Shown: positions 1-64,000 of the stretch, in pieces | Numbering within the stretch: the first letter of the stretch is position 1 | Layout of the letters: each line of letters begins with the position of its first letter | From: a virus | DNA length: 64,000 nucleotides | Reading direction: 5' to 3' (one strand) | IMG/VR virus record: IMGVR_UViG_3300001533_001295 | Location: 20,773-84,772 of that record | The notes under the pieces: generated by a model | Seen by the model: the letters and a program-made list of their open reading frames with translations, nothing else | Told to the model about the DNA's origin: nothing | The model's database searches: none | Program-made: the position numbers and the translations under genes

Positions 1-79
1 GTGTTATGAGTCTGCCAAAATAAGGTGGCTACGTAGTAATGTTCGGCCGTCTTCAAACTCATTACCGGTGTTAAATTAA

Positions 80-457
80 ATGAGCAATTTATATATCGCT
101 GTTATACCTACAGAGAACTACAGTAAGCGCACCAACTTAGCTTTAGGTCTTCAGATTTTTGGTCTAGACGAGAAATTAATTAGCCAGTCTGTATCTACGC
201 TAGGCTCTAACCACTCTGAATTCGAGTTCTACGTACCTCGTGGCACTAAATTTAAGTTGTCGTTAGAAGAATCTATACCTGAACTTCCGTTTGGGCTTAA
301 TGCTGAGTGGACTAAGTTAATTAGATCTGGCGAGCAGTTTAGCGGAACAGAAGTCGGTCCTTTCGTAGATGTAGTGCTCTTCTCAACTGGAGACTTTGAA
401 AATGATTACGAATACGAAGAAGAAGCTGTAGTTGAGGAATCTTTTGACGCAAGATAA
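80..457 (+). CDS. hypothetical protein with acidic C-terminus
   Basis: ATG-started ORF in the + strand gene run; no motif recognised. Confidence 0.6.
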   Translation: MSNLYIAVIPTENYSKRTNLALGLQIFGLDEKLISQSVSTLGSNHSEFEFYVPRGTKFKLSLEESIPELPFGLNAEWTKLIRSGEQFSGTEVGPFVDVVLFSTGDFENDYEYEEEAVVEESFDAR

Positions 458-1160
458 TTTGCACGTTGGCTTAAAATTTAAAGATATATGCCACTACTGC
501 GATGGAAAAGGCGCGCATAGTTTTGGAACTTGTGGTCGCAGTAGGTGTAAGTTTTGTGGCGGTGTAGGTCGTCTTGTATGTCTTAAGTGTGAAGACGTTA
601 AATCACCTAATATACTTGCTTTAAGAAATAGAAGTATTTTTGTAAAATACTTAAATGCTACAATTAAAATTAATAACACTATCAATTTTGATAAATGCGC
701 TATTAACGTAAAAAAACTACTTAAACAAAGTAATTTTAATTTATGCTCAGCTTTCAACGAGTTTACCCTAACTCACGGAGACTGCGTATATATATTTAAG
801 CGTAAAAGAATGAGACAGTTTGTTGTTATTTTATTAAGAGAAACAAAACCGTTAAGACCTTTCGGAGGTCAAGAAACTATATTGTTAGAATTTAACAATA
901 AAAAAATTCATAACTTAGATAAAAGATTTTATGAAAATAGATTTAGGTTGTTATTAGAAGCCAAACTTAAAAACGATAAAGCAACGCTTTTACTAAATTC
1001 TCTAGATAAAAATTTAGTTCAAATATTAAACAGTTGTAGTAATTTTCGTGAAACTATGGGTTGCGATATAACCTATAAACCTACAGATTCTAAATACACG
1101 TATTATTTAAAGTATGAAAGACTCGACGTTTATAGCATAGTTAGGAGGCGCAATGATTGA
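432..1160 (+). CDS. protein with DnaJ-type CxxCxGxG zinc-finger repeats
   Basis: CHYCDGKG, CKFCGGVG, CLKC near the N-terminus; basic, AT-rich remainder. Confidence 0.55.
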   Translation: MRNLLTQDNLHVGLKFKDICHYCDGKGAHSFGTCGRSRCKFCGGVGRLVCLKCEDVKSPNILALRNRSIFVKYLNATIKINNTINFDKCAINVKKLLKQSNFNLCSAFNEFTLTHGDCVYIFKRKRMRQFVVILLRETKPLRPFGGQETILLEFNNKKIHNLDKRFYENRFRLLLEAKLKNDKATLLLNSLDKNLVQILNSCSNFRETMGCDITYKPTDSKYTYYLKYERLDVYSIVRRRND

Positions 1161-3345
1161 TGCTGCAGTGAATGAAGTAGTAAATCGACTTACCGGTTTC
1201 AGTAGCTATGAAATCGACATCGAAGAAGATATCAATGTCTTCTTAACTAAAAAATTAAATCAATATAACAATGCTGCACTTAAAGGTAGCAGATTAGAGA
1301 TTATAGCAAATTTAATACTGTACTTAAGCCAGCACACTAAAATAAGTATAGTTTATACATATTCTTATTCAGCTCGAAACTCCATTGAGTTGTCTTTTTA
1401 CTTAGATCACTTAGGTATAGATCTAAACGAGCTTTACAAAACCAACAGCGACGATGTAACGCTAAAAGCGGTTGGTTCTACGCTTAATATAAATTTTGAC
1501 AGTGTAATTTTAAATAAAAGATTTAAAAGCTTAGTAACCGCGATAGCCACTAAAAACGACATCTCTTGCGACAACTCTGAAAGCTTAGTGACGGTAAACA
1601 GCGGAGTAGACGCAGCGTTTTTCTGTGACGAGAGTGTAGATGATGTTAGTGATTTTTTTGAAGCTAATATTAAAGTAGCTGGGTTCTACTATTTTATAAG
1701 TGCTTCGGGTCCGATAGTAATTTGTAAAAAACCAAAAACAGCCATACCTGATCTTATCAGAGAAGCGCTGTATTTGTTTGAAGACAACTTGTACTTAAAT
1801 AAAGATAAGTTAAAAATAAATCATGTCTCTACAGTAAGAGACGTAAATAAGATAGTAAACTCGCTGCGTAAAATTAACGTATGCGCTAACGCTAGCGTAA
1901 AGCTAACACGCAGCTTAACTTTTTATAAGTTTGTTTTCGAGAAAGTTAGGTATTATCGAGGCAAACTCAAGTTAATTGACGTAAAGTCATACGACAGCGA
2001 TGAAATAACTGTTGAGACGATATATAACGCTGGGTTAATTAGGTGTGTTAAAAAACCTAGTTGTTCAGGTATCAAGAAAACCGCCAAAACTAGTATATTG
2101 AATGACAGTGAATTGCACACTGTTCTTGTCATGGATGCGGACTTTGATTTCGTATACGGCAGCTTACCTGATTTTATTAAGGTAAGGTCGTACGAACCAA
2201 CTAGCGTTAGCGTAAAAAATAAAAACTCTAACCTAGATGTTGTTGTTCTATACGGTAGCTCAAATGAGAACAACGATGTATTTACCGTTCTAGAAGAAGC
2301 CAAAATAAACGAAGTACTAGACAACCATAAATCTAGTACATTTTATTATATTAAATACAGCAGACTTACAAAACTAATAAATGATACGTACTCAGTAGAT
2401 ACGTACAAATGGTTTTTTCAAGCGTGCGTTAAATTAAAGCCCGAAAACATAAAAGTCATCGGCGTTACTGAAGCCGGTAAGAATTTATGTGAGTCGTTGA
2501 ATATACGTAATCTTGAAACGTACGTATCAGACGCTCTAAATAGTCTATCGAAGATAGACAAAGAAGTAGTTAGATTCATGAAAGAAAGCGGCAGACATTT
2601 TAAATCTACAGTAAAGTGTATGTCGCACAGCAAGTTTAGGTTATTTGAGCTATTTAAATTAGTTTCAAATAGTAAATATAAAAAGCTAGTTCAAGATTCT
2701 AGCGTGTTCTATTCTTTGCTTAGTAAATATAAAATATTAATAGCTAACACAGAACTTTACGCAACTGAAGACTCTGACTTTAATTTTGATTTAGCTTATT
2801 ACTCAGCTAAACCAGACGACTTTAACTTTTACGCGACGCTCAATACTAACATACTCGAGCTTTTAACTAACTTAGGTCCGCATAGTACTTTTAATTTAGA
2901 TAACTACAGCACAGCTGCCACGTTATGCTCAACCCTAGTGAAAGCTGATTTGGTAAACAACAGTACAGCACTAGTGGCAGTTGATAATGTTCTTAATAAT
3001 ATTGAACGTGATCCGAGTAAACTGCGTAAAGTCTCAGAGTTAGACTACTACTCTTTTAAATTTTTTAGGTTTGTGGTTGACGCTAACAATTTAGAAGCTA
3101 ATTTAGACGCAGCTGTAGAGTCGTTAGGTGAGAGCAACTTAAGAAAAATTAGCTTTAAGTTTATTAACCTACCACTTTATTTACTGTCTTTCCACGCGGA
3201 CAAGCTAAGTGATAACCACTTAGAAGCACTACTAAATAGCGCTAACAACTTAGACCTGCTATTTATCCACGGGCATACGCAGATGCCGGAAGCTATTGAG
3301 ATTTATGAACGTCGTCAGTTCGACACTGTTGTTGGAGGAATTTAA
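1153..3345 (+). CDS. large hypothetical protein (730 aa)
   Basis: Long ORF overlapping the upstream stop, AGGAGG RBS upstream; no motif recognised. Confidence 0.7.
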   Translation: MIDAAVNEVVNRLTGFSSYEIDIEEDINVFLTKKLNQYNNAALKGSRLEIIANLILYLSQHTKISIVYTYSYSARNSIELSFYLDHLGIDLNELYKTNSDDVTLKAVGSTLNINFDSVILNKRFKSLVTAIATKNDISCDNSESLVTVNSGVDAAFFCDESVDDVSDFFEANIKVAGFYYFISASGPIVICKKPKTAIPDLIREALYLFEDNLYLNKDKLKINHVSTVRDVNKIVNSLRKINVCANASVKLTRSLTFYKFVFEKVRYYRGKLKLIDVKSYDSDEITVETIYNAGLIRCVKKPSCSGIKKTAKTSILNDSELHTVLVMDADFDFVYGSLPDFIKVRSYEPTSVSVKNKNSNLDVVVLYGSSNENNDVFTVLEEAKINEVLDNHKSSTFYYIKYSRLTKLINDTYSVDTYKWFFQACVKLKPENIKVIGVTEAGKNLCESLNIRNLETYVSDALNSLSKIDKEVVRFMKESGRHFKSTVKCMSHSKFRLFELFKLVSNSKYKKLVQDSSVFYSLLSKYKILIANTELYATEDSDFNFDLAYYSAKPDDFNFYATLNTNILELLTNLGPHSTFNLDNYSTAATLCSTLVKADLVNNSTALVAVDNVLNNIERDPSKLRKVSELDYYSFKFFRFVVDANNLEANLDAAVESLGESNLRKISFKFINLPLYLLSFHADKLSDNHLEALLNSANNLDLLFIHGHTQMPEAIEIYERRQFDTVVGGI

Positions 3346-3879
3346 GTGAGTCTTAATCGCAAAGAGTTAGTCGCGGCTCTGGTCAAAAAGACCAAGGGTG
3401 TTATAACACCTAAGGAAATCGTAGAGCATTTCCGAGAAAAAGGTGTTGAGATTTCGGAGCAGTACGCGGCTGTTCTAAAAAGCAATGTTAAAAGGACCCT
3501 CGTAGCTGAGGGAGTTAGTATGAAAGAGACTAAAAGGCGCGGCCGGCCGCCTAAGGCCAAGGTACATGTAGAAGAGGCAACACCAGCCGGTCAGACCCAA
3601 CCGTCGCCGGTCGTAGTAAAGCGTCGGGGCCGGCCACCTAAGTCAACTGAGACTGTGAAGGCTGCAGTAGCTCAGACTAAAAAGCGGGATACGTATTCAG
3701 AGAAAGTATCAAAGATTGCTGCGAAGATGACAGCTATCGGCGAGGCGTGTGACACAGAGCAGAAGAACGCCGAACTGGTTGGTCGAATTTTCTTAGTTCG
3801 GTCCAAGTTGGTGGAGTCGTACGACCATCAGTCGGTCGACGCTGCGTGGAAACGTGTATCTGAGGAAAGCGTAAGCTAG
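3346..3879 (+). CDS. AT-hook DNA-binding (nucleoid/histone-like) protein
   Basis: Two RRGRPPK AT-hook motifs, N-terminal HTH-like segment, GGAGG RBS, downstream terminator. Confidence 0.7.
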   Translation: MSLNRKELVAALVKKTKGVITPKEIVEHFREKGVEISEQYAAVLKSNVKRTLVAEGVSMKETKRRGRPPKAKVHVEEATPAGQTQPSPVVVKRRGRPPKSTETVKAAVAQTKKRDTYSEKVSKIAAKMTAIGEACDTEQKNAELVGRIFLVRSKLVESYDHQSVDAAWKRVSEESVS

Positions 3880-3907
3880 ACAAACTAGCTTAAATTGGTT
3901 AGGAAAT

Positions 3908-3941
3908 AAGGCAGGGGTCATTTCGGCCCCTGCCTTTTCTT
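3908..3941 (+). terminator. Rho-independent terminator
   Basis: AAGGCAGGGGTC/GGCCCCTGCCTT stem followed by a T tract. Confidence 0.8.
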
Positions 3942-3959
3942 GTTTAAGGAAGGACTGTT

Positions 3960-4259
3960 ATGGATCCGCTGGCAGTGTCTAATAACGATTTTTCACATAT
4001 CTACGGTTGGGATAAACTATCAAAGGAGGCTAGGGATAAAGTAAAATACTTTCTAAGGGCTTTCTCCGTTAACTATCCTCCGGATGACGGGACGGTATTA
4101 TCCAACGAGATAGAACTTTCCTGGAGTGTTGAGACGCTCGATGTGTCGTTAGTCGTTGACTTAGATACTAAGAGAGCAAGACTATCTGTGTGGAACGCAG
4201 AGCTAGAGGATTCGTCGAAATTTTCTGACGGTATAAACATAGAATTTCAAGTAGACTAA
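3960..4259 (+). CDS. hypothetical protein
   Basis: ORF with AAGGA RBS. Confidence 0.6.
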   Translation: MDPLAVSNNDFSHIYGWDKLSKEARDKVKYFLRAFSVNYPPDDGTVLSNEIELSWSVETLDVSLVVDLDTKRARLSVWNAELEDSSKFSDGINIEFQVD

Positions 4260-4261
4260 AA

Positions 4262-5116
4262 ATGACTCAACCTCTGGAAAAAGCTATCGATTTCGTCTTC
4301 GAAATAGCTGAAGACTTAAAAAATAGAGAATTTGACGATTTTCCAGAGGCTATTAAAGTTGCTTCAAACATAGCCAGGGAGCTTAGATTAGAGGGCTACT
4401 ACACTCCTTTGGTAAAAACTTCCAGTAAAATTAAGTTTAAAGGCAATCCTAAAAGTGTAGGAAATTTTGCAGATTACCTAGGCAGATTATTAGGTTTATG
4501 GCAAGGAAATATACTAGGTATACCTAACAAGCCGGGACCTTTGGGCAGCCTCATGGTTTTAGCCCCGCTTGGGGCTGCCCTAGGTTACGGCGGCGCTAAC
4601 TTGGCCAATTTATTAACCGGTGGTAATGCTTTTACTCACCCAGTAAACGCTGCGATCATGGGAGGTTTAGCCGGCTCTGCGCCTGCAGGACTTTTAGCAG
4701 CTTATAATTATGCGGCTAAGCACCCAATGACAGATTCCGCCCTCAACTTCTCTATGACTAAGGAATCTAGTTTCTCTTATATACCTGTAGATAAATTTAA
4801 AGAAGTTGTCTACGGCGACCCCAACGTTGCCTCTAGTCTCTCAAGAAGAACCCAAGCAGCTGCTGTGGGTTTAGTTGAGTCAGCCAACCATTTACCTGGT
4901 AGGCGTTATAATGACTTTCCTATAGTTACTCCGAATGACATCGCTAGAGTAGCTGTCGGAATGGGGTCGGGTTATGCTTCAGGTTTACTTGTAGGAAAAG
5001 CCTTAGGTGGTTTGTTCGGTGTCTCAGACAACGCGCAACAAATATTAAGGCGGTCTGGAGCTGCAGCCGGTATAATTAGAAGTATGGTTCCGCTAGTATA
5101 TAATGGTGGGTTTTAA
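4262..5116 (+). CDS. glycine-zipper putative virion/ejection protein
   Basis: Several Gly/Ala-rich hydrophobic helices (LGAALGYGG, GMGSGYASGLLVG); no Cys. Confidence 0.55.
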   Translation: MTQPLEKAIDFVFEIAEDLKNREFDDFPEAIKVASNIARELRLEGYYTPLVKTSSKIKFKGNPKSVGNFADYLGRLLGLWQGNILGIPNKPGPLGSLMVLAPLGAALGYGGANLANLLTGGNAFTHPVNAAIMGGLAGSAPAGLLAAYNYAAKHPMTDSALNFSMTKESSFSYIPVDKFKEVVYGDPNVASSLSRRTQAAAVGLVESANHLPGRRYNDFPIVTPNDIARVAVGMGSGYASGLLVGKALGGLFGVSDNAQQILRRSGAAAGIIRSMVPLVYNGGF

Positions 5117-5529
5117 TGTCTCGACTAATTTTGCCTTTCGAAGCATCTAATAACGTAGCTAAGATTGGTACGCTCAGCGTATGGGCTAGGAACGGTATAA
5201 TTTGCTTAAGTCACGAGCTCCCTAATGGTAAGGAAGATTTTAAGCAATTATCTGTTGGTGCTGCTAAAGTAAGATATGGAGCTATGAACGATGAGCTAAA
5301 GCGGTTAAGGCAAGAAGCTCATCGACATCCTAAGCTGCGAGACCAGGTTCATATGCTTGAAAGGTTTTTAAGCGCTATGAACACGGTCATAGCTAAAGCC
5401 GAGGAGCAAGGTCCACCGGAAAACAGTGACGCTATTAAAGATCGCCTGCGACGACGTAAAACGCAGGTTAGCGTACCATTTACTAGAGCAGACCTAGAAG
5501 CTAAAGACGCTGAGCGAGGGCTAAAATAA
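5116..5529 (+). CDS. hypothetical protein
   Basis: TAATG stop/start coupling with both neighbours. Confidence 0.65.
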   Translation: MSRLILPFEASNNVAKIGTLSVWARNGIICLSHELPNGKEDFKQLSVGAAKVRYGAMNDELKRLRQEAHRHPKLRDQVHMLERFLSAMNTVIAKAEEQGPPENSDAIKDRLRRRKTQVSVPFTRADLEAKDAERGLK

Positions 5530-6116
5530 TGAGTAAAAATAATAAAGTTGAAGACGTCATTGAGCAGTTCATCAAAATAGGTCTAGACGTAAAGCAAATG
5601 GAGGCTTTGTCTGGTGAAATTGCTGATTTTCTAGAGGAAGCAGATAATCAAGGCGTGCTAGAAGATTTGTTAACTGACAGTATGTCGAAGTTAGCTGAGT
5701 GCTCTAACTTAAGTAAAACAGCTAACCCAGCTGCAGCTGCGGGAGCTGCTCCGGCGGTTGGTGGTTATTTAGGTTGGAAAACCATATTACCGGCAGCTTA
5801 CCTAGCTAGTCTAGGTTCTCGAACAGCTGACACTGCTATAGGCGCTGCTGGTGGATTAGCTAAATCAATAGCGTCCGCAGGTGGTAAGGCTTTACTACCT
5901 TTAGGAGCTCTGTCTTTAGCTGCTCCTTTTTTTATTGGTAGATTTGGTGGAGAATTATCTGCCGACGCTCTACACAATCATGACGCTGAAGCAGAAAGAA
6001 AGTACATACAGGACCAGGAAATACTAGCTGCTCTTAGAGAGGCTACTAGACAAGTTAAGCAGCGGTCAGGCTTACCTAGTAATTACAGCGTAGACACTGG
6101 CACTGACTTCAGTTAA
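5529..6116 (+). CDS. Gly/Ala-rich putative virion protein with K-x-A motif
   Basis: KTA-NP boundary followed by hydrophobic Gly/Ala helices. Confidence 0.55.
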   Translation: MSKNNKVEDVIEQFIKIGLDVKQMEALSGEIADFLEEADNQGVLEDLLTDSMSKLAECSNLSKTANPAAAAGAAPAVGGYLGWKTILPAAYLASLGSRTADTAIGAAGGLAKSIASAGGKALLPLGALSLAAPFFIGRFGGELSADALHNHDAEAERKYIQDQEILAALREATRQVKQRSGLPSNYSVDTGTDFS

Positions 6117-6151
6117 CTTAATCGGCGTCCTAATCTAAAGAGAGCGCCGAA

Positions 6152-6744
6152 ATGAATGAGTTTGATTACAGGTATTATAGTCAGCAAGGATTGCCGTTCT
6201 TAGCAGGATAGCTAGGCAGGCTTTTTTTGATCTAAGAAAACCTGAAGAACGCAAAAATGGCCATACCTTAGAGGAAATATTATCCTTAAATGCGTGTGGC
6301 GAGTATGAGATAGTAGCTTGGAAAGAGTATGAAATAGCCTCAGAAGTTACTGCTGCTCTACCAGCCGTCTTTGTTCATTTAGTGTGGTATGAAAAATTTG
6401 ACGTACTCGTATCACAGTACCCATCTTTTATAAAAAATAAATTTAAAAATGAAGACAGAACTACTCAACTCAATAAAGAAAAAGACAGCCAACACGGCGT
6501 CGTTCGAAAACGCAGTAAGTCAAATACAAAACCTAAGGTCTTCGGCAATGCCGGAGGAGAGGCAGAAGTTTCTGCTGAATCTATTATTAGCGACGGGGGC
6601 AGCGGGAGCGGGAATAGCCGGACTGTCGCATCTCCAGAGCTTGAACAAGAGACAGACTTCAGCCAAGAAGCCACACATATCCGAAGTTCGAGTAGAGTTA
6701 TTTGGTCAAGAAAAAGACAAAAGACAAAAGTCGAACCGGCGTAA
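6152..6744 (+). pseudogene. frameshifted hypothetical gene
   Basis: ATG 6152 (MNEFDYRYYSQQGLPF) stops at about 6211, while another frame is open without a start from 6181 (ARQAFFDLRKPEE...VHLVWYE) into the 6382 ORF; true 3' end uncertain. Confidence 0.4.
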
Positions 6745-7414
6745 AAGATTAGTTAACCCTAATCTTTTCAGCTATACCGACGCACCTGATTCGCCCAAGA
6801 TTAAATTATCGGCACTGACCGACTCAGCAAATAAGAAAACAGCCAGCGATTTTTTAAATTTTACAACTAACCCATCAGCCTACTTATCTGAGCTAGGCAG
6901 AAGTCTAACTTCTTCTGGCGGCAAAGGTTTAACCGACAGTTCTCTTTTCTTGCCGGCGGCACTACTGGCTGGTTCAGCTGGTTTAGGCGGAGGTTACTAC
7001 GCTACTAATAAGTTACTTAATAAACTTAGGGAAACCGCAAGAAATAAAGAACTAGCTAAAGCTGAGCTAGAGTTTGAAGCAGCTTTAGCTGAGTCGGCTA
7101 AAACAGCTAGTAATAAAAATTGTCTCTTTGATAACACGTCTAGGATAGTTAACGTTTTAGATAAGGTAGCAGACGGTGGTTTAGTGTCTCCAGGCGTCTC
7201 GCATGCTGCTAGGAACATAGTAGGTTTGTATTTAACTGCAGCGTTGGCTTTAGGTGGAGTTGGAGCTTATGGAAGCTACAAATCCAACAAGGCTAAATCT
7301 AAATCAAAAGCTATTGAGCGTGCTCAATTAGAGCGACTATCTCAAATGAGTCAAAGACAGTATCCAGCTATATACGCAGAGCCAGGTGTATCCGCAGATG
7401 ATTCAGAACAATGA
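6449..7414 (+). CDS. glycine-zipper putative virion protein with K-x-A motifs
   Basis: Three Gly-zipper helices, each preceded by KTA/KVA motifs; directly upstream of the RNAP gene. Confidence 0.6.
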   Translation: MKTELLNSIKKKTANTASFENAVSQIQNLRSSAMPEERQKFLLNLLLATGAAGAGIAGLSHLQSLNKRQTSAKKPHISEVRVELFGQEKDKRQKSNRRKRLVNPNLFSYTDAPDSPKIKLSALTDSANKKTASDFLNFTTNPSAYLSELGRSLTSSGGKGLTDSSLFLPAALLAGSAGLGGGYYATNKLLNKLRETARNKELAKAELEFEAALAESAKTASNKNCLFDNTSRIVNVLDKVADGGLVSPGVSHAARNIVGLYLTAALALGGVGAYGSYKSNKAKSKSKAIERAQLERLSQMSQRQYPAIYAEPGVSADDSEQ

Positions 7415-10400
7415 TAACGAAGACATCGCGCTTACTTTAAACCAACCTGCTAAGCCTTTAGTTAGTTATCGAGCTGTAGACGACGCAGAAGTTCTGCGTG
7501 AAAACGTATATCAAAAAGCGTTAAATGCGGCTAAGTCTATACAGCCGCTGCAGTACGGTAAGTTTCAGCTAGCTCTAACTGACGTAGACTATGAGGACTC
7601 TCCTCAACCTACCAAGAGAGATCAGACCACAGCTTTACTTGGGCGTAATAGTATAACTCGCCGGCTGAGAGGTACTTGGTCTCTGCAAGATACTCAGACC
7701 GGTGAGACGGTTGATCAGCGTAAGCAGATCATAGCTAACGTGCCGCACGTTTTACATGACGGAAGTATCGTCATGCGCGGTACTAGGTATGCCTCCGGTA
7801 TTCAACAGCGTCTTAGGCCTGGCGTTTATACTCGTGTACGTAAAAGCGGTGAGCTAGAAGCTCACGTTAACGCTAAGGTAGGTACAGGTCCCAGCCACAG
7901 GTACGTCTTGGAGCCTGAGACAGGTAGGTTTTTACTTAATATTGGTAACAGTAAGATACCTTTGTCTAATTTATTAGACGTACTAGGAGTAGATAGAAAA
8001 CGTGTCGAAGACGTCTGGGGCAAAGAACTCACCGCCGTAAACTACGGTAAGCAGGATCCTAAAGCCTTAAATAAACTGTACGACAAGTTTGTCCCTAATA
8101 GGCTTAGAAACAAAGACGACCTCAGTAACTCTGAGGCTATGCGTCAGAAAATTTCTGATGTATTTAATAACATCGGCTTAGATCAAGGTGTATTGAGCCA
8201 GACTGTTAATTTACCTACAGAGCATCTAAGCCCTGAGGTAATTCTAGCTGCGACGAGTAAGATACTTGAGATATCTAAGCAGCAAGAAGATAAGGACGAC
8301 CGAGATCATCCAGGCTTCGCAACATTCCACGATCTATCTGATCTGATCGCTGAAAGAATTAGCAACGATCACGGCGGCGTCAGACGCCAGTTGATGTACA
8401 AGATAGCTCAAAAAGGCAACTTAGCTAATCTTCCGTCAGGTTATCTAGACAAGCAAATAAATAGCGTAATATTCGGTTCAGGTCTTGCTGCAGCTGTAGA
8501 AGAAACCAACCCGGCCGACATACTAGATAGAATAACTAAAGTAACTAGGTACGGTGAGGGTGGTTTACCCTCTACGCAATCAACTCCGTCTGAAGCTAGA
8601 AATGTAAATCTAGGTCAGTTCGGCTTCATAGATCCTGTGCGAACGGCTGAGTCGCTTAGAGTTGGTGTAGACGTTAACGTAGCAAATCCTACGTTCATAG
8701 GTAGCGATAATAAGCTCTACGCTAATTTTATAAACCTAGGAAACGGTCAAACAGAGTTACACTCGCCTGACGAGTTATTTAACTCTTCTTTAGTTATAGG
8801 TCCAAGCTCTATAGAAGGTTGGGACTCGGCTGTAGTAGGCGGCAAATTACAACTTGTAAGGCAGGGGGAAGGTGATTTTAAGTTACCGTCCTATGACAAC
8901 GCCTTTAATATATTAAGCCAAATACTTCCTATGAAGTCGGCGTCGTTCGCTCAGCGTCTATCTATGGGCGCTAGAATGTCCCAGCAGGCTTTACCTGTGG
9001 AAGGAGCTGAAGCTCCTTTAGTGCAAGCAGCTGTGCCAGGAACAGGTGGCGCGGAGAGTTATGAGTCTAGGATAGGTACCAAGCTGGGAGCAATCAGGGC
9101 TAAAGATAGAGGCCGGGTTCTAGCTGTAACTGATGACTATATTGAGGTCGCTTACCCAAACGGCAGTGTAGTAAAAGAAGATTTAGACTACTACAGACCT
9201 ACCGCTCGTAAGTCGTTCATACACAACACGCCGCTAGTTCAACCGGGCGATATTGTTGAGCCAGGCCAGATTTTAGCTAAGAGTAATTTTACAGACGACC
9301 AAGGCTCTTTGGCTTTTGGTAAGAACGTTAGAACAGCTCTTATACCTTGGGGTGAAAACTGGGAAGACGCTATCATCTTTAGCCAGCGCATGGCTAACAG
9401 TATGAGGTTAAACCAAGCTTATAAAAGCCATTTTGAAATAACAGATAAAGACGAGGTAGGTAAAAAGCCGTTCGTATCTGTTTTTGCTTCAAAGTACAAC
9501 AAAGACATTTTAGACACGCTTGACGATAATGGCGTAGTCAAGCCGGGCACGGTAGTTAAAAAAGGCGATCCGCTTATTTTAGCTATACGTGAGACAGACA
9601 TGACTGGCAACCGAGTACATAAAAAGCAAGCTAAGTCTTACTCAGATGCTAGTGTTACTTGGGACCACAACCATGAGGGCTTGGTAACACATATAGCTGA
9701 CTCAGGCAAAGGCTTCAGCGTTATGGTGACTACCAGTAAGCCACTTGAAGAAGCAGACAAGATTGCAGGCTTATACGGTAATAAAGGTACGGTTAGAATT
9801 CTGCCTGATGCTCAGATGCCTGTGGCTGAGGATGGTGAAATTATAGACGCGCTCATATCTCCTTTGGCGGTTATATCTAGAGGTAACTCGTCTTTCCCTT
9901 TAACGATGCTACTAGGTAAAGTCGCAGCCAAGACTGGTAAGTCTTATAAAATTGAAGACTTTACCGGCCAAGACTTCACTCAACTGGTCAAAGAAGAGTT
10001 AGGTAAAAATAAGCTTAACGCTACAGAGACGGTAACCGACCCTAACACAGGCAGGCAGATACCTGGTGTTCTTGTTGGTAATTCTTATTTAATGGCCTTA
10101 CATCACTCAGCTGAGGCTAAGTCGTCAGCTAGAAGTATTGGCTCTTACTCGGCTTCCGGAGAACCAGCTAGAGGCACTAAAGGTCAGGCTAAGCGAGTAT
10201 CGGGCCAGGAACTAGCTGCACATATGGCTCAAGGAGCTTATAAGTACAGCAGAGAATCTTCGTTGCTTAGAGGAAGACGTAACGATGACTTCTGGTCGGC
10301 TTATATGGGTGGTCACAATATAGAATTGCCTCAAGTTAATGAAGTATATGAGGGATTTTTAGACCGACTTAAAGGTATAGGTATAAACCCGGTAAAGTCA

Positions 10401-11804
10401 GGCGAAGACACTCAGCTTATGGCTATGACCGACAACGATGTTAGAGAGCTGGCCGGCAGTAAACGAGTGACAGTACCTGACACTGTTAACATGTTTAAGG
10501 ATCTTCAGCCTATAAAAGGCGGTTTAATGGATCCTGCGATATTTGGTGAAGGCGATAAATTTGCGGCTTTTGATTTACCTGAAGCTCTACCTAATCCAGT
10601 ATTTGAAGAGCCTTTGCGCAAGCTACTCGGTGTAACTGAGAAGCAATTTAGAGGCATTATTTCGGGTACAGAAGAGTTAGGTAAGTTTGGCTCAGGACCA
10701 GATGCTCTACATAGCTACCTTAAGAACTTAAACGTAGACGATGAGATTAAGCGCGCTAGACAAGAAATAGCTGGCACTAAGAAAACAGCTAGAGACGCAG
10801 CTGTTAAGCGCTTGCGTTATCTAAAGATGTTCGAGCGCACTGGCGTTAAGCCTGAAGAGCTTATGGTAAGTGTTGTGCCGGTTATTCCTCCCAATCTTAG
10901 ACCTATATCTCGCATAGGTAATAAGGGATCGGTAGCTGTCTCTGACTCTAACTATTTATATAGAGAGTTAATGTTAGCTGCTGAGAACTTAGGAGAGATG
11001 AAACAGTTTTCATCTGACTTAAGTAAGGAGCGTTTGGCTACGTATGACGCACATAAAGCTCTAGTTGGTTTAACTGATCCTCAAAGCCGAGAGCTGAGGT
11101 CTAAAAAAGTAAAAGGTCTTATTAAAGAGATAATCGGAGACTCACCTAAGACCGGCATAGTTCAGCGCCGGCTTTTATCTACCAACGTCGACAACGTCAC
11201 TAGAGGCGTCTTGGTGCCTGACACTAGTCTTAAAATGGGTCAGGTAGGTGTTCCGGTAACTCAGGCCTTAACCTCTTACTCTAATTATGTAATTAGAGAT
11301 TTAGTTCAAAGCGGTATGCCTAGGGTAGAAGCTTTAGAGTCAGTTAAGAATAAATCTAAGGAAGCTATACAGGCTCTACAGAGAGTGATTAAAGATAGAC
11401 CGGTTGTTCTTAGTAGAGCGCCAGTACTACATAGGTACGGTAATATCGCCCTAGAGCCAGTCTTGGTGTCGGGCGATGGTATCAGGTTAAACCCTTTCGT
11501 ATATAAAGGACTCGGAGCTGACAACGACGGTGACGCTGTTAATATGCACGTCCCTCACAGCGACGAAGTCGTAAGAGAGGTTAGACAAAGACTCTCTCCG
11601 GCCAGTATGCTTATCCACCACCAGGATAAAAAGACTCCGGCTTTTTCTGTTAGCCAAGATCATCTTCTTGGGCTATATTACGCTTCTACAAAACGCAATG
11701 ACCGCAAACGAACTAAATATTTTAGTTCCGTTACTGACGCGGTTGCCGCATTTAAGCGCGGCGAGCTAAACGTAGATGATCCTGTTAAGATCAGCGAATC
11801 TTAA
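7386..11804 (+). CDS. rpoBC: DNA-directed RNA polymerase, fused beta subunit + N-terminal half of beta' (likely start ATG 7398)
   Basis: beta motifs GFIDPVRTAE, MGARMSQQALP, NWEDAI, DKIAGLYGNKG, YLMALHH; beta' motifs GGLMDPAIFG, VPVIPPNLRP, LSRAPVLHR and catalytic GADNDGD (about 11514-11534). Confidence 0.92.
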   Translation: MYPQMIQNNDNEDIALTLNQPAKPLVSYRAVDDAEVLRENVYQKALNAAKSIQPLQYGKFQLALTDVDYEDSPQPTKRDQTTALLGRNSITRRLRGTWSLQDTQTGETVDQRKQIIANVPHVLHDGSIVMRGTRYASGIQQRLRPGVYTRVRKSGELEAHVNAKVGTGPSHRYVLEPETGRFLLNIGNSKIPLSNLLDVLGVDRKRVEDVWGKELTAVNYGKQDPKALNKLYDKFVPNRLRNKDDLSNSEAMRQKISDVFNNIGLDQGVLSQTVNLPTEHLSPEVILAATSKILEISKQQEDKDDRDHPGFATFHDLSDLIAERISNDHGGVRRQLMYKIAQKGNLANLPSGYLDKQINSVIFGSGLAAAVEETNPADILDRITKVTRYGEGGLPSTQSTPSEARNVNLGQFGFIDPVRTAESLRVGVDVNVANPTFIGSDNKLYANFINLGNGQTELHSPDELFNSSLVIGPSSIEGWDSAVVGGKLQLVRQGEGDFKLPSYDNAFNILSQILPMKSASFAQRLSMGARMSQQALPVEGAEAPLVQAAVPGTGGAESYESRIGTKLGAIRAKDRGRVLAVTDDYIEVAYPNGSVVKEDLDYYRPTARKSFIHNTPLVQPGDIVEPGQILAKSNFTDDQGSLAFGKNVRTALIPWGENWEDAIIFSQRMANSMRLNQAYKSHFEITDKDEVGKKPFVSVFASKYNKDILDTLDDNGVVKPGTVVKKGDPLILAIRETDMTGNRVHKKQAKSYSDASVTWDHNHEGLVTHIADSGKGFSVMVTTSKPLEEADKIAGLYGNKGTVRILPDAQMPVAEDGEIIDALISPLAVISRGNSSFPLTMLLGKVAAKTGKSYKIEDFTGQDFTQLVKEELGKNKLNATETVTDPNTGRQIPGVLVGNSYLMALHHSAEAKSSARSIGSYSASGEPARGTKGQAKRVSGQELAAHMAQGAYKYSRESSLLRGRRNDDFWSAYMGGHNIELPQVNEVYEGFLDRLKGIGINPVKSGEDTQLMAMTDNDVRELAGSKRVTVPDTVNMFKDLQPIKGGLMDPAIFGEGDKFAAFDLPEALPNPVFEEPLRKLLGVTEKQFRGIISGTEELGKFGSGPDALHSYLKNLNVDDEIKRARQEIAGTKKTARDAAVKRLRYLKMFERTGVKPEELMVSVVPVIPPNLRPISRIGNKGSVAVSDSNYLYRELMLAAENLGEMKQFSSDLSKERLATYDAHKALVGLTDPQSRELRSKKVKGLIKEIIGDSPKTGIVQRRLLSTNVDNVTRGVLVPDTSLKMGQVGVPVTQALTSYSNYVIRDLVQSGMPRVEALESVKNKSKEAIQALQRVIKDRPVVLSRAPVLHRYGNIALEPVLVSGDGIRLNPFVYKGLGADNDGDAVNMHVPHSDEVVREVRQRLSPASMLIHHQDKKTPAFSVSQDHLLGLYYASTKRNDRKRTKYFSSVTDAVAAFKRGELNVDDPVKISES

Positions 11805-11876
11805 TCCCCTGTAGCTCAATGGCAGAGCGTTCCGCTGTTAACGGAGTGGTTGTAGGTTCGAGCCCTACTGGGGGAG
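11805..11876 (+). tRNA. trnN: tRNA-Asn(GUU)
   Basis: Cloverleaf with acceptor TCCCCTG/TGGGGGA, anticodon loop CTGTTAA, T-loop TTCGAGC; abuts the RNAP stop codon. Confidence 0.95.
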
Positions 11877-11883
11877 CTACTAA

Positions 11884-11915
11884 GGCCGGATGGCGGAATC
11901 GGCAGACGCACAGGT
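11884..11915 (+). pseudogene. 5' half of a tRNA-Leu-like gene (remnant)
   Basis: GGCCGGATGGCGGAATCGGCAGACGCACAGG resembles a Leu acceptor strand and D-arm; no matching T-arm or 3' acceptor strand found. Confidence 0.5.
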
Positions 11916-12000
11916 AGTTAAAGTTGAGTAAATGACTTCCACTAGTACATAGTCGGGACATGTTCATAAGTCCCGACTATTTCTGATTAATAGCCACGCG

Positions 12001-12074
12001 GGGGGTATAGTCCAACTGGCAGAGACAAAGGTATTAAAAACCTTCAAGTGTCGGTTCGAATCCGACTACCCCTA
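12001..12074 (+). tRNA. trnL: tRNA-Leu(UAA) with short variable loop
   Basis: Acceptor GGGGGTA/TACCCCT, anticodon stem AAGGT/ACCTT, loop ATTAAAA, T-arm GTCGG-TTCGAAT-CCGAC, discriminator A. Confidence 0.85.
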
Positions 12075-12159
12075 TTTATTTTTGTGAGTTAACCGAGATA
12101 AACTCACAATCTTTACAGTGTATGCTGTAGGTTATTTTCACCAATATTAAAGGTGCGTT

Positions 12160-12705
12160 ATGGATCAAAAACGACTGCAGAAGTTGCTGTCTAATTTGTG
12201 GTCTAAATCAGCGTCAACGCAACCTGTGTCGGACGTATACATTATTAAGGGTAACCCGGAAGTAGATACCGGTAATGCGCATAATTACGCTAGTTTCTAC
12301 GAAGACGTAGCTAAAGTTGTTGGCGAAAACGGGTTTACATACAGCTTTGACGATGGGCTGGGCGGCACGTTACCGCCTGGCGGTAAATTATGGATCGGCC
12401 ATAGTCGCGGTGGAGATCGGCTGAGATTTGCTCCTAAAGAAGTTGCTACGCTCAAGTTAGATGACTTTGAACCAGCCGAGGCTAAAGAGAAACAACGGTT
12501 GGCTTATGAGCAGTTATTTAATACGCGAGGATATAAAAATATAGCCGACGTGCCGTTGCATCTGCGACCTCAGCCAGGGCCGGAACACTATACATTAAAT
12601 GAAGAGGCTAAGGCGGCTATTGTCGCTAAACTTCGAGAGTTACGTAAAGTTCGTATTACTTCACGACTTCGGTCGTTGTTAGGTCGATCTCACTTGTTTC
12701 CTTAA
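12160..12705 (+). CDS. putative alpha/beta-hydrolase-like protein
   Basis: Nucleophile elbow WIGHSRGG (GxSxG), later His (PEHY); N-terminal KSA motif. Confidence 0.5.
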   Translation: MDQKRLQKLLSNLWSKSASTQPVSDVYIIKGNPEVDTGNAHNYASFYEDVAKVVGENGFTYSFDDGLGGTLPPGGKLWIGHSRGGDRLRFAPKEVATLKLDDFEPAEAKEKQRLAYEQLFNTRGYKNIADVPLHLRPQPGPEHYTLNEEAKAAIVAKLRELRKVRITSRLRSLLGRSHLFP

Positions 12706-12721
12706 ACGTGGAGAAGGTTCT

Positions 12722-13102
12722 ATGCCAGCTTCTGGATTTTATTGGGCTAAGCACAAAAACTCTGAAAATTACGACATTGTCGTTTATTACAACGAAGACG
12801 AGGGTACGCTCAAGTTTGTTAAGTCGTCTAACAATAAGGTTATTAAGTTTAATCCTGCTACAAGTAAGACCTACACTTTAGGCGAATCAATTCCTGATGA
12901 CGTAGATAAAGTCACTGAGAGCCTGTTGGAAGAGAAGTCAGAGTTTTATATAGAGACAGGCGCTGGTCTAGGTAAGCATGTATTCAGGGTTGTCAGGATA
13001 CTGTCAGACGGAAGCATACATGTTTTTGGTAGCTACTCCAGTGAGACCGCAGCTATACTAGTAAAAAACAGACTCAACTCAGGTAAACTTCTAGGTTGGT
13101 AG
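12722..13102 (+). CDS. hypothetical protein
   Basis: ORF with GGAGAAGG RBS. Confidence 0.65.
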   Translation: MPASGFYWAKHKNSENYDIVVYYNEDEGTLKFVKSSNNKVIKFNPATSKTYTLGESIPDDVDKVTESLLEEKSEFYIETGAGLGKHVFRVVRILSDGSIHVFGSYSSETAAILVKNRLNSGKLLGW

Positions 13103-13103
13103 C

Positions 13104-13316
13104 ATGCAGGCTTTAATAGATAAGTACTTAGCTCAGGAGAAAGCTAACAACGAAGAACGTAGAGCATTACACCGAAGACACACGGACGAGTTAAGAGAGT
13201 TAAACGAAAGACACAGGTGCGCGCAGAATCCTTTTAAGATAGCTCTAGGCAGAGATTACTGCAGAGAGAACGTTCAAGTACTGGCGCAGGCTCTGAGGGC
13301 TCTTCGCCGCGACTAA
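13104..13316 (+). CDS. small coiled-coil hypothetical protein
   Basis: Tightly packed ORF. Confidence 0.55.
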   Translation: MQALIDKYLAQEKANNEERRALHRRHTDELRELNERHRCAQNPFKIALGRDYCRENVQVLAQALRALRRD

Positions 13317-13328
13317 AAGCGACTAAAG

Positions 13329-13724
13329 ATGTATCTACTAAAATTAATAGTAATTTTAGTTTTATCAGTAGATACATCTATCTCTAGTACCGATAACTAC
13401 AGGCGTATGGAAGCGGACAAGCCTGTAGCCGGTCTGTATACTATGCTGGTCAACCGCAGGCACAGCCACAATTTACCTGAGTTAAGATACTGCGCTGACT
13501 TAAGCTCTGAGTGTTATTTTAATAACCAGTTTCAAAGGCGTTACGGCTTAGGTGAGTACACTCGTCAAACCGGTTGCTTCGTGGCAAATGACGGCATGTT
13601 CGCTATAAATGTCTTTAGCAAATTATTTAGCGAGGGACCTGGCTACTATCTAACACTTAACACAAATATAACTAAATTTGGTGCGCACTATGATGGGCAT
13701 TTTTGGACCGTAATATTCGAGTAG
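13329..13724 (+). CDS. secreted CAP/SCP-like protein (degenerate)
   Basis: N-terminal hydrophobic signal; VNRRHSHNLPEL and GAHYDGHFWTVIF resemble the ends of a CAP/SCP domain; conserved His absent. Confidence 0.4.
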   Translation: MYLLKLIVILVLSVDTSISSTDNYRRMEADKPVAGLYTMLVNRRHSHNLPELRYCADLSSECYFNNQFQRRYGLGEYTRQTGCFVANDGMFAINVFSKLFSEGPGYYLTLNTNITKFGAHYDGHFWTVIFE

Positions 13725-13733
13725 GAGCGGGAC

Positions 13734-13931
13734 TTGTCTGACAAACCTTCATTTGAGTTAAATCAAAGAGTCGAGGTAAATCACTACGGTTTGGGAACTA
13801 TATCAGAAGTCACTAACAGATTTCATCCGAAGTACGGTTACGGCTATTTAGTCAATTTGGACAAAAAACAAAAATCTAAACTAAAGTTACTAGCTTGGTT
13901 CTACGAAGACGAGATAAAAGCAGCCGAGTAA
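13734..13931 (+). CDS. small SH3/KOW-like hypothetical protein
   Basis: FELNQRVEV...GTI...YLV...WFYEDEI pattern; TAGGAG RBS. Confidence 0.5.
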   Translation: MSDKPSFELNQRVEVNHYGLGTISEVTNRFHPKYGYGYLVNLDKKQKSKLKLLAWFYEDEIKAAE

Positions 13932-13970
13932 TGTAAGCCTCTGTAGCTCAGCGGATAGAGCAGCGGCCTT

Positions 13971-14576
13971 TAAGTAGTGGGAGCCTTTATGTGGAAGATC
14001 GAGAAGATAGTTAGCAAAGGAGATTACAATTACTACGTTGTGCGCAATCATCCAAGCTGTACCAAGCATGGCTATGTATTGCATCATAGAGTAGTAGTGG
14101 AAAATCACCTTGGCAGGCTTCTTGATCCGACTGAAGTTGTGCATCACCTAAACGGTGATAAGAAAGATAATCGTGTAGATAACTTGCGTGTTATGGATGA
14201 AGCAGATCACGCAAGAGTTCATGGGTATGAACAGGGTGCTCGTTTTGTGGAGCTAAAATGTCCGAGCTGCGGTGTGTTATTTCATCGGCCGCGACGACAA
14301 ACACATTTAGTAAAACCTACAAAATATGCTACTTGCTCATCCTCATGTCGAGGAAAGTTCTCACGTGAAATTCAACTTCATGGACTAACACATAAAGTGG
14401 AGGAGGCTATATCGGAGAATATCGTAAGAGAGTACACGAAGTATTCACACGACAACTCCGAGCAAACCATTTAACTATGGGATGCGTAGAGACTACACGC
14501 CTCCAGCCTGAAATGGCTAAGATATAGTCCAGCCAGCAAGCCTTTATCGGTGGTCATGGAAACATGATGCTGGAAG
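13971..14576 (+). mobile_element. group I intron at tRNA position 34/35
   Basis: 5' exon ends in U, intron ends in G; P3 GGAGGC/GCCTCC, P4 TCGGAG/CTCCGA, R GCGTAGAGACTA, S AAGATATAGTCC. Confidence 0.9.
13989..14474 (+). CDS. intron-encoded HNH homing endonuclease with zinc finger
   Basis: YVLHHRVVVE, VVHHLNGDKKDNRVDNL, HARVH; CPSC...CSSSC; ATG 13989 preceded by GGGAG. Confidence 0.9.
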   Translation: MWKIEKIVSKGDYNYYVVRNHPSCTKHGYVLHHRVVVENHLGRLLDPTEVVHHLNGDKKDNRVDNLRVMDEADHARVHGYEQGARFVELKCPSCGVLFHRPRRQTHLVKPTKYATCSSSCRGKFSREIQLHGLTHKVEEAISENIVREYTKYSHDNSEQTI

Positions 14577-14646
14577 CTAAGCCGTCGGTCGGGGGTTCGA
14601 ATCCCTCCAGAGGTATTTTCAGTAGTATTGCAAAGGAGTGAAAAAT

Positions 14647-14766
14647 ATGAAGAATATTGCATGGTTTATAGTCCAGTGGGTATTAGGTATGCTGCTCAGC
14701 TTACCTATAGCCGCCATAATCTTGTGGCTGCTAGGCGTGCTTAAAATAGAACTAATTATCCACTAA
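14647..14766 (+). CDS. 39-aa membrane peptide (not in ORF track)
   Basis: AAGGAG RBS; MKNIAWFIVQWVLGMLLSLPIAAIILWLLGVLKIELIIH. Confidence 0.55.
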   Translation: MKNIAWFIVQWVLGMLLSLPIAAIILWLLGVLKIELIIH

Positions 14767-14807
14767 CAGTTGGGACCGTAGCTCAAAGGTTAGAGCAGGA
14801 AACTCAT

Positions 14808-15584
14808 CAGTGTTGACTCTTGTGTTCTTGGTTATGGTGTACTTTACTAAGTAACTAAGAACCATCGAAAGAAGTCGGATGTCGAAATCCAAAAGTAAGG
14901 TGAGAATGTTGAATGGGTATAGAGTTATCTACGACCCAACTCATCCAAAAGCTATGACCAGTGAAAATTGGAACGGATATGTGTACGAACATGTAGCTGT
15001 TGCTCAAAATTCACTAGGAAGAAGCTTAGAAAGTGATGAAGTAGTTCATCACTTAGATGGGAACCGCGAGAACAACAGGTCTTCGAATCTGCTTGTTTTG
15101 GAGCGGAGTCAGCATGCAAAACTTCACAGATGGATGGAGACAAATGGTGCCTTTACATTGAAAGATGTAAATGAGAATGGGGTGAATTCAGGGAAACCTA
15201 AATCTATTTCGACATGTAAAGTTTGTGGAAAAACTCTACAAGCAAAGCAAAAAGGTGCTTGCTCACTTAAATGCAAGCGTATCCTTTCCAGGAAGGTTGA
15301 AAGACCGGACAGGCCGACGCTAGAAATCGACATGCAAAATCTATCAATGGTAGCAATTGGTAGTAAGTATGGAGTTTCAGATAATGCGATCAGGAAGTGG
15401 ATAAAATCTTACGAAATAGACACGGCAATCCTGAGCCAAGCTTCTGGTACACCAGAAGAAGGTGCAGAGACTAGCGGAGAGGTAAAGTCCTCTTAATTAC
15501 CGCCTAGAGCGCCCCACACCCAAACGAGTAATGTCGTGGGTGGTGAGATAGTCCAGGGAGAAAATGAAAATTTTCACAAACCAG
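14808..15584 (+). mobile_element. group I intron at tRNA position 36/37
   Basis: P AATTCAGGGAAACC, Q AATCCTGAGCCAAG, R GGTGCAGAGACTA, S GAGATAGTCC, P3 TGGGGTG/CGCCCCA, terminal G. Confidence 0.92.
14879..15496 (+). CDS. intron-encoded HNH homing endonuclease with zinc finger and C-terminal HTH
   Basis: YVYEHVAVA, VVHHLDGNRENNRSSNL, HAKLH; CKVC...CSLKC; IGSKYGVSDNAIRKW HTH. Confidence 0.9.
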   Translation: MSKSKSKVRMLNGYRVIYDPTHPKAMTSENWNGYVYEHVAVAQNSLGRSLESDEVVHHLDGNRENNRSSNLLVLERSQHAKLHRWMETNGAFTLKDVNENGVNSGKPKSISTCKVCGKTLQAKQKGACSLKCKRILSRKVERPDRPTLEIDMQNLSMVAIGSKYGVSDNAIRKWIKSYEIDTAILSQASGTPEEGAETSGEVKSS

Positions 15585-15665
15585 AATTTCTTGGTTGCGG
15601 GTTCGAATCCTGCCGGTCCTATTTTAGTCATTATCTTAGTTTTAAACTTTAACTAGGTTTATACC

Positions 15666-16304
15666 ATGTTTAGTCTATTAGCGGTCATGTGTGTGAATGA
15701 CTTAATCTTTAGTAAAATTGAGCCAGTTACTAATAGATTTGGTTCAGGTACTTTTTATTCGGACGTAATGAATTATGCTTCAAATCCATACGTCCGGGAT
15801 ATAAGGTCTACCAACGCGCACGAGACAACGCATGGTATAAACTCGTCACTAAGAAACAGATTCAGGAGCGTTTATCCTCATAAGATAAACGCTTTTTTTG
15901 TTGGTAGAGGGGAGTACGTAGTACTCGCCGAACCTAACATCAGGTTGAGAGATGTAGCGCAATTTGTTCCGGCGGCTCTAAGAGGTCGCCGTTTTAATTT
16001 GTACTTCGTGCAACAAGTTAGGCACTGGGACGATACGCCTTTATATGTGTTAGACGAGTTCGTTTGTTACATAAACGGAGGTAAGGTATGCGTAGACGAT
16101 CTGTTAAATAATCGGTACAGACAAGAGAACACAGACGGCGTGTCTGGTTGTTTAGAGTTTGCCATATACTCTATGGCTTTGGTGAAGTGTATAGAGATTA
16201 GAGATCCAGGTTACTTTGAGCGAGAGAAAAATTTCCTACCATTTATTAACCACTTAATATTTGAGGCAGGTCTTACGTTTTATAAAGGAAGTCAGTTTAG
16301 GTAG
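15666..16304 (+). CDS. HExxH metallopeptidase-like protein (possibly truncated by an in-frame TAG)
   Basis: AHETTH motif, downstream YVLDE; the frame stays open 47 codons past the TAG to 16448. Confidence 0.6.
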   Translation: MFSLLAVMCVNDLIFSKIEPVTNRFGSGTFYSDVMNYASNPYVRDIRSTNAHETTHGINSSLRNRFRSVYPHKINAFFVGRGEYVVLAEPNIRLRDVAQFVPAALRGRRFNLYFVQQVRHWDDTPLYVLDEFVCYINGGKVCVDDLLNNRYRQENTDGVSGCLEFAIYSMALVKCIEIRDPGYFEREKNFLPFINHLIFEAGLTFYKGSQFR

Positions 16305-16450
16305 CTATATAGTCCTACCCAAAATGCTCTATTAAGAAGACTACAGACAGAACCGTCGGCTAGAGAAATACTAGATCTACTAAGAGGAAGTTTTTACTTA
16401 GAACAACAAAGAAGCGGAATCAGACTCTTTCAAAACCAAAGGAATTAAGC

Positions 16451-17428
16451 ATGGAACCGCAAAACGCGCTGCACAGTATGTTCACTAACTACGTGGAAGA
16501 TATGTTGGGCCTGGACGCGGAAGGTTTTCCGAGATTTTTCTTGCACTACAGGCCGACATCTGCCGGAGGCTATGATGCGCTAAGAAAGATGGAGCTGGCT
16601 GACGTTAAGCCGGCTTTTAAGAATTTTATGGATGTTAAGCTACCTTACATTAAGCGAAAAAGTAAAGGTAACATAGACAAGTATTTTCGACACACCTACT
16701 TCATTGCCGACTGGCTCTATAATCAGGGACGCGGGCTTACGAGAGCCTGGAGTCCTGAAATTAGGAACGCCGTCTTTGATGAGTGTGTAGCTATTTTAAG
16801 TGAAGAGTTCGAAAGTTTTGGTTCGTCTTTCGAGTCGGTTGAGAAGTGCGAAACCGCTTTATCTAGCTTCCTATGGGCTTGCTTAGCTGGCCTTAAAGGA
16901 GGAGACTTAGCGCACAGCTACGTAGCTGATATGTTAAGTAATAAATTTAATCACTTCCTGTGGGGAGCGGTTGCAAGCATCTCAGAGGATACCTGCGGCG
17001 CTGAGAGTTATATCCTTAACGAAGTGGCAAGCGGTAATCTGCAGAGTGGCGAGGGCATGCCCTACAACCTCTATCGAGTCGTATTCGACGCCATACAGCC
17101 TACTTACTGGCTAGACAGGCCAGATGATCGACATACGGAGAAGCTCCCCTTCTCGATCGATCTTGTTTTAACTAATCAAGAGTTCGCCTCAGCATACGCT
17201 TGGGAGCGGCCGCACTTGTTCGAGTTTGAGAAGACTTGGGACAAAGAAGTACTCGAGCCGCTGGAAGAAGAAAAGCAGATCGAGTATCTTAGGGTCTGCG
17301 CGGCCAGCAGCTGTGCTAAGGTAGTTGTCCCTACGCACGTGGAGTGGGGAGTAACTTCTAACAATAAAGCGCTATACCACGTGGTGCTGGATCACATTGT
17401 TTATACGACAATGTGTTTCGGCAGCTAA
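16451..17428 (+). CDS. hypothetical protein (325 aa)
   Basis: AAGGA RBS, followed by a strong hairpin. Confidence 0.7.
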   Translation: MEPQNALHSMFTNYVEDMLGLDAEGFPRFFLHYRPTSAGGYDALRKMELADVKPAFKNFMDVKLPYIKRKSKGNIDKYFRHTYFIADWLYNQGRGLTRAWSPEIRNAVFDECVAILSEEFESFGSSFESVEKCETALSSFLWACLAGLKGGDLAHSYVADMLSNKFNHFLWGAVASISEDTCGAESYILNEVASGNLQSGEGMPYNLYRVVFDAIQPTYWLDRPDDRHTEKLPFSIDLVLTNQEFASAYAWERPHLFEFEKTWDKEVLEPLEEEKQIEYLRVCAASSCAKVVVPTHVEWGVTSNNKALYHVVLDHIVYTTMCFGS

Positions 17429-17443
17429 GCTTAGTTAAATAAC

Positions 17444-17486
17444 GCGTCCCCGCTCGTTTCTGGGCGGGGACGCTCATCTATTTTTT
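17444..17486 (+). terminator. GC-rich hairpin, probable terminator
   Basis: GCGTCCCCGCTC/GGGCGGGGACGC stem with a T tract 7 nt downstream. Confidence 0.6.
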
Positions 17487-17560
17487 AACTAGCAGCAGGT
17501 GTGGTAAAGTGTATTAGAGCTTGATCATTGGCGCCTGTAACTAACTCTAAGTCTTAAATA

Positions 17561-17609
17561 AAGTCCGCCTATCTTTGCCTCAAAGCAAAGTATCTTTGGC
17601 GGATTTTTT
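17561..17609 (+). promoter_or_regulatory. terminator/attenuator-like hairpin upstream of the RNR operon
   Basis: AAGTCCGCC/GGCGGATTT outer stem, inner CTTTGC/GCAAAG, T tract; 35 nt before nrdB. Confidence 0.45.
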
Positions 17610-17644
17610 GTCTACCCACACAACTTTCACTTGAGGAAATTCTC

Positions 17645-19585
17645 GTGATATTCGAAGAGCAGCTCGCACGCAAGCCGGACCATTATCCCTGGACTGAAGA
17701 ATTTGTGCGAGCTATGTGGGAGGGACATTGGACAGACAGAGAATTTAATTTTTGCTCAGATATACATGATTTTAGAACTAATTTAACCGAGCAAGAACAA
17801 GAGATAATAGTCAGATGTTTATCGGCCATAGCGCAGATAGAAGTAGCTGTTAAGACTTTCTGGGCTAAACTAGGCGATAACTTACCTCACCCGTCTATAA
17901 GAGACATGGGGTACGTCATGGCTAACGTAGAGTGTTATGCCGAAGGAACAGAAGTATTAACTCCATCTGGTTGGTGTAATTTATTTGACGTTAAAAACGG
18001 CGACCCAATTTATCAGTACCATCCTGAAGATGGGTCTTTGTCTGAAACAAAGGCTAAAGATTCTTTTAGTAAGCCTTACAAAGGCGCGATGTTTATTTTT
18101 GGTAGTAAGTCTAACAAGTGCATGGTTACGCCCAACCACAATATGTTAGTTAGACGTATACGAAGTAATTCTTGGGAGCTGACTAAAGCTACGGCTAAAG
18201 ATCTGAAGATACATCCGTCTATTAAAATGCCAAAGACTACGTATATATCTTCAGAAAAAAAGACCGTTAATAAGCTGAGCTACATGGATAGGCTAGCTAT
18301 CGCGATACAAGCGGACGGTACAAGAGCTATGGGGTATTCTAGGCGTGGCGAGTATGTTGAGCGAGGTTCAACCGGTGGTTACACGTATCAACTTAGGTTT
18401 AGGCGTGCTCGAAAAATAGAACGCATCGAATACTTAATCAGTAATGCCGGAATAGACTACAAAAAGTACACACTTAAAGATGGTGTGACGCAGGTTTTTA
18501 ACGTTGTTTTCCCTACAGATAATGATTATAAGAATTTCTCTTGGGTTGACTTGAGTAATAAATCTACAGACTGGTGTAAAGAGTTTGTAGAAGAATTATT
18601 TCATTGGGATGGTAGTTTGCGTCAAAGAGCTTACTTCTCTAAGTACAAAGAGAATGTAGATTTTTGCCAGCATGTAGGTATTTTGGCCGGCTACCACACA
18701 ACTGTAGGGTTTACTGACGACTACAGGACAGGCCAAAATAGGCGAAAACATAGAGTTTTATTCGCCAAAAAGCCGAGTCTTTGGCGTCATATAAGTGATA
18801 TGCGTAAAGAAGAAGTTGATTACTTCGGTAGAGTTGGTTGTGTCACTGTGGACACCGGTGCGATAATGACTCGCTTAGATGGGCGAACATTTATTGCAGG
18901 TAATTGTATCCACAATTCGGCCTACGAGCGTTTATTAGAGGTTCTAGGTATTGAAGATGTATTCGAAAAGAACCTGCAACTAGAGTGGATGCAGGGGCGT
19001 GTTAAATACTTACGAAAGTATACACACAGATTTTATAAAGACAGTAAAAAACAATTTATATATGCCTTAATATTATTTACTCTTTTTGTGGAGAACGTGT
19101 CTCTCTTTAGTCAGTTCTACGTAATTAATTGGTTTGGTCGTAAAAATTTATTAAAAGACACAAACCAGCAGACGAATTACACACTCAAGGAAGAAGACCT
19201 ACACGCTAAAGCCGGCATAAAGCTTATACAGGTAATAAGAAGCGAGCACCCTGAGTTATTTGATGACGAGCTTCAAGGCCGAATACTAGATGAAGCCCGA
19301 GAAGCTTTTAAAGCCGAGTCTAAGATCATCGACTGGATGGTTAACGGCATCAAGGACGAGTTACTTTCTGCCGAGCTATTAAAAGAGTTCGTTAAGAACC
19401 GTATCAACAGCTCATTAAGTCAGATAGGGTTTGACTCGGTTTTTGATGTAGACCAGGATATACTCGCCAAGACTCTGTGGTTTGATGAAGAGTCTTTAGG
19501 TAACGGTATGACGGACTTTTTCCATGCTCGTCCGGTAGAGTATTCGAAAAAAGGCCAGAGTTTCTCCGAAGAAGATTTGTTTTAA
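17645..19585 (+). CDS. nrdB: ribonucleotide reductase class I beta subunit, intein-containing
   Basis: Ferritin-like ligands IAQIE, VE|CIHNSAY, VENVSLFSQF, EEDLH; C-terminal DFFHARPVEYSK. Confidence 0.95.
   Translation: MIFEEQLARKPDHYPWTEEFVRAMWEGHWTDREFNFCSDIHDFRTNLTEQEQEIIVRCLSAIAQIEVAVKTFWAKLGDNLPHPSIRDMGYVMANVECYAEGTEVLTPSGWCNLFDVKNGDPIYQYHPEDGSLSETKAKDSFSKPYKGAMFIFGSKSNKCMVTPNHNMLVRRIRSNSWELTKATAKDLKIHPSIKMPKTTYISSEKKTVNKLSYMDRLAIAIQADGTRAMGYSRRGEYVERGSTGGYTYQLRFRRARKIERIEYLISNAGIDYKKYTLKDGVTQVFNVVFPTDNDYKNFSWVDLSNKSTDWCKEFVEELFHWDGSLRQRAYFSKYKENVDFCQHVGILAGYHTTVGFTDDYRTGQNRRKHRVLFAKKPSLWRHISDMRKEEVDYFGRVGCVTVDTGAIMTRLDGRTFIAGNCIHNSAYERLLEVLGIEDVFEKNLQLEWMQGRVKYLRKYTHRFYKDSKKQFIYALILFTLFVENVSLFSQFYVINWFGRKNLLKDTNQQTNYTLKEEDLHAKAGIKLIQVIRSEHPELFDDELQGRILDEAREAFKAESKIIDWMVNGIKDELLSAELLKEFVKNRINSSLSQIGFDSVFDVDQDILAKTLWFDEESLGNGMTDFFHARPVEYSKKGQSFSEEDLF
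17933..18904 (+). mobile_element. intein (324 aa) with LAGLIDADG-like domain in nrdB
   Basis: CYAEGTEVLT...VTPNHNM...IAGN|C; AIAIQADG and ELFHWDG motifs. Confidence 0.92.
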
Positions 19586-19595
19586 AGGAAGCAAC

Positions 19596-22500
19596 ATGTC
19601 CGACTTCTACTGGCTTAACAATGACTCTAGGCTTTTTCTATCCCGAGGATATTTAGCCGAGGGTCAAGAAGCTGAGGATAGGCTTCTAGATATTAGTAAG
19701 AACGCTGAGAAGACGTTAGGCCCTAACTTCGCCGGCTTTGCTGATAAGTTCTATGGTTATTTAGCTAGAGGCTTCTACTCCCTAGCTACGCCGGTCTGGA
19801 CTAATTACGGAAACGATCGCGGACTTCCTGTGTCCTGCGTTGTTGGTGATACATGGATAAATACAAAATATAATGGAGGCAAACTAGCTAAAGATATAGA
19901 AATAGGAGACGAGGTTTTAACTCATAAAGGGCAATATAAAAAAGTAACAGATGTAATTTTAACAAAAAATCAAAAAGATATTTATAAAATTAAAATATCT
20001 AGCAGAATGACACCACTATACATCACTGGAAACCATTTGGTTTTAACAAATTTAGGATGGGTTAGATGTGATGAGTTAAATTCAGATTACCATCTTGTCG
20101 CTATTAACGGAGATATAGAATATATTGAGCAAGATTACGAAATAGATCTAAAACCATTTTGTAATTTTGAATCAACTATAATTGATGGTAAAATATGTAA
20201 ATTAATTACAGACAATATAAAGTATAAAAAAAGATCAAAGAACGGAGTATATGTTGATTACTACGCTACACCCAAAGAAAAAATACAAGTAGATAACGAC
20301 CTAGCTTGGGCTTTGGGGTTGTGGTTTGCCGAGGGATCCCTTAGCACTAGAGGTGGCTCACCGTGCGGAATTCGTATAACGTATAATACTAAAGACGAAA
20401 AAGAATTGGGGGATAAATGGTTCCATATAATGTCTGAAAAATTCGGCTTAAAAGGTAACATCTATGACAGTGTGTGTAATAGAAATGGAAAATCTACAAG
20501 CTGGAGTAACGCAAATATTAACTCTAATATTATAGGTAATTTTTTCGAATCTTTTGGTAAAGGATGTAAAGAAAAAACAATACCTCAATGGATTATTGAT
20601 CTACCCAAAGAAAAACTTGATCTTTTCTTAAAAGGCTTGTTGGATGGGGATGGTACAAAAACTAAAAGCAATTCCAACAGAATAACCGTAGCAAATCCTA
20701 AAATGCTGCTTCAAATATACCAGATAGGACTAAAACTTGGTTTGCAGATGTCGCTGCAAATGCAAGAAAAAGCAGGAAAATTAGCAACAACTACACATAC
20801 TTATACATGTATCTTTATATCTTATGAAACAGATAATAGAAGATCTAGCAGATTTGCTATTAAATTTCATGATGGTTTATATTACTCGAAAATTAGAGAA
20901 ATATTAAAAACAGATAAATCAGAAGATGTATATGATTTTACTGTTGAAGATGATCATTCTTTTAGCGCTGCTGGTGTCCTACTTCATAATTGCTTCAACT
21001 CACATTTGTCGGACAAAATGCAGTCTATACTATATAAGACTGCTGAAGTCGGCATGATGAGTAAGTACGGCGGCGGCACATCTGGTTACTTCGGCGACAT
21101 ACGTCCTAGAGGCGCGCCTATAAGCGTAGGCGGCACTTCTAGCGGAGCCGTACACTTTATGGAGTTGTTCGATAAAGTGGCAGATACGGTGAACCAGGGC
21201 AACTCTAGGCGCGGATCTTTCGCTGCCTACTTACCTGTAAGCCATCCCGACATACTAGAGTTTTTGCGCATAAGATCTGACGGCCATCCTATTCAGAACA
21301 TGTCGATAGGTGTAACTATCACCGACGACTGGATGAGAGATATGATTGCCGGAGACAAAGACAAGCGTAAGGTATGGGCTAAGATAATTGAGAAGAGATT
21401 TGAGAGCGGTTATCCTTATGTCGCTTTTATAGACAACATTAATAAAAACAATCCTAAAGTTTATAAAGATAAAAATTTAAGCGTAAAATCACAAAATCTT
21501 TGCGTTGCTGGAGACCAGCGGGTTGTAACTAGCCGAGGTATGCTTACAGCTAAAGAGCTGTATGAGATCGGAGGTAACTTAACACTGTTTGACAACGATA
21601 AGATTGTTAATTCAGGGCCTATGTCTCTTGTAGAACGTATGGCCGATGTCTATGAAATTGAGCTAGATAACGGCCTCACACATAAAGTTACTAGCTACCA
21701 TAAAGTTAAAGTCAGGACGTCTGGCACTTTGGATACGGTAGTTAAGACGGCCGACGTAGCTTGCTCAGATTTAAACGTAGGCGATTTAGTAGCTGTTCAG
21801 ACTAATAAAGGTCTGTTTGGTGACGTCAATAAAGAAGATGAAGCTTTTCTACTAGGCTTGCACCAATCAGAAACTGAAGATAATACGTTAACTGAAGTCC
21901 CAGACTGGATCTGGGAGTCAAACGAAGATACGCAGAGAGCATATATAAGAGGCCTACTACTTCCAAATATTGGAAGAGGGCTGCACCACCGGTCAAAGGA
22001 CTTCCTAAAAGACTTACAACTCGTACTAGTGAATTTGGGAATTAACTGTGCTTTAAAATTAAGAGAAGCTGAAGGGGTTTATACACTTTATAGTTTAGAC
22101 GATGATTTAGATAACGCCTTCCATAAAATTAAGTCTATTAATTACGTAGGCCAAGAAGACGTCTACTGCGTGACTGTAGACTCAGCAGAGCACCATTGGG
22201 TCTGCAACGGAGTCGTAACACATAACTGCGCGGAAATATCGCTCCATTCAGATGAAAAATACTCTTTTGTATGCGTGTTATCTTCTATAAACTTAGAACA
22301 CTGGGATGCTATAAAGTCTACAGACGCGGTCGAGACGCTAATATATTTCCTCGACACGGTAAACGAGGAGTTCGTCCGTAAGTCTAAGGATCTTCCTTTT
22401 ATGGAACATCCTTATAATTTCGCTAAAGACCATAGGGCTCTAGGTCTTGGGGTTTTAGGCTGGCACTCGTATCTTCAGTCTAAGATGATACCTTTCGATA

Positions 22501-23129
22501 GCTTTGAAGCTAATCTAGAGAACGTAAGCATCTTTAAGACTATATCTGAGCGCTGTAAAGCAGCTACGACTAAGCTAGCGGATGTTCTAGGTGAGCCAGA
22601 TATTCTAAAAGGTTACGGCGCGCGTAATACGCACACAATGGCGATAGCTCCTACGACATCTTCGTCTTTTATATTAGGTCAGGTATCACCTAGCATAGAG
22701 CCACTCAATAGTAACTACTTTGTTAAGCGTTTAGCCAAAGGTAACTTCACTTATAGAAATCCTTATCTAGTGGATTTACTAAAGGCTAAAAATAAGGATG
22801 ACGCTAACACGTGGCACAGCATCCTAACGCACGGCGGATCTGTACAGCATTTAGACTTTATGGACGACCATGAGAAGAACGTCTTTAAGACCTTCTCAGA
22901 AATTAGTCCTAAGCAAGTCATAATTCAAGCTGCCCAACGCCAGCAGCACATCGATCAAGGTCAGAGCTTAAACATCATGATACCGCCTGGTACTAAGGCT
23001 AAGTTAGTAAGTGATCTTATGATCTTTGCTTGGGAGCAAGGAGTAAAGAGTCTCTACTATCAGCGAAGCGCTAATCCATCTCAGCAGTTGTCTAGAGAGA
23101 TACTAAACTGCTCTGCATGCGAGTCGTAG
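19596..23129 (+). CDS. nrdA: ribonucleotide reductase class I alpha subunit with two inteins
   Basis: ATPVWTN, GLPVS|CF, QGNSRRG, SQNL|CAEI, AIAPTTSSS, KSLYYQRS, C-terminal CSAC; no obvious ATP-cone. Confidence 0.95.
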   Translation: MSDFYWLNNDSRLFLSRGYLAEGQEAEDRLLDISKNAEKTLGPNFAGFADKFYGYLARGFYSLATPVWTNYGNDRGLPVSCVVGDTWINTKYNGGKLAKDIEIGDEVLTHKGQYKKVTDVILTKNQKDIYKIKISSRMTPLYITGNHLVLTNLGWVRCDELNSDYHLVAINGDIEYIEQDYEIDLKPFCNFESTIIDGKICKLITDNIKYKKRSKNGVYVDYYATPKEKIQVDNDLAWALGLWFAEGSLSTRGGSPCGIRITYNTKDEKELGDKWFHIMSEKFGLKGNIYDSVCNRNGKSTSWSNANINSNIIGNFFESFGKGCKEKTIPQWIIDLPKEKLDLFLKGLLDGDGTKTKSNSNRITVANPKMLLQIYQIGLKLGLQMSLQMQEKAGKLATTTHTYTCIFISYETDNRRSSRFAIKFHDGLYYSKIREILKTDKSEDVYDFTVEDDHSFSAAGVLLHNCFNSHLSDKMQSILYKTAEVGMMSKYGGGTSGYFGDIRPRGAPISVGGTSSGAVHFMELFDKVADTVNQGNSRRGSFAAYLPVSHPDILEFLRIRSDGHPIQNMSIGVTITDDWMRDMIAGDKDKRKVWAKIIEKRFESGYPYVAFIDNINKNNPKVYKDKNLSVKSQNLCVAGDQRVVTSRGMLTAKELYEIGGNLTLFDNDKIVNSGPMSLVERMADVYEIELDNGLTHKVTSYHKVKVRTSGTLDTVVKTADVACSDLNVGDLVAVQTNKGLFGDVNKEDEAFLLGLHQSETEDNTLTEVPDWIWESNEDTQRAYIRGLLLPNIGRGLHHRSKDFLKDLQLVLVNLGINCALKLREAEGVYTLYSLDDDLDNAFHKIKSINYVGQEDVYCVTVDSAEHHWVCNGVVTHNCAEISLHSDEKYSFVCVLSSINLEHWDAIKSTDAVETLIYFLDTVNEEFVRKSKDLPFMEHPYNFAKDHRALGLGVLGWHSYLQSKMIPFDSFEANLENVSIFKTISERCKAATTKLADVLGEPDILKGYGARNTHTMAIAPTTSSSFILGQVSPSIEPLNSNYFVKRLAKGNFTYRNPYLVDLLKAKNKDDANTWHSILTHGGSVQHLDFMDDHEKNVFKTFSEISPKQVIIQAAQRQQHIDQGQSLNIMIPPGTKAKLVSDLMIFAWEQGVKSLYYQRSANPSQQLSREILNCSACES
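19836..20990 (+). mobile_element. intein 1 of nrdA (385 aa) with LAGLIDADG endonuclease
   Basis: CVVGDTWI...ITGNHLV...VLLHN|C; LGLWFAEG and LKGLLDGDG; more AT-rich than the flanking extein DNA. Confidence 0.93.
21501..22226 (+). mobile_element. intein 2 of nrdA (242 aa) with degenerate endonuclease
   Basis: CVAGDQRV...VTSYHKV...VTHN|C; eroded motifs FLLGLHQSE and YIRGLLLPN. Confidence 0.92.
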
Positions 23130-23320
23130 TAAACACGCAAGAAACTGGCTTAACGTCTTTAACTAGTTACGTTGAAGTCATAAGACACACAGGCCCCGTT
23201 ACTATATTTAGTAACGGGGTTTTGTTTCAACATAACCCGCTAGAAGATGCGTACAATTTTATAGACACCAGAAATAAAGTTTTTTACAGAAGCATACTTT
23301 ATGAAGTACGGCCCAAATGA
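23117..23320 (+). CDS. RxTGP-array protein
   Basis: RHTGP; overlaps the nrdA stop. Confidence 0.7.
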   Translation: MRVVVNTQETGLTSLTSYVEVIRHTGPVTIFSNGVLFQHNPLEDAYNFIDTRNKVFYRSILYEVRPK

Positions 23321-23338
23321 TGAGATATCTTTAAACCT

Positions 23339-23563
23339 ATGACTATGTTGGTAAAAATTAATTCTCTAACTAACGGTGGTAATGAAAATCCTTATCTAAC
23401 TTTAGAGTACGGTAGAAACTACAAAAACAAACATAGACAAACCGGACCTACTCAGTACATACACAACAATAACGGAATATTACTTGCTAAAAACACTTCG
23501 CATAAAATTATTTATTTTAGAGAGAAATTAGCTACAAATTGGATAAAAGAATGGCCAAGTTAA
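23339..23563 (+). CDS. RxTGP-array protein
   Basis: HRQTGP. Confidence 0.7.
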   Translation: MTMLVKINSLTNGGNENPYLTLEYGRNYKNKHRQTGPTQYIHNNNGILLAKNTSHKIIYFREKLATNWIKEWPS

Positions 23564-23766
23564 AGCCAGGCGAGGCCGGAATGCTAGTTGAAGTAAATAG
23601 TTTATCTTTTATTTACGGTAATAGTAGGTATTTAAGGTGTACAGGCCCGTCCATTTGTCGCGAAAATAGAGTGTCTTTTGATACGTGGAACTACAGTACC
23701 TTGGAAAACAGACTGAAACATGTTAAAGCCAAAGATAGAGAACACAATATCCCATGGCTCAGCTAA
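23539..23766 (+). CDS. RxTGP-array protein
   Basis: RCTGP. Confidence 0.7.
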   Translation: MDKRMAKLKPGEAGMLVEVNSLSFIYGNSRYLRCTGPSICRENRVSFDTWNYSTLENRLKHVKAKDREHNIPWLS

Positions 23767-23993
23767 CTGCGTCAGTTTACTTAAATAATTACAGAAAAAC
23801 CATGATAACCAAAACCGAAAGCCTAGTAGTTGAGGTAACTAAGGTTAGTGTTGTTTACGGCGACTACCTCAAACTGAGGTACACAGGTCCGTCAGTCTGT
23901 TTCATGTCTAGAATAACTTACGACAGAACATCTAAAAGTACTTCTAAACTAAAACATATTGACGCTAAACATAGAAAATTAACTTTCACGTGA
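23754..23993 (+). CDS. RxTGP-array protein
   Basis: RYTGP. Confidence 0.7.
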   Translation: MAQLTASVYLNNYRKTMITKTESLVVEVTKVSVVYGDYLKLRYTGPSVCFMSRITYDRTSKSTSKLKHIDAKHRKLTFT

Positions 23994-24000
23994 GGATTGA

Positions 24001-24213
24001 ATGGTTCAAATAAAAATAAGCAAAGATTCTTTAACTTATTGTTTAGAAGAAAAAAGTGAAACACGTAGCAATCGCATTTTTTTAATGCGCAGATCTACCG
24101 GGTCATCACATATAAACAATAAATATATGTGTCTACATAAATCAATTTTAAAATCTAACGATGATGTCGTTACTTTCTTCTTTAACTACAAAAAAATCTT
24201 TAACAGAGCCTAA
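24001..24213 (+). CDS. RxTGP-array protein (variant)
   Basis: RSTGS. Confidence 0.6.
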   Translation: MVQIKISKDSLTYCLEEKSETRSNRIFLMRRSTGSSHINNKYMCLHKSILKSNDDVVTFFFNYKKIFNRA

Positions 24214-24428
24214 TGAACACAGTATTTGTATTTATATCTGCTAATAAAGTATCTGTGTTTATATCTGCTGATAAAATCAAGACTAAAAGACACACGTATA
24301 TGTACTACTCTAACACCGACGGCTCAGGGCGAGTAAACTACACCGGACCAGTAGTTATGGGAGATGCGTATATAAGCGTATACAATTTTAAGTTTAAGTA
24401 TGTACGGAAAATTCCAAGTATATCGTAA
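24213..24428 (+). CDS. RxTGP-array protein
   Basis: NYTGP; short internal duplication VFISA. Confidence 0.7.
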   Translation: MNTVFVFISANKVSVFISADKIKTKRHTYMYYSNTDGSGRVNYTGPVVMGDAYISVYNFKFKYVRKIPSIS

Positions 24429-24651
24429 AATGGCTAGACATAAAAAACATACGTGTCAGGTAACCGTCTCTGAGCCGTCTGCAATTAGCACAATTATTAT
24501 TTACGGGCAGTACGCTTCATGCAGACACACCGGCCCCTCTGTGGTATCTTCTGACCACATTTGTCTAGAGTACAATGACTGTAACAACTTATATGAATTA
24601 AAAATTTGCTATTTTAGGACTACAAAAATCGAAAAGTCAATTTGTGCTTAA
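24400..24651 (+). CDS. RxTGP-array protein
   Basis: RHTGP. Confidence 0.7.
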   Translation: MYGKFQVYRKMARHKKHTCQVTVSEPSAISTIIIYGQYASCRHTGPSVVSSDHICLEYNDCNNLYELKICYFRTTKIEKSICA

Positions 24652-24660
24652 ATTTACACA

Positions 24661-24906
24661 TTGATAAGAAAAATTATGCCTCATGTAATCATTTCTAGAT
24701 ATAGTGTAATTATTTATAAAATATACGATGAAAATATGAACGATAACATCGCACTTAACTACTACTGCGGGTCCTTAACCTGTCGTCGGTATACTGGACC
24801 TGGCATAATTCGGGCTAGTAATATTTGTCTAATTTATTCTGAAGCATCAGGAGAAACTCATTTTAAGGTCTGTAAATTTAAGCTTAAGAGGGCGTCATGC
24901 TTGTAG
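24661..24906 (+). CDS. RxTGP-array protein
   Basis: RYTGP. Confidence 0.7.
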   Translation: MIRKIMPHVIISRYSVIIYKIYDENMNDNIALNYYCGSLTCRRYTGPGIIRASNICLIYSEASGETHFKVCKFKLKRASCL

Positions 24907-25142
24907 AAGTTTCTAATAATATAACAGTTTATGGTAGTTACGTAGAAGCTAGATATACTGGCCCTGCGGTATTTCGTCATGATTCGGTTTATCTAGATTA
25001 TTATATAAATTTTAAAGAACGTAATTCAGTGCAGATACAGCTAGGTAGTGCTGTTAAACCCGTAGAATGTTTTACTCAAAAAATTTGCTACTTTAAGATC
25101 AAAAAGACAAACGATCTTTTTGATTTTAGTACTAAGCAATGA
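24897..25142 (+). CDS. RxTGP-array protein
   Basis: RYTGP. Confidence 0.7.
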   Translation: MLVEVSNNITVYGSYVEARYTGPAVFRHDSVYLDYYINFKERNSVQIQLGSAVKPVECFTQKICYFKIKKTNDLFDFSTKQ

Positions 25143-25327
25143 GACTGAAGATTCAACCGTATAGCGTAACTATCGCTAAAGTAGGGATTAATAATTTCCT
25201 AAAATACTACGTCATATATAGTCCTGAAATGAGTCAGTTTAGGTATACCGGGCCAGCTATAATTTGGGCTAACATTTCTTTTTTAGACAAAATATTTGCA
25301 GCACGAGCCGCTGCCAGGATGTTTTAG
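25139..25327 (+). CDS. RxTGP-array protein
   Basis: RYTGP; ATGA overlap. Confidence 0.7.
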   Translation: MRLKIQPYSVTIAKVGINNFLKYYVIYSPEMSQFRYTGPAIIWANISFLDKIFAARAAARMF

Positions 25328-25329
25328 CG

Positions 25330-25509
25330 ATGTTTAGTGTATCTATAACGCATATAGGCTTAGGGTATGGTAATTTTATCTTAGCTAGAAATACCGGGCC
25401 TCGGTTAATAATTAAAAACTACGTCGTCTTACAGTATCTGTCTCCAGAGAAAGTCTACTGCTGTAAAATTTGCGCGCACTCAAACAAACAAAATTACTAT
25501 GCAAGTTAA
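25330..25509 (+). CDS. RxTGP-array protein (59 aa, not in ORF track)
   Basis: MFSVSITHIGLGYGNFILARNTGPRLII... Confidence 0.65.
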   Translation: MFSVSITHIGLGYGNFILARNTGPRLIIKNYVVLQYLSPEKVYCCKICAHSNKQNYYAS

Positions 25510-25645
25510 TATAAATGCTTTTAACGTGTTAATTTATGACTTCGTCAGACATACTGGGCCTTGTGCGCTAGATAATGGAAGTTTCGATTTAGATGTTTAT
25601 TCGACTGAAAACGGTTATTACGTGCAGACTTTTTGTTATCTCTAG
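25499..25645 (+). CDS. RxTGP-array protein (48 aa, not in ORF track)
   Basis: MQVNINAFNVLIYDFVRHTGPCAL... Confidence 0.65.
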   Translation: MQVNINAFNVLIYDFVRHTGPCALDNGSFDLDVYSTENGYYVQTFCYL

Positions 25646-25734
25646 TAAGCAAACAATCGACTATCCCCACTGAGTGAAAAAGCTTAGATAAGCGTAACTT
25701 TTTTAAATTCTACTTACCTGAGAACAAACACTGC

Positions 25735-25965
25735 ATGACTAATTTGAGCGTAACAGTGTCGAATATGAAGATATCGTACGGTGACTATATTTCTAGATAT
25801 CAGGTTGTTAGAGCTGGCCTTACTTTCTATAGACATACAGGACCTTATGTAGTCTCAGACAACTACGTTCTACTTGATACATACTTTCAGCAAATACTTG
25901 TAAAACTCATTACTTCCGTTAGGTGTTTAATAATATGTCTCAAATTGGTACCTTTAATAGAATGA
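25735..25965 (+). CDS. RxTGP-array protein
   Basis: RHTGP. Confidence 0.7.
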   Translation: MTNLSVTVSNMKISYGDYISRYQVVRAGLTFYRHTGPYVVSDNYVLLDTYFQQILVKLITSVRCLIICLKLVPLIE

Positions 25966-26210
25966 CGAACGTAACTAGTCACAGTGAGGACGGCTGTCAG
26001 ATAGTTCCCCAGTTAATAAAAATTTCAAAAAACGAGGTTGTTTATGGTAACAGATACTTAATTAGATATACCGGGCCTTCTATAATATACTCGATATCAT
26101 GCTGTGCAGATCTTAGTCATTTCCCAAACACGTACCGTCAAATAATTTTTGACATACGTAAAAAAAAATTATGTAGACATGAAACAGAATATAAAAAACA
26201 AGTATTTTAA
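25923..26210 (+). CDS. RxTGP-array protein
   Basis: RYTGP. Confidence 0.7.
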   Translation: MFNNMSQIGTFNRMTNVTSHSEDGCQIVPQLIKISKNEVVYGNRYLIRYTGPSIIYSISCCADLSHFPNTYRQIIFDIRKKKLCRHETEYKKQVF

Positions 26211-26442
26211 AAGACATCCTCCAATGTATAGGTTTCCAACCATAAACATGCGGCTGAAATTTAAAATTTTTGTAAAAATAGTTGATAGAAGAAATTTAAA
26301 CTACAGTTTCTTAGGAAAATACTCATTAAGAGATCACCGATTAACCGGCCCCGCCGTAATCACTAACAGATACGTTGCTTTAAAACATAATTTGTCTAGA
26401 AAATCTAAATTCTATTTTTACACTAATAAAAAATCTTTGTGA
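26149..26442 (+). CDS. RxTGP-array protein
   Basis: HRLTGPAVI. Confidence 0.7.
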   Translation: MTYVKKNYVDMKQNIKNKYFKRHPPMYRFPTINMRLKFKIFVKIVDRRNLNYSFLGKYSLRDHRLTGPAVITNRYVALKHNLSRKSKFYFYTNKKSL

Positions 26443-26472
26443 TCGTTGCTTCTTCTAAGGTAGCGCGCTTGC

Positions 26473-26673
26473 ATGTTTAAAGTAGTAGTAGATAGCTCAG
26501 GGATATGGTACTACTCACCGTTAGGGCTAGCTAAGTACACCGGTCCTTGTATAGCGGGTCGTAATTATTTTGTTTTAAAGAAAATAATAAAACTAAGAAA
26601 ACGCAATAATGGACGTAGGCCGCTGCTGCATTATAGATACGCAGTTAAATACCGTGAAATTAAAATTATCTAG
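26473..26673 (+). CDS. RxTGP-array protein
   Basis: KYTGP. Confidence 0.7.
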   Translation: MFKVVVDSSGIWYYSPLGLAKYTGPCIAGRNYFVLKKIIKLRKRNNGRRPLLHYRYAVKYREIKII

Positions 26674-26895
26674 ATGTTCCCAGTAAAGATATCACTACAC
26701 CATATAGTTTATGTCAGTACCGATGGACCAGGTCGAATAAGATACACTGGACCAGCAATTGTAGGGCGTACGTATTCATATTTATATTCGTTCCAAGAAA
26801 AATACCGTATTAGAAAAATTTATGATTTTAGGCTTAAAACAAGTTACGTATTTGCAGAGGAATTAGATGTTAAGGATAGAAGTATCGTTAAGTAG
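26674..26895 (+). CDS. RxTGP-array protein
   Basis: RYTGP. Confidence 0.7.
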   Translation: MFPVKISLHHIVYVSTDGPGRIRYTGPAIVGRTYSYLYSFQEKYRIRKIYDFRLKTSYVFAEELDVKDRSIVK

Positions 26896-27031
26896 GGTAA
26901 TTTACGTCTACGGCAGATATACCGGTCCTTCCTCAATATTTCTTCTAAGAATTTACTTAGACTCGATTAAAGAAGGACGCTATGTTGAAAAAATCTATGA
27001 TTTTATAAATAAGTCCGAGCAGATTTTTTAG
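26867..27031 (+). CDS. RxTGP-array protein (54 aa, not in ORF track)
   Basis: GAGG RBS; MLRIEVSLSRVIYVYGRYTGPSSIFLLRIYLDSIKEGRYVEKIYDF... Confidence 0.7.
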   Translation: MLRIEVSLSRVIYVYGRYTGPSSIFLLRIYLDSIKEGRYVEKIYDFINKSEQIF

Positions 27032-27036
27032 TTAGG

Positions 27037-27228
27037 ATGCAGATGATCAAGATAAAAATAGCGCCAGGTCGTGTAATGTACGACCACAGCTTATATAGGT
27101 ATACCGGTCCTTACGTAATATTTCCTAGACTAATCTTCTTAGACTCGTTTAAAGAAGAACTATATGTTCAAATAATTTATGATATTAAACGTAAATGCGA
27201 GCAAAATACGGATATGTCTGAAAATTAG
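27037..27228 (+). CDS. RxTGP-array protein
   Basis: RYTGP; LDSFKEE. Confidence 0.7.
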   Translation: MQMIKIKIAPGRVMYDHSLYRYTGPYVIFPRLIFLDSFKEELYVQIIYDIKRKCEQNTDMSEN

Positions 27229-27420
27229 ATGTTCGGCGTAAGGATAACACTAGACTGCGTAATCTACGGCACTTTAGAATCATATAGATACACCGGTCCC
27301 TCTGTAGTACGCGCTAGCGCCGCCTACTTAGACTCGATTAAAGAAGGGGGTTATGTGCAGATAATTCATGAGGTTAAACATAAATCAAAACGAACTGTAA
27401 ATTTAACTGATTATACGTAG
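27229..27420 (+). CDS. RxTGP-array protein
   Basis: RYTGP; LDSIKEG. Confidence 0.7.
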   Translation: MFGVRITLDCVIYGTLESYRYTGPSVVRASAAYLDSIKEGGYVQIIHEVKHKSKRTVNLTDYT

Positions 27421-27476
27421 TGGCACTTACTTAGACTCGATTAAAGAAGGGGGTTATGTGCAGATAATTCATGAGG
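27325..27476 (+). repeat. perfect 49-bp direct repeat (27325-27373 and 27428-27476)
   Basis: TACTTAGACTCGATTAAAGAAGGGGGTTATGTGCAGATAATTCATGAGG occurs twice. Confidence 0.9.
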
Positions 27477-27597
27477 ACCACAATCCAATATATGTTAATA
27501 GTCCGTTTAAGATGCAAACTCAGTTTAGTACGGACTTTACTATTGAAGAAATTATAAAAAGTGATGAAGTAGCGAAGTTTATGTCACGGTTTGAGTA

Positions 27598-27867
27598 ATG
27601 TTCAAATCAATAATTGCAGGTAAACGTGTAGCAGTTATTAAAGTTAGAGTTAGCTTGCGGGAAGTTAATTATTACGAATATAAGTTTAATAATTGGAAAA
27701 ACACGGGTATAAATTTTTCTAGGGATACGGGAGCTGCTTTAATGAAGCGATCTTCATCGTATTTTTGTTCCAGCGGTAGAACACTTAAAACGGTGTTTGT
27801 TTGTATGACGTTAGGAAATGGAGATAACGTTGACAAAGTCGTACAGGTGTTCCCGTCGTATGATTGA
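27598..27867 (+). CDS. RxTGP-array protein (variant)
   Basis: RDTGA. Confidence 0.6.
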   Translation: MFKSIIAGKRVAVIKVRVSLREVNYYEYKFNNWKNTGINFSRDTGAALMKRSSSYFCSSGRTLKTVFVCMTLGNGDNVDKVVQVFPSYD

Positions 27868-27894
27868 TAATCGTCTCAACGTAGAAATTCATCC

Positions 27895-28128
27895 ATGCTA
27901 GATGATATTGACAGCGACTCAGTTAATGTAGTCGTTACTGTAACGCGGTCTGGCGTTATTGACTTCTTAGTCAGAAAAAGATACACCGGACCTTACGCTA
28001 TAATTAAAGATAGCATATGGTTAATTGAGTCTCACAGAGGATCTATGTGTGACTTTACTACTGTAATTATCACTGCTAGCGATAGGCGGCGGCGCTCAGC
28101 AGGTTTCGCGAGTGAGTGTCTTGATTAA
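27895..28128 (+). CDS. RxTGP-array protein
   Basis: RYTGP. Confidence 0.7.
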   Translation: MLDDIDSDSVNVVVTVTRSGVIDFLVRKRYTGPYAIIKDSIWLIESHRGSMCDFTTVIITASDRRRRSAGFASECLD

Positions 28129-28333
28129 GGATAATCGTAATTTGGTCTACGTAATTGTTAAAGCTAACAATAAATTTAGATTTAACCTTTGCAGGTACAC
28201 AGGTGTCTGTTGTAACACACCTACGTATGCGCTACTTATGCGCCTTAACGTTAATGATGTGTACGTAGATAACATTTGCGTAAAGTACATTTCGGCGTTA
28301 ACGCACAAGATAGAAAAATCAACTCATAGCTGA
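28112..28333 (+). CDS. RxTGP-array protein (variant)
   Basis: RYTGV. Confidence 0.65.
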   Translation: MSVLIKDNRNLVYVIVKANNKFRFNLCRYTGVCCNTPTYALLMRLNVNDVYVDNICVKYISALTHKIEKSTHS

Positions 28334-28334
28334 A

Positions 28335-28598
28335 GTGTTATATATGAAATTAACGCCGTTTATAGTAGATATTTCTCCACAGCAAAAGGCTAAAAACAAG
28401 CACGTAATATTTAACTACGATAACTACAATCAATTTAGATATACTGGAGCTTGCTTAAGCACAAAAACCGACGTAGTCTTGAGAACGCCAACTTTAATAA
28501 CACCAGAGCGACCGAAAGAACTTAGACTTAAACTAATTATTGTAGAATATAAAAAAACGCAGATTTTACCAGTTGCTTATCCTTGGACTCTCGAATAA
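28335..28598 (+). CDS. RxTGP-array protein (variant)
   Basis: RYTGA. Confidence 0.65.
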   Translation: MLYMKLTPFIVDISPQQKAKNKHVIFNYDNYNQFRYTGACLSTKTDVVLRTPTLITPERPKELRLKLIIVEYKKTQILPVAYPWTLE

Positions 28599-28806
28599 CG
28601 CTAATGTAATGACGTTAGTTGTTGAAATTAGTAACACGCTACGCATATCGTATTGCGTAGATAAAAAAACTAATTTAAAAATTATCACAGAATACAGATT
28701 TACTGGGGCTGCGTTTGTAGTTCGCGGTATTTCTTATTTAAACAAAAAAAACACTTTATACTTAATACTTGACGTACGCAACAGAAAGGTAGCTGGTCTT
28801 GTGTAA
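28573..28806 (+). CDS. RxTGP-array protein (variant)
   Basis: RFTGA. Confidence 0.65.
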   Translation: MLILGLSNNANVMTLVVEISNTLRISYCVDKKTNLKIITEYRFTGAAFVVRGISYLNKKNTLYLILDVRNRKVAGLV

Positions 28807-28810
28807 GCCA

Positions 28811-28957
28811 ATGGTAATAGTAACGATTCATTACTTAGAATATAAAATTAACGCAACTTATCCGCACAGATTGCGTGTATTGTGTGCAGCTTATGAACGT
28901 ACGACTTACGGAAATTTACGCCATTATGTTAGAGATACCGGGTTATTTCTTGTTTAA
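28811..28957 (+). CDS. RxTGP-array protein, truncated variant (48 aa, not in ORF track)
   Basis: MVIVTIHYLEY...HYVRDTGLFLV-stop. Confidence 0.5.
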   Translation: MVIVTIHYLEYKINATYPHRLRVLCAAYERTTYGNLRHYVRDTGLFLV

Positions 28958-28960
28958 ACG

Positions 28961-29170
28961 ATGTGTAAGGTATTTAGTATGAATGAATTTGACGTTTTAA
29001 GCGTCGATATTTTTAGTGTCGATTATTTTATTTACGGAGATTACAACAAATACAGACACACCGGCCCCTCTGTAATTAAGAAACATGTAGTAGCTTTAGA
29101 TAAGTATGTAGCCCATCCACGCATACCAGCCAGGATTGATGCGTCTAAAAAAATTACTGATTTTAACTAA
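28961..29170 (+). CDS. RxTGP-array protein
   Basis: RHTGP. Confidence 0.7.
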   Translation: MCKVFSMNEFDVLSVDIFSVDYFIYGDYNKYRHTGPSVIKKHVVALDKYVAHPRIPARIDASKKITDFN

Positions 29171-29172
29171 GT

Positions 29173-29400
29173 ATGAAAAATATCAGAGTAACGGTAGGCA
29201 TCGATGCTAGAAAAATAGCCCACAACACAAGCATACATTTTTGTGTTTATTTTATTTACGTAAACTACGGCAACAAATACGACCGGTTTACCGGTCCTTG
29301 CGCGTCTTTTCAAGATGACACTGTCTCGATCAACAACACCGAATTAGACTTAAAGAAAAAGACAGAACGCAGTTACTTAAATTATTTTTACCGCAGATAG
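29173..29400 (+). CDS. RxTGP-array protein
   Basis: RFTGP. Confidence 0.7.
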   Translation: MKNIRVTVGIDARKIAHNTSIHFCVYFIYVNYGNKYDRFTGPCASFQDDTVSINNTELDLKKKTERSYLNYFYRR

Positions 29401-29406
29401 TAACTA

Positions 29407-29649
29407 TTAAAAAGACTTGACCTCGTTTTTATTTAAATCAACATCAGTGTTGTTGACTGAGTTACCTAAATTAGAGCAAGAGCCAAGTATAGTTATTACG
29501 CCTACGACAACTGTAACCCAAGCAGCTACTGTAGAAGGCTTGAGTACGTCTTTACCTTCTCCAGGTTCGTTTAAGTAATCTCCACCAACTACTTTGTCTA
29601 TCTTATTTACGTTGTTGATGTTTATTTTAGTGATCTTATCTCTTCGCAT
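29407..29649 (-). CDS. single-pass membrane protein
   Basis: Hydrophobic VAAWVTVVVGVITILG; last gene of a three-gene minus-strand operon. Confidence 0.6.
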   Translation of the reverse strand: MRRDKITKININNVNKIDKVVGGDYLNEPGEGKDVLKPSTVAAWVTVVVGVITILGSCSNLGNSVNNTDVDLNKNEVKSF

Positions 29650-29650
29650 A

Positions 29651-29953
29651 TCAGTCTACTTTATTATTAGTTTCTCCACCTAGATTACCTATAGAGTTTA
29701 CTCGGTCTATATCTATGTTGACGTTGGACTTGTTACTAATGATTTGTACTGAGTGAATTAAATTCTCATGCCTAGTACACAGGTGCTCAAACTTACTTTC
29801 TAACTTACCTATATCAGCTACACACCTATCTATGTTTTGTGCGTGAAATCTCATGTTAGCTTTAAGGTTAGTGATGTCTGCGTATATAGCTGCAAACTCT
29901 CCTCTAAGCTTATCTAACCTGTCTATGAGTTCTACGTATCTAGTGACGTCCAC
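29651..29953 (-). CDS. coiled-coil protein
   Basis: Heptad pattern; AAGG RBS. Confidence 0.6.
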   Translation of the reverse strand: MDVTRYVELIDRLDKLRGEFAAIYADITNLKANMRFHAQNIDRCVADIGKLESKFEHLCTRHENLIHSVQIISNKSNVNIDIDRVNSIGNLGGETNNKVD

Positions 29954-29966
29954 GACTAAACCTTAA

Positions 29967-30614
29967 CTAGCTAGAGCATAGTAAATAATGTTTTCCGTCA
30001 AACATATATTTATGTACGTGCGTGTGTATCTTACGTAGCTCATTATTACTTAAACCAACCTCCAATGTTAATTCTGCGTCATGTCTACAACTGGGTATAG
30101 CTAAAATTAGGTATAATTCTTTTATACTGTCCTCACTCAAAAACGAATTAACTTCAGACCCTACCAACTCTTCACACACCTTATTAAACTGTTCGGCAAA
30201 TTCTTGTGTCGAAAAAATTACATTTAAATTCTCGTCTATGATGATGAACTTTAAATGTGCTTCTTTTATGCCGTAGAGCGTAGTTATTGCTCGCTGGTTA
30301 GATCCATCCGCATCTGGGATGTAGCTTTCGGTTAAACCATCTATAGCTTTGTCTAAACTATCCTCTATCTTTTTTATGCGTAAATCTTCAAACACCATAA
30401 ACACACACATAAAAGCCAGAGTAGACGAGGCCACGATCGTTATAGTTATCACTAAGCTGTTGTTTTGATTTAACTCTTGCTTAGTAACCGTGTCCAAGCT
30501 AACTTCTGCTGCGTAATTAATCTTGTAGTCGAGATTAAACAACGTAATAAATAGAATACTTATGTATACTATCGTTGTAGGTATTAAGTATTTATCGAAT
30601 CCTAAAGTTGTCAT
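29967..30614 (-). CDS. two-TM membrane protein with C-terminal PAS-like domain
   Basis: Two hydrophobic helices, then FIIIDENLNVIFSTQEFAEQFNKVCEELVGSEVNSFL (PAS N-terminal pattern); no kinase domain. Confidence 0.6.
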   Translation of the reverse strand: MTTLGFDKYLIPTTIVYISILFITLFNLDYKINYAAEVSLDTVTKQELNQNNSLVITITIVASSTLAFMCVFMVFEDLRIKKIEDSLDKAIDGLTESYIPDADGSNQRAITTLYGIKEAHLKFIIIDENLNVIFSTQEFAEQFNKVCEELVGSEVNSFLSEDSIKELYLILAIPSCRHDAELTLEVGLSNNELRKIHTHVHKYMFDGKHYLLCSS

Positions 30615-30735
30615 AACTAACTGCTCAAGCTTATCTTATTGTTAACAGGGTTGGTTTTCGCACCGAATTCAATTACCATTGTTTGATGGCTTTACGCCGA
30701 CAATTGAAACTTACTCTATTCTAGGTACAAGTAGC

Positions 30736-31329
30736 ATGTCTGACGAATTAGACGCTGTCCTTAACTATATTAGCTCTAAATTAAATAAGAGCAGCGCTAT
30801 TCCAGCAGAAGAATTAGCGGGTGCGGCGCAGCAGATTCCAGGCCAAGAACCTCCTATGGATCCTGCTGCAGGCGGAGCTCCGCCAGTAGATCCCGCTACT
30901 GGTATGCCTATGGATCCGGCCATGATGGATCCGGCCATGATGGATCCGGCCATGATGGATCCGGCTATGGCTGGCGGACCGCCTATGGATCCTGCGGACG
31001 ATCCTATCTTAGGTGAGCTATTCGGTAAGTTAGATTTAGTAGTAAAGAAGAACTCACAGATCTTAACTCTCGTAGCTTCTATTGCAGAGGCTCTGGGAGT
31101 TCAGCCTAGCATTGCCGAGCTTCTTGAAGCTGGCGAGGACGTGGTAGATGAGAACGCCATGAAGCAGGCCAGCGTTCCAGAAGGTTACGTCGAAGTGCCT
31201 TACGGTTACTCAGACGGCAAACCTAGTCACGTCAGCGATACGGTTGAAGACGTTAAGAACAGTCAGCATGAGAAGCTGTCCTCGTCTGCGGCTGTATTCA
31301 AGCGTTATCTAGCTACGAAAAACAAGTAA
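30736..31329 (+). CDS. acidic Pro/Met-rich putative head protein
   Basis: MDPA repeats, KSS and KQA motifs; ATG 30736 preferred over TTG 30679. Confidence 0.6.
   Translation: MSDELDAVLNYISSKLNKSSAIPAEELAGAAQQIPGQEPPMDPAAGGAPPVDPATGMPMDPAMMDPAMMDPAMMDPAMAGGPPMDPADDPILGELFGKLDLVVKKNSQILTLVASIAEALGVQPSIAELLEAGEDVVDENAMKQASVPEGYVEVPYGYSDGKPSHVSDTVEDVKNSQHEKLSSSAAVFKRYLATKNK
30910..30969 (+). repeat. 15-bp coding tandem repeat x4 (MDPAM)
   Basis: ATGGATCCGGCCATG three times plus ATGGATCCGGCTATG. Confidence 0.9.
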
Positions 31330-31333
31330 AGCT

Positions 31334-31579
31334 GTGAAAAATAATTTATCAGCTGGCATTTTCTCTTTAGGCAGCGATCACGGTAAAGTAATATCTGGCG
31401 ATGTTATCGTGATCTTCGACCAGTATGGGTCGCCTTTGGTAGGCGTAGATAAAGTAGCAAACAAGCTAACTCTTATCTGCACCCACGATAAGCCTGATGA
31501 AATGCGTCAGTTTTTAGCTAGGCATAACATACCAACTAATGTACCTAATGTAACTTCGGTTAAGATACCTCATGGCTGA
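31334..31579 (+). CDS. hypothetical protein
   Basis: Overlaps the start of the RNAP beta'-C gene. Confidence 0.6.
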   Translation: MKNNLSAGIFSLGSDHGKVISGDVIVIFDQYGSPLVGVDKVANKLTLICTHDKPDEMRQFLARHNIPTNVPNVTSVKIPHG

Positions 31580-33890
31580 TCTAACGTTTGGGCAATTAAT
31601 TTTATCTAAAATTTTGCCGCCGGACGTTTATAGGCCGGGGCAATCTATAGATAAAAAATCTATAAATACTATTCTAGAAGACGTAGCTAGAAAGTATCCC
31701 GAACGTTACGAGGACATATCTTTCCAGCTACTTCAGCTAGGTAAAGACAGCGGTATAGCTCAAGGCGGCGCCAGCTTTGATATAGATGATCTTCTAACAC
31801 CTCCGAAGGCTAAAATTAGGAGAGATAAATTAAAAGACAAAATCAAGCTAGTATTAGAGACAGCTCCACCTGAAGCTAGAAATCAGCTGATAGTTGATAT
31901 GCTTCAAAAAGCCAGAGATACTGACGTAGGTGAAGTTCACTCTGAGGCTGAGCAGCTCAAAAATAATTTAGCTATGCAGCTGAAAGGAGCTGGCCGAGGT
32001 AACCCTGTCAATTTAGCTAGATTAATAGCTAGCGATCTAATTTATTCGGACTCAGAAGGAAGTCCTATACCTGTACCTATTCTGCGTAGCTACAGCCAAG
32101 GTTTGACGCCCGGCGAGCATCTCTCCAGTGTGTTTAGTTCTAGGGGAGGTTTGATAGTTACCAAGCTAGGAGTAGGTGAGTCCGGGTATCTATCTAAGAT
32201 GCTATCAGCAGGGGCTCACAGGCTGGCTGTGACCGACGTAGACGCCCCTGAAGATAGGCAGTGGCTAGCTAGCGCTAAAGGCTTGCCTGTAGATACCACT
32301 GACAACGACAACGTAGGATCCCTGCTGGCTTACGATGCAGGCCCTTATAAGAGGAACACGGTACTTACGCCTAAGATACTAGAAGATCTTAAAGATAAAG
32401 GCTACGACCAAATAGCTGTTAGAAGTCCTTTGACGACTACTGAGCCGGAAGGTGGCGTGTACGCTAGAGATGTTGGTTTAGATGAAAACCATAAACTAGT
32501 AGCTGTTGGCTCAATACCAGGAATACTAGCTGCTTCTGCTTTATCTGAGCCTTTAACACAAGGAGCGCTCAGCTGCTTATCAGTTGGTACTTTAGTCAGA
32601 ATGGCGGACAAGTCTGAAAAACCTATTGAAGAAGTTGATATAGGGGAGTGGGTACTGGGCGCAGACGAGTTGGGAAGAGTGTTCCCTACACTTGTCACAA
32701 ATATATGGGATCAAGGCAAGCAGCCGGTATATAAGTACACTTTTTCTAACTTACCCAACTTAGCGCCAGTTGAAGTAGAATGTACCGAAGAGCATGTCGT
32801 ACTTTTATCGGACGGCATGAACAATTCTAAAGAGCCTATCGGTCGTCGCTGCTCTAATAAGACTAACGATATTTGCGCTGTTTACGTAAGTAAAACCGAC
32901 AAAGCTTACAGCGACTGCTGCGCACCGCTTAGCTGCGAGTATGTGGGTGAGCGGCAGTGCTACGACATTGAGGTGTCTAATCCGTCTTCGCTATTCGTGC
33001 TAGCTAGTGGCTTAGTAGTTAGTAACTCGAAGCACGGTGGAGCTACAGCTGGCGGAAACATATCCGGCTTTGCTCTTATAGAGAAGCTAGTTAATACACC
33101 TAAAGAGTTTAGAGAAGCAGCTACTTATGCGTCTAAAGACGGCCAGGTTTCTGCGGTTAAACCTGCGCCGCAAGGTGGTAATTATGTGATTATCAGCGGA
33201 GAGAAGCATTACATACCTGCTTCTGCTAATATAAATGTTAAGCTCGGACAGTCAGTTGAAGCTGGCGACAGACTCAGCTCTGGTCCAATTCACCCGCATT
33301 TAGCTGTCAAGTACAAAGGCTTAGGCGAAGGAGCTCGGCAGGTTACAAGTCAAATCGTTGAATCTATGCGAGATAGCGGTCTTAAAGTTCACCGCAGAAA
33401 TGTCGAGCTTGTAGTCAGAGGGCTTCTCGACCGTGTACGCCTAACGTCTGAATACGGCGATTACGTTCCTGATGACGTAGTGCCTTACAGCCGTATAGAG
33501 AGTTCTTATCAGCCAAGGCATGGGTTTAAACGCCTACCATCTGCTCAAGCAGCCAATAAGTATCTAGAAACTCCTACACTGCATTACACAATTGGAACTA
33601 GAATTACTCCTTCGGTTATAAAGAATTTAAATCGATTTAAGATTGACAAAGTAGACGTACATGATGAACCGCCGCCATTTGAACCAGAAGTGGTCCGTGC
33701 GGTAGATTTATTACAGACGGATCCAGATTGGCTCACTAGGCATTACGGTACAGGACTTCAAAAAGGTTTACTCAAAGCTGTCCATGAAGGCGACGTATCT
33801 TCTACAGATAGTACAAGTTTTGTTCCGGCTAGGGCTAAAGCTGTAGGTTTTGGTGACAATGAGCCTTTTAAGCTAAAACCACAGGTATAA
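31572..33890 (+). CDS. rpoC: RNA polymerase beta' C-terminal subunit with mini-intein
   Basis: SYSQGLTPGE, bridge helix SRGGLIVTKLGVGESGYLSK, VRSPLT, trigger loop ALSEPLTQGALS|SKHGG, HRRNVELVVR. Confidence 0.9.
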   Translation: MADLTFGQLILSKILPPDVYRPGQSIDKKSINTILEDVARKYPERYEDISFQLLQLGKDSGIAQGGASFDIDDLLTPPKAKIRRDKLKDKIKLVLETAPPEARNQLIVDMLQKARDTDVGEVHSEAEQLKNNLAMQLKGAGRGNPVNLARLIASDLIYSDSEGSPIPVPILRSYSQGLTPGEHLSSVFSSRGGLIVTKLGVGESGYLSKMLSAGAHRLAVTDVDAPEDRQWLASAKGLPVDTTDNDNVGSLLAYDAGPYKRNTVLTPKILEDLKDKGYDQIAVRSPLTTTEPEGGVYARDVGLDENHKLVAVGSIPGILAASALSEPLTQGALSCLSVGTLVRMADKSEKPIEEVDIGEWVLGADELGRVFPTLVTNIWDQGKQPVYKYTFSNLPNLAPVEVECTEEHVVLLSDGMNNSKEPIGRRCSNKTNDICAVYVSKTDKAYSDCCAPLSCEYVGERQCYDIEVSNPSSLFVLASGLVVSNSKHGGATAGGNISGFALIEKLVNTPKEFREAATYASKDGQVSAVKPAPQGGNYVIISGEKHYIPASANINVKLGQSVEAGDRLSSGPIHPHLAVKYKGLGEGARQVTSQIVESMRDSGLKVHRRNVELVVRGLLDRVRLTSEYGDYVPDDVVPYSRIESSYQPRHGFKRLPSAQAANKYLETPTLHYTIGTRITPSVIKNLNRFKIDKVDVHDEPPPFEPEVVRAVDLLQTDPDWLTRHYGTGLQKGLLKAVHEGDVSSTDSTSFVPARAKAVGFGDNEPFKLKPQV
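32574..33026 (+). mobile_element. mini-intein (151 aa) in the RNAP trigger loop
   Basis: CLSVGTLV...ECTEEHVV...CYDIEV...LVVSN|S; no endonuclease motifs. Confidence 0.9.
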
Positions 33891-33892
33891 AC

Positions 33893-34744
33893 GTGACTTT
33901 AGATTTTCGTAAATCAGCGCTTTATCAAGCCATTAAAATAGCTAGATGCTGGAAAGGCTACGAACCTGTTCCAGGCATGAAAGCCTATGAACCTGGTTCA
34001 TGCCGGCCTAAAGGCAGCAAGCCAGATAAGAAGAAGAAAGAAGTAAGCTCTAAGGCAGCTAACTATTTAATAAAGCTAGCAATAGATACCGCTCAATACG
34101 GTAGTCCGGGTCCTGCAGCTCGCCAGCAAGCTAGCGTACGAGATCCTAGAAGTCTGTCTTATTTAGCGGAGCCGGGGTTTGGCAATTGGATTTACTCTAT
34201 GGGAGGTGCTATCAGGCACTCTATCCCAGGTATAGGTGGTTATCCTCATAAAAGTTTCTACGATCCTAGAACTACTTCATTAAATCACATGGATCCTGAA
34301 ACTAGGCGCATTAGAGATTTACGTAATTCTTATAATAGATTTTGGGCTGGTTTAGGTTATACGTCTTCTAACACAGAGTTAGAGCAGCAGAGGGCTATGG
34401 ACTACATACAAGCTGCTCGCCTAGGGGCTATTCCTAGAACAGCTATATTTGAGGCCGGCGAAGCTAGACCTCTACAAGATCCTAATTTTATAAGTGCTGC
34501 TAAAACAACTCACTCAGCTCCTGTTGCACCTAGGCCAGCTCCAATAGCTGCCGGATCACCGCCTGCGACTTCTAACGTTACTCCTAATGCTTCAACTACC
34601 GCACAGCCGGCACCTACCGCACAGCCGACAAGTAGCCGTCCAGCTGCTCCGGTTGATAACAGTCCAGTGAGGTTTAGAGCAGCGGATGGTATGGGTGTAG
34701 AAGAAGCTTTAAATAACGTAAGAAGATCTCATTCAAGGAACTAA
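33893..34744 (+). CDS. modular putative head protein with CWKGY peptide
   Basis: KIA|RCWKGYEPVPG...GSC module, KLA boundary, Pro/Ala/Thr-rich tail. Confidence 0.6.
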   Translation: MTLDFRKSALYQAIKIARCWKGYEPVPGMKAYEPGSCRPKGSKPDKKKKEVSSKAANYLIKLAIDTAQYGSPGPAARQQASVRDPRSLSYLAEPGFGNWIYSMGGAIRHSIPGIGGYPHKSFYDPRTTSLNHMDPETRRIRDLRNSYNRFWAGLGYTSSNTELEQQRAMDYIQAARLGAIPRTAIFEAGEARPLQDPNFISAAKTTHSAPVAPRPAPIAAGSPPATSNVTPNASTTAQPAPTAQPTSSRPAAPVDNSPVRFRAADGMGVEEALNNVRRSHSRN

Positions 34745-34758
34745 GTTAGGTAAAATTA

Positions 34759-37170
34759 ATGTCTACAGAATTAAATAAGATACTCACTCACGTTAAGCAT
34801 GCGTTCGATAAGACCAATAATGTTATTGGCTCTGAGCATAGGCGTATAACAGCCGCTAGAGATTATTTAAAGCGGGCAGACTACGTTGCTAACCGCATGA
34901 ATAACTTTGAGCGGGCTTTTGGTGCTGTAGCTTATACCTATCTACAGGAAAAAGCTCCCGGTCTATTGCCGTATGTAGTCGGCTTTCAGCTGCTAGATAA
35001 GGATGAAGACGGCGAGCGCGGTGCCGGTGTGTTTATTGCTAAGATCAGCGATAAGATAATCGACGTGCCTATGTTCTTTATAAATAATGAACTAAAAGGC
35101 CACGTCTTGATGCGTCTCAGGCACCCGAATTTGTTCTTGCCTTTACGCGAGTCATTTGTTGACTATTTATTTTCTCGGATGCCTCAAGATTTAGGCGATC
35201 CCAGCTCACTTTCTTTAAGTGAACTTCCCAACTCAGCTCAGCCCGACATGCAGGTCTTTGATCCGGTACACATGCTCAAGCAGAGCAGTGTTGCCGAGTA
35301 CTTAGAGCCTTGGGCTAGAAGTGTTGATGCGTTCGAGACATTAAGTATGTACTCACCTAACCCTATTACTAGGGAAGTGTTTGACGCTGTACGTACCAAG
35401 AAGGCTAGCCGCATGATTGTGGACCTTCAAGACGTATTTATGCAGCATCCTGTGTTGTTTAAGGCAGCTAAAGTATTAGCTTTAGAGTTCCCTGGCTTTG
35501 CTGCCAAGATGAACAAGGGCTACGGAGATACTTGGGTAGCTGATATCGAGCGAGAGTTCGAGCTTCGTAAAGAAGCGGCTAACTGCTTAAAACTCTACGA
35601 AGCTGAAGGCGAGCTTAGATTAACCGGCACGGCTAAAACAGCTTCTGTGTCTGTCTATACCAGTGTTCCGCCATTTACTGATCCTGACGAGGCCGATCAT
35701 ATTCGCGGCGAGATCAGGAAGTGGGGCTGCTACATTGATGACAAACGAGCTGAAGATCAGACTTCCATGTTCCTAGACTCGACCGTAGCTCGAGTTATAG
35801 AGTCGGACATGGATCTTGAGAGTCCGTCGTTTGCAGGCAGCTACGATGTCTTAATGCGTGACGGTAAGTATAAGTCGGTGATGATTGTTCCAGGTCCTAG
35901 AGTTGTTGGACTTGATAACCGTATCGATTTAATCGTAGATGCTTCATCTAAGAAAGCTGCGCTGGTCAGCCGTAACGACTACGTAGCTAAGACCGTCAAG
36001 AGCGGAACTAATACCGAACCTAGGCTCGCCTGGAATGAGACGTTTAAGAAGCTCTCCTCTAGGGTATCTGCTGGTATCGGCGTGTTCATTAGCCCAGCGG
36101 GTCAGGCTTCTGTGCCTGTGAGCTTACGTAATAAAGTAAGTAAAGACTCGTGGGATGCTTACGATTCAGCTTATAAGTTATTCAGCGACTTTTCAGGTGC
36201 CAGCACGCATGGAACTCCTGACGTAGACTTCAACGGCATTAATAAGGTTCGTATCTACGACACAGAGAATGCTAACGCTGAAATCTTTGTCCGCAAAGAT
36301 GAGCTGGTAGTCCCAAGTAACGCTAAGTTCATTAAGTTCTCCGATTCGGACAGCATGAGCTCTGATGATAAGTTACCTGTCCAGCAGACAGCCAGCTTGT
36401 CGTTCCAAGAATTAGTCAATATGTCTAACGTTAAATTGACTAAACATTCCAGTGACCGCTATGTACTCAACGGCGCTAATTGTACGGCGTCTCAGGTCAG
36501 AAACTATTTAGTGTTCCAGGCTCACCTGGATAAGACTTCCGCTGAGTACATGTTAGACCAAGATATAGGTACCAAGTACTACGTAGTATCTAAGCCCGGC
36601 CAAGACATCACTATTGATCATTTAAATAAAACGGCTCAGTTTGATGAGCCGACTTTACCTTTCCCCGATATGCGTAATACGCAGCCCGGTCCTACCGGAA
36701 ACTACGCTGTAACCAACCTGCCGGATGAAGAAGAAGTCAGAGGTGACTTCAATCCTACGCGCCAACCTATGCGTGAAGGAGAGACGCCTGAAGAGCGTCT
36801 GGGTCTAGACTTAGCTTCAGCTGGCGGAATGCCTGCTATGGGTCAAGACGGCGGCGTAGATGACGGTCTGTTCGATGTCTCGGGCCTTACAGCTTTACTT
36901 AAAGCAACAAGAATTGACTCGCAGCTTAGGACAGTGTCTAAAACTTTAATCAACGCGATCGATCAGCTAGGGCAAGTTATATTCTTGTTCTACGCAAACC
37001 CAGACGCGTTCCAAGATTATTACGGTGAGACAGAGATGTCTGACCTAGAAGATGCGCTCATTAGTAATTTCGAATCACTCGGTGATTTGTTTATATCGCT
37101 AACAAGGCGCTCAGCCGAACCTGACCCACTATTAGATATATCCACTCTTAAAGCTGAGAACTTTATATGA
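34759..37170 (+). CDS. large putative virion structural protein (803 aa)
   Basis: Long ORF with repeated K-x-A motifs and an acidic helical C-terminus. Confidence 0.6.
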   Translation: MSTELNKILTHVKHAFDKTNNVIGSEHRRITAARDYLKRADYVANRMNNFERAFGAVAYTYLQEKAPGLLPYVVGFQLLDKDEDGERGAGVFIAKISDKIIDVPMFFINNELKGHVLMRLRHPNLFLPLRESFVDYLFSRMPQDLGDPSSLSLSELPNSAQPDMQVFDPVHMLKQSSVAEYLEPWARSVDAFETLSMYSPNPITREVFDAVRTKKASRMIVDLQDVFMQHPVLFKAAKVLALEFPGFAAKMNKGYGDTWVADIEREFELRKEAANCLKLYEAEGELRLTGTAKTASVSVYTSVPPFTDPDEADHIRGEIRKWGCYIDDKRAEDQTSMFLDSTVARVIESDMDLESPSFAGSYDVLMRDGKYKSVMIVPGPRVVGLDNRIDLIVDASSKKAALVSRNDYVAKTVKSGTNTEPRLAWNETFKKLSSRVSAGIGVFISPAGQASVPVSLRNKVSKDSWDAYDSAYKLFSDFSGASTHGTPDVDFNGINKVRIYDTENANAEIFVRKDELVVPSNAKFIKFSDSDSMSSDDKLPVQQTASLSFQELVNMSNVKLTKHSSDRYVLNGANCTASQVRNYLVFQAHLDKTSAEYMLDQDIGTKYYVVSKPGQDITIDHLNKTAQFDEPTLPFPDMRNTQPGPTGNYAVTNLPDEEEVRGDFNPTRQPMREGETPEERLGLDLASAGGMPAMGQDGGVDDGLFDVSGLTALLKATRIDSQLRTVSKTLINAIDQLGQVIFLFYANPDAFQDYYGETEMSDLEDALISNFESLGDLFISLTRRSAEPDPLLDISTLKAENFI

Positions 37171-37553
37171 CCGCGTTTGATCCATACACGTATCAACCTG
37201 GAGATGCCTGGACTTCTACCGAGTTCTTCGGCCGGGCTCTAACTTTGCCTAGAGTTACAGCCACGTTCTCAGCTGGTGGCCAGACTACTACTCCTAGTTA
37301 CTTTGAGTTTAGAGACGGCCGCATTCAAGACAGGCCTGGTGTTAGCGTTTATATACGTAAAGTTGGTTCTGGAGCTATCTCTATTACATTAGAAGACTCC
37401 AGAGATAACGGCGTTAACTGGGTTACAGTTAAGACGTACAACAACGAAGGTATCGATGAGATTGAAGTCGATACTCCAAGAATGCTTAGGCTTAAGTGTA
37501 TCTCTTTAGGTGCTTCTACTACGGCTGAAGTTAAACTAAGTCAGGCGATGTGA
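37167..37553 (+). CDS. beta-rich hypothetical (possibly structural) protein
   Basis: ITLEDSRDNGVNWVTV Asp-box-like segment; ATGA overlap. Confidence 0.55.
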   Translation: MTAFDPYTYQPGDAWTSTEFFGRALTLPRVTATFSAGGQTTTPSYFEFRDGRIQDRPGVSVYIRKVGSGAISITLEDSRDNGVNWVTVKTYNNEGIDEIEVDTPRMLRLKCISLGASTTAEVKLSQAM

Positions 37554-37771
37554 TGCCAAACACAATTAAACACCCAGACCACCCTATATGGTCTGTAATT
37601 AGGCTCGCAGTAGTTAACGTGTCCGTCCTGGTGGCTGTCTATATGCTGTCAGGAAGCGACAACCGCGATCTTTGGGTTATACTAGCTGCGCTAGGCGCAT
37701 CCGGTGTTACCGAGTTTTTAACGTTCAAACAAATTCAGAAAGTAGATCGAGAGAACTTAGATAATAAGTGA
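37550..37771 (+). CDS. small two-TM protein, holin-like
   Basis: Two hydrophobic helices and a charged C-terminus. Confidence 0.45.
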   Translation: MMPNTIKHPDHPIWSVIRLAVVNVSVLVAVYMLSGSDNRDLWVILAALGASGVTEFLTFKQIQKVDRENLDNK

Positions 37772-37802
37772 TCTTGTTTACTTACTGACCGGACTGAACT
37801 TC

Positions 37803-37826
37803 AGCGCTCGAAAGAGCGCTTTTTTT
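37803..37826 (+). terminator. Rho-independent terminator
   Basis: AGCGCTC-GAAA-GAGCGCT followed by T6. Confidence 0.85.
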
Positions 37827-37837
37827 ATGGAGAGTTT

Positions 37838-38293
37838 ATGTCTTGGTTTGATTTATTTTATGACGACCGCAAACTACTAAAACTAAAAGCTTTCATCAAA
37901 TTTGCCAATCAGCTAGGCGATTTATCTACCTGCAAGCGACGCCGCGTAGGGGCTATTATATTTCCTGAAGACTTTACCGAAGTGCTAGCCATAGGCTACA
38001 ACGGACCTCCTAGCGGTATAGCTAATAATTCGTGTAAAGATATATCAGCAAGATGTGGCTGCGTACATGCTGAGGCAAATGCCATAGTCAAGCTGCAGAC
38101 ACATAAAGAAAATCTAGTAATATACAGCACCGTAACCCCATGCGAGCACTGTGCCGGTTTAATTATCAACACCAAGAAGATCAAATACTGTTTGTACTCT
38201 GTGCAGTACAGTAATGATGAAGGCCTGGACAAACTTCTCAAGGCGGGTATCGAAACCAGAAAGCTGACAGAGATTATTGATGACTTCTCATGA
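37838..38293 (+). CDS. dCMP deaminase family protein
   Basis: STCKRRRVGA, GYNG, HAEANA, PCEHC. Confidence 0.9.
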   Translation: MSWFDLFYDDRKLLKLKAFIKFANQLGDLSTCKRRRVGAIIFPEDFTEVLAIGYNGPPSGIANNSCKDISARCGCVHAEANAIVKLQTHKENLVIYSTVTPCEHCAGLIINTKKIKYCLYSVQYSNDEGLDKLLKAGIETRKLTEIIDDFS

Positions 38294-38843
38294 CGAAAAA
38301 TTTTATAAATTAAAAGAAGTAGCAATCGTACTTAAACACGTATGTAGCCTCATTAATACTGAGAACTTATTAGTCATCCCTAGCCTGACAGGTAGATATT
38401 TTTATAGAGTAGAAGATAATATTTTCGACTTAATTAATTCAACGAATAAATTATACGAAAGTAGTCGTAGTAATTATAGTAATTTTTTTATACCGGTAAA
38501 AGCTACTTCTTTAGCTGCAGAAGACCTAGATTTGGACTTAGTAGAACTAGGTTTAATTTTAGCCGAGTATCAAAAACTAAGCGTAAAGTTATCAGATAAA
38601 GAACACGCATTGGTTAGACTCCTGAAAACTCTCAGAAAGTATTTAGGATCTTATACCGATATAATTTTGTATGTTTTAAATGAAACGCAGTTTATAGTTT
38701 TTGACCACTCAACTAAACTTAGTATTAATTTATCTAACAATTTTAAGATAGAGCTATCAGATAATAACTATTATTTAATAAGAAATAAATTTCCTTCAGT
38801 AATAGTTGACGCAGAAGATATGTTTATTAAACCACATTTTTGA
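38277..38843 (+). CDS. hypothetical protein
   Basis: AT-rich ORF overlapping the upstream gene. Confidence 0.6.
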   Translation: MMTSHDEKFYKLKEVAIVLKHVCSLINTENLLVIPSLTGRYFYRVEDNIFDLINSTNKLYESSRSNYSNFFIPVKATSLAAEDLDLDLVELGLILAEYQKLSVKLSDKEHALVRLLKTLRKYLGSYTDIILYVLNETQFIVFDHSTKLSINLSNNFKIELSDNNYYLIRNKFPSVIVDAEDMFIKPHF

Positions 38844-38874
38844 GCACTTGCTTTTTATTGATTAAGCCCAGCCC

Positions 38875-39225
38875 ATGTATGAGTACGAAGCCATTATCTA
38901 CAACGTCGTCGACGGAGACACGTTAGATCTGACTGTAGATCTTGGTTTTGGTGTGCAGTTCTCACACAGGTTCAGGTTGCTTGATGTAGATTGTCCTGAG
39001 ATCAACAGAGGCCCGTTAGATCAAAGAGAGTTAGGTCTGAGGGCTAAAAAATATGTCGAAGACTTAGTTGAGCTTAACAACAAACTTTGCCTAGTGAGAA
39101 CACATAAGCGCAAAGGTAAGTTCGGCAGGTATTTAGCTAACATTTACTTTGAGCACAACGACTACGACCTATCTTTGTCTGAGTTGTTAATAAAAGAAGG
39201 CCACGGAGTTCCTTACGGTAAGTAG
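38875..39225 (+). CDS. thermonuclease (SNase-like) protein
   Basis: VVDGDTL, RLLDVDCPE, GKFGRYLA. Confidence 0.88.
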   Translation: MYEYEAIIYNVVDGDTLDLTVDLGFGVQFSHRFRLLDVDCPEINRGPLDQRELGLRAKKYVEDLVELNNKLCLVRTHKRKGKFGRYLANIYFEHNDYDLSLSELLIKEGHGVPYGK

Positions 39226-39233
39226 AGGTAAAC

Positions 39234-39497
39234 ATGAAAATTGATGACGCTTTGATTCAAGACCTAGTTAACAATCGTCTGACGGGTCAACAAGAACAAG
39301 AGCTTTTTAAAGCTATCCTAAAAGATGAGAAGCTTAAGGATAAGCTAATAAAAATGCTAAGTGAAAATAATAAGATGGCCTGCGCACCAAAGGAGCCGAC
39401 TAGCTTTTCGTCGCTCTCTAAAAGCGGCAAACCTATGACACACATTTCTGAGACGATTACAAAAAGGCAACGAGCTAAGCTCGGTAAAACGTCTTAA
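39234..39497 (+). CDS. hypothetical protein
   Basis: GAGGT RBS. Confidence 0.6.
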   Translation: MKIDDALIQDLVNNRLTGQQEQELFKAILKDEKLKDKLIKMLSENNKMACAPKEPTSFSSLSKSGKPMTHISETITKRQRAKLGKTS

Positions 39498-39530
39498 TTA
39501 TTAGCGTTTTTGCGCTATATGTAGATGTAG
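39493..39530 (+). promoter_or_regulatory. repeated upstream element copy 1 (putative promoter)
   Basis: 35/38 identical to 40142-40179. Confidence 0.6.
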
Positions 39531-39620
39531 CCAATTAGGCTACACAAACGGAGCCCCGTAGATTTGTGATTGGTCTACGGGGCTCTTTTCAATCACACTT
39601 CAATCACTAGGAGATCTGAT

Positions 39621-40079
39621 ATGACGACTAAAATATTACTGTCGATCATTAGTTTGTTACTCTTCGTCGTCGGCTGCAAAACTGACTACAGCGATTTAGA
39701 GACTCGCCCCCAGACAAGTCTCCAAGTCTCATTCGTCACCAATAAAGAAGGGATCGAAATGGAGAATATGGTGATTCTCCGCTACGGGCACCGAGAAAAA
39801 CTCGTAGACAAGTCAAAGAACTTTAAGACATGGGACGACCTTTTCCCTTTCTACTTGAAGCAGGCTTTAGAAGAGGCTGCCCTAGAATACCAAGTTACCC
39901 ACTTGGAGATCGACGCCAATACAGTTGGCGTAAGGGTTAACCTTTGGATCAAAAACGCACTGCAGGACGTATTTGGCGTCCAAGAAGTCAAAGAAGTTCC
40001 TTACGAGCGCCGCTGGCCTGTGAGAATGTCAGATATTGAAGGCGTTCGGTGGCAACCTTCAACGAAATTGCCGTACTGA
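39621..40079 (+). CDS. putative lipoprotein
   Basis: AGGAGA RBS, ATG 39621; signal MTTKILLSIISLLLFVVG-C. Confidence 0.7.
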   Translation: MTTKILLSIISLLLFVVGCKTDYSDLETRPQTSLQVSFVTNKEGIEMENMVILRYGHREKLVDKSKNFKTWDDLFPFYLKQALEEAALEYQVTHLEIDANTVGVRVNLWIKNALQDVFGVQEVKEVPYERRWPVRMSDIEGVRWQPSTKLPY

Positions 40080-40083
40080 CCTG

Positions 40084-40128
40084 AAAAACCCTGATTACGT
40101 TTTACGTGTAATTGGGGTTTTTTTTAGC
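40084..40128 (+). terminator. repeated terminator copy 1
   Basis: AAAAACCCTGATTAC...GTAATTGGGGTTTTTTTT; 43/45 identical to 40663-40707. Confidence 0.8.
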
Positions 40129-40141
40129 TCTTATAACTTAG

Positions 40142-40179
40142 CTTAATTATTAGCATTTTTGCGCTATATATAGGTGTAG
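40142..40179 (+). promoter_or_regulatory. repeated upstream element copy 2 (putative promoter)
   Basis: CTTAATTATTAGCATTTTTGCGCTATATATAGGTGTAG. Confidence 0.6.
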
Positions 40180-40262
40180 TACTAGCTGCCCGTAGTACTT
40201 CACATACTCAACACGTTGTTGTGTATGTAATCAAATGGGCAGTGTCTTAAAGGAGACATATT

Positions 40263-40658
40263 ATGACTTACAACAAATCCCTAATGGTCTTGGTTTTGGT
40301 TGTTGGATCCTCACTCGTTGGCTGTGATAACGCGGCCAAGGAATTGACCGCAACTTTAAGCAGCTCCGTGGTCACGACGGGTGATAAACTTATAAGCCGA
40401 GAGGATCAGGCCTTGGCGGCTGGCGAAGCCGTCATAAAGGGACTCTTGGGGGGCCATCCGAACGAAGCCCAACACCATCTGTTGGAGCGGGCTTTAAGGC
40501 CCGTGCTCGAGAATCAAATCGCCAACGAGTCAAACCTTTTCGGAGGCTCACTCTATGATAATAGTTTGAGACTCCAGCAGCGGATTTTAAAGTTGGTTAG
40601 GTCTACGGACCTAATCGACCAGCTCAAAAAGCTGGCGGACGAGCCAGCTGCTGAGTAG
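40263..40658 (+). CDS. putative lipoprotein
   Basis: AAGGAGA RBS; signal MTYNKSLMVLVLVVGSSLVG-C (lipobox LVGC). Confidence 0.75.
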   Translation: MTYNKSLMVLVLVVGSSLVGCDNAAKELTATLSSSVVTTGDKLISREDQALAAGEAVIKGLLGGHPNEAQHHLLERALRPVLENQIANESNLFGGSLYDNSLRLQQRILKLVRSTDLIDQLKKLADEPAAE

Positions 40659-40662
40659 CGAT

Positions 40663-40707
40663 AAAAACCCTGATTACACTTTACGTGTAATTGGGGTTTT
40701 TTTTAGC
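40663..40707 (+). terminator. repeated terminator copy 2
   Basis: Same hairpin and T8 tract as copy 1. Confidence 0.8.
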
Positions 40708-40764
40708 CCTCACAACTTTACGCTAAACTAATCTTGCAGGACAAACTCTAACAAAAGAGAAAAA

Positions 40765-41775
40765 ATGCCCAGCAAGAACAAGTTCAGTATGACTGAACTA
40801 GCGCTAAAGTATGTAGACGATTTTCCAGCAGCAGCCACAAGAACATTAGCCAGGATGATGTATAAAGATCATCCGAGAGTGTTCTTATCTATTGAGCGAG
40901 CCAGAGCTGTAGTCAGACGCATACGTGGTTCAGCGGGAGACAGGCCTACTGTAGCTAAAGCCAAGCAAAGGTCTAACCCTAAGGTTAGGTCTACCGGCTA
41001 TCCAGCTTTACCTAAACCTGTGAAAGAGGTTGAAGACTGGAGAGCTTTCGCTGTTGAAGAACCCGGCGTAACAGCTGTATTTTCTGATATTCATATACCT
41101 TTCCACGATCCTCAAGCTTTAGAAGAAACTCTAAAAGTAGCTAAGAGGCGTAAGGTAAATACTATTTTACTCAACGGTGATATAGTAGATTTCTACGCTG
41201 TAAGCCGCTGGGAACAGAACCCAGAGATTAGAGATTTAAATAACGAGATAATGTCTTCTAGGCAGTTTTTAGCTCACCTAAGAGGCAGGTTCCCTGACGC
41301 TAGGATAATATATAAGGAAGGTAACCATGAGAACCGCTGGACATCGTACATGACCGTACATGCTCCAGAGTTTCTAGCTGTTGATTCGTTTAAACTCCAT
41401 GAAGTGCTAAAATTAACTGACTTAGGTATAGAGTTAATTAGTGATCTCAGACCTATATCTTTAGGTAAGTTGAGTGTCATTCATGGACACGAGTACGCTA
41501 GATCTGTGTTCTCTCCGGTAAATCCAGCTAGAGGTTTGTTTTTGCGTGGTAAAACTACAGCTATGTGCGGCCACCATCATCAGGTGAGCCAGCATAGCGA
41601 GAGAACCTTAGAGGGTAAACAGCTGTCTACCTGGAGTCTAGGTTGTCTGTGTAATTTGAATCCACAGTACATGCCTCTTAATAACTGGAGTCATGGGTTT
41701 GCTATAGTTGATGTGGAAAGTAGTGGCGATTTCCATGTCGACAACATTAAAATAGTTAACGGTAAGAGTGTTTAA
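40765..41775 (+). CDS. calcineurin-like metallophosphoesterase
   Basis: DIHIP, GDIVD, GNHE, HGHE, GHHH. Confidence 0.88.
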   Translation: MPSKNKFSMTELALKYVDDFPAAATRTLARMMYKDHPRVFLSIERARAVVRRIRGSAGDRPTVAKAKQRSNPKVRSTGYPALPKPVKEVEDWRAFAVEEPGVTAVFSDIHIPFHDPQALEETLKVAKRRKVNTILLNGDIVDFYAVSRWEQNPEIRDLNNEIMSSRQFLAHLRGRFPDARIIYKEGNHENRWTSYMTVHAPEFLAVDSFKLHEVLKLTDLGIELISDLRPISLGKLSVIHGHEYARSVFSPVNPARGLFLRGKTTAMCGHHHQVSQHSERTLEGKQLSTWSLGCLCNLNPQYMPLNNWSHGFAIVDVESSGDFHVDNIKIVNGKSV

Positions 41776-41783
41776 CCTAAGAG

Positions 41784-42281
41784 TTGAGTAAAATGACTAA
41801 CCTGTATAGACCTGGCGAAGTTATTGGTACGAAGTATACCCGAGCTTATCGTGTTGAGGCTTCAAACCCTCTAAACGATATTCCTCACATTACTTTTGCC
41901 GAAGAGACGGTGTACAACCTAGACGAGAATGGCCCGGTAACTAAGCAACTAGGTAATTTAAATACCTACCTAACGCCCGACAGTCTTGGCACTACGTTTG
42001 AACTTCGTAATCCATTTACCGGTGAAGCTATCGGCGAGGACATGACTTACGGCGAAGTCATGGCCATCCTCTACTCTCTTTACATTGATTTAGCTATCAA
42101 AAGAGATATAGCGGAAGCCGCACCTGAACCAGAGCCCGATCCAGAACCAGATCCCGGCGAAGATCCGGATAATCCGGTAGATCCAGAAGATCCCACCGAT
42201 CCAGAAGATCCCACCGATCCAGAAGATCCTATCGATCCCGAAGATCCCACAGATCCAGAAGATCCTGACGGCGATGACTAG
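41784..42281 (+). CDS. hypothetical protein with acidic DPE/DPT repeat tail
   Basis: C-terminal Asp-Pro-x repeats. Confidence 0.65.
   Translation: MSKMTNLYRPGEVIGTKYTRAYRVEASNPLNDIPHITFAEETVYNLDENGPVTKQLGNLNTYLTPDSLGTTFELRNPFTGEAIGEDMTYGEVMAILYSLYIDLAIKRDIAEAAPEPEPDPEPDPGEDPDNPVDPEDPTDPEDPTDPEDPIDPEDPTDPEDPDGDD
42123..42270 (+). repeat. coding 18-bp imperfect tandem repeat (DPEDPT)
   Basis: GATCCAGAAGATCCCACC-like units. Confidence 0.8.
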
Positions 42282-42335
42282 CTTATAAGCACATAACGAT
42301 TTCAGCTGTTAGACAGATGAACGTAGGGAAAAAGT

Positions 42336-42962
42336 ATGACGTCAAAAACTTACAAATCCTTATGTTTCATAGGTCCGACAGCTGTAGCAACTACGAACGG
42401 GCTTATACCGATACGGGACGTTAAGAAAGGTGACCTAGTCTATACGCTAGATGGAACAGCTAGACCGGTCTTAACTGTAGGCAGCCGAGTTTATTCTGGT
42501 GATATGGTTAAGATCTACTGTGGTGGTAGAGCAGTCTGTTGTACTTTAGAGCATCCTTTTTTTGCAGCCTATATAAACAAGATAGATGTAGATGGGATGT
42601 ACAGGTTTCCACGTAAAGTCAAGAATGCCGTTAAACTTAGTTTAAAGGATTATCTACTTATTCCTTGGAATTTATTATTAAGTTACTCAGATTCCACTGA
42701 ATTAAGGCATACTTACGCTAAGATTAAGGACAAAGACTTTTCGTCAAATAAAGCTGGAGCTTTAACTGCTTACGCTCAGAAAAGGGATATTAAAGCTGTA
42801 GGTTGCCGAGAAGGAGTAGCCAGGCGTATTGATAGAGTTAGGCTTTTAGAAGCTAGAAATATACCTGTCTATAATTTAGAGGTAGAAGACAGGCATACGT
42901 ACACCGCTGAGTTTTTCGCAGTTAGTGGTTGCGTTAATCCAAATATCCATGATATGACTTAA
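42336..42962 (+). CDS. free-standing HINT (intein-like) domain protein
   Basis: CFIGPTAV (block A), CTLEHPF (block B), VYNLEVEDRHTY (block F), ends VSG-C; only 9-10 flanking residues on each side. Confidence 0.8.
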   Translation: MTSKTYKSLCFIGPTAVATTNGLIPIRDVKKGDLVYTLDGTARPVLTVGSRVYSGDMVKIYCGGRAVCCTLEHPFFAAYINKIDVDGMYRFPRKVKNAVKLSLKDYLLIPWNLLLSYSDSTELRHTYAKIKDKDFSSNKAGALTAYAQKRDIKAVGCREGVARRIDRVRLLEARNIPVYNLEVEDRHTYTAEFFAVSGCVNPNIHDMT

Positions 42963-43015
42963 TTGCTGCTGGAAAGTCTAGCAGCTATTCTTGGGGTAGT
43001 AGTTCGGTTTAACCT

Positions 43016-43429
43016 TTGAGGTGTTTTATGTCTTGTATCGCGTCTTTTCCGCGTCCTTCCTTAGCCTGTGCTCTCCAGCTGCTGCGAGCTTTTCGCACCG
43101 CCGAAGTACCTGTTCAAGAAATTACTCTGCGTCTTATTTCCCTGGCTGGTGGAGTTGTTAGCAACAGCTCTTTTAAAGGCGTCGAAGACGCTGCGCTGTG
43201 CTTTGAAGGCGGAATTACTATTCCTGCTGACGAAATTTCAGACTCAGTGTGGGATAGTGTTGATTTAGCTGTTTCCGTCCTTAGCGCTAATGGTATTAGC
43301 TTAGATGACGAAGACATTAGTGTTTCTCTTGATACAGAAGGCAAGATCATTGAGATCTTGCTTCCTATTTTGTTGCCAATCGCTATCGACCTTCTTAGGG
43401 CTTGGTTGCGTAAGCGCCAAGGAAGATAA
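43016..43429 (+). CDS. hypothetical protein with C-terminal amphipathic/TM helix
   Basis: IIEILLPILLPIAIDLLRAWLRKR; GAGGTG RBS favours ATG 43028. Confidence 0.6.
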   Translation: MRCFMSCIASFPRPSLACALQLLRAFRTAEVPVQEITLRLISLAGGVVSNSSFKGVEDAALCFEGGITIPADEISDSVWDSVDLAVSVLSANGISLDDEDISVSLDTEGKIIEILLPILLPIAIDLLRAWLRKRQGR

Positions 43430-43440
43430 GGTTTCGTAAA

Positions 43441-45663
43441 ATGACCGCAGCTTATTTAGAGTCGGGAAATCTAGAGGATCCGGCCGTATTTCTGCCGCCT
43501 GACCTTATTGATGAAGGAGAAGTAATTCTTCCTTCTACAGTAAACAGGCCGTCTCTTTGGCATATGTATAGTAGATATACAACGCCAATTTGGGATAAAA
43601 AGTGGCTAGGACAAGATGAAGTTGTCGCAGTCTTAGACACAGGCGTAAATCCGCACCAAGATTTACCGGCTCCCGTAGCTGAACGGTCTTTTATTTCCGG
43701 CGAAAGTCCTAGGGATGGAAATTTCCACGGCTGTATAGCTCCGTCTGACGTAATTTATACTTCAAATTGCGGTGTTCAAGCGATTGAGACCCTGTTTGAT
43801 CGGTTAGATGGGGTTGCGTACTTCTTAGAAGACGGGGCGATAGTCAAAGACGTATCTAGGTACGGTATTCATACCGTGTCGTTAGATGTTAATGACGGGA
43901 ACCCTAGAGCCGTTAAGGGCCATATTACCCACGTACATAAACTAAAGTACGTTGGTGACATGTATGAGGTGAGTGTTAACGGAGTTAAGTTATCGCTCAC
44001 TCCTTGGCACCCTGTTTACGTGTGTCAAAGTTCTACTGGTAAAAAACGGAGAATTATTAAAAAAAGAGCAGATGAGCTTAAGGTAGGTGATAATATATGC
44101 CAGGTACCGTCTAGTGATGTATCTGTCAGCAGCACTTACCTGACAGTTTGCGTAGGTAAGGAGTACGCTTGTAATAAGTGTGGTAACTTATCGCGGTCGG
44201 CTGTCGTTAAGTGTAAGGGCGTACACAAGAATGGAGTTAGTTGCGGTGGAACCAACTCTTATGAACCTGTACGCGACGTCGTATATAAGCTTGACGAAGA
44301 TATGGCTTTCTGGGTTGGTTTAGTTTTGACTGACGGTTATATCCAGAAAGACCATAAAACGATTGAGTTCACTAATAAGAATGAGACTTTACTCAAAATT
44401 TTTAGTGATTTAAGTCTCAAGCTGTTTGGGCGTTCTCCTAAGCGGTATTACCGTAAGAATGACGCTAGCGCTGCTGTAAATTTACGTTTAAACCATGTCG
44501 ACGCTTATTCATTTTTAGCTCAAATTGGTTTAAACGGCGGAGCTAAGAGCCATGACGTTGATTTGCCTGAGCAGATTTGTAAGAGTCCGCGATCGGTAGT
44601 CGAGTCATTTTTTGCTGGTTGTATTGAGGGGGATGGCTGCACCAGCAATCGAACTACTCGATTAATCACTGGTAGTCGCGTGTTTGCTGATAAGTGCCTT
44701 ATGTTGCTCAAATCGCTTGGAGTTAAATGCTCAATTCAAAAGCATATGAGCGACAAATCTACGTTTGGTTGTAAGAGTGATTGTTTCTCTTTAGGTATTA
44801 GTAGTTGGCCTAGTATGCTTAGCCGGCTTCGTGTTAAATCTCACGAAGTCGTAAAGCCTAAAGGTAACTTTACTTCAGCAGTTAAAAGTATCGTAAAGAA
44901 AGCCTATGACGGCTTTATGTACGATTTTACTGTAGATAAGTACCACAACTACGTAGCTAACGGCTGTATCGTTAGTAACACACACGTGGCTGGTTCTGTC
45001 TTAGGGCGTAACGGAATTGGCTGGGCACCTGAGGCACAGTTAATTAACGTTAAAGTTTTAAGCAACGGTGGATCCGGTTCTAGTCAAGGAATTGCTGCCG
45101 GCATCCATTTTGCTTTAGATAATGGCGCAACCATCGTCAATATGAGTTTAGGCGGTGGTTCGCCTTTTCAACCTACGCAAGATGCTCTGCGTAGGGCTGA
45201 GGCGATGGGTGTTTTAGTTGTGTCTAGCGCTGGTAACAGCGGTCAAAGACCACCTAACAACACCATAGGCTGGCCAGCCAGATTTCTAGAGTCTGGTTGC
45301 TCTGGAGCTAAGCAGCAAAACGGCAATATTGCTTCGTTTAGCAGCGCTGGCCGAGAGATGGATATTGTTACTCCCGGTCAACATATCATAAGCACCAGCA
45401 ACACTAGTCGTACTGGCTACCGCACAGCTAGCGGTACTTCTATGAGTTGCCCTGTAGGTTGTGGTCTGTGGGCAGTCATTCAATCTGCGAGAGTTCGTGT
45501 AGGTTTGCCTAGGCTTAGAGGTATTACTGAGTGGCGAGCTTTCTGGGCTAAATTTACAGTTGATCGTGGTGCTCCAGGCCATGATCCAGTCTGGGGTATG
45601 GGTGTTCCTGACTACGATAAAATCATTGAATTTTTAGCTACAGGTGACTTAAAATGGCTGTAA
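43441..45663 (+). CDS. subtilisin-family (S8) serine protease with intein
   Basis: Catalytic triad VAVLDTG, HG|THVAG, SGTSMSCP; oxyanion SAGNSG. Confidence 0.92.
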   Translation: MTAAYLESGNLEDPAVFLPPDLIDEGEVILPSTVNRPSLWHMYSRYTTPIWDKKWLGQDEVVAVLDTGVNPHQDLPAPVAERSFISGESPRDGNFHGCIAPSDVIYTSNCGVQAIETLFDRLDGVAYFLEDGAIVKDVSRYGIHTVSLDVNDGNPRAVKGHITHVHKLKYVGDMYEVSVNGVKLSLTPWHPVYVCQSSTGKKRRIIKKRADELKVGDNICQVPSSDVSVSSTYLTVCVGKEYACNKCGNLSRSAVVKCKGVHKNGVSCGGTNSYEPVRDVVYKLDEDMAFWVGLVLTDGYIQKDHKTIEFTNKNETLLKIFSDLSLKLFGRSPKRYYRKNDASAAVNLRLNHVDAYSFLAQIGLNGGAKSHDVDLPEQICKSPRSVVESFFAGCIEGDGCTSNRTTRLITGSRVFADKCLMLLKSLGVKCSIQKHMSDKSTFGCKSDCFSLGISSWPSMLSRLRVKSHEVVKPKGNFTSAVKSIVKKAYDGFMYDFTVDKYHNYVANGCIVSNTHVAGSVLGRNGIGWAPEAQLINVKVLSNGGSGSSQGIAAGIHFALDNGATIVNMSLGGGSPFQPTQDALRRAEAMGVLVVSSAGNSGQRPPNNTIGWPARFLESGCSGAKQQNGNIASFSSAGREMDIVTPGQHIISTSNTSRTGYRTASGTSMSCPVGCGLWAVIQSARVRVGLPRLRGITEWRAFWAKFTVDRGAPGHDPVWGMGVPDYDKIIEFLATGDLKWL
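43732..44979 (+). mobile_element. intein (416 aa) with LAGLIDADG endonuclease and zinc-ribbon insert
   Basis: CIAPSDVI...LTPWHPV...IVSN|T; VGLVLTDG and FAGCIEGDG; CNKCG...C...CGG. Confidence 0.92.
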
Positions 45664-46379
45664 AAAATTACTGGTTAGCGATTGTCACAGGTTTTTTAAT
45701 CTGTGTAAACTCTGCTATTTTGCCTGCTCAGGCTGAAGAAGTCGTAGAGATTAACTCTGTCAAGGCCGTAGTAACCGGGCCTACCACAGCTTTGGCTGGT
45801 ACTCCGGTTATCTTGGATGCCGTCGCTTCCAAGGCTGACATGGTTAGATGGGTTCTGCCGCCTAGGTTAGATATTAACGTAGATAAATGCGATTCGCGTT
45901 TGTTCTTCGTTCCTGCCGAAGAAGGGCAAATATCTTTTATCTTGGTAGCTGTTAGGTTTAACCCTAACATCACCGTCGACGCAGTGGTTCACACTGTGAC
46001 GGTCAGGCTAGATGGTGAGGATGACGATGACAGGCCGACATTACCTGTACCTATTCCGGTACTTGCGGACTTTGTCGAGAAAACTGCTAGAGAATTAAAT
46101 GATAGAAATACCGCTAAAAATTTAGCGGATAATCTTGAAAAAGCTCTAGTACACATTAAAACATCTAGTACTTTAGCTGTCGCTAAGGCAGTAACGCGTA
46201 TAGCGGTCGAAGGAGCGCTATCTCAAAGAAGAGGCGACAGTTCGCGAGTAGACTGGTTAAACGGTTGGCGCCGTCCAGTTGACGCTAAAATTCAGGAAAT
46301 AAATCCTGATAATATTGCAAGCTATGCAGCGTGCATCGAACAGGTTATCATAGGATTGCGTTCGTCGATCTCCAATTAG
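45654..46379 (+). CDS. secreted protein with PKD/Ig-like N-domain and helical C-domain
   Basis: Signal peptide ending AQA; VTGPTTALAGTPVILDA; Pro-rich linker. Confidence 0.55.
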   Translation: MAVKNYWLAIVTGFLICVNSAILPAQAEEVVEINSVKAVVTGPTTALAGTPVILDAVASKADMVRWVLPPRLDINVDKCDSRLFFVPAEEGQISFILVAVRFNPNITVDAVVHTVTVRLDGEDDDDRPTLPVPIPVLADFVEKTARELNDRNTAKNLADNLEKALVHIKTSSTLAVAKAVTRIAVEGALSQRRGDSSRVDWLNGWRRPVDAKIQEINPDNIASYAACIEQVIIGLRSSISN

Positions 46380-46422
46380 GAGATTATTACTTTTTTTTCG
46401 CTACGAGCGAGAAAGGTGCGTC

Positions 46423-46968
46423 ATGAAAGAAAAAGTCTCCAACATGGATGTCGCGGGCGTTTGCGACCGCGTCACCGTGTATTGTCGGGAGATGATTGCT
46501 AGTCAATCAGCTTATAACGGCGGTTACTTCCTTGAAGCTGACCGTAACCGTGTTGCCACTTACCTCGATCGATTGGAAGTTTTTGTAGCTGCAGCTAACG
46601 CTCAGCCGCTTGACTTGCCTAAGATCCATAACGTTGGTTACGCCATTCTCCAAAGCTTCCCCAGTGACGAAGCTATTGAGAACGTGGAGAACCAGGACGT
46701 TAAGGACCTTTGCCGTCGATTCAAGGCAATGTGGTACGATATGTCCGAGGCGCAGTCGGCTGATCTTGCCTCTGGTATCAATCAGTTCGACGTTACTCGT
46801 TTTCTAGCTGTTATCGAGAGCTGCCGCAACTTGCTTGCAATGGCTGATTCTTCGATCGACTTGCCTGACAACATGGGTAACATCCCTGTGCCTCGCCCGA
46901 TCGTACCGGCTGTTGAGACCACTGATCCGGCTCCGGCTCCGGCCCCTCGACCAAGGTCAGGATTCTAA
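46423..46968 (+). CDS. hypothetical protein
   Basis: AAGGTG RBS; Pro/Ala tail. Confidence 0.7.
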   Translation: MKEKVSNMDVAGVCDRVTVYCREMIASQSAYNGGYFLEADRNRVATYLDRLEVFVAAANAQPLDLPKIHNVGYAILQSFPSDEAIENVENQDVKDLCRRFKAMWYDMSEAQSADLASGINQFDVTRFLAVIESCRNLLAMADSSIDLPDNMGNIPVPRPIVPAVETTDPAPAPAPRPRSGF

Positions 46969-47010
46969 GCAAAACTTGTTAGACCTTAAGCTCTAATAGG
47001 GAGGGCTAGA

Positions 47011-47226
47011 ATGTTCGACCACTTTGATCGAGACAACGACCCCATCGTAGGTGAGACTGTAGATACCAAGCAGCCTGTGTTTCAGGACATGAAGACCAGG
47101 CTGCTTTATATTCTTCTTCCTCAGCCTCGAAGGTACGTAAATGTATCTAGGGTTAATTTAAATAACAGCAAGCCAGCTCCAGCTAAGAAGCCAGCTAGGC
47201 CGAGAGCAGGTAAGCCTGGTTTTTGA
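47011..47226 (+). CDS. small hypothetical protein
   Basis: AGGAGG RBS; ends in GF like the upstream ORF. Confidence 0.55.
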   Translation: MFDHFDRDNDPIVGETVDTKQPVFQDMKTRLLYILLPQPRRYVNVSRVNLNNSKPAPAKKPARPRAGKPGF

Positions 47227-47249
47227 GGTTATTTAATTGCAGAGACTGA

Positions 47250-47281
47250 GCAAAAGCACGCAAGGTGGCGTGCTTTTGTTA
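47250..47281 (+). terminator. probable terminator
   Basis: GCAAAAGCACGC/GCGTGCTTTTGT. Confidence 0.7.
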
Positions 47282-47378
47282 TTTATAGGCGCGCATAGTA
47301 ATATTTAATTAGCGTTACTACTGCGACGCTATATCTTGCGATTTCTTCGCAGCTATAGTGTCCTAAAACGGCACTAAC

Positions 47379-47552
47379 ATGCACGGTAAACCTGGCTTAG
47401 TCTACGCCATTAAGACTATATTGGCCTCGATAATGTTGTTTATAGCTTTAGCTTACGCTTTGAATTACTTAGAAGTTGCTTTAAGTAATCTCAAAGACGC
47501 CGTTATCGAAGACAACAGGTTTAAGGAGTTACTTGAAGAGCGCTATAAATAG
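47379..47552 (+). CDS. 57-aa single-TM protein (not in ORF track)
   Basis: MHGKPGLVYAIKTILASIMLFIALAYAL...; stop 1 nt before tRNA-Thr. Confidence 0.45.
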   Translation: MHGKPGLVYAIKTILASIMLFIALAYALNYLEVALSNLKDAVIEDNRFKELLEERYK

Positions 47553-47553
47553 T

Positions 47554-47626
47554 GCCAGCGTAGCTCAGCTGGTAGAGCTTTGGTTTTGTAAACCAATTGT
47601 CGTGGGTTCGAGTCCCTCCGCTGGCT
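47554..47626 (+). tRNA. trnT: tRNA-Thr(UGU)
   Basis: Acceptor GCCAGCG/CGCTGGC, stem TTGGT/ACCAA, loop TTTGTAA, T-loop TTCGAGT. Confidence 0.93.
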
Positions 47627-47631
47627 TTGAT

Positions 47632-48241
47632 ATGAGTAACTACTTAAACATAGATGTTCCGGTATTCTTCGCTTACTTAGATAAGGCCTTCATGTACGAT
47701 GAAGAGCCTAATTTAAGTAACGAACGGCTACTCGTAGAGGTCTTTAACTACACATCTATACCGCAGCGCTGCGGCATGTTCTCTGTCATGACAGAGTTCG
47801 GCTCTCAGCACGCTAGAGTACCGCTGCATTACCTACACGCTGAGCCTGAAGGAGGCAGCGACTACCCGTTAGACTGGCTGCAGCTATGGGACTCTTTTAG
47901 TTATTACTGCTCTGCTAACATTATTAGCTACTGTAAAAACAGAGCAGCTAACATAATGTTAAAAGGTAAGACCCTACATAAAGCTCAGTACATGTTTACT
48001 CTGGACTGGTGCTTAGGGCCTCAGTATCAGAGTGGTTATAGTGAGACGGCTATCAGAAGGTCAGTTCTTTATACAGCCGAACAACCGAGTTTTGTGGATG
48101 GATGGTGGTAGCTTTATTTCAAGTAAATTTGAGTCAAAGCCGGACTGGAAAGTGTTTAGCCAAGAGTTCTCTTGCGAACACACTGGCAGCCGCTGGGTTA
48201 GCGAGAGTGAAGAAGAACTCTGGTTTTACGATTTTAAGTAG
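47632..48241 (+). pseudogene. conserved-looking phage protein split by a frameshift near 48045-48055
   Basis: MSNYLNIDVP...LQLWDSFSY...YMFTLDW in one frame; EGQFFIQPNNRVLW continues in another. Confidence 0.55.
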
Positions 48242-48280
48242 CAGTCACAGTCAGTAAGAAATTTTTAAAAAAATAGAACT

Positions 48281-49390
48281 ATGTCTTTTTACTTAAATAA
48301 AAAAAATACTAAAGTTAAAACAGCTAGTTGTTTTAATAATTCAACGTCGCTTACATTAGGTAGTTTTTTATTCAAAAAATCTACAGTTAATTTTAAGCCA
48401 AATAAAGTAGCAGCTGAGCTAATAACAGGTAAAAGAAAAACTAAACCTATTTACGCAACTTTAGATCGTTTAGTTTTTGACAAAGATGAACTAGCTCCTC
48501 CGACTGATAAAGACTTTGATAATTTTAGAGGCATTATAAAGCACATGGAACGAGCGCAGCCTTACAGGCTCGCTGACGCCAAAGTTCTAAGTGGTAGAGT
48601 GCAGCCTAGCGTACTAATAAACGCTATAGCTGACCGAGCTGGAGAAGATATTCTTATCGAAAGAATGGCAGGTGATAGAGCGCAAGCAGCTCAATACCTG
48701 AGTCATCTTACTCCTTCAAGCATAGAGCAACTTGACGCTGCTTATTTTCCGCAAGCTAATTCAGTAGTATTAAACAATAGATCTCCGGGTGTTTTAATAC
48801 ATGAGTTAGGACACGCAGTGGATATGACTAGAGGTGAAAACAGCTCTAATTTAGCTAGATACCTCAGTAATTCTGTTAGACCTTTAAACTGGCTAGAGAG
48901 ACAAGCCTGGAACAAAGGTCAGAGAACATATAGAGAAGGCTTTGCGGAAGACTATCACAGCTTACTCAACGACAGAGAAGCGTCTAAAGATAAACTAGGA
49001 GATATCTTAGACAATTACATAAAAAATATGGAGAGCGTTAACAATAGAAAGTATCCAGCATTAGGCACATATTACGGTACTGCCTTAGGTGGGCTGACTG
49101 GTGGTGTAGCTGGCAGCTTAGCCGGCATAATTGCAGGATATAACATATTAGGGCCAGAATATAGAGGATCTAATTCTTCTATTTCTTTAGCTCTGAGAAC
49201 TGGTTTGTTAGGCGCACTTGGTGGTACTGCGGCTGGATCGGGCTTAGGATTATATAGTGGTCCTTTACTTGGAAAAGCTTACGCTAAGTACAAGCTAAAA
49301 AATGTTAGAAATAAAGAAATGCGTGAGCTAGATAAGCAGCTGCAAAAAATAATTAAAAGAAAAGAAAAAGAAAAAGTTAAAAATAGCTAA
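48281..49390 (+). CDS. HExxH zinc-metalloprotease-like protein with glycine zipper
   Basis: LIHELGHA, downstream ERQAW; C-terminal Gly zippers; N-terminal KTA and KVA motifs. Confidence 0.65.
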   Translation: MSFYLNKKNTKVKTASCFNNSTSLTLGSFLFKKSTVNFKPNKVAAELITGKRKTKPIYATLDRLVFDKDELAPPTDKDFDNFRGIIKHMERAQPYRLADAKVLSGRVQPSVLINAIADRAGEDILIERMAGDRAQAAQYLSHLTPSSIEQLDAAYFPQANSVVLNNRSPGVLIHELGHAVDMTRGENSSNLARYLSNSVRPLNWLERQAWNKGQRTYREGFAEDYHSLLNDREASKDKLGDILDNYIKNMESVNNRKYPALGTYYGTALGGLTGGVAGSLAGIIAGYNILGPEYRGSNSSISLALRTGLLGALGGTAAGSGLGLYSGPLLGKAYAKYKLKNVRNKEMRELDKQLQKIIKRKEKEKVKNS

Positions 49391-49394
49391 TCAT

Positions 49395-50327
49395 ATGAGT
49401 AATTTTAACTTAACTAAACATTTAGCTAATACTGCGATGCGCAAGCAGGCTTCGCCAATTTTAGGTTTATTGAGGTTAGCAACTAAGGCTAAACCTTTAG
49501 CTAAATCGTTTGCGGTTCCCGCCAGAGCCCCTAAGGCTAATTTAGTTAGCGCTGCAAAAAGCCTTCCTACAGGACCTGTGTCAAGTAAGGCAGTAAACTA
49601 TTTAAATTTTTTAGGCAATGTGCCTAAAGGTGAGAGGTTTATACAAAGGCCATTAGCTAACGCATATAGGTTAGGTACGTTAGATGGTATTCCTCTCATG
49701 CGCAGAATTAATCAAGGAATAATTGGATTAACAGCGTATGGTTTAGGCTCGGAAGCGAACAAAGCTTATAAAAACATAAACCGCTCCGTAGATTCTCTAG
49801 CTGATGGTTTAGTTAAGTTACCTTATTTAAGAAATGAAGAAGCAGCCAATATAACTCGTGAGAATTTACATGGCTTAAAAAGAGATCTGATGTTTGATCA
49901 AACTTTAGGTGCTTTAAAAAGAAAATATTTCGATAGAGAAAGCAGTGAAAGACAGCGTCAAATAGACGCTTTAACTAGACGCTTAGCGCTTGAAGGCGTC
50001 AGTAGAGATGTGCATGCAGTTAGCAGTCCTACGGCAGTACAAACTGTTATAAATAACAGAAATGCGTATGCTGCTGCAGTAAATCGAATATCAGATGTGC
50101 CTAAACAAATAGTTCCTAAACCGAAAAGTACGCCTCAGTTAGGTTTAGACATGTATAGAGATTTAGTAAGCTTACCTAAAGGTCCACCTACTTCCGTAGA
50201 GAGAATACTGAGTAATCGATTAAATCCTATAATTCAACGATTTCCAGATGTTGATAGAGAGAAACTCAAAGACAACACTATTATGGCTTACTATCTATAC
50301 CAGTTGGCTAACAGTGTAGGTGAGTAA
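49395..50327 (+). CDS. basic putative virion protein
   Basis: KQA-SP leader boundary; no Cys. Confidence 0.55.
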   Translation: MSNFNLTKHLANTAMRKQASPILGLLRLATKAKPLAKSFAVPARAPKANLVSAAKSLPTGPVSSKAVNYLNFLGNVPKGERFIQRPLANAYRLGTLDGIPLMRRINQGIIGLTAYGLGSEANKAYKNINRSVDSLADGLVKLPYLRNEEAANITRENLHGLKRDLMFDQTLGALKRKYFDRESSERQRQIDALTRRLALEGVSRDVHAVSSPTAVQTVINNRNAYAAAVNRISDVPKQIVPKPKSTPQLGLDMYRDLVSLPKGPPTSVERILSNRLNPIIQRFPDVDREKLKDNTIMAYYLYQLANSVGE

Positions 50328-51041
50328 ATGCCTTATAAATCCGAAGCCCAGAGAAAATACTTTAACGCAAATAGAGCTAAGCTCGAGGCTGAGGGCGTTG
50401 ACGTAGATGAGTGGAATCAGTTGAGTAAGGGTAAGAAGCTAACTAAAAAAGTTAAAGACAAAGAGGCAAACGAGCTAAACCAAAATATCACTTTAAATCA
50501 ACTAAAATCAGTTAAATCTGACTCTGATGTAGGCGATTACTCTTCTAAGAACTACAAATTACAGCAGTTAGTCAGTAAGTATCCAGACCAATTTATTGTC
50601 GATAGCGACGACGGTAAGTATCCTGGAATTACACATACGCCTACTGGTTTTAGGTTTCATACAACCAGAGAGATGGCAGATAGTATATTAAGTAAGCGAT
50701 CTAGTAGTAAACTTGTACACTACTTTAAGCAAGCTAAGTCTAAAGCTTGGCAAACGTCTGAAGGAAAATCAGACGCTGGCGGATTGAATGATAAAGGTCG
50801 AGCCAGCTTAAAAGCTGAAGGCCAGAATATACAGGCTCCGGTTACAGAAGATAAGCCAACCGGATCTAGAGCAAAAAGACGTAGCAGTTTTTGCGCTAGG
50901 TCAGATGGTCAACGTAAGATGCACAATATAGACTGCTCTAAAGACCCCGATAAGAGGATCTGTAAAGCTCGTCGACGGTGGAAGTGTAGTTCGGAAATTT
51001 TAAGTAAGTTTTCAAACTATTTAAAAAACAATAACGGTTAA
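50328..51041 (+). CDS. multi-module small basic protein (putative internal head protein)
   Basis: MPYKSEAQRKY module; KQA|KSKAWQTSEGK...GGLN...SFCAR...RRWKC module. Confidence 0.6.
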   Translation: MPYKSEAQRKYFNANRAKLEAEGVDVDEWNQLSKGKKLTKKVKDKEANELNQNITLNQLKSVKSDSDVGDYSSKNYKLQQLVSKYPDQFIVDSDDGKYPGITHTPTGFRFHTTREMADSILSKRSSSKLVHYFKQAKSKAWQTSEGKSDAGGLNDKGRASLKAEGQNIQAPVTEDKPTGSRAKRRSSFCARSDGQRKMHNIDCSKDPDKRICKARRRWKCSSEILSKFSNYLKNNNG

Positions 51042-51045
51042 AATA

Positions 51046-52464
51046 ATGGCTAACGCAAGCTTAAATTATTTAAGTAAAGTATCTTTTGACAATAATGACT
51101 ACTACAGTCAAGTAAGTAACTTCGTTTCAAACGCTTACGACAGATCTAAAGACACAATTAGAGGTTTAGGTAGGCAAGCTGTAGGTACGCTATACCCTGA
51201 AATTAATGAGGCAGCCGCTGCGCTAGAAAAATACAAACAAAGAGCTTCTCAGTTAAAAGAGAGAGCTAAAGACTCAGCTCCGGCAGCTGGGATAGGGGTC
51301 GGCGCTGGCGCTATAGGTTCGTTGCTATCAGGCGGAAGTCCCGGTAGAGCTCTTTATCAAGGAGCAGCTACAGGATTAGGCGCAGGTTTAGGTTATTTAG
51401 GCTCTAGGTACGCCACGCCTGCTTTGCAGGGCGTATTAAGTGATGAGTACAAAGATTATGCAAACTATCTTAAATACGTCTTACCTGCTGTAGGTGGCGG
51501 ATTAGGTTATATGGCTACTAGAGGTAAGACGGCGGCTTCTAACTTTAATAGGCCGCCTGCTGTAGAGGCTCCGGAAGGTTTACTAGCTTACAACGCAAGA
51601 CTTAAGCAAGAAGCTAAAGAAAATCTTCGACAAATGAACGAAGAATACTCAGCTAATTTAATTCGTAATCTGAGAAACGCTGAAGTTCCAGGAACACCTA
51701 TGTCTGCGATTCGGCCTAATAAAGCAGACTATCATGCGGGAATGCGTCAGCTTGCCGACGAAATAGGCGTCAGTGTTCCTAAATACAGAAGACTTAGTCC
51801 GAAAGAGATAGCGAGTAGGCGTTATGACATAGGAAGACGCAGATTACTTAATAACACTCGCACTTTTATAAGCGATGTTAAAGATGTTGTAGGCGATGTT
51901 AAAGATAAGGCTGTAGCTGAAACATTGGGAAGAGGAGATCTATATGGAACAGGGCCTTATATTTCCGACGCTAAAAGAGAAGAAATTGATGATGCGATCG
52001 GACAAGCAGCTAACGAAAAAACATTTAGAGAACAGGCAGCTAAAGCTGACGAACGACTAGCGAAAGCCAAGCTAAAACCCGAATCTGCGAAACCTCCGGC
52101 AAAAACTGAACCCGCAGCAAAAATGCCGCCGTTAGATAAGTATCAAGAGCTTACTAATCTATTGGCATTAGCTGGAGCCGGAGGTGTAGCTGGTGCTTCG
52201 TTAGGTGGTTTAGTTGGTTATGGCGACGGTAATGCTTTAGGTGGAGCAACTAGGGGAGCCATCATAGGTACATCCTCTGGTGCGGGCCTAGGTTTAGGTA
52301 ACACTTTAGCAAATAAAATAATATCAGGGTTACCCGCTGAAAGTAGCCCGTTGACTACTAACCTATTAAGATTAGGTTTACCGGCAGCTGGCTTAGGTTC
52401 TGGTTTTTACTTATCTAGCGCTTTAACCAAGCCTAAAAAAAGTAAAAAGAAAAAGTCCGATTAG
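51046..52464 (+). CDS. glycine-zipper putative virion/ejection protein
   Basis: Multiple GxxxG zippers; no Cys. Confidence 0.6.
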   Translation: MANASLNYLSKVSFDNNDYYSQVSNFVSNAYDRSKDTIRGLGRQAVGTLYPEINEAAAALEKYKQRASQLKERAKDSAPAAGIGVGAGAIGSLLSGGSPGRALYQGAATGLGAGLGYLGSRYATPALQGVLSDEYKDYANYLKYVLPAVGGGLGYMATRGKTAASNFNRPPAVEAPEGLLAYNARLKQEAKENLRQMNEEYSANLIRNLRNAEVPGTPMSAIRPNKADYHAGMRQLADEIGVSVPKYRRLSPKEIASRRYDIGRRRLLNNTRTFISDVKDVVGDVKDKAVAETLGRGDLYGTGPYISDAKREEIDDAIGQAANEKTFREQAAKADERLAKAKLKPESAKPPAKTEPAAKMPPLDKYQELTNLLALAGAGGVAGASLGGLVGYGDGNALGGATRGAIIGTSSGAGLGLGNTLANKIISGLPAESSPLTTNLLRLGLPAAGLGSGFYLSSALTKPKKSKKKKSD

Positions 52465-52489
52465 TTTTCTATTAACGTAGGAATTTGTT

Positions 52490-53023
52490 ATGCGTAAAAA
52501 ATCTGATATGTCTAGTTTACTTGCTAAAGCGTACCTAGATGAGCAAGCTAGGCAAGGTGAGTTTACTTCGCCAACAACTCTTGAAGCACCGGCTGGTTTA
52601 CCTCCGGCTGCTATGGTGCAAGGTGATGGAGGATACGCTGATAAGATTAACCAGAGATTGCTTGCACTCTCACCACAAGGTAGCGGAGGAGCTGCATCGC
52701 AGTACGACCGCAGGCAAATGATCGAAGCCATTAAATCTTTAGCCAGGAGTAGCGCATTACCGGTCGGTGGTTCGGCTGCCGTAGGTGGTCTGTTGGGTGC
52801 GCTTGGTGGTAACGTAGGAACTGCCGCCTCTAGAGCAACCGGAGCTGGTTTAGGTGCTGCTGCTGGTATGGGAGCGCAACAGCTACTTCAGAATGTTAAC
52901 TTAGATAATCCTTATTTAAGCCCTGAAGTCATTAGGTCGATCTTGCCTTATTTAGGTGCTGGTGTAGGTTATGGCGGAGCCGCTTTAGTTAACCCTAAGC
53001 GCCGCCGACGTGATGAAGACTAG
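52490..53023 (+). CDS. glycine-zipper protein
   Basis: GGSAAVGGLLGALGG, GAGLGAAAGMG; no Cys. Confidence 0.6.
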   Translation: MRKKSDMSSLLAKAYLDEQARQGEFTSPTTLEAPAGLPPAAMVQGDGGYADKINQRLLALSPQGSGGAASQYDRRQMIEAIKSLARSSALPVGGSAAVGGLLGALGGNVGTAASRATGAGLGAAAGMGAQQLLQNVNLDNPYLSPEVIRSILPYLGAGVGYGGAALVNPKRRRRDED

Positions 53024-53044
53024 CACTACACCTAACTAAGTAAC

Positions 53045-54034
53045 ATGGCTAGACCAGCTTACGATTTTAATTACGTAATTAAGTTTGACCCGCGAAGACA
53101 ACCTACATGGCGGTACGAGCGGGTCCAAAAATTAATAACAGATCGTAAGCCAGTACATGCGCAGCGCGATGACAAGTACATCCGCAAGCTGCGCAAGATG
53201 TATATCGAGCGTAACAACTACAGCGCTAGTGACATCGCAGAGTACGACTCTAGAGCTTACCTGGCCGCTAAGTACAAAGAACTTTGGTTAGCCGACCGTA
53301 TCTTTAGTTCAGGTCGCTCAGATCGCACCAGGTTCGGCGTAGAGGCCATGTTACTGGCTCGTATGTCCGACGAAGCCATAGCTGAGCAGTCTGGCGTAAC
53401 ACCTGAGACTGTCAGTGTGTACGAGAAGCTTTTCTTTAACGTAAGAGACAGGTTAGACAACAAGAACTACATAGCTAGTGAAGTATTAGGTAACGCCTTT
53501 ATGGCGGGTCTATCTAATAAGTCTATGGAGCTGACGGCTAAATATTTTGGTTATTTTGGGGGACCGCTAATCTTAGAGCTTATACTAGACGCTTTTGATG
53601 GAAGTATTGAAGCGCCCACAGAATCTAGAGATATGGGTGATTGGTTATCTAGGCAGTACAAGTTAAGGTTAGGAACTCAGAGCGTCGTAGCTTCTACTTT
53701 CTTTGATCCGACTAACTATAACGTCCGAACACTGTTTGAGTCTTATCACAACATTTTGTCGCTTCAGCAGCGTGATTTATCTTCTCAGGGTGATGATAAT
53801 ATAATCAATAAAGCGCTACAGACGTTCCTAAATGTACAACATGTACCTGTTGGTCACGAAGCCGATAAATTGCTAGAAGCACAGTTTAAAGATTATTCTA
53901 CAGAAGTAATACCTAGAGTTTCGCAGAAACTCCAGATAAGCCGAGGTGATTCGGTAGAACTGATTGACAAGTTTACTTCGCCAAATTGGAAGTCACCTAA
54001 GAACAGAAAATCCGAAGATGGCCCAAGTAATTAG
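53045..54034 (+). CDS. HTH-containing protein
   Basis: MSDEAIAEQSGVTPETVSVYE HTH-like motif. Confidence 0.55.
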   Translation: MARPAYDFNYVIKFDPRRQPTWRYERVQKLITDRKPVHAQRDDKYIRKLRKMYIERNNYSASDIAEYDSRAYLAAKYKELWLADRIFSSGRSDRTRFGVEAMLLARMSDEAIAEQSGVTPETVSVYEKLFFNVRDRLDNKNYIASEVLGNAFMAGLSNKSMELTAKYFGYFGGPLILELILDAFDGSIEAPTESRDMGDWLSRQYKLRLGTQSVVASTFFDPTNYNVRTLFESYHNILSLQQRDLSSQGDDNIINKALQTFLNVQHVPVGHEADKLLEAQFKDYSTEVIPRVSQKLQISRGDSVELIDKFTSPNWKSPKNRKSEDGPSN

Positions 54035-54380
54035 TATTTCAACTTCTAATAAACTAATGGACGCTGTCGACAAGGTGTGCGACCTTGTCGATTCAGGCAT
54101 GTCTCCAACTGAAGCTACCGTTAAGATAGCCAAAGATCTGAGCTTAACTAAGCATCAGACGGATCTACTCGGTCGGGGCTACAACGCTGGGGCTATCAAC
54201 ACGCAGCGTATGGAAGGCAAGTCTTTTGAAGAGAAGTTTGCTTCCGTACCTATTGTTGATTTAAGTAAAGTACAAGAAGCTCTCTTCAGTAATACTCCTA
54301 AGACGTCATTTGTCTGCGGCGTACACTCTATGTACAGCCAGCCTTATAACTCATCCAGCAAATTACATATCCGGTACTAA
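54018..54380 (+). CDS. hypothetical head-region protein (possibly the N-terminal part of a split gene)
   Basis: MAQVISIST start overlapping the upstream stop. Confidence 0.55.
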   Translation: MAQVISISTSNKLMDAVDKVCDLVDSGMSPTEATVKIAKDLSLTKHQTDLLGRGYNAGAINTQRMEGKSFEEKFASVPIVDLSKVQEALFSNTPKTSFVCGVHSMYSQPYNSSSKLHIRY

Positions 54381-54381
54381 T

Positions 54382-55323
54382 ATGGTCGCTGCAGATTATT
54401 TCGATAAGAAAGCTCAAGCTAAAGCTAAGTTGGCTCAGCTTAAAGAAATCGTTAGAGAGTGCGAAAAAGCAGAAACCGAGGTGTCTCTAAAGGTAGCTAA
54501 GTTTATCGAAAAGGTCCGCTCTAAGTACGCTCGACAGGACGAACGCTTAACTCGTCTGTGTGAGTACCGCAATTTTGCTTTAAACAAACTATCTTCAGTA
54601 GCTGTGAAGTTAGTCGACAACGCCGCCATAGATACTTTAAGCCCGCTTAGACTTGAGAAGTACTTTAAGTTTGCCGAAGACGGAACTCCTTGCGGCTGTC
54701 AATTAGCGGTTGAACCTAAGAGCGAGAGTCTTCAAGAAGACTTAGAAGACGTCGACAACTCTGTTAAAGACTGGGCTGACAAAGAAAAAGAGCTGCCTGC
54801 TAAAGCGGTAATCATTCATCGGCAAATTCAGATTATGATGCCAGGACCAGCTAAAAAGAAAGCTATGGTTCTTAGCTTACCTGGCGTAACTTCTGAAGAT
54901 ATTATCGACGAAGAAATAGCTAAGTTTGCTGCGATGGGCGTTCCGGCCGGTATGATCGCTGGAAGTTTTTTAAAGACTAGTCCATCTGATTCGGGCTCTA
55001 GTAATTTTAGGGATTCTGTAGAAGAACATAAGCTCAGGCTGAATGATCCTAACCATGAGAACAAGCTCAGAGCTATAAGAGCTCAGGGTATGTTAAATGA
55101 GCTTTTGACTACAGACGATATTATTAAAAGCTACGCTCCAGATGAAGTTGCTTTAGTTTTCAATGAGCTAGCTAGAACAGCGCCAAACACGTTGTCCAAC
55201 ATGGGACTTCTTAGAGCTAATCTTCGTAGAGGTCTGCAAGGTAACTTAAGCCCATTTGAGGCAAAAGAACTTGTAACTATGGATCGACTAGCAGGTAAGT
55301 CGCCATCTGCTCCTTCTAATTAA
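54382..55323 (+). CDS. putative virion protein with K-x-A motifs
   Basis: ATG 54382 lies 1 nt after the upstream stop; KKA and KFA motifs. Confidence 0.55.
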   Translation: MVAADYFDKKAQAKAKLAQLKEIVRECEKAETEVSLKVAKFIEKVRSKYARQDERLTRLCEYRNFALNKLSSVAVKLVDNAAIDTLSPLRLEKYFKFAEDGTPCGCQLAVEPKSESLQEDLEDVDNSVKDWADKEKELPAKAVIIHRQIQIMMPGPAKKKAMVLSLPGVTSEDIIDEEIAKFAAMGVPAGMIAGSFLKTSPSDSGSSNFRDSVEEHKLRLNDPNHENKLRAIRAQGMLNELLTTDDIIKSYAPDEVALVFNELARTAPNTLSNMGLLRANLRRGLQGNLSPFEAKELVTMDRLAGKSPSAPSN

Positions 55324-55332
55324 ATTATAAAA

Positions 55333-56652
55333 ATGTCTGACGTTAACTTAGATAGTATTAAAAAGTTAGCTAAAGTTTACGCTGCGCATTATGACGTTAG
55401 GCGTCAGCTTAATGCTGATGTTTCGTCTAAGTTCTCTAGATTAAATAAAGAGTTACATAAAACAGCTAACCCTGCTCCAGTAGTCGGTGGTGGTATTTTA
55501 GATAATCTAAAGCAGATTTTAGGATCTACCGGACTTAGCCTAGATAATCCTTTACACACAGCTATTATCGGCAGCTTATTGGCTGGTTCGGCTGGCGCTG
55601 TAGGCTCTTTCCGAAGACCAGCTTCTTCTCGCATGACTGGGGTAGATGCAAGTGTAGCTGCGGGTTTAGGTGGAATATTAGGTTTATCGGCTCCCATTTT
55701 GTTTAATGCTGTTAAAAATATTAACAGTCAAAATAAAAATATAAGCGCAGCAACTGACACCAAAGGCATAGAAACTAACTTGTCTAAACTAGTTGGCATG
55801 AATCAAAGCCAGCTAATAAATTTAGCTAGAGAGTCAGGTATACAACCTGCGGCATTAATTGAAGCAGTAGGAAACCTTAAACCTACAGATATGGAAACGT
55901 CTCTAGGTGGATTAGGTGACTTTGCTGAAAATGTTTCTAACTATAGACCGCTTACAGCGATGACGGGAGTTGCTTCTGGTGCCCTGCGTTACCGTAATAG
56001 ACCATTTTTTGCTTTAACAAATGCAGGAAAAGCTAAATACTGGAGTAATTTTGATACTAAAAATCCAGCAGTATTTACAGGGCGTCTTAATGCCTGGTTT
56101 AACAGGTCAGGAAGTATTACAGAATCTCAGAAAGCTCTTGTTGATATATTTAGAGAAAACCCTGGCTTTGCTAGATTAGTATCAGGCGATTTAGCTAAGT
56201 CTACAAGTAAAAATCTTCCTAGCACTATAGAAAATTTGCGCAATATTTTGCATTCGAAAAATAACCCTGCTTTAACGGGCGACGTTGCTAGAGACATTAG
56301 AACAGGTTTGAGCGGTCTGCGAAATATACCTGCAGCGACGGTAAATCCTTTCAGTAGTGCAAAAGATTATGCTCAGTTTACTACAGCTGACAGGCTAGCT
56401 AACCCGCAGCACATTCCTGCCCATGCTTTTAAAACAGGACCAGGAGCGACACTCAAGAGAGTGATCTCCAAATCTAAACTTCCACTCGGTATAGGTGGTT
56501 TAGCTCTTTCAGCGGTTTTAGAGCCGGCAATAGTTTCAAGTGCTAGAAAAAGGTTAGCTGATCCTGCTATAAGATCTGCTTTCGGTAACCCCAATCTAAA
56601 TACTGATCAAACTAGAACAATAGAAAGTGCTCTAAGAAACTTTAGCAGATAA
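55333..56652 (+). CDS. glycine-zipper putative virion/ejection protein
   Basis: KTA-NP boundary, Gly zippers, no Cys. Confidence 0.6.
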   Translation: MSDVNLDSIKKLAKVYAAHYDVRRQLNADVSSKFSRLNKELHKTANPAPVVGGGILDNLKQILGSTGLSLDNPLHTAIIGSLLAGSAGAVGSFRRPASSRMTGVDASVAAGLGGILGLSAPILFNAVKNINSQNKNISAATDTKGIETNLSKLVGMNQSQLINLARESGIQPAALIEAVGNLKPTDMETSLGGLGDFAENVSNYRPLTAMTGVASGALRYRNRPFFALTNAGKAKYWSNFDTKNPAVFTGRLNAWFNRSGSITESQKALVDIFRENPGFARLVSGDLAKSTSKNLPSTIENLRNILHSKNNPALTGDVARDIRTGLSGLRNIPAATVNPFSSAKDYAQFTTADRLANPQHIPAHAFKTGPGATLKRVISKSKLPLGIGGLALSAVLEPAIVSSARKRLADPAIRSAFGNPNLNTDQTRTIESALRNFSR

Positions 56653-56656
56653 TAAA

Positions 56657-58099
56657 ATGGCATTCTTTAAAACAGCTTCGGTGTTCGATTGGCAGGCTAT
56701 GCCTAAGGACACGTCTATACATGTAAAGATAGCTAGTCATGGGCTTTTACCTAATGACGCTTTTGATTTACGTAAAGTAGCTGGCGACCAGTTCGCCCAC
56801 GAAGTTAAACGACTAGAAGGATCGCTACGTAAAGACTGTCATTATGTACACAACATAGCTTTAGGAGCTTTTGAGACAGCCGGACAGAACAGGAACGGAG
56901 ATGCCTGGAACGCCGACGTACTTGCTCGCGATCTACCTACTTACGTAAAGCACGGTAAGTTATTTAGAGAACATAAAAACACAGACAAAGATCCTCACTA
57001 CGGTAGGATCAAGTTTGCGTTTTATGACTACGACAGAGGTTACGGTCGTACGTTATGCGAGTATAACGCTACCGAGTCTGCAGCTAGAGAGCTGGGTGGT
57101 TTAGTAGCAGATAAAGAGCTAAATAAATTAGCTAACGACGGCTACATTCATGTATCTATAGGTACGCATGTCGGTAAGGATGTGTGCGGTATCTGCGGTA
57201 ACGTAGCTACAAAGCGTGCCGAATACTGCACGCCTAAAAATCAAGGCGGTACCTGTGATTTATTTGGTTGTAGAGAAGGATTATGCAAAATTTCCGAAGA
57301 TGGTAGGGTTCAATACGTAGATAATCCTAACAATGTTTTCTATGATCTTAGTTATGTAGAGGTTCCAGCCGATAGAATTGCAGCTGGAGCTGCACTGTTT
57401 GATTTAAATAAAAAAGCATCAGTTTTGGTTCGTCCTAGGTTAGACTTGATAGCTATTAGCGAAGCTGACACAGCTTGGACTACTAAGGTAGCTTCTGTAG
57501 CTGGCAAGTTAGCGCAGATAGAAGAAAGTATTACAGTACCTAAAGACACAGATACGTTAGATAAGCACGCAGCTGTTTGTGCTAGGTTAGGTGATCCTTC
57601 GGCTTCGATAGATATAAAAGGCTTAGTTCACGCTCCGGCTATAGTAAAAAGAGCATGTCTTAAGCGTTTAACCAGTAACAGAGAGTTGCCTAGCGCTAGC
57701 CAATTAGCTAAAGAAGCCGGCTATGATGACGAGACAGCCGCGCAAGCAGACTTACTTAGTATAGGACTATTACCTAAGATCGTTTCATCTGGTTATGTTG
57801 TTGACTTGATTAAGCGATCGGACTTTACCGCACAACCTTTACGTAGTGTCGGCCACTATCTAGAGGCTGTTACTTCGGCTCCCGGCTATAGCTGGGATGA
57901 GAAATCTCTAAAAAAGAGAGCTTTTAAAGCAGCTTTTGAGGAGAGACGTGTTCCGTATGTTAGTAACCTGTTGTCGGAACTTAAGCCTGGCGCGTTAGAT
58001 TCGGCCTTAAACTTTACGGCTATGAAAATTGCTGCAGCTGTGGAAATTTTCGATAAAGACCCTAATGCGTTAAATTTAATAGCGACACCTTCTTGCTAA
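56657..58099 (+). CDS. putative prohead (maturation) protease with zinc ribbon
   Basis: NRNGDAW, LFREH, VSIG + CGICG, FYDLSYVEVPAD fit a His/Ser prohead-protease pattern; lies upstream of scaffold and capsid genes. Confidence 0.65.
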   Translation: MAFFKTASVFDWQAMPKDTSIHVKIASHGLLPNDAFDLRKVAGDQFAHEVKRLEGSLRKDCHYVHNIALGAFETAGQNRNGDAWNADVLARDLPTYVKHGKLFREHKNTDKDPHYGRIKFAFYDYDRGYGRTLCEYNATESAARELGGLVADKELNKLANDGYIHVSIGTHVGKDVCGICGNVATKRAEYCTPKNQGGTCDLFGCREGLCKISEDGRVQYVDNPNNVFYDLSYVEVPADRIAAGAALFDLNKKASVLVRPRLDLIAISEADTAWTTKVASVAGKLAQIEESITVPKDTDTLDKHAAVCARLGDPSASIDIKGLVHAPAIVKRACLKRLTSNRELPSASQLAKEAGYDDETAAQADLLSIGLLPKIVSSGYVVDLIKRSDFTAQPLRSVGHYLEAVTSAPGYSWDEKSLKKRAFKAAFEERRVPYVSNLLSELKPGALDSALNFTAMKIAAAVEIFDKDPNALNLIATPSC

Positions 58100-58160
58100 T
58101 TATTAGGCTTTTGTTTTAACTTAGATTTAAACCGTCCCCGTTTTTTACGGAGTTTTTTGT

Positions 58161-59285
58161 ATGTCGATTGCTTCAAAGCGGCCCAAGACCGCCTCGATTC
58201 AAGAGCTTCTTGAGGAAGCTTTGCGTTCGAAATCCGCTGCAGATGTTGGTGGCAGCACCTCTAGCCAGGTGAAAGCCCCTAATGAAGACAAGCCTGTGGT
58301 TGAGGGCGAGCGTGCCAAGGAGCATGATGCCGTTAATAAGGAAGTTTACGGTGAAACCGGAACTACTTCCGATTCTTACGAAGCTGCCGAGAGCGGCCAC
58401 CTCAATCCTCCCATGAATTCCTCTAAGGTAGCTCCGGCTGGTGAAGATCCCAAGTCGGAAGATAAAGCTACTTCTCTTCCGTCGGGCATCGACCCAGGTA
58501 CTTCGCTACCTGGTACCGAGCTCGGCGGTTCAACATTAGATGCTACTTCAAAGAAGGTAGCAGCTTGGCGAGATAAAGCCGCTTCTCTTTTTGCGGAGTT
58601 TATTGACGGCGTGAACGAGACCACTGAAACACCTGTCGAAGATAAGACCGCATCCGAGCAGAATTCGGATAGCTCTGTTCAAGAGACAGAAGCTAGTGAT
58701 CTCGGTATTTACGGCGAACTTGCCAACGGCGATCCAGAGCTTGCTAAGGCTGCTTTTGTTCGTGTAACGGAAGAAGTCAATTTGGCTCGGCAGTTTGGAA
58801 TCGACCAAGCCCGTAAGGTTGCTGCTTACCTTGCTAGCGAAGCTGCAGAGATGCAGAAGAATCACAGCAAGAAGGCTAACCAGAAGGTTATCAAGAAGCG
58901 CGCCAACATGAGCCCCGAAGAGGAAGCCATGTTGATGCAGGCTATGCAGCAAGAAGGCGGCGAAGATCCTATGGCTGCTCAAGAGGGCATGGTCCCTGAG
59001 GCAGGTATGGAGGGCGAGCCGGCAGACGAAGAAGCGTTGATAGAAGAAGCGCTTATGGAGCTGGCCGAAGAAATGGGCATGTCGCCTGAGGAACTGACTC
59101 AAATGCTGATGGCAGCTTCGGCTGGCGAAGGCGGTGAGGGCGGTGAGATGGCTGCTGCAGATCCTATGGCTGCCGCTGAGCCTAAGATGGCTGCCGATAA
59201 GCTTCGTAAAGAGGCTAAGGCAAACGTAAAGAAGGAAGCACGCAAGCTTGTTGAAGAGCAAGTAAACCGAGCTCGCCGCAAGTAA
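58161..59285 (+). CDS. putative scaffolding protein
   Basis: Acidic, low-complexity, helical, about ten K-x-A motifs; between protease and capsid genes. Confidence 0.55.
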   Translation: MSIASKRPKTASIQELLEEALRSKSAADVGGSTSSQVKAPNEDKPVVEGERAKEHDAVNKEVYGETGTTSDSYEAAESGHLNPPMNSSKVAPAGEDPKSEDKATSLPSGIDPGTSLPGTELGGSTLDATSKKVAAWRDKAASLFAEFIDGVNETTETPVEDKTASEQNSDSSVQETEASDLGIYGELANGDPELAKAAFVRVTEEVNLARQFGIDQARKVAAYLASEAAEMQKNHSKKANQKVIKKRANMSPEEEAMLMQAMQQEGGEDPMAAQEGMVPEAGMEGEPADEEALIEEALMELAEEMGMSPEELTQMLMAASAGEGGEGGEMAAADPMAAAEPKMAADKLRKEAKANVKKEARKLVEEQVNRARRK

Positions 59286-59319
59286 TCAATTTATTAGTCA
59301 ACCATTATAAGGTTTTAAT

Positions 59320-59742
59320 ATGTCCAAGATTGACCCAACCAAGATGGTCGACCTCGTCAAAGAGGCCAACGACCTTATCAAGGAACTGGAAACTCATTCC
59401 CAAGAGTTAGCTACTAAGCTGGCTAATCTTGAGAGCGAGAACGCTAAAGGTTTGGATGAGATTCCGGCCTTGGTGAATAAGTTGGCATCTATCACTGATG
59501 CCGATGGATCCCCTCTTATCGCTGAGCAGGTTAAGGACAAGTTTATCGCTGGTTTAGCCAAGCGAGCTAACTTGATTAGCGTACTCAACGATATGGCTGA
59601 CCGTTTCGGTGCTCTGTCTAAGAAAGCTAAGGAAAACCGCTCGGAAGAGCTAGGTGGTCCGGCTCACCACAAGCAGGCGTCGATTCATGTTAACTCGACC
59701 TCGGAAATCTACAAGCTTTCGCATGGTCGTGTTTCAATGTAA
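59320..59742 (+). CDS. coiled-coil head assembly protein
   Basis: Helical; KLA, KRA and KQA motifs. Confidence 0.55.
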   Translation: MSKIDPTKMVDLVKEANDLIKELETHSQELATKLANLESENAKGLDEIPALVNKLASITDADGSPLIAEQVKDKFIAGLAKRANLISVLNDMADRFGALSKKAKENRSEELGGPAHHKQASIHVNSTSEIYKLSHGRVSM

Positions 59743-59826
59743 TTTAATTTAAAACTTGTTTTTAGTAACATAAAGCTTTAATTTATATTTAATTAGAGCT
59801 TTCCTCCTATTTTAGGATTTTTAAAT

Positions 59827-60522
59827 ATGGCAACTCAAAGCTACCGGGATATGACTTCTCACCGGTTGCAGCCCATGCGGCACTTCTACAAGGGTAACCA
59901 CCTTGTGTGCAACGCTGTGCCGTGGGCTACGCAAACGGCTCTCTTTGACGGCAACGCTATGCCAGCTGGCCGGTGTTTGCATTTGGATCCGACAGCTGAT
60001 CCTGGAACTTTGCCGACAGCCAAGCTTGGCTGCGCCGGTAATAACAAGGTTCCTGTGTGGCTTTTCCGTGATTCGGATGCTTACTCGGGAGGTTTCCCTG
60101 GTCCTTCTTCGGTCACTTCGACAAGTGTTACTTGGGACGACGGATCGACTGGCCAATTGCTGTTCTTCGTAGGTCTCGAAGGTTACGAGCTCGCTACCAG
60201 CGAATTCGATAGCTCGCGGACTTACAAGGTTGGGCAGTATCTCAAGGCTCCTGAGCACGATCCTGCACACGGTCCTGGCTCGGCTGTCCATGCCCGCACT
60301 ATCGCTGGTATCGCTACTAACGATGGCGTTCTTTACGGTCGCGATACCATCGTCGGTATCGTGTCCCCAGCTGTTTTCCAGCCTCTGGGCAAGATCGTAA
60401 GTGGTGACATTATCGATCCTGATGGAACGGCTATGCTTCCGTTTTACACTACTTATCGTCCCCCGGTTACTGCTCTAACTACTGCGCTTCTCGGCGACAT
60501 TAAGACGTTCGTGGACGCATAA
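59827..60522 (+). CDS. putative capsid decoration/cement protein
   Basis: Gly/Pro-rich beta protein directly upstream of the major capsid gene. Confidence 0.5.
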   Translation: MATQSYRDMTSHRLQPMRHFYKGNHLVCNAVPWATQTALFDGNAMPAGRCLHLDPTADPGTLPTAKLGCAGNNKVPVWLFRDSDAYSGGFPGPSSVTSTSVTWDDGSTGQLLFFVGLEGYELATSEFDSSRTYKVGQYLKAPEHDPAHGPGSAVHARTIAGIATNDGVLYGRDTIVGIVSPAVFQPLGKIVSGDIIDPDGTAMLPFYTTYRPPVTALTTALLGDIKTFVDA

Positions 60523-60571
60523 TAGTTTTTAACCGTTTAATATTTTAACACTTTAATAAGGTTTTATTTAT

Positions 60572-61516
60572 ATGGCCATGACCGAAGCTGAAGTGCGGCA
60601 ATGGTCGGAAAATCTTTTTGATAAGATTGCTTCCGATGACCCCGCCATGCATAAGTCGGCAGCGCAAGATCTGACCGACTATACACGTATCAGTAACCGC
60701 GAAGGTAGCTTTACCCAGCGGATTATTGAGCCGAGCGAGTATGACCGTAACCGGTTGGTGCCGCAGATGCACACCGACCAGCCTATCATGCTGTTCGAAT
60801 ATGAAGTCCAAGCTCCATTTGCTGTGCCAGTCGATTATTCGACTACTCCCGAAGATTATATTCCTAAGGGACGGCGCTATCCGGTTGTTCTGCAGCGTAT
60901 GCAGACCCCGGCTGTTACTATGGAGCTCTTGTCTTTGGAAACTTATCAGCAAGATCTTCGCCAGATCCTAGCCGATAACATGACCAAGGAACTCATCGCT
61001 TTGCGCGACTGGAAGTTCTTGAAGGCTTGCCGTCGGATCTTAGGTACTACTCCTGGTACCGTTCTTCCTTGGGTTGGTAAGGCTATGTACCAAGATCTTG
61101 GTGCAGCTCTTACTCACTCGTCGCTTCAGCGAGGTAAGAACGTCCTCAGGGACACCGAGTTCAATATTGAGCCGACTGTCCTTTTGGCTAACAACCTCCG
61201 CCGGACCGATTTCGAGCTCTTCCAGCTCGATGAATTCCACGGTACTGAGAGCGCTGTCAGCTTGGCCAAGAACGGTTTTGCTGAGAGCACCTACAGTGGT
61301 CTCAATATCCTCTTTACGATCAAGCGTAAGCTTGTTCCGTTTGCGGATATCTTCATGTTCGGTCCTCAGGAGTATCTCGGACGCTATGTCCAGTACATCC
61401 CGCCGACCATGAGCGTGAAGAAGCTGGACGACCTGATCATTCAGTTCTTCCAGTACGAGATCTTCGGCATCACCATCGCCCATCCTGGTGCGTTGTGTGG
61501 TCTGCAGTACCTGTAA
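60572..61516 (+). CDS. major capsid protein (HK97/encapsulin-like fold, inferred)
   Basis: 314 aa; REGSFTQRII, DNMTKELIALRDWKFL backbone helix, FFQYEIFGITI C-terminal strand; C-ending codon bias; head-module synteny. Confidence 0.7.
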   Translation: MAMTEAEVRQWSENLFDKIASDDPAMHKSAAQDLTDYTRISNREGSFTQRIIEPSEYDRNRLVPQMHTDQPIMLFEYEVQAPFAVPVDYSTTPEDYIPKGRRYPVVLQRMQTPAVTMELLSLETYQQDLRQILADNMTKELIALRDWKFLKACRRILGTTPGTVLPWVGKAMYQDLGAALTHSSLQRGKNVLRDTEFNIEPTVLLANNLRRTDFELFQLDEFHGTESAVSLAKNGFAESTYSGLNILFTIKRKLVPFADIFMFGPQEYLGRYVQYIPPTMSVKKLDDLIIQFFQYEIFGITIAHPGALCGLQYL

Positions 61517-61529
61517 ATCACTACAAGAG

Positions 61530-61567
61530 TTGATCCGGTTCAGTTATATTACGCTGAACCGGATCAA
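61530..61567 (+). terminator. 14-bp hairpin after the capsid gene
   Basis: TTGATCCGGTTCAG/CTGAACCGGATCAA. Confidence 0.7.
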
Positions 61568-61594
61568 TCTTTAACCCTATGAGGTACTGAAACA

Positions 61595-61996
61595 ATGTCA
61601 GAAGCAACTCAAACATTAGCTGAGGCATACGATATTGATTTAAATAAAGCTGCCAGCTTTATTGAAAATATTGCCATGCAGGCTTTTGCTGAAGAATTAA
61701 TTAACCAAGGTATCCCCGTCGAAAACGATGAGCAATTAGCCAAGTTGGCTAGCATGGCTCAGATGGTCGATAACTTGGTGGAGAGCAACGATAAGACCGC
61801 GAGTTTTATTGATGCCGCTTACAATAAGTTAGCCAGTCAGGCTGCTCCAAGTAACTCGCAGTTGGCTCAAGAGCAGCAAGCTCGGGCTGATTACGACATG
61901 GCTAAGGCAGCTGAGCTCGCTTTACACCCCGAAGTAGCTGCGTCTGTCTTGGCTTTGTGCGAGCAGGCTCAGTTGCAAGCTAGCGAGGAAAACTAA
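61595..61996 (+). CDS. head-associated protein with K-x-A-S motifs
   Basis: KAAS, KLAS, KTAS, KLAS; GAGGT RBS. Confidence 0.6.
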   Translation: MSEATQTLAEAYDIDLNKAASFIENIAMQAFAEELINQGIPVENDEQLAKLASMAQMVDNLVESNDKTASFIDAAYNKLASQAAPSNSQLAQEQQARADYDMAKAAELALHPEVAASVLALCEQAQLQASEEN

Positions 61997-62334
61997 TGTC
62001 TGCTAACGTTGAATGCCTTAAAACGACGGTAGTTAACACTAGTGGTGGTGCTAGAGTCTTTGAATTCTTGCCTCCGTACGGCGTGAAGCTCAACGCTGGT
62101 CAAGAGTTCAGTGAGATGGGCACTGTCCACAATTGGATTCGCCGTCGACCCAGGATCGGTTCTACTGAGCAGCTTGTCAAGAGTTTAGAGTATGCTCTTC
62201 TCCAAGGCTGGCTGGAAATCAAGAACACTCCTGCTGTCGTTCTCTTTGACATCGATACGGAAGAGTCTAAGGCACTCATCCTCGATGACGAAGTTCTTAA
62301 GACTGAAGATCCTTGCTACGTTACGCCGACTTAA
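61996..62334 (+). CDS. hypothetical structural protein
   Basis: TAATG coupling. Confidence 0.6.
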   Translation: MSANVECLKTTVVNTSGGARVFEFLPPYGVKLNAGQEFSEMGTVHNWIRRRPRIGSTEQLVKSLEYALLQGWLEIKNTPAVVLFDIDTEESKALILDDEVLKTEDPCYVTPT

Positions 62335-62371
62335 TAAAGCTCGGCTGCTAAACAAAGCAAGATTATTACCA

Positions 62372-62411
62372 AACAGCCACCCCATACGTGATAATGTGTG
62401 GGGTGGCTGTT
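62372..62411 (+). terminator. long hairpin, probable terminator
   Basis: AACAGCCACCCCATAC/GTGTGGGGTGGCTGTT. Confidence 0.7.
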
Positions 62412-62442
62412 CTATTTTATAGCTCTCATCTAGGAATCAGTC

Positions 62443-62976
62443 ATGTGTGATCATGGGTTTAAGGTCACATTCACGCCTAACTTTCATTGGCGTTGCCCAA
62501 AGTGTGATTTAAACAATTACATACAACTCAAAGCAAACACAGATTTAGCCTTCTTAGACGAAAACGAGTCTTTAGCTGAGTACGACTTACCTGAGATAGT
62601 TGAGCAAGGTTCAATAAGTATAGAGCTAGAGTCAGACGTTTGGATGGGGCCTAAGTCAGCCACTTGTTCTAACTGTGGCTTTAACTTTGGACTACCTTCT
62701 TTTTCTGTGTTCTACAACGATCACGTAGATGAGAACGGCAATTTAATTATTGACGAAGAATACTACGTAGAAGACGGTGAGTACAGCGACGAAGACGACG
62801 ACGATGATGACTTGCCCGAGTTTTACTCAGATGAAGATCATTTACGAGATCAAGACGAGAATGACTCATCTCAAAAAATAGTTGAAAGTACGCCGCAGTC
62901 GGTAACTTTTGACGATTGCTTTAAAGACGCCTCTTTCACTGTTTTTTGTGTAAAGAGTATAGATATTAGCCAATAA
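62443..62976 (+). CDS. zinc-ribbon protein with very acidic region
   Basis: CPKC...CSNC; D/E-rich tract. Confidence 0.65.
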
Positions 62977-62996
62977 CTTTAACGTTAGTTAATGTA

Positions 62997-64000
<1,004 letters not shown>

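What the first reader, a model, noticed from the sequence alone, without database searches (positions are those of the whole stretch)
7386..33890. Cysteine-free two-chain RNA polymerase: candidate virion-packaged, ejected multisubunit RNAP
Seen: I find no Cys in the 1472-aa beta/beta'-N chain and none in either extein of the beta'-C chain (about 2090 residues in total). All Cys in the latter lie inside the intein. Both canonical beta' zinc sites are gone: the N-terminal zinc-binding domain is deleted after GGLMDPAIFG, and the cellular VRS..C....VC..CYG pattern reads VRSPLTTTEPEGGVYARDVG. Neighbouring enzymes (RNR, ORF 1153) contain many Cys. Known: the N4 virion RNAP is Cys-free and is injected across the cell envelope. 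Inference: this polymerase is packaged and ejected, and it converged on the same constraint from a cellular-type RNAP scaffold.
Basis: partly seen in the sequence, partly recalled or inferred. Interest (0 to 1): 0.88.

Follow-up and report, generated by a model that had tools for sequence, protein, structure and literature searches.

The report
Cysteine-free two-chain phage RNA polymerase
A large uncultured phage encodes a bacterial-type RNA polymerase in two chains that has lost every cysteine and both zinc sites, as its many relatives have, which fits an enzyme carried in the virus particle and delivered into the host with the DNA.

Summary
The 1472-aa beta+beta'-N chain has 0 Cys. The 772-aa beta'-C chain has 8 Cys, all inside a 151-aa mini-intein in the trigger loop, so the exteins (621 aa) have none. 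The beta' zinc ribbon is deleted and all four ligands of the second zinc site are replaced. Other ORFs of the contig carry 1.26% Cys, giving P about 3e-12.

The trait is family-wide. In 81 IMG/VR loci, 51 of 59 intein-free beta-beta'N genes have 0 Cys: 12 Cys in 86,949 residues, against 1.12% in flanking ORFs. Only Cys is depleted; Met is not. Basal relatives (Arash, Vibrio phage D69) keep just the four Zn2 cysteines.

Packaging is not shown for this phage. It rests on published virion proteomics of Arash, on the gene's place between portal and capsid genes, and on the same signature in T7 gp15/gp16, crAss-like gp66 and N4-like vRNAPs. The phiKZ virion RNAP is not Cys-free, so the signature is not universal.

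The scan has reported this trait on at least six other genomes. I class it as a new variant of a known kind.

The parts
7386..11804 (+). Gene for the beta + beta'-N fusion chain (1472 aa, 0 Cys). It holds both double-psi barrels and the catalytic loop GADNDGD at nt 11514-11534.
   Evidence: Pfam Rpb2_6 E 1.5e-42 and Rpb1_2 E 5.5e-17; Rpb1_1 at 34.6 bits is below its cut-off of 39.7. Cys count. The three Asp (D1379, D1381, D1383) are invariant in 28 homologues. The best solved relatives are bacterial beta (E 1.4e-120) and beta'/gamma (E about 1e-86).
10518..10571 (+). Junction where the cellular beta' N-terminal Cys4 zinc ribbon is deleted (GGLMDPAIFG-EG-DKFAAF).
   Evidence: Alignment with two cellular beta' proteins and six other phage homologues; all seven phage sequences lack the roughly 30-residue ribbon. 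Coordinates.
31572..33890 (+). Gene for the beta'-C chain precursor (772 aa). The exteins are residues 1-334 and 486-772 (621 aa, 0 Cys).
   Evidence: Pfam Rpb1_5 E 2.3e-10. AlphaFold model with mean pLDDT 79.8. The best Foldseek matches are E. coli RNAP beta' chains, E 1.7e-27, prob 1.00, with low TM (0.37) as expected for a multi-domain chain. Cys counts.
32229..32477 (+). Region equivalent to the second beta' zinc site. All four Cys ligands are replaced (VTDVDAPED ... VRSPLTTTEPEGGVYARDVG).
   Evidence: Alignment. The model is confident here: mean pLDDT 87-95 in the 10-residue blocks covering residues 211-300.
32574..33026 (+). Mini-intein of 151 aa that holds all 8 Cys of the ORF. It sits in the trigger loop between ...SEPLTQGALS and SKHGG..., and the +1 nucleophile is Ser, not Cys.
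   Evidence: Pfam Hint E 4.9e-07, 30.0 bits against a cut-off of 29.7. Boundaries come from intein-free homologues. The stretch is predicted as all-beta.
4262..7414 (+). Cys-poor ORFs just upstream of the polymerase gene (284, 137, 195 and 321 aa with 0, 1, 1 and 1 Cys). The last one overlaps the polymerase start. They are candidate co-packaged proteins.
   Evidence: Counts. No Pfam or PHROG match for ORFs 4262-5116 and 6449-7414; no Pfam match for ORF 5529-6116; ORF 5116-5529 was not scanned. Homologues of 4262-5116 occur in 18 loci with 0.37% Cys, and of 6449-7414 in 5 loci with 0.12%.
12160..13102 (+). Two Cys-free ORFs (181 and 126 aa) just downstream of the polymerase gene.
   Evidence: no Pfam match for the first.
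13329..30614 (.). Inserted cassette that separates the two polymerase genes: HNH endonucleases, RNR small and large chains with inteins, and a low-GC stretch of small ORFs. It has normal Cys content and is not part of the enzyme.
   Evidence: In most relatives where both genes lie in the locus, beta'-C starts about 1 kb after beta-beta'N; here the gap is 19.8 kb. Seven ORFs of the cassette hold 52 Cys in 2861 aa. Pfam matches.
30679..31329 (+). Cys-free ORF (216 aa) just upstream of beta'-C.
   Evidence: Homologues in 3 loci, all with 0 Cys. No Pfam match.

Best explanation
This is the phage's own bacterial-type multisubunit RNA polymerase. It is made of two chains, beta fused to the first half of beta', and the second half of beta', which matures by splicing out a trigger-loop mini-intein. 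Every cysteine has been purged by selection, including both zinc sites. The most likely reason is that the enzyme is a virion component: it is made late, packed into the head, and delivered into the host with the DNA to transcribe early genes. Free thiols are a liability outside the reducing cytoplasm, both in the capsid and on passage through the envelope and periplasm, where disulfide-forming enzymes act. Shown here: the enzyme's identity and architecture, the Cys and Zn loss, its family-wide conservation, and its specificity to Cys. Inferred: packaging, ejection and the selective agent.
For: 1. Selection, not chance. The window has 0 Cys in 2093 residues against 1.26% in the rest of the contig (P 2.9e-12).
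2. Family-wide. In IMG/VR, 51 of 59 intein-free beta-beta'N genes have 0 Cys (12 Cys in 86,949 aa) and 39 of 48 intein-free beta'-C genes have 0, against 4439 Cys in 395,044 flank residues (1.12%). In the protein collection, 38 of 45 and 62 of 63 have 0 Cys, at 33-91% identity.
3. Inteins keep their Cys. Where inteins interrupt the genes, Cys sits mostly in the inserts; the Cys that fall in aligned stretches lie mostly at alignment ends. Here the intein's +1 residue is Ser.
4. Basal clades keep exactly the four Zn2 ligands and almost nothing else: Arash gp216 has 4 and gp206 has 1 in 1525 aa; D69 has 4 and 2 in 1527 aa; L062, L071 and L097 keep the four.
5. Only Cys is depleted: the family/flank ratio is 0.03 for Cys and 1.13 for Met. 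This points to thiol chemistry rather than general oxidation.
6. Arash virions, purified on a sucrose gradient: Gp206 is the most-detected protein (128 unique peptides, 3516 spectra), Gp216 has 40 peptides and 1210 spectra, and sigma Gp10 has 24 and 467. RNR Gp27 has only 11 unique peptides (PMC10585845, passages).
7. Gene position. The order portal, beta-beta'N, beta'-C, structural gene, major capsid gene is shared with Arash.
8. The same signature occurs in proteins annotated as virion-internal or detected by MS in virions: T7 gp15 0/747, gp16 0/1318 and gp14 1/196, against T7 RNAP 12/883; crAss-like phi14:2 gp66 2/2180 and gp65 1/1421, against 0.9-1.75% in five of its enzymes; Schitoviridae vRNAPs at 0.00075% (PMC11445570).
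9. The portal (6 Cys in 625 aa), the capsid-protein homologue (2 in 314) and the gp222-like protein (11 in 480) of this contig do carry Cys. The polymerase is therefore under a stricter constraint than shell proteins.
Against: There are no virion data for this phage or its near clade. Arash is only 29% identical. Its preparation yielded 116 proteins, including RNR, ligases and helicases, and its authors offer carry-over as an alternative. The phiKZ virion RNAP, which is injected according to the review PMC7598289 (passage), has 16 Cys in 2614 aa (0.61%), against 25 in 2430 aa for five of its non-virion subunits. Ejection therefore does not require a Cys-free enzyme. Arash's capsid and tail proteins are also Cys-free, so the signature marks virion residence more clearly than ejection. 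Five of five near-complete relatives have only one beta' active-site locus, so the same enzyme would also have to serve later transcription, or the host enzyme would. No sigma-like gene was found in the contig or in those five genomes, so how promoters are recognised is unknown. The host and its envelope type are unknown.
Confidence: 0.62

Rival explanations
1. The polymerase is never packaged. It works only in the cytoplasm, and Cys was purged for another reason, such as independence from zinc supply or resistance to thiol-reactive host defences or oxidants during infection.
For: There is a single RNAP per genome in 5 of 5 near-complete relatives and in Arash, so the enzyme must work in the cytoplasm anyway. 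Packaging is unproven, since the Arash preparation also held clearly cytoplasmic enzymes. The phiKZ vRNAP shows that packaged RNAPs can keep Cys.
Against: Other cytoplasmic enzymes of the same phages keep normal Cys: 52 in 2861 aa in the cassette between the two genes and 1.12% in 395,044 flank residues. Met is not depleted. In Arash the two chains rank first and fifth by spectra and far above RNR by unique peptides. The genes lie in the head module.
Confidence: 0.2
2. The polymerase is packaged and stays Cys-free only because of long residence in the extracellular, oxidising particle. It is not ejected, or it plays no part in early transcription (a passive or structural passenger).
For: Non-ejected virion proteins of Arash (capsid 0/307, tail 0/283) are also Cys-free. 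In this contig 8 of 30 other large ORFs are Cys-free.
Against: A catalytically intact enzyme (invariant DxDxD; confident beta' fold) conserved across hundreds of phages would be a costly passenger. The portal and capsid-protein homologues of this contig do keep Cys. In Arash a sigma factor is co-detected.
Confidence: 0.12
3. This is a neutral by-product. Once the zinc sites were lost no Cys was functionally needed, and drift removed the rest.
For: Both zinc sites are gone in the window's clade.
Against: Drift does not hold a residue at 0.014% over 86,949 residues in lineages 33-55% identical while neighbouring genes stay at 1.12%. Clades that still have the Zn2 site are otherwise equally Cys-free, so the purge came before the Zn2 loss.
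Confidence: 0.03

Closest known systems
Salmonella phage Arash Gp206 + Gp216 (OQ632216; PMC10585845) and Vibrio phages D69/D148/D181
   Same: The same two-chain partition: beta fused to beta'-N (1525 and 1527 aa) plus a separate beta'-C (about 606 aa as annotated in Arash; 609 aa in D69). The same position after the portal gene and before the capsid gene. The zinc ribbon is absent in Arash Gp206 (D69 was not aligned). Both are nearly Cys-free. Arash has a single RNAP per genome. The Arash chains are abundant in purified virions.
   Different: Only 29% identity. Arash and D69 keep the four Zn2 cysteines, which the window's clade has replaced. They encode sigma-like factors (Pfam match in Arash; record annotation in D69), and none was found here. 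They have no intein in beta'-C, and their two genes are not separated by a 19.8-kb cassette. The Arash paper does not mention cysteine (0 occurrences).
mReC clade: multisubunit-RNAP-encoding Caudovirales (Weinheimer and Aylward 2020, PMC7481178)
   Same: Large uncultured tailed-phage contigs from IMG/VR that encode cellular-type beta and beta' detectable with standard models. Several of my related loci come from IMG samples numbered next to those of the paper's representative contigs.
   Different: Membership was not tested by phylogeny here, and the paper's supplementary lists are closed. The paper's main text has 0 occurrences of 'virion', 'cysteine', 'zinc' or 'sigma', so the trait and the packaging idea are not in it.
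N4-like (Schitoviridae) virion RNAP and ejection proteins (N4 gp50-52, DEV gp71-73; PMC11445570)
   Same: Near-total, family-wide suppression of Cys in an RNA polymerase that is packed in the capsid and ejected. A published rationale exists: passage through the periplasm, where disulfide-forming enzymes act (passages).
   Different: The N4 enzyme is a single-subunit T7-like polymerase inside a 3400-3500-aa chain of a podovirus. It is unrelated in fold to this two-barrel bacterial-type enzyme.
phiKZ / AR9-type jumbo-phage virion RNAP (PMC7598289)
   Same: A multisubunit beta/beta'-like enzyme with split subunits, found in virions and held to be injected for early transcription (passage; record notes 'structural head protein').
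   Different: phiKZ has two RNAP sets, whereas Arash and five near-complete relatives of this phage have one. The phiKZ vRNAP keeps 16 Cys in 2614 aa. phiKZ subunits are far more diverged from cellular RNAP; no phage chain appears among the 60 best solved relatives of this family's profile.
crAss-like phage phi14:2 gp66 RNAP with gp65 (NC_021806)
   Same: A large two-barrel RNAP detected by MS/MS according to the record, and almost Cys-free: 2/2180 and 1/1421. That it is ejected is recalled from Drobysheva et al. 2021, which I did not read here.
   Different: A single chain, too diverged for sequence homology with cellular beta/beta' (PMC7481178, passage).
Cyanobacterial / plastid split beta' (gamma + beta')
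   Same: The beta'-N part ends where cyanobacterial gamma ends: family profile positions 1077-1451 match gamma residues 174-555 of 624.
   Different: Cellular enzymes keep both zinc sites and do not fuse beta to gamma.

Membership tests
Bacterial-type multisubunit RNA polymerase (beta/beta') | Beta domains | tested here: met
   Rpb2_6 at E 1.5e-42, 146.5 bits against a cut-off of 23.4. The family profile matches solved bacterial beta chains at E 1.4e-120.
Bacterial-type multisubunit RNA polymerase (beta/beta') | Beta' active-site domain with three catalytic Asp | tested here: met
   Rpb1_2 at E 5.5e-17. The loop reads GADNDGD at residues 1377-1383, and D1379, D1381 and D1383 are invariant in 28 homologues.
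Bacterial-type multisubunit RNA polymerase (beta/beta') | Beta' C-terminal half with trigger loop | tested here: met
   Rpb1_5 at E 2.3e-10. The trigger-loop motif aligns with cellular beta' and is interrupted by the intein. The model matches E. coli beta' at E 1.7e-27.
Bacterial-type multisubunit RNA polymerase (beta/beta') | Two beta' zinc sites (N-terminal Cys4 ribbon; second Cys4 site) | tested here: not met
   The ribbon is deleted and all four ligands of the second site are replaced. This is a departure from cellular enzymes; the catalytic core is otherwise intact.
Bacterial-type multisubunit RNA polymerase (beta/beta') | Alpha, omega and sigma partners | tested here: inconclusive
   No Sigma70_r2 match at E <= 0.1 in the 84.8-kb contig (42% complete) or at E <= 0.01 in five near-complete relatives. 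Alpha and omega were not searched.
Virion-packaged, ejected RNA polymerase | Protein present in purified virions | not testable with these tools
   Evidence exists only for a 29%-identical relative (Arash MS), in a preparation that also held cytoplasmic enzymes.
Virion-packaged, ejected RNA polymerase | Early transcription independent of host RNAP and of new protein synthesis | not testable with these tools
   No experimental data for any member of this family were found.
Virion-packaged, ejected RNA polymerase | Gene within the late / head morphogenesis module | tested here: met
   The order portal, beta-beta'N, beta'-C, gp222-like, capsid gene is shared with Arash.
Virion-packaged, ejected RNA polymerase | Suppression of Cys relative to the phage proteome (seen in N4-like, T7 core and crAss-like proteins, but not in phiKZ) | tested here: met
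   0 in 2093 residues against 1.26%. Family at 0.014% against 1.12%. Comparators.
mReC clade (PMC7481178) | Beta and beta' on a Caudovirales contig with capsid or portal genes | tested here: met
mReC clade (PMC7481178) | Placement in the deep-branching clade of the RNAP tree | not tested
   No tree was built.
Class 1 mini-intein | Cys1, C-terminal Asn, +1 Ser/Thr/Cys, Hint fold, no endonuclease domain | tested here: met
   C335 ... N485 | S486, 151 aa. Hint at 30.0 bits against a cut-off of 29.7. Intein-free homologues close the gap exactly. The penultimate residue is Ser rather than the usual His; the motif is recalled and splicing was not tested.

The most novel reading that the evidence does not exclude
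A whole clade of 180-235-kb phages carries a single, zinc-free and cysteine-free bacterial-type RNA polymerase. It serves both as the injected early enzyme and as the later enzyme, which makes these phages independent of host RNAP with one polymerase instead of phiKZ's two. This would be a further, independent case (after N4-like, T7-core and crAss-like proteins) of the same 'no thiols' rule on ejected proteins. The rule could then be used to read the whole ejected-protein set from sequence alone; here that would be the Cys-free ORFs flanking both polymerase genes and at 49.4-59.7 kb. It would also be the first cellular-type multisubunit RNAP that folds and works without any zinc site.
Probability: 0.45. 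Interest if true: 0.75.

Novelty: new variant of a known kind. Interest (0 to 1): 0.6.

Why it matters
Both beta' zinc sites are present in every cellular beta' I aligned or counted here, and I recall them as near-universal. A large natural clade that works without them shows what the core enzyme can tolerate, and offers a thiol-free, zinc-free scaffold for biochemistry. If the packaging inference holds, these phages bring a bacterial-type polymerase with them. That bears on how they escape host transcription control and rifampicin-type inhibition. It would also extend a published rule, Cys suppression in ejected proteins of N4-like phages, to an unrelated enzyme and to contractile-tailed phages. 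The rule would then become a cheap sequence-only predictor of ejected proteins in uncultured phages. Arash is cultured, so every step can be tested.

Tried and rejected
Searches that found nothing:
- Pfam and PHROG scans of ten neighbouring ORFs gave no match. Pfam on 20 more ORFs named only enzymes of the inserted cassette and a few others.
- The ESM Atlas look-up of the conserved ORF after beta'-C (34759-37170) gave no usable hit; its Atlas model is poor (pLDDT 0.39).
- The long C-terminal extensions of some beta'-C homologues (up to 1346 aa, mostly Cys-free) are not homologous to any ORF of this contig.
- The search for related loci with the single protein found only 2 loci; the alignment query found 80.
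- BLAST of contig ORFs against Arash found only portal, both RNAP chains, a gp222-like protein and the capsid protein. Arash's sigma factors, gp217 and gp218 have no detectable counterpart here.
- Sigma70_r2 was not found in the contig or in five near-complete relatives.

Ideas rejected:
- Genome-wide Cys depletion.
- Chance.
- General oxidation sensitivity, because Met is not depleted.
- Cys-freeness as a universal property of injected multisubunit RNAPs, because phiKZ keeps Cys.

Limits of the counts:
- ORFs in loci were called crudely: longest ORF from the first ATG/GTG/TTG, with greedy removal of overlaps. Some starts are too early; four beta'-C ORFs have Cys only within their first 10 residues.
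- Loci were not de-duplicated, and some are near-identical.
- The protein-collection hits and the IMG/VR loci overlap in origin, so they are not independent samples.
- For phiKZ, gp55 was not fetched. The assignment of gp68, gp71, gp73, gp74 and gp123 to the non-virion enzyme is recalled, apart from the record's product names.
- That T7 gp14-16 and phi14:2 gp66 are ejected is recalled; the records say only 'internal virion protein' and 'MS/MS proteomics'.

Not run: complex prediction (the enzyme exceeds its size limit), read laying, the look-up of sequencing runs, the search of protein representatives, and a phylogeny to polarise the Zn2 loss. Supplementary files of PMC7481178 (mReC contig lists) and PMC10585845 were closed and may bear on clade membership and on the MS data.

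Full report
WHAT IS THERE. The window is bases 20773-84772 of an 84,772-bp IMG/VR viral contig that CheckV rates 42% complete. ORF 7386-11804 (+) encodes 1472 aa with Pfam Rpb2_6 (E 1.5e-42), Rpb1_2 (E 5.5e-17) and a sub-threshold Rpb1_1. It is therefore beta fused to the first half of beta'. ORF 31572-33890 (+) encodes 772 aa with Rpb1_5 (E 2.3e-10) and a Hint module, the second half of beta' with an intein. A profile of 28 homologues of the first chain finds bacterial beta (E 1.4e-120) and beta'/cyanobacterial gamma (E about 1e-86) as its best solved relatives, and no phage chain among the 60 listed. An AlphaFold model of the second chain (mean pLDDT 79.8) matches E. coli beta' chains (E 1.7e-27, prob 1.00, TM 0.37). 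The catalytic loop reads GADNDGD, and its three Asp are invariant in the family alignment.

THE OBSERVATION. The first chain has no Cys. The second has eight, at residues 335-463. Intein-free homologues place the intein at residues 335-485: Cys1 ... Asn, followed by Ser486, 151 aa. It lies inside the trigger loop between SEPLTQGALS and SKHGG. The exteins total 621 aa with no Cys, so the mature enzyme has 2093 residues and no thiol. Even the intein's +1 nucleophile is Ser.

In alignment with two cellular beta' proteins, the roughly 30-residue CxC...CxxC ribbon is missing between GGLMDPAIFG and DKFAAF. It is also missing in the six other phage homologues aligned, including Arash. The four ligands of the second site (cellular DC, TC, GVCxxCYG) read DA..., TT... 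and GVYARDVG. The model is confident across that region, with pLDDT 87-95.

The remaining called ORFs of the contig hold 278 Cys in 22,054 residues (1.26%), so P(0 in 2093) = 2.9e-12.

IT IS A FAMILY TRAIT.
- Protein collection, first chain. Of 120 listed hits (1436 at E <= 1e-10), 69 (P0004-P0072) are beta-beta'N fusions of this family. Of these, 45 have intein-free length (1430-1520 aa). 38 of the 45 have 0 Cys, and together they hold 16 Cys in 66,141 residues. A further 23 are longer, and their Cys cluster mostly in inserts that do not align to the window protein.
- Cellular beta'. The 38 proteins listed after the family (P0086-P0123), 8 of them named beta' by a source, carry 3-19 Cys, and 37 of the 38 carry 11 or more.
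- Protein collection, second chain. Of 119 listed homologues, 63 are 670 aa or shorter and 62 of these have 0 Cys. 27 of the 56 longer ones also have none.
- IMG/VR loci. In 81 loci with up to 10 kb of flank, 59 beta-beta'N ORFs are intein-free and full-length. 51 of them have 0 Cys, with 12 Cys in 86,949 residues (0.014%).
- IMG/VR, beta'-C. It lies in 60 of the loci, and 48 of those are intein-free. 39 have 0 Cys, with 22 Cys in 30,289 residues. Of the nine exceptions, three carry exactly the four Zn2 ligands (L062, L071, L097), and four have Cys only in the first 10 residues of a probably over-extended ORF.
- Flanks. Flanking ORFs hold 4439 Cys in 395,044 residues (1.12%).
- Other residues. 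Only Cys stands out: the family/flank ratio is 0.03 for Cys, 1.13 for Met and 0.49 for Trp, and every other residue lies between 0.79 and 1.27.
- Caveat. These samples overlap in origin and were not de-duplicated.

WHAT THE BASAL RELATIVES SHOW. The closest cultured phages are Salmonella phage Arash (29.2% identity over 96% of the first chain) and Vibrio phages D69, D181 and D148 (28.6%).
- Arash Gp206 has 1 Cys in 1525 aa. Gp216 has 4, in the spacing of the second zinc site.
- D69 has 2 Cys in 1527 aa, and 4 in its beta'-C.
- More distant single-chain beta-beta' fusions (P0073, P0076, P0078, P0085) have exactly those four Cys and no others. P0074 has them plus one more. P0077 has none.

The pattern is therefore zero Cys, or only the four Zn2 ligands. 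By parsimony (inference, no tree built) the ribbon was lost and the non-ligand Cys purged early, and the window's clade later replaced the last zinc site.

CONTEXT. BLAST against Arash finds, in order along the contig, the portal (upstream of the window), beta-beta'N, beta'-C, a gp222-like structural protein (56657-58099) and the major capsid protein (60572-61516). This is the Arash order. In most relatives where both genes lie in the locus, beta'-C begins about 1 kb after beta-beta'N. Here 19.8 kb intervene, holding HNH endonucleases, RNR chains with inteins and a low-GC stretch of small ORFs, with normal Cys (52 in 2861 aa). I read this as an insertion into an older Cys-poor block. The ORFs next to both polymerase genes hold 9 Cys in 2627 aa. 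The contig's portal (6 in 625), capsid homologue (2 in 314) and gp222-like protein (11 in 480) do contain Cys, so the polymerase is cleaner than bona fide shell proteins. Arash and five of five near-complete relatives (216-235 kb, CheckV 98-100%) have a single beta' active-site locus. This is unlike phiKZ's two enzymes. Arash has two sigma-like genes. The contig and the five relatives show none with Sigma70_r2.

WHY CYS-FREE: THE EVIDENCE FOR PACKAGING. In the Arash paper (PMC10585845; passages of methods and results read) virions were purified on a 0-45% sucrose gradient and pelleted. Gp206 was the most-detected protein (128 unique peptides, 3516 spectra). Gp216 had 40 and 1210, the adjacent Gp217 38 and 1148, Gp218 36 and 1149, and sigma Gp10 24 and 467. 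RNR Gp27 had 11 unique peptides. In all 116 proteins were detected, and the authors name both early transcription and carry-over as explanations. The paper does not mention cysteine.

For N4-like phages, PMC11445570 (passages) reports 0.00075% Cys in vRNAP homologues against 0.865% across 191 proteomes. It cites the idea that passage through the periplasm, with its disulfide-forming enzymes, selects against Cys.

My own counts on public records:

| Protein(s) | Cys / residues |
|---|---|
| T7 internal core proteins gp14, gp15, gp16 | 1/196, 0/747, 0/1318 |
| T7 RNAP | 12/883 |
| crAss-like phi14:2 gp66, gp65 | 2/2180, 1/1421 |
| Five phi14:2 enzymes | 0.9-1.75% |
| phiKZ virion RNAP (gp80, gp149, gp178, gp180; noted 'structural head protein' in the record) | 16/2614 |
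| Five phiKZ non-virion subunits | 25/2430 |

The signature is thus common among ejected proteins but not obligatory.

MECHANISM, AS FAR AS IT CAN BE STATED.
- Shown: a complete catalytic core in two chains; an intein that must splice to restore the trigger loop; no thiol and no zinc ligand; strong, Cys-specific purifying selection across the family.
- Inferred: the enzyme is made late with the head proteins and packed into the capsid, in Arash perhaps with a sigma factor. It leaves with the DNA and starts early transcription without the host enzyme. Thiols are selected against because they would form disulfides or adducts in the particle or in the periplasm. Zinc sites go too, because a Cys4-Zn site is the same liability and would need re-metallation after transit.

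I put this at about 0.6. The main rival (about 0.2) is a purely cytoplasmic enzyme purged of Cys for another reason. Against it stand the normal Cys content of every other enzyme class in these genomes and the Arash proteomics.

WHAT IS KNOWN AND WHAT IS NEW. Already in print:
- The phage clade with cellular-type beta/beta' (PMC7481178). Its main text has 0 occurrences of virion, cysteine, zinc or sigma; section 6 was read in full.
- The abundance of the Arash chains in virions.
- The Cys rule for N4-like ejection proteins.

I did not find the Cys-free, zinc-free state of this RNAP family, or its use as an argument for packaging, in the papers read or in the full-text searches. The jumbo-phage RNAP review has 0 occurrences of cysteine or zinc. 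Subscription-only papers are outside the library.

This scan has itself reported the same trait on at least six other genomes (e1-5771240, e1-5662068, e1-5483585, e1-5403706, e1-5903078, e1-5323853). I saw those notes after forming my reading, and they agree with it. This window adds another member, with a trigger-loop mini-intein and a 19.8-kb cassette splitting the two genes. The comparator counts are my own and I do not know whether the earlier reports include them: phiKZ as a counter-example, Met not depleted, and 'zero or exactly the four Zn2 ligands'.

VERDICT. I class it as a new variant of a known kind, with interest 0.6.

Noticed in passing
window 19596-23129 and 17645-19585: The RNR large chain (1177 aa) carries two intein-like inserts. 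I judged this by eye from the translation and did not analyse it. The RNR small chain is 646 aa, and its Ribonuc_red_sm match is split into two stretches, the best at residues 415-603. This suggests an insert there too.
   Followed up: partly
window 43441-45663: A subtilase (Peptidase_S8, E 3.5e-31) is interrupted by an intein with a LAGLIDADG domain and has 20 Cys. A protease in the head region could be the prohead protease. An earlier scan note (e1-6124259) flags the same gene.
   Followed up: partly
window 42336-42962: A stand-alone 208-aa ORF with a Hint_2 domain (E 1e-08).
   Followed up: no
window 13977-14474 and 14879-15496: Two HNH_3 endonuclease ORFs lie just after the polymerase gene. 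Earlier scan notes read them as sitting in group I introns of tRNA genes. ARAGORN on 12000-32000 found only one intact tRNA, tRNA-Leu(TAA) at 12001-12074.
   Followed up: partly
window 23130-29650: A stretch of about 6.5 kb has low GC (0.35-0.39 against about 0.43) and no ORF of 150 aa or more, only small ORFs of 80-100 aa. Earlier scan notes describe an array of tiny paralogues here.
   Followed up: no
window 49395-59742 and 62997-64000: A run of large Cys-free ORFs (310, 472, 177, 329, 439, 374, 140 and over 334 aa) with no Pfam or PHROG match for the six of them scanned, interleaved with Cys-containing ones. With ORF 4262-5116 and one ORF upstream of the window, 8 of 30 other ORFs of 250 aa or more in the contig have 0 Cys. 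These are candidates for other virion-internal or ejected proteins.
   Followed up: partly
proteins P0161, P0162, P0166, P0193, P0176 and others: Many beta'-C homologues carry Cys-free C-terminal extensions of 500-700 aa that match nothing in this contig. Some (P0190, P0200, P0220) have kinase-like AAA Pfam domains fused. P0049 has a Nudix domain and a 5-Cys cluster at its N-terminus, ahead of beta.
   Followed up: no
window 34759-37170: An 803-aa ORF (3 Cys) follows beta'-C and has homologues in 51 of 81 related loci, at 0.93% Cys. It has no family or Atlas match. It is a conserved partner of unknown role.
   Followed up: partly
phiKZ NC_004629, gp181 (189334-196047): The tail-associated lysin of phiKZ has 1 Cys in 2237 aa, far below the phage's virion RNAP. 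Even in phiKZ some delivered proteins follow the Cys-poor pattern.
   Followed up: no
window 37838-38293: A dCMP/cytidine deaminase ORF (E 9.7e-15, 7 Cys) lies between the polymerase block and the head genes.
   Followed up: no

Follow-up and report, generated by a model that had tools for sequence, protein, structure and literature searches.

The window, a 64,000-nucleotide stretch of a viral record (IMGVR_UViG_3300001533_001295), contains a tRNA gene with a CAU anticodon that is split by a group I intron, and most of this intron is covered by an open reading frame for a candidate HNH homing endonuclease (Table 1). When the two exons (14772-14807 and 15585-15621) were joined by script, ARAGORN folded them into a cloverleaf tRNA(cat) with the anticodon loop CUCAUAA. 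The Rfam model RF00028 matched positions 15122-15576 over its full length (1-253) with 68.8 bits (gathering cut-off 50; E 2.4e-15), and in its alignment approximately 210 nt were inserted in L5, and a hairpin of 34 nt separated P7 from P3'. The earlier note had proposed a 777-nt group I intron immediately after the CAU anticodon, which the Rfam match and the cloverleaf of the joined exons bore out, and all the elements that it had listed were found where it had placed them.

Table 1. Features of the split tRNA(CAU) gene, its intron and the intron-borne ORF, in positions of the window.
Feature	Positions	Strand	Evidence
tRNA(CAU) 5' exon: acceptor, D arm, 5' anticodon stem, loop CUCAU up to the end of the anticodon	14772-14807	+	ARAGORN, covariation
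P1 5' strand: exon CAU and first intron base C; partner GGUG 15146-15149	14805-14808	+	Covariation
Group I intron, 777 nt, first base after U14807 to omega-G15584	14808-15584	+	RF00028; same boundaries as the exon joint of the intronless contig (run X4)
L1 insert: 70-nt structured leader (hairpin ~14826-14873) and HNH-coding part of the ORF	14809-15145	+	Lies between the P1 strands
ORF, 205 aa, HNH homing-endonuclease candidate, stop included	14879-15496	+	ORF list, homologues, phrog_15471
HNH_3 domain, aa 36-80	14984-15118	+	Pfam PF13392
Internal guide sequence GGUG (P1 3' strand), within codons of a conserved G-A motif	15146-15149	+	Alignment, covariation
P2 hairpin, 8 bp, GAAA cap	15152-15171	+	8/8 pairs change on both sides; clear by eye
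P3 5' strand; partner 15510-15516	15178-15184	+	97.6% paired; both-side changes in 4/7 pairs
P4 5' strand (15188-15193), AAA, P5 5' strand (15197-15198)	15188-15198	+	P4 100% paired, 4/6 pairs covary; P5 97.2% paired
L5 insert coding for Cys4 zinc finger (~15215-15274) and helix-turn-helix (~15335-15415)	15199-15423	+	Rfam insert, Cys conservation, codon periodicity
P5 3' strand and P4 3' strand	15424-15434	+	Covariation
P6 (2 bp) and P6a (7 bp, loop UACA)	15436-15462	+	P6a 99.2% paired, 7/7 pairs change on both sides
P7 5' strand; partner 15549-15553, pseudoknot with P3	15469-15473	+	100% paired; 4/5 pairs invariant, 1 covaries
P7.1-like hairpin: outer GCGG/CCGC, inner AGAGG/CCUCU, internal loop UAAUUA with ORF stop	15474-15503	+	76-94% paired, compensatory changes
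P3 3' strand	15510-15516	+	Covariation
P8 hairpin	15519-15540	+	Outer pairs covary; 69.6% paired overall
P7 3' strand	15549-15553	+	Covariation
P9.0 (15555-15557 with 15581-15583), P9 GAAA-loop hairpin (15560-15575), omega-G15584	15555-15584	+	Covariation
tRNA(CAU) 3' exon: A37, A38, 3' anticodon stem, variable loop, T arm, acceptor 3' strand, discriminator A	15585-15621	+	ARAGORN, covariation

Seventeen further distinct relatives of the intron were found, 13 in viral contigs and four in MAG sequences (three MAGs of candidate phyla or Bacteroidales, and a short contig with the label Aquaspirillum), all of them inserted between CTCAT and AA. Exon 1 ended in CTCAT and exon 2 began with AA after a G in 18 out of 18 distinct precursors, and this recurrent site was found in tRNAs with quite different stems. 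The 87-pair structure was 91.1% paired over the 18 sequences, as opposed to 72.4% in shuffles, and both-side, compensatory changes occurred in 62 of its pairs; none of 500 shuffles reached any of the five measures used, and slid partners were 33-46% paired. The tRNA stems covaried as well (acceptor 100% and anticodon stem 94.4% paired). At the 5' splice site, the P1 pairs C-G, A-U and U.G were invariant and the fourth pair covaried (CG in 15 sequences, AU, UA and UG in one each); the splice-site wobble corresponded to U14807.G15147, which was U.G in every aligned precursor. At the 3' splice site, a G always preceded exon 2, and P9.0, located just 5' of this omega-G, changed on both sides in 3/3 pairs (83.3% paired), P9 being 91.9% paired. 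The low value for P2 (66% paired) was due in part to the misalignment by MAFFT of stems of unequal length, and the inner part of P8 was also poorly aligned by this program.

Another sequence, GGUGAG at 14899-14904, could pair with CUCAU including a U.G wobble, and a ribosome-binding site may overlap it; it was rejected as the guide because its bases form V-R codons and are not conserved in the relatives, while GGUG followed by P2 is invariant. The leader in L1 gave a fold of -24.1 kcal/mol. A possible P1-extension helix over the 335-nt L1 looked good by eye in three relatives (L031, L025 and L034) and in the window (14812-14819 with 15136-15143). The duplex energies of this extension showed no difference between cognate (mean -11.35) and non-cognate (mean -10.67, sd 3.54) combinations, as calculated with an automatic guide finder that was wrong in 4 of 18 rows. 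In five relatives (L012, L013, L017, L020 and L023) the splice site could pair with a downstream GGUUCAAAUG-like motif in a leader hairpin, which would place U-A at the splice site itself and is possibly a competing or relic helix.

Taken by its sequence, the intron would belong to the bacterial tRNA type of self-splicing group I introns and may be called Azoarcus-like and IC3-like. Its inserts in L1 and L5, and the additional hairpin that separates P7 from P3', are deviations from the compact form. An ORF-less copy of the same type was present in the second of two tandem tRNA(CAU) genes of L095, and P5 of an ORF-less relative was capped by GAAA. Compact group I cores of crAss-like phages also matched (75-81% identity over about 100 nt) but are not the same element: no split tRNA was detected next to them with ARAGORN, and the adjacent gene lay on the other strand. 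This neighbouring gene is annotated as an HNH endonuclease in cr55_1 and as a hypothetical protein in cr4_1.

The protein encoded by the ORF matched HNH_3 (PF13392) with 41.6 bits (cut-off 24.8; E 9.5e-11) and the 'HNH endonuclease' family phrog_15471 over aa 12-181 (E 9.3e-36), and 331 of 372 candidate homologues were found at E<=1e-5, many of them of 200-206 aa and full length. Residues H57, H58, N66, N70 and H79, which are presumably the catalytic ones, were invariant in the 28 sequences of alignment A1, where C113, C116 and C128 were also invariant and C132 nearly so. The HNH domain had been placed before P3; this was correct and can be refined, as the domain is contained in the loop of P1, downstream of the 5' splice site and upstream of the guide sequence. 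Regarding the zinc finger and the helix-turn-helix assigned to an expanded P5 region, the L5 insert and the four conserved Cys agreed with the proposal but the family matches did not reach significance, the two labels being based on these Cys and on Pfam matches under the cut-off. Comparison with solved structures gave nothing better than E 0.3, and zero matches were obtained with NCBIfam. Some short-form relatives have an ORF that ends after the helix-turn-helix. Between L012 and L013 (196 codons), dN was 0.033 and dS 0.374 (dN/dS ~0.09), which corresponds to purifying selection.

From its start in the loop of P1, the reading frame runs over the guide sequence, P2 and the 5' strands of P3 to P5, and, past the L5 insert, continues through P5', P4', P6 and P7 as a C-terminal tail. 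The course through P6 and P7 with a stop in a P7.1-like stem, as the earlier note had read it, proved right: the stop codon, TAA at 15494-15496, is part of the internal loop of that hairpin. Approximately 130 of the 615 coding bases overlap the conserved core. Since the nuclease gene crosses the catalytic core, identical bases act both as ribozyme and as protein code. Identities at the first, second and third codon positions were 0.60/0.73/0.38 in the HNH part and 0.53/0.61/0.36 in the L5 part, but 0.60/0.67/0.64 and 0.70/0.72/0.71 in the core overlaps, so third codon positions are free in the two protein domains and fixed where the ORF overlaps the core. The 5' bases of P3, P4, AAA and P5 encode N-G-V-N-S-G-K, a linker between the two protein domains. 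The corresponding motif, N-x-x-N/K-S-G-K, was found in the intron-borne ORFs and in none of 12 aligned full-length free-standing relatives. The G-A-P motif over the guide sequence was also present in some free-standing relatives (L029, L037 and L050) and is therefore not purely dictated by the RNA.

Related HNH genes, phiKZ gp296 among them, are free-standing beside tRNA genes, and a group I core over the ORF was found in none of 20 such loci. The products of phiKZ gp296 (PHIKZ296) and of its counterparts in BRkr and Psa21 were 42-45% identical to the window protein over 86-95% of the ORF. These genes have the same order of HNH, zinc finger and helix-turn-helix and adjoin tRNA genes in jumbo phages; however, those of the phiKZ/BRkr type have no group I core and are located downstream of intact tRNA-Asn or tRNA-Thr genes, and the core-encoded linker motif of the window ORF is missing from the free-standing relatives, as seen for those in viral contigs. 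In a tree of 36 HNH proteins, 14 of the 15 intron-borne ones fell in one weakly supported group together with three free-standing proteins. The tree requires five changes of the label intron-borne or free-standing and few of its branches are supported; either arrangement may have come first.

A 297-nt contig (depth 19) from a lake-water metagenome of another study (run X4) joined position 14807 exactly to 15585, skipping 14808-15584, with flanks of 173 nt and 104 nt that had one and no mismatches, respectively. This contig represents an intronless allele, fits homing and indicates that the intron is mobile or was so until recently. The mobility of the intron, which had only been inferred in the earlier note, gains direct support from this empty site, as well as from the dN/dS of the ORF. 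In run X3, one 265-nt contig of low depth (3.2) had 14808 joined to 15144, two bases replacing 14809-15143, so that the HNH part is gone and P1 becomes a short hairpin; no contig of this run covered 15203-15462, and this form may lack the L5 insert as well. Both runs consisted of assembled contigs, and the run kind 'DNA?' was guessed; none of the runs listed was recorded as RNA. Two other joints, 13961-15593 and 13969-14577, had sides of 21-26 nt with foreign letters between them and were read as tRNAs of other organisms. Synteny was uninformative on empty sites, because none of the 17 relatives of the downstream gene (30-43% identity) had a tRNA nearby.

Two of the five tRNA genes of the contig are split by introns, which are at different positions of the loop and whose ORFs are 33% identical; the adjacent split tRNAs may mark a hotspot of invasion. 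The other tRNAs of the contig read TTA, AGA and ACA. Isoleucine is encoded most often by ATA (45% of Ile codons) in 24 large ORFs of the window, and the tRNA set of the contig fits a supply for A-ending codons. Judged from such sequence features, the tRNA(CAU) of the window would most likely be an AUA-reading tRNA-Ile2. An elongator tRNA-Met, which would leave the biology of the intron the same, is rather unlikely. ARAGORN did label the gene 'Met', a name that it gives to any CAU tRNA, and pair 4-69 is A-U in the window versus C-G in 11 of 17 scored relatives; but all 12 of the listed best matches of the 5' exon in E. coli were tRNA-Ile genes sharing the CAT anticodon, and both the companion tRNAs and the use of ATA point to the supply of A-ending codons. 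Three G-C pairs in the anticodon stem are the rule for initiator tRNAs, and they are missing from the window tRNA. With E-values of 1-4 for the E. coli matches, these matches and the ATA usage lean only slightly towards the previous designation 'Ile2-like'.

In the Azoarcus tRNA-Ile intron, as in that of the window, GAAA caps P2 and P9, and the exon contributes three bases to P1. A P7.1-like hairpin is not known from the Azoarcus intron, whereas the window intron has an extra hairpin between P7 and P3'. The Azoarcus intron is also only 205 nt long and ORF-less, in contrast with the 777 nt, the coding inserts in L1 and L5 and the phage location of the window intron. It resembles the window intron in the type of host gene, the insertion point and the U-1/omega-G rule. 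The preprint of Williams (2020) defines a class 'Ile2.5Ug' (subgroup IC3) of introns that follow base five of the tRNA-Ile2 anticodon loop, and the loop CUCAU/AA of the window, split at 36/37 as had been proposed, corresponds to this setting of the Azoarcus class.

Phage group I introns bearing nicking HNH endonucleases are represented by those of I-HmuI (SPO1), I-BasI (Bastille) and I-PfoP3I (Pf-WMP3, subgroup IA2), which split DNA polymerase genes and not, as here, a tRNA gene. Their ORFs are not known to extend beyond a single loop, whereas that of the window takes in two loops and most of the core. I-Ssp6803I, encoded by an intron of Synechocystis, is a PD-(D/E)xK and not an HNH enzyme. 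This intron in tRNA-fMet is a bacterial group I intron of the anticodon loop, and the specificity of its endonuclease is for the anticodon region of the tRNA (Bonocora and Shub 2001); its site is fMet.2Ug, after the second base of the loop (Williams 2020), whereas that of the window is after the fifth, and its host is a bacterium. SegB of T4, encoded in the tRNA gene cluster of that phage, is a homing endonuclease that favours inheritance of the phage tRNA region in co-infection; it is a free-standing GIY-YIG enzyme without an intron. Endonuclease ORFs that reach into the core are a recognised arrangement (Hausner, Hafez and Edgell 2014, Fig. 2b), and that review describes their expression as tightly controlled, with folding kept undisturbed. 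While those ORFs overlap the core, the frame of the window takes in the guide sequence, P2, P3 to P5 on both strands, P6 and P7, and a core-encoded linker between two functional domains was not found among the cases in the passages of that review that were considered. The literature searched gave no description of a phage tRNA gene split by a group I intron with an HNH gene, nor of a threaded layout of this kind; long Ile2.5Ug introns may be listed in Table 1 or the supplements of Williams (2020).

Very probably, therefore, the locus is a phage tRNA(CAU) gene split at 36/37 by a self-splicing group I intron with an HNH homing-endonuclease gene threaded through the ribozyme. Direct support for this reading comes from the exons and their boundaries, the covarying ribozyme structure, the dual-coding signature, the purifying selection on the ORF and the natural intronless allele. 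From them we infer catalysis, the activity and target of the nuclease, the timing of translation and the amino-acid identity of the tRNA. The pre-tRNA would fold so that CAU and the following C pair with GGUG approximately 340 nt downstream; guanosine would attack after U14807, G15584 would then take the place of the guanosine, and the exons would be ligated into a tRNA with the loop CUCAUAA. A ribosome translating the ORF would have to melt most of the core, and splicing and translation would therefore be mutually exclusive on each molecule, the enzyme probably being made from the excised intron RNA or from a minority of the transcripts. The enzyme would nick or cut intronless tRNA(CAU) alleles of related co-infecting phages, and recombinational repair would copy the intron into the cut allele, that is, homing would take place.

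It is improbable that the intron splices but carries an immobile relic of an endonuclease gene, kept open by constraint on the RNA and spread only vertically. The extent of the overlap with the core, the short-form relatives and the ORF-less and HNH-less versions, as in a cycle of degeneration, would agree with such a relic. However, codon periodicity and purifying selection are normal in the domains outside the core, the His/Asn residues of the active site and the four Cys show little or no variation, the empty site with its near-identical flanks occurs naturally, and one insertion site recurs in tRNAs of quite different stems. That the protein is mainly a maturase or a regulator of its own intron or of the tRNA supply, binding RNA through the zinc finger and helix-turn-helix with no DNA homing, is very improbable indeed: some intron-encoded proteins also act as maturases and the ORF and the core are physically interwoven, but free-standing relatives with the same three modules adjoin uninterrupted tRNAs without a core (the 20 loci, and likewise phiKZ and BRkr), ORF-less copies of the intron persist, and the HNH residues are conserved.

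The locus is unusual in three respects. The host gene is a phage tRNA, and the frame covers nearly the whole core, with approximately 130 bases under both RNA folding and protein coding, as is visible in the third codon positions. In addition, one locus seems to occur in three natural states, the full intron, the HNH-less form and the empty site, which is the life cycle expected of a homing element. The occurrence of relatives in viral contigs and in four MAG-type contigs fits the suggestion of the earlier note that phages are vectors of tRNA introns, and would fit transfer in either direction. We tentatively propose, at somewhat less than an even chance, that these introns form an undescribed and widespread phage tRNA(CAU) family in which the endonuclease gene is distributed over two peripheral loops, the core encodes a linker and a C-terminal tail, splicing and endonuclease synthesis are mutually exclusive, and homing takes place between co-infecting jumbo phages; such elements could also shuttle tRNA introns into candidate-phyla bacteria. 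The family, with hundreds of members, would be a compact natural system for studying the separation of translation from ribozyme folding in a single RNA. How introns acquire their endonuclease genes is another question to which it is relevant, given that close free-standing relatives (phiKZ gp296, for example) adjoin tRNA genes, and a third is whether phages compete with one another in their tRNA clusters.

The window belongs to an 84.8-kb IMG/VR viral contig (completeness 42%, CheckV) among whose genes are those for ribonucleotide reductase and an RNA polymerase beta-like protein, and two of the runs with most of its sequence are freshwater or aquatic metagenomes. The 777 bases between the halves of its tRNA(CAU) gene are preceded by U and end in G. 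The Rfam group I intron model (RF00028) matched 15122-15576 with 68.8 bits (gathering score 50, E 2.4e-15), and the alignment places some 210 nt of inserted sequence in the P5 loop and, between P7 and P3', a 34-nt hairpin. This match and the ARAGORN cloverleaf of the joined exons bear out the earlier note, which had placed a group I intron of this length right after the CAU anticodon. The neighbouring tRNA-Arg(UCU) gene (window 13937-14615) is likewise split according to ARAGORN, between CUU and CUAA of its loop, by a 606-nt insert encoding a 165-aa HNH_3 ORF (13977-14474); the 3' end of this ORF overlaps a group I core that reached only 30.4 bits with RF00028, below the gathering score. Between the two split tRNA genes there is a small ORF (14638-14766) of 42 aa, strongly hydrophobic.

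Eighteen distinct precursors were aligned with MAFFT, the structure was written from the window's own helices and the pairs were counted. Over 87 pairs, 91.1% of the cells were paired as compared with 72.4% in shuffles, and changes on both sides were found in 62 of these pairs; none of five measures was reached by any of the shuffles (0/500), and a shift of the 3' partner by 1-3 columns brought pairing down to 33-46%. P3, P4, P6a and P7 were 98-100% paired. The lower scores of P2 (66%) and inner P8 (70%) were due, at least partly, to misalignment by MAFFT of stems of unequal length, and the P2 covariation was clean when inspected by eye. The exon CAU pairs with GUG of the guide sequence in 18/18 sequences, with a U.G pair at the splice site, and the fourth P1 pair, formed by the first intron base and the G preceding GUG, covaries. 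With every testable feature present, the element belongs to the group I intron family, and its insertion point is the classical Ile2 site. Besides the invariant GGUG, an extra AUGGUG (14836-14839 in the window) occurs in the L1 leaders of the window and of a related locus (L016), about 30 nt past the splice site; it may have survived as a relic from the original short P1 hairpin, or it may be a rival partner of the splice site.

Features of the split tRNA(CAU) gene and its intron (window positions)
Feature	Position	Strand	Description
tRNA halves	14772-14807 and 15585-15621		Normal cloverleaf, anticodon CAU, loop CUCAUAA (ARAGORN on script-joined halves)
ORF	14879-15496	+	205 aa, one ORF within the intron
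Guide sequence GGUG	15146-15149	+	P2 directly 3' of guide
ORF frame, segment 1	15146-15198		Crosses guide sequence, P2 and 5' strands of P3, P4 and P5
ORF frame, segment 2	15199-15423		L5 insert: four conserved Cys and helix-turn-helix-like stretch
ORF frame, segment 3			Reads P5', P4', P6 and P7 after L5 insert
ORF stop TAA	15494-15496		In internal loop of P7.1-like hairpin

The anticodon stem lacks the three consecutive G-C pairs of initiator tRNAs, so by this rule the split tRNA is not an initiator. Among the best matches of the 5' exon in 5,424 of 5,426 E. coli genomes, 12/12 of those listed were genes annotated as tRNA-Ile and also having the CAT anticodon, at E-values of only 1-4. Apart from the tRNA(CAU), the tRNAs of the contig comprise Asn(GUU), Leu(UAA) and Thr(UGU) as well as the split Arg(UCU); among the Ile, Arg and Leu codons of 24 large ORFs, ATA, AGA and TTA make up 45%, 36% and 39%, respectively. 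The split tRNA is probably Ile2.

The HNH_3 domain of the ORF (aa 36-80) scored 41.6 bits against a cut-off of 24.8, and aa 12-181 matched PHROG 15471 'HNH endonuclease'. The P1 loop extends 335 nt from the splice site to the guide sequence, whose position places the HNH domain within this loop; the earlier description of the domain as lying before P3 was right and can be made more exact. The threading of the ORF through the catalytic core, up to its stop in the P7.1-like hairpin, was also confirmed. As for the zinc-finger and helix-turn-helix domains proposed in the P5 region, the conserved cysteines are present and the Pfam matches were under their cut-offs. Some relatives have an earlier stop, right after the helix-turn-helix.

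Pairwise identity at codon positions 1/2/3 was 0.60/0.73/0.38 in the HNH part and 0.53/0.61/0.36 in the L5 part, as against 0.60/0.67/0.64 in the guide-to-P5 overlap and 0.70/0.72/0.71 in the P5'-to-P7.1 overlap. The N-x-x-N/K-S-G-K linker motif, the protein reading of P3/P4, was found in intron-borne ORFs and in 0/12 aligned full-length free-standing relatives. These differences among segments, together with the confinement of the linker motif, show the ORF-core overlaps to be governed by the RNA. The G-A-P motif spanning the guide sequence is a less clear sign of this rule, because three free-standing relatives share it. Between the ORFs of two related loci (L012 and L013) dN was 0.033 and dS 0.374, and the whole ORF is, by this comparison, under purifying selection.

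Homologues of the ORF at E<=1e-5 numbered 331 among 372 candidates, many of them 200-206 aa in length with full-length alignments, the nearest being 76% identical. In viral contigs, 285 stretches were confirmed by a profile scan and 80 of these were kept, and in the closest viral-contig relatives a split tRNA surrounds the ORF (ARAGORN, long introns allowed). CTCAT closes exon 1 and AA opens exon 2 right after G in 14/14 distinct sequences, including the window. The scan of species-representative genomes yielded no full-length relatives beyond four metagenome-assembled genomes labelled Saccharibacteria, Nomurabacteria, Bacteroidales and Aquaspirillum, all split directly after CTCAT; the Aquaspirillum-labelled sequence is a 4-kb contig on which a tRNA array lies. 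At another locus (L095:1152-2462), two adjacent tRNA(CAU) genes in tandem, their exons nearly identical, share one insertion site: an HNH-threaded intron interrupts the first kind of copy, and a 249-nt ORF-less intron of the same type, with a short L1 hairpin and a GAAA-capped P5, interrupts the other.

Compact group I cores were also observed in the crAss-like phages cr55_1 (L010:2396-2640, 58.7 bits) and cr4_1 (L011:2404-2655, 74.9 bits), with 75-81% identity to the P5'-P7 stretch of the window; ARAGORN found no split tRNA around either core. Their opposite-strand neighbour gene is annotated as an HNH endonuclease in cr55_1 and as a hypothetical protein in cr4_1, and RAGATH-9 and RAGATH-22 RNAs lie upstream. 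In runs X1 and X2, abundant contigs of foreign organisms (depth ~130) matched P4-P5 and P5'-P4' (window 15171-15204 and 15198-15424) with only 19 bases between them, and compact relatives of the intron core are therefore common in those samples.

Twenty weaker relatives of the ORF (34-48% identical) were free-standing in tRNA gene arrays, often adjoining a tRNA(CAU) gene, and an Rfam scan detected a group I core over the ORF in none of them (0/20). In cultured phages, the best ORF matches were below 60% identity in 35/35 records; free-standing copies occur in phiKZ (gp296), BRkr and Psa21, downstream of tRNA-Asn in phiKZ and of tRNA-Thr in BRkr, and no group I core was found at the phiKZ and BRkr loci. 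One locus (L048:866-1776) has a tRNA(CAU) gene interrupted by a group I intron that is compact and ORF-less (RF00028, 55.2 bits), and directly after this gene comes a free-standing relative of the HNH gene; the arrangement may be a stage between free-standing and intron-borne genes. The intron-borne genes cluster in a tree of 36 proteins, by which either of the two states may be ancestral.

The four classical settings of bacterial tRNA introns given by Williams (2020, preprint), all of them IC3, include Ile2.5Ug, the insertion site of the window intron; the preprint also notes that introns longer than about 400 bp may contain genes. The Azoarcus pre-tRNA-Ile intron measures 205 nt and is ORF-less, whereas the window intron has 777 nt and an HNH ORF. 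Hausner et al. (2014) describe some endonuclease ORFs that reach into core sequences, their expression then being tightly controlled, and HNH-bearing group I introns are well known in phage protein genes. In the literature searched, we found no published description of such an intron in a phage tRNA gene, nor of an ORF that spans L1 and L5 and is linked by the core. The layout of this endonuclease gene is unusual, and the interpretation first proposed is supported and made sharper.

Contigs of four public runs, taken to be DNA by guess, were compared over window 13700-15900. The full locus was present in runs X1 and X2, which may be the samples of origin. Run X4 is a lake-water metagenome from a different study; one of its contigs, 297 nt long (depth 19), passes directly from 14807 to 15585, its flanks matching 14635-14807 with 1 mismatch and 15585-15688 with 0 mismatches. 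Judged from this assembled contig, it is evidently an intronless version of the same locus, with a joint that coincides with the predicted splice junction. This run also contains 14038-14314, a piece of the window's first (tRNA-Arg) intron with one base missing at 14112, and its phage therefore seems to carry that intron without the tRNA(CAU) one. In run X3, a 265-nt assembled contig (depth 3.2) consists of 14643-14808 (1 mismatch), two bases and 15144-15202, a form with a short P1 hairpin and without the HNH part that comes from this single low-depth contig. The intronless allele and the purifying selection on the ORF argue for a mobile, endonuclease-bearing intron at the tRNA(CAU) site, as had been proposed, and the three apparent states of the locus (full, HNH-less and empty), with these contigs read cautiously, match the life cycle expected of a homing element.

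Follow-up and report, generated by a model that had tools for sequence, protein, structure and literature searches.

Phages G and 121Q are reported to carry tandem arrays of >30 small paralogues (PMC5646251, PMC7824862), and Bacillus phage G has roughly 35 zinc-ribbon copies, proposed to be structural DNA/RNA-binding proteins (PMC7824862). TifA of T4 is described as an 85-aa inhibitor of ToxN that bears a cluster of positive charge, and its gene undergoes tandem amplification under selection (PMC9391042). We analysed a stretch of 64,000 nucleotides (the window) from an uncultured freshwater phage, and found that one tiny protein gene is present there in 27 diverged tandem (head-to-tail) copies. 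In being a large array of small paralogues, the locus resembles those of phages G and 121Q. Since these two phages carry such arrays, this array type is already known, and what is new is the particular family, not tandem arrays of small paralogues as such. The initial annotation, which had proposed an undescribed system, thus holds for the family itself but not for the type of array.

It is highly probable that the array is a real, translated, tandemly duplicated protein family. The ORF listing gives 28 co-oriented ORFs of 48-97 aa on the + strand at 23117-29400 of the window, and an additional ORF of 46 aa lies inside the array at 27458-27598 (+). With longest-ORF starts, 29 ORFs occupy 6054 of 6284 nt, and their 28 junctions comprise 14 overlaps, 6 abutting ends (0-3 nt) and 8 larger gaps, in agreement with the earlier description of genes that often overlap or abut. 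On the + strand of the array, 28 ORFs reach 48 aa or more and together account for 94.1% of the sequence, versus 4 ORFs and 9.9% on the - strand. In 300 first-order Markov simulations, which served as the chance control, the simulated array contained a mean of 3.5 such ORFs (maximum 9) with a mean cover of 9.8% (maximum 25.5%). Both the listing and the simulations therefore confirm the 28 co-oriented small ORFs of the initial annotation. The array had also been said to begin in the nrdA stop region, and its first ORF indeed begins 13 nt ahead of the stop of nrdA.

We scored each ORF against a profile of the others (leave-one-out, LOO), with 20 shuffles per sequence as the control. Scores of 13.2-48.8 bits were obtained for 27 of the 28, and the best shuffles reached at most 7.1 bits. 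The ORF at 28799-28957 is truncated and fails this comparison, so that there are 27 intact members, not 28; the original figure of a 28-gene array is correct for ORFs, but not for full members. The features are listed below, with the motif of each member and its LOO score.

19596..23129, +, nrdA (ribonucleotide reductase large subunit, 1177 aa, intein-like inserts), from its translation; array directly 3′, overlapping the last 13 nt
23117..23320, +, member 1, 67 aa, RHTGP, 18.9 bits
23339..23563, +, member 2, 74 aa, RQTGP, likely start 23345, 13.2 bits
23539..23766, +, member 3, 75 aa, RCTGP, likely start 23581 (GAGG 9 nt upstream), 30.9 bits
23754..23993, +, member 4, 79 aa, RYTGP, possible start 23802, closest paralogue member 3, 35.6 bits
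24001..24213, +, member 5, 70 aa, RSTGS (degenerate motif), 16.3 bits
24213..24428, +, member 6, 71 aa, NYTGP, 27-nt tandem duplication inside the gene at 24216-24269 (repeat family D12), 14.6 bits
24400..24651, +, member 7, 83 aa, RHTGP, possible start 24430, 33.8 bits
24661..24906, +, member 8, 81 aa, RYTGP, long variable loop, possible start 24676, 21.3 bits
24897..25142, +, member 9, 81 aa, RYTGP, 46.0 bits
25139..25327, +, member 10, 62 aa, RYTGP, 26.0 bits
25330..25509, +, member 11, 59 aa, RNTGP, 21.4 bits
25499..25645, +, member 12, 48 aa, RHTGP, acidic (pI 4.1; one of two acidic members), 17.4 bits
25735..25965, +, member 13, 76 aa, RHTGP, hydrophobic C-terminal tail, 34.8 bits
25923..26210, +, member 14, 95 aa, RYTGP, possible starts 25935 or 25962, 40.5 bits
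26149..26442, +, member 15, 97 aa, HRLTGPAVI, possible start 26248, 24.7 bits
26473..26673, +, member 16, 66 aa, KYTGP, 28.4 bits
26674..26895, +, member 17, 73 aa, RYTGP, 38.9 bits
26867..27031, +, member 18, 54 aa, RYTGP, opens a set of three recent copies that retain DNA similarity (repeat family D1), 37.3 bits
27037..27228, +, member 19, 63 aa, RYTGP, possible start 27043, 44.9 bits
27229..27420, +, member 20, 63 aa, RYTGP, 48.8 bits
27407..27598, +, fragment without motif, includes the 46-aa ORF, repeat family D4, family HMM E 0.018-0.24
27598..27867, +, member 21, 89 aa, RDTGA, 15.3 bits
27895..28128, +, member 22, 77 aa, RYTGP, 16.8 bits
28112..28333, +, member 23, 73 aa, RYTGV, 15.4 bits
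28335..28598, +, member 24, 87 aa, RYTGA, possible start 28344, 29.0 bits
28573..28806, +, member 25, 77 aa, RFTGA, possible start 28609, 14.2 bits
28799..28957, +, truncated remnant, 52 aa, RDTGL then a stop 4 codons on, 3.9 bits, not above shuffles
28961..29170, +, member 26, 69 aa, RHTGP, possible start 28979, 37.4 bits
29173..29400, +, member 27, 75 aa, RFTGP, array end, followed by convergent - strand genes, 20.4 bits

The members share about 10 conserved positions, M-x-x-V-x-[IV]-S ... [LVI]-[IV]-Y, a loop, R-[YHF]-T-G-P-[SAC]-[VI]-[IV] ... [VI]-x-L-D ... Y-V-x-K-I-x-x-[VFI]-x-x-K. The loop between the Y and R-[YHF]-T-G-P varies in length from about 3 to 25 residues across copies, and each ORF has one motif within ~55-80 residues and five hydrophobic segments. 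The remaining positions vary freely. The 28-sequence alignment (M1) has T and G in every row and conserves Y and R at a level of at least 90%. The pattern R.TG[PA] matches 23 times in the array, each time in a separate + strand ORF, and once elsewhere in the six frames of the 64 kb. The earlier observation of TG in all 28 ORFs is borne out by the codon table, in which the motif Thr (ACC 16, ACT 6, ACA 5, ACG 1) and Gly (GGA 8, GGT 7, GGG 7, GGC 6) are both found in 28/28, Arg in 26/28 (AGA 17, AGG 6, CGG 2, CGA 1; the exceptions are one Asn and one Lys) and Pro in 22/28. Codon positions 1 and 2 of Thr-Gly are invariant (28/28), third positions are scrambled, and Arg is encoded by both AGR and CGN codons, all of which supports the claim already made for these genes that conservation acts at the protein level. 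Compared with the phage's large proteins, the members contain more I+V+Y+T+F (36.1% vs 24.5%) and less A+E+L+Q (16.3% vs 26.3%). ESM Atlas models of two members have pLDDT values of 0.38 and 0.41, and such low values would be compatible with disordered or orphan proteins alike.

The family has no match in Pfam, PHROG or PDB sequences, and its sole occurrences among 1.84 billion representative proteins are in this phage and in strains nearly identical to it. The search of protein databases for which the initial annotation had called thus matched no characterised family, and supports the view that this family is strongly diverged and apparently without a described relative.

A codon model derived from the phage's large genes, applied in frame, fits 26/27 array ORFs (mean margin +0.112 per codon), compared with 29/67 spurious ORFs (mean -0.04) and 8/19 antisense ORFs within the array. 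Ten close paralogue pairs have pS of 0.29-0.90 and pN of 0.27-0.46; omega is 0.18-0.93 in eight of them (0.93 in the youngest pair), and in two pS is too saturated for a value. Most pairs are old (pS 0.65-0.90). When genes are split at the motif, the ratios range from 0.43 to 1.20 without a clear pattern; constraint is concentrated in the ~10 common positions and is weak outside them. The array DNA has 35% G+C, and 27 of 29 units have kept an open frame. Codon usage, saturated synonymous sites and intact frames together indicate that these are translated genes, with frames kept open and a scaffold under purifying selection.

Traces of duplication remain visible. The farther apart two copies lie in the array, the less similar they are (Spearman -0.21, p 1e-4), and three adjacent copies from member 18 onwards are 64-78% identical across 107 nt of DNA. 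The 59-nt segment 27418-27476, which heads the motif-less fragment, is a 93% repeat of 27315-27373 in the C-terminal part of member 20, and this fragment is, judging from the repeat, the leftover of a partial duplication of that member. Strains also differ. Among the pieces listed, run X4 differs at 48/1327 nt of the array (seven pieces) and at 1/224 nt of nrdA (one piece), and run X3 at 63/1724 nt of array pieces; these counts support that the array evolves faster than the adjoining nrdA. In run X4, three single-base insertions inside 10 nt sum to +3 and keep the frame. The 38 differences listed within array ORFs (59 exist further) comprise 13 synonymous and 25 non-synonymous changes, a ratio that, among those listed, is only mildly below the neutral expectation. 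Variants of single members include P0012 (member 16; 60/66 identical, on a 710-bp ENA contig), P0023 (member 17, with RHTGP; 65/73 identical, on a 931-bp contig), P0008 (member 19; 34/59 identical, diverged mainly in the N-terminal half) and its contig neighbour P0005 (member 20; 53/56 identical).

These data are best explained by a family confined to this phage lineage, with 27 intact micro-protein genes (~50-90 aa) and two remnants, whose copies probably arose by repeated tandem duplication and unequal recombination (an 'accordion'), followed by strong divergence. The array lies in the nucleotide-metabolism/replication part of a ~200 kb phage, directly behind nrdB-nrdA. The conserved positions may hold a shared small beta scaffold, and the variable loop and surface may give each copy its own specificity. 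Because a common scaffold would be combined with copy-specific loops and surfaces, we read the array as encoding a varied set of binders or inhibitors that would act stoichiometrically and be made in the early or middle phase of infection, and whose targets might be variable host factors such as defence effectors or toxins. Single small inhibitors of phages, T4 TifA among them, act in this way. We propose this binder function tentatively, as somewhat short of an even chance; the statement as a whole, in which a multigene family that grew as an accordion encodes small, basic proteins rich in beta-formers that serve as a repertoire of binders for variable host targets, comes slightly nearer to even.

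Amplification can raise product amount, as in the example of poxvirus K3L, and the copies could share one job through the R-x-T-G-P scaffold, with their differences reflecting drift. The constraint centred on the common positions, the omega of the youngest pair and the 13:25 strain differences listed would all fit such a dosage array, for which the tandem amplification of T4 tifA provides a precedent (PMC9391042). However, accordions of this kind are expected to collapse or decay, whereas most pairs here are old, 27/29 units remain open in DNA whose G+C content makes random ORFs short, and loop length varies among copies; we therefore regard this explanation as unlikely. The same low probability applies to small basic nucleic-acid binders, which might be specific regulators that cooperate with the RNA polymerase of the phage itself, or else structural DNA/RNA-binding proteins of the kind proposed for the zinc ribbons of phage G (PMC7824862). 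The pI is 7.8-10.9 in 25/27 members, the C-terminal tails are mostly net positive, a multisubunit RNA polymerase is encoded by the phage itself, and the array is set among genes for nucleotide metabolism and transcription, yet neither a nucleic-acid-binding family of Pfam nor a PDB sequence was matched, and a structural role would leave the divergence and strain turnover unexplained.

Useless ORFs, decaying or never functional, would account for the low-confidence models of two members, the absence of homologues outside the lineage and the weak overall constraint, and the two remnants are evidence that copies die. Such decay is nevertheless improbable, given that 27 units keep an open frame at pN 0.27-0.46 between copies, with invariant motif residues, scrambled third positions and a codon-usage signal in 26/27 ORFs. 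The initial annotation had likened HRLTGPAVI, which is present in the ORF at 26149-26442, to the HRxDGPA beta-hairpin repeat of viral proteins. On this reading, each gene would encode a single beta-hairpin module, related to the MORN-like HRxDGPA repeats of giant-phage proteins, and the modules would assemble into hetero-oligomers in varying combinations. Many members do have the spacing Y-(7)-R-x-T-G-P-[SA]-[VI]-[VI], which we take to resemble that repeat. However, Pfam MORN models match 0/30 members at E<=10, and PF02493 has no match at E<=1 in the six frames of the whole 84.8-kb record. Moreover, Thr replaces Asp in 28/28, His precedes Arg in 1/28, and one motif per ~55-80 residues with five hydrophobic segments contrasts with a repeat unit of 23 residues. 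The kinship is thus not supported by these profile searches, and this reading is slightly more improbable than decay. Finally, one modifying enzyme can serve many precursor peptides, as with the prochlorosins, and short ORFs with conserved N-terminal two-thirds, variable C-terminal tails and a Cys content of 2.4% (1.2% in the large proteins) are what such precursors, with a conserved recognition part and a variable core, might look like. Yet the tails have no common Cys/Ser/Thr pattern, and no radical SAM, YcaO or LanM-type enzyme is present among the 16 neighbouring ORFs scanned (two scans of 10 ORFs, four common to both), which makes modified peptides the most remote of these explanations.

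Upstream of the array are nrdB and nrdA, and the C-terminal 290 aa of NrdA are 65-71% identical to 80 IMG/VR NrdA loci; downstream are an RNA polymerase part, a dCMP deaminase and a metallophosphoesterase. Since the genes are packed nearly without gaps, and neither promoter-like (19 vs 30.3 expected) nor terminator-like sites (7 vs 5.4 expected) are in excess, the array is most likely read as a single long transcript that would be translated largely by stop-start coupling. A Shine-Dalgarno sequence is recognisable at some array starts only, and by a crude pattern at 22/61 of the phage's large ORFs.

The array that the initial annotation had described, 28 co-oriented ORFs of 48-97 aa running on from the nrdA stop region, is present at 23117-29400, where the ORF listing holds 28 plus-strand ORFs of that size plus one of 46 aa. 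The array and the genes used below for comparison are:

7386-11804, RNA polymerase gene, 1472 aa
17645-19585, nrdB, 646 aa; Ribonuc_red_sm in two stretches, with a weak Intein_splicing match between them
19596-23129, plus strand, nrdA, 1177 aa; two inserts that, in translation, begin with Cys and end with HN then Cys
23117-29400, plus strand, array of small ORFs
29407-30614, minus strand, three genes converging on the array end
43441-45663, subtilase, 740 aa; Peptidase_S8, E 3.5e-31

The first array ORF starts 13 nt before the stop of the 1177-aa nrdA. With longest-ORF starts, the array ORFs cover 6054 of 6284 nt, and their 28 junctions comprise 14 overlaps, 6 abutments and 8 larger gaps. The ORFs start with ATG (20), TTG (5) or GTG (4); they occupy all three frames and use each of the three stop codons. 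Counting ORFs of at least 48 aa, the plus strand holds 28 (94.1% cover) and the minus strand 4 (9.9%), compared with a mean of 3.5 ORFs (maximum 9) and 9.8% cover (maximum 25.5%) in 300 first-order Markov simulations. A layout of this kind would hardly arise by chance. In total, 27 intact members and two remnants lie within 6.3 kb, all on the plus strand, co-oriented and adjacent, and a profile search in six frames of the whole 84.8-kb record found family members in the array only. The source record (84,772 bases) is not a closed genome; since CheckV rates it 42% complete, the phage genome is probably about 200 kb. G+C is 0.35-0.36 across the array (22000-30000) versus 0.38-0.50 in the remaining window, and per codon position it is 0.37/0.35/0.34 in the array versus 0.50/0.40/0.40 in the large genes.

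Members of the family are recognized by an R-x-T-G-P motif. The pattern R.TG[PA] has 23 matches in the array, in 23 different ORFs and never two per ORF, and a single match elsewhere in the six frames of the whole 64 kb. In an alignment of the 28 ORFs, the initiator Met, the Thr and the Gly are invariant, and a Tyr and the Arg are at least 90% conserved. The motif Thr (28/28) is encoded by ACC in 16 cases, ACT in 6, ACA in 5 and ACG in 1, and the Gly (28/28) by GGA in 8, GGT in 7, GGG in 7 and GGC in 6; the Arg (26/28) uses AGR 23 times and CGN 3 times, and the Pro (22/28) uses all four codons. As the motif codons are so varied, conservation is at the protein level, and the earlier claims of a TG in every ORF and of varied third positions both hold.

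The family resemblance extends beyond the motif. When each ORF was scored against a profile built from the others (leave-one-out), 27 of the 28 reached 13.2-48.8 bits, and shuffled controls (best of 20 per ORF) reached at most 7.1 bits. ORF 28799-28957 scores 3.9 bits in this test and has a stop four codons past the motif, and is therefore a truncated remnant, so that 27 of the 28 genes originally counted stand as intact. The 46-aa ORF (27458-27598) lacks the motif, and its start lies within a 59-nt segment that repeats, at 93%, the C-terminal part of member 20 (27229..27420), which identifies it as a partial-duplication remnant. The family profile has 67-72 positions and a single motif. Its N-terminal part reads M-x-x-V-x-[IV]-S ... 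[LVI]-[IV]-Y and leads into a loop, after which follows R-[YHF]-T-G-P-[SAC]-[VI]-[IV] ... [VI]-x-L-D ... Y-V-x-K-I-x-x-[VFI]-x-x-K; information is low outside these conserved positions. Between the Tyr and the Arg, members have loops of about 3 to about 25 residues. Within member 6 (24213..24428), a 27-nt tandem duplication at 24216-24269 (repeat family D12 of the DNA repeat listing), 85% identical, doubles the peptide around VF(I)SA.

Judged from their sequence, the array ORFs are very probably real, translated genes. We scored them with a codon model trained on phage ORFs of at least 200 aa, from which stop codons were omitted because open frames would otherwise gain a trivial advantage. The model favours the reading frame in 26 of 27 members, with a mean margin of +0.112 per codon, as it does in 263 of 265 chunks of training genes (positive control); it favours 29 of 67 same-size spurious ORFs (mean -0.04) and 8 of 19 antisense ORFs inside the array. 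In ten close paralogue pairs, synonymous differences (pS 0.29-0.90) show largely saturated sites, and non-synonymous differences (pN) are 0.27-0.46. The ratio dN/dS (omega) is 0.18-0.57 in seven pairs, 0.93 in the youngest pair (26867 vs 27043) and undefined in two saturated pairs; when dN/dS was calculated separately for the parts before and after the motif, no clear pattern emerged.

A Shine-Dalgarno sequence is recognizable before only some of the array starts, and before 22 of 61 of the phage's other genes (by a crude pattern and with some starts uncertain), which is not a very different frequency. Many members have stop-start overlaps, and coupled translation is possible. Sigma-70-like promoters show no excess in the array (19 versus 30.3 expected), and terminator-like sites number 7 versus 5.4 expected. 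The promoter motif GGTGTAWWAY has no match in the window, a count of 9-mers in the array gaps returned only a word from the array's own repeat, and Rfam has no match at E≤1 in 22500-30000. We predict that the array would be expressed as one or a few long transcripts continuing from nrdB-nrdA.

Compared with the large proteins of the phage, the encoded proteins are rich in the beta-formers I+V+Y+T+F (36.1% versus 24.5%) and poor in the helix-formers A+E+L+Q (16.3% versus 26.3%). The family profile contains five short hydrophobic segments, and the GRAVY values of members are mostly negative. The predicted fold is a small beta scaffold, either sheet or barrel, in which the G-P turn is central and is preceded by the variable loop. 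ESM Atlas models of two members have pLDDT values of 0.38 and 0.41, for which reason their structural neighbours were disregarded, and the feature search gave no usable match.

The initial annotation had likened the motif to the HRxDGPA/MORN beta-hairpin repeat. The HRxDGPA repeat motif is H-R-x-D-G-P-A, in tandem units of about 23 residues, and we take the spacing of Tyr, Arg and G-P in our family to resemble it. MORN-type beta-hairpin repeat proteins are multi-copy in giant phages and are thought to be binders. This link was not borne out by profile-to-sequence searches and motif comparison. Neither MORN (PF02493) nor MORN_2 (PF07661) of Pfam is matched by any of 30 members at E≤10, and PF02493 has no match at E≤1 in the six frames of the 84.8-kb record. 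Each protein has one motif, with Thr in place of the Asp in 28 of 28; His precedes the motif Arg in merely one of 28 members, and Ala or Ser follows the Pro in only some.

Searches for relatives beyond the record were also largely empty. Neither megablast nor blastn matched the array to any of 50,697 phage records, and tblastn of member 20 against the same records gave two chance-level matches (E 1 and 3). Among the 30 sequences of the family alignment (A2), no Pfam family is matched by more than one member, and none significantly, and each PHROG is matched by at most one of the 30 (best E 0.071). The family profile has no match at E≤10 among PDB sequences. Against 1.84 billion representative proteins it has 21 matches at E≤1e-3, namely 17 of the window's own proteins, three near-identical strain variants from metagenome contigs (P0005, P0008 and P0012) and P0020. 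The last, a 1063-aa bacterial repeat protein, was rejected, with an hhalign probability of 14.7% over 21 columns; its Pfam matches are solely unrelated ones (AP205_coat and a weak PCSK9_C3). A word-indexed search with A2 added a single further variant, P0023. Thus the profile search of protein collections, which had been proposed as a check, places the family only in the window phage and near-identical strains. In 80 IMG/VR loci with an NrdA 65-71% identical, no family member was found (best non-window match E 0.017); small tandem paralogues number at most 3 per locus there, and any pair occurs in 9 of the 80.

By the fused RNA polymerase gene, the closest cultured phages are Salmonella phage Arash and Vibrio phages D69, D181 and D148, at 29% identity; these four are the only full-length relatives (~29%) of that gene among the 50,697 phage records. 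In D181 and D148, the match is in two pieces, split over a homing endonuclease. The N-terminal part of the RNA polymerase gene has no close relative in the homology search. In literature text, as far as titles and the starts of abstracts go, 'RYTGP' occurs only in unrelated contexts (desmoglein and MHC peptides, geminivirus), and the literature on phage tandem arrays, multigene families, accordions, jumbo phages and 121Q yielded analogies only, not the family.

Arrays of this general type have precedents. According to excerpted text of Hua et al. 2017 (PMC5646251), the jumbo phages G and 121Q carry arrays in which more than 30 similar small genes stand in tandem, and that of Iyer et al. 2021 (PMC7824862) describes a lineage-specific zinc-ribbon expansion of about 35 copies in phage G. 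In these excerpts, the G and 121Q arrays, like ours, repeat one small gene dozens of times, head to tail in one orientation and with divergence between the copies, and are likewise read as tandem duplications whose function is not established. Our array has at least 25 co-oriented adjacent paralogues, as expected of a phage G/121Q-type expansion. Its members are of a different protein family, however, with no significant PHROG or Pfam match, and they belong to an uncultured freshwater phage whose closest cultured relatives by RNA polymerase are only 29% identical. The proposal of an undescribed system therefore survives for the family, which has no known match, but not for the array type, which is known from phages G and 121Q (PMC5646251 and PMC7824862, as excerpted). 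Judged by these comparisons, the array represents a new family of a type of genome feature already known in phages.

The best mechanistic analogy is tifA of phage T4. According to the excerpted text of Srikant et al. 2022 (PMC9391042), TifA (gp61.4) is an early protein of 85 aa with a positively charged cluster, and a stoichiometric inhibitor of the host defence toxin ToxN; tifA was amplified in tandem by recombination when T4 was selected on toxIN hosts, in a segmental amplification of dmd-tifA, and TifA homologues vary in potency. On that description, TifA and the array proteins are both small, positively charged and tandem-amplified, but the T4 amplification consists of identical, laboratory-formed copies, whereas our array is old, diverged and stable. 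A sequence relation was not detected, with no PHROG or Pfam match pointing to TifA or Dmd in any member. Other sources, also in excerpt, describe a homing endonuclease that promotes tandem amplification of anti-defence loci (2026, PMC13096335), accordion-like expansions of large phages (review, PMC13359090), the poxvirus K3L genomic accordion (Elde et al. 2012, as cited in PMC13359090) and the polyimmunity loci of polymorphic toxin systems (PMC3482391, PMC3113570). As portrayed there, eukaryotic-virus accordions and polyimmunity loci resemble the array in that small host-interaction or immunity genes are tandemly expanded and diverged in an arms race, but eukaryotic-virus multigene families and polyimmunity loci involve other hosts, other folds and far larger proteins, and serve as analogy only.

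How the array grew can be read from its paralogues. Their similarity drops with rank distance (Spearman -0.21, p 1e-4), from a mean local score of 51.5 between neighbours to 30.0 at distance 20, and the adjacent members at 26867, 27037 and 27229 share 64-78% DNA identity over 107 nt. The similarity of neighbours, this DNA-similar trio and the two remnants thus indicate that copies arise and die through unequal recombination.

The array or parts of it are present in four sequencing runs from four studies, none of them recorded as RNA. A 2015 aquatic metagenome and a 2016 freshwater-sediment metagenome contain 0.88 and 0.87 of the sampled words, and either may be the source sample. Small shares occur in a 2022 metagenome and in lake water sequenced in a 2025 metagenome, in pieces 90-99% alike to the window. 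Among the pieces listed, array pieces differ from the window at 48 of 1327 nt in run X4 and at 63 of 1724 nt in run X3, and one nrdA piece of X4 differs at 1 of 224 nt. The single-base differences listed (40 among at least 99) fall in array ORFs in 38 cases, 13 synonymous and 25 non-synonymous. The frame is also preserved across a cluster of three one-base insertions in 10 nt, whose net effect is +3.

The protein variants are unevenly similar to their counterparts. P0023 is identical to member 17 (26674..26895) at 65 of 73 residues, with RYTGP changed to RHTGP, P0012 to member 16 (26473..26673) at 60 of 66, and P0005, on a 2619-base contig, to member 20 at 53 of 56. P0008, which adjoins P0005 on that contig, is identical to member 19 (27037..27228) at only 34 of 59, and diverges mostly before and just past the motif. 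This uneven identity, together with the listed read differences, indicates that strains are mosaics; by these variants, some members are conserved across strains and others are replaced or rapidly changed. The DNA of P0008 and P0005 was not found in viral and metagenome contigs, so the codon-level comparison of orthologues is limited to the listed read differences. A diversity-generating retroelement seems unlikely, as the listed strain differences show no bias to A positions and no reverse transcriptase was noticed. Contigs of runs X1 and X2 have 36 different letters at 24374/24375, and several contigs depart from the array sequence at 23267, 25276 and 27473; these differences suggest structural array variants within single samples.

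We conclude that the array is most likely a long-standing family of small, basic, beta-rich proteins in which tandem duplication is still active. A common scaffold would present a variable loop and surface, and by analogy the most probable function, which we propose tentatively, is that of a repertoire that binds or inhibits variable host targets. Several other readings rank behind this repertoire. One is a pure dosage array, which we consider unlikely. The same small chance is given to nucleic-acid-binding regulators or structural proteins. In the excerpt of PMC7824862, the zinc ribbons of phage G are suggested to be transcription factors or structural DNA-binding proteins; the pI is 7.8-10.9 in 25 of 27 array members, but in contrast to the zinc ribbons these proteins lack the zinc-ribbon Cys pattern, being beta-rich and marked by R-x-T-G-P.

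That the array is decaying junk seems very improbable; an open frame is kept in 27 of 29 units, in DNA of 35% G+C, despite large amino-acid change. We give slightly less credence still to single beta-hairpin modules, one per gene, that co-assemble variably into hetero-oligomeric binders; on this reading, 27 tiny genes would supply the phage with a combinatorial repertoire for recognition. MORN-type repeats share with array members a short G-P-containing turn between hydrophobic strands, but they form tandem 23-residue units, whereas each array member has a single motif. Least probable of all are precursors of modified peptides (RiPPs), against which stands the finding of no maturation enzyme family, by Pfam or PHROGs, among 16 different flanking ORFs (two sets of 10, with four ORFs common to both). 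The remaining probability goes to functions other than those named.

Large phages repeatedly assemble long tandem arrays of tiny paralogous genes, and the present one is a compact example, with 27 genes packed into 6.3 kb, a single invariant turn motif, visible copy birth and death, and strain-level mosaicism. If its copies are specific inhibitors of host defence or toxin proteins, the array would offer a library of small binders ready for use and represent a natural end state of the 'accordion' amplification that T4 shows in the laboratory. The genes are short enough for synthesis and screening.

A Pfam scan of the array neighbours found the phage to be rich in inteins and homing endonucleases. 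Both nrdA and nrdB look intein-interrupted. The three minus-strand genes at 29407-30614 encode proteins of 80 aa, with a hydrophobic C-terminal segment, 100 aa, with a weak Baculo_PEP_C match, and 215 aa, with a sub-threshold PAS match (21.3 bits versus a cut-off of 22.6). The subtilase at 43441-45663 is interrupted by an intein that carries a LAGLIDADG homing endonuclease (Intein_splicing 4.7e-16, LAGLIDADG_3 2.3e-13).
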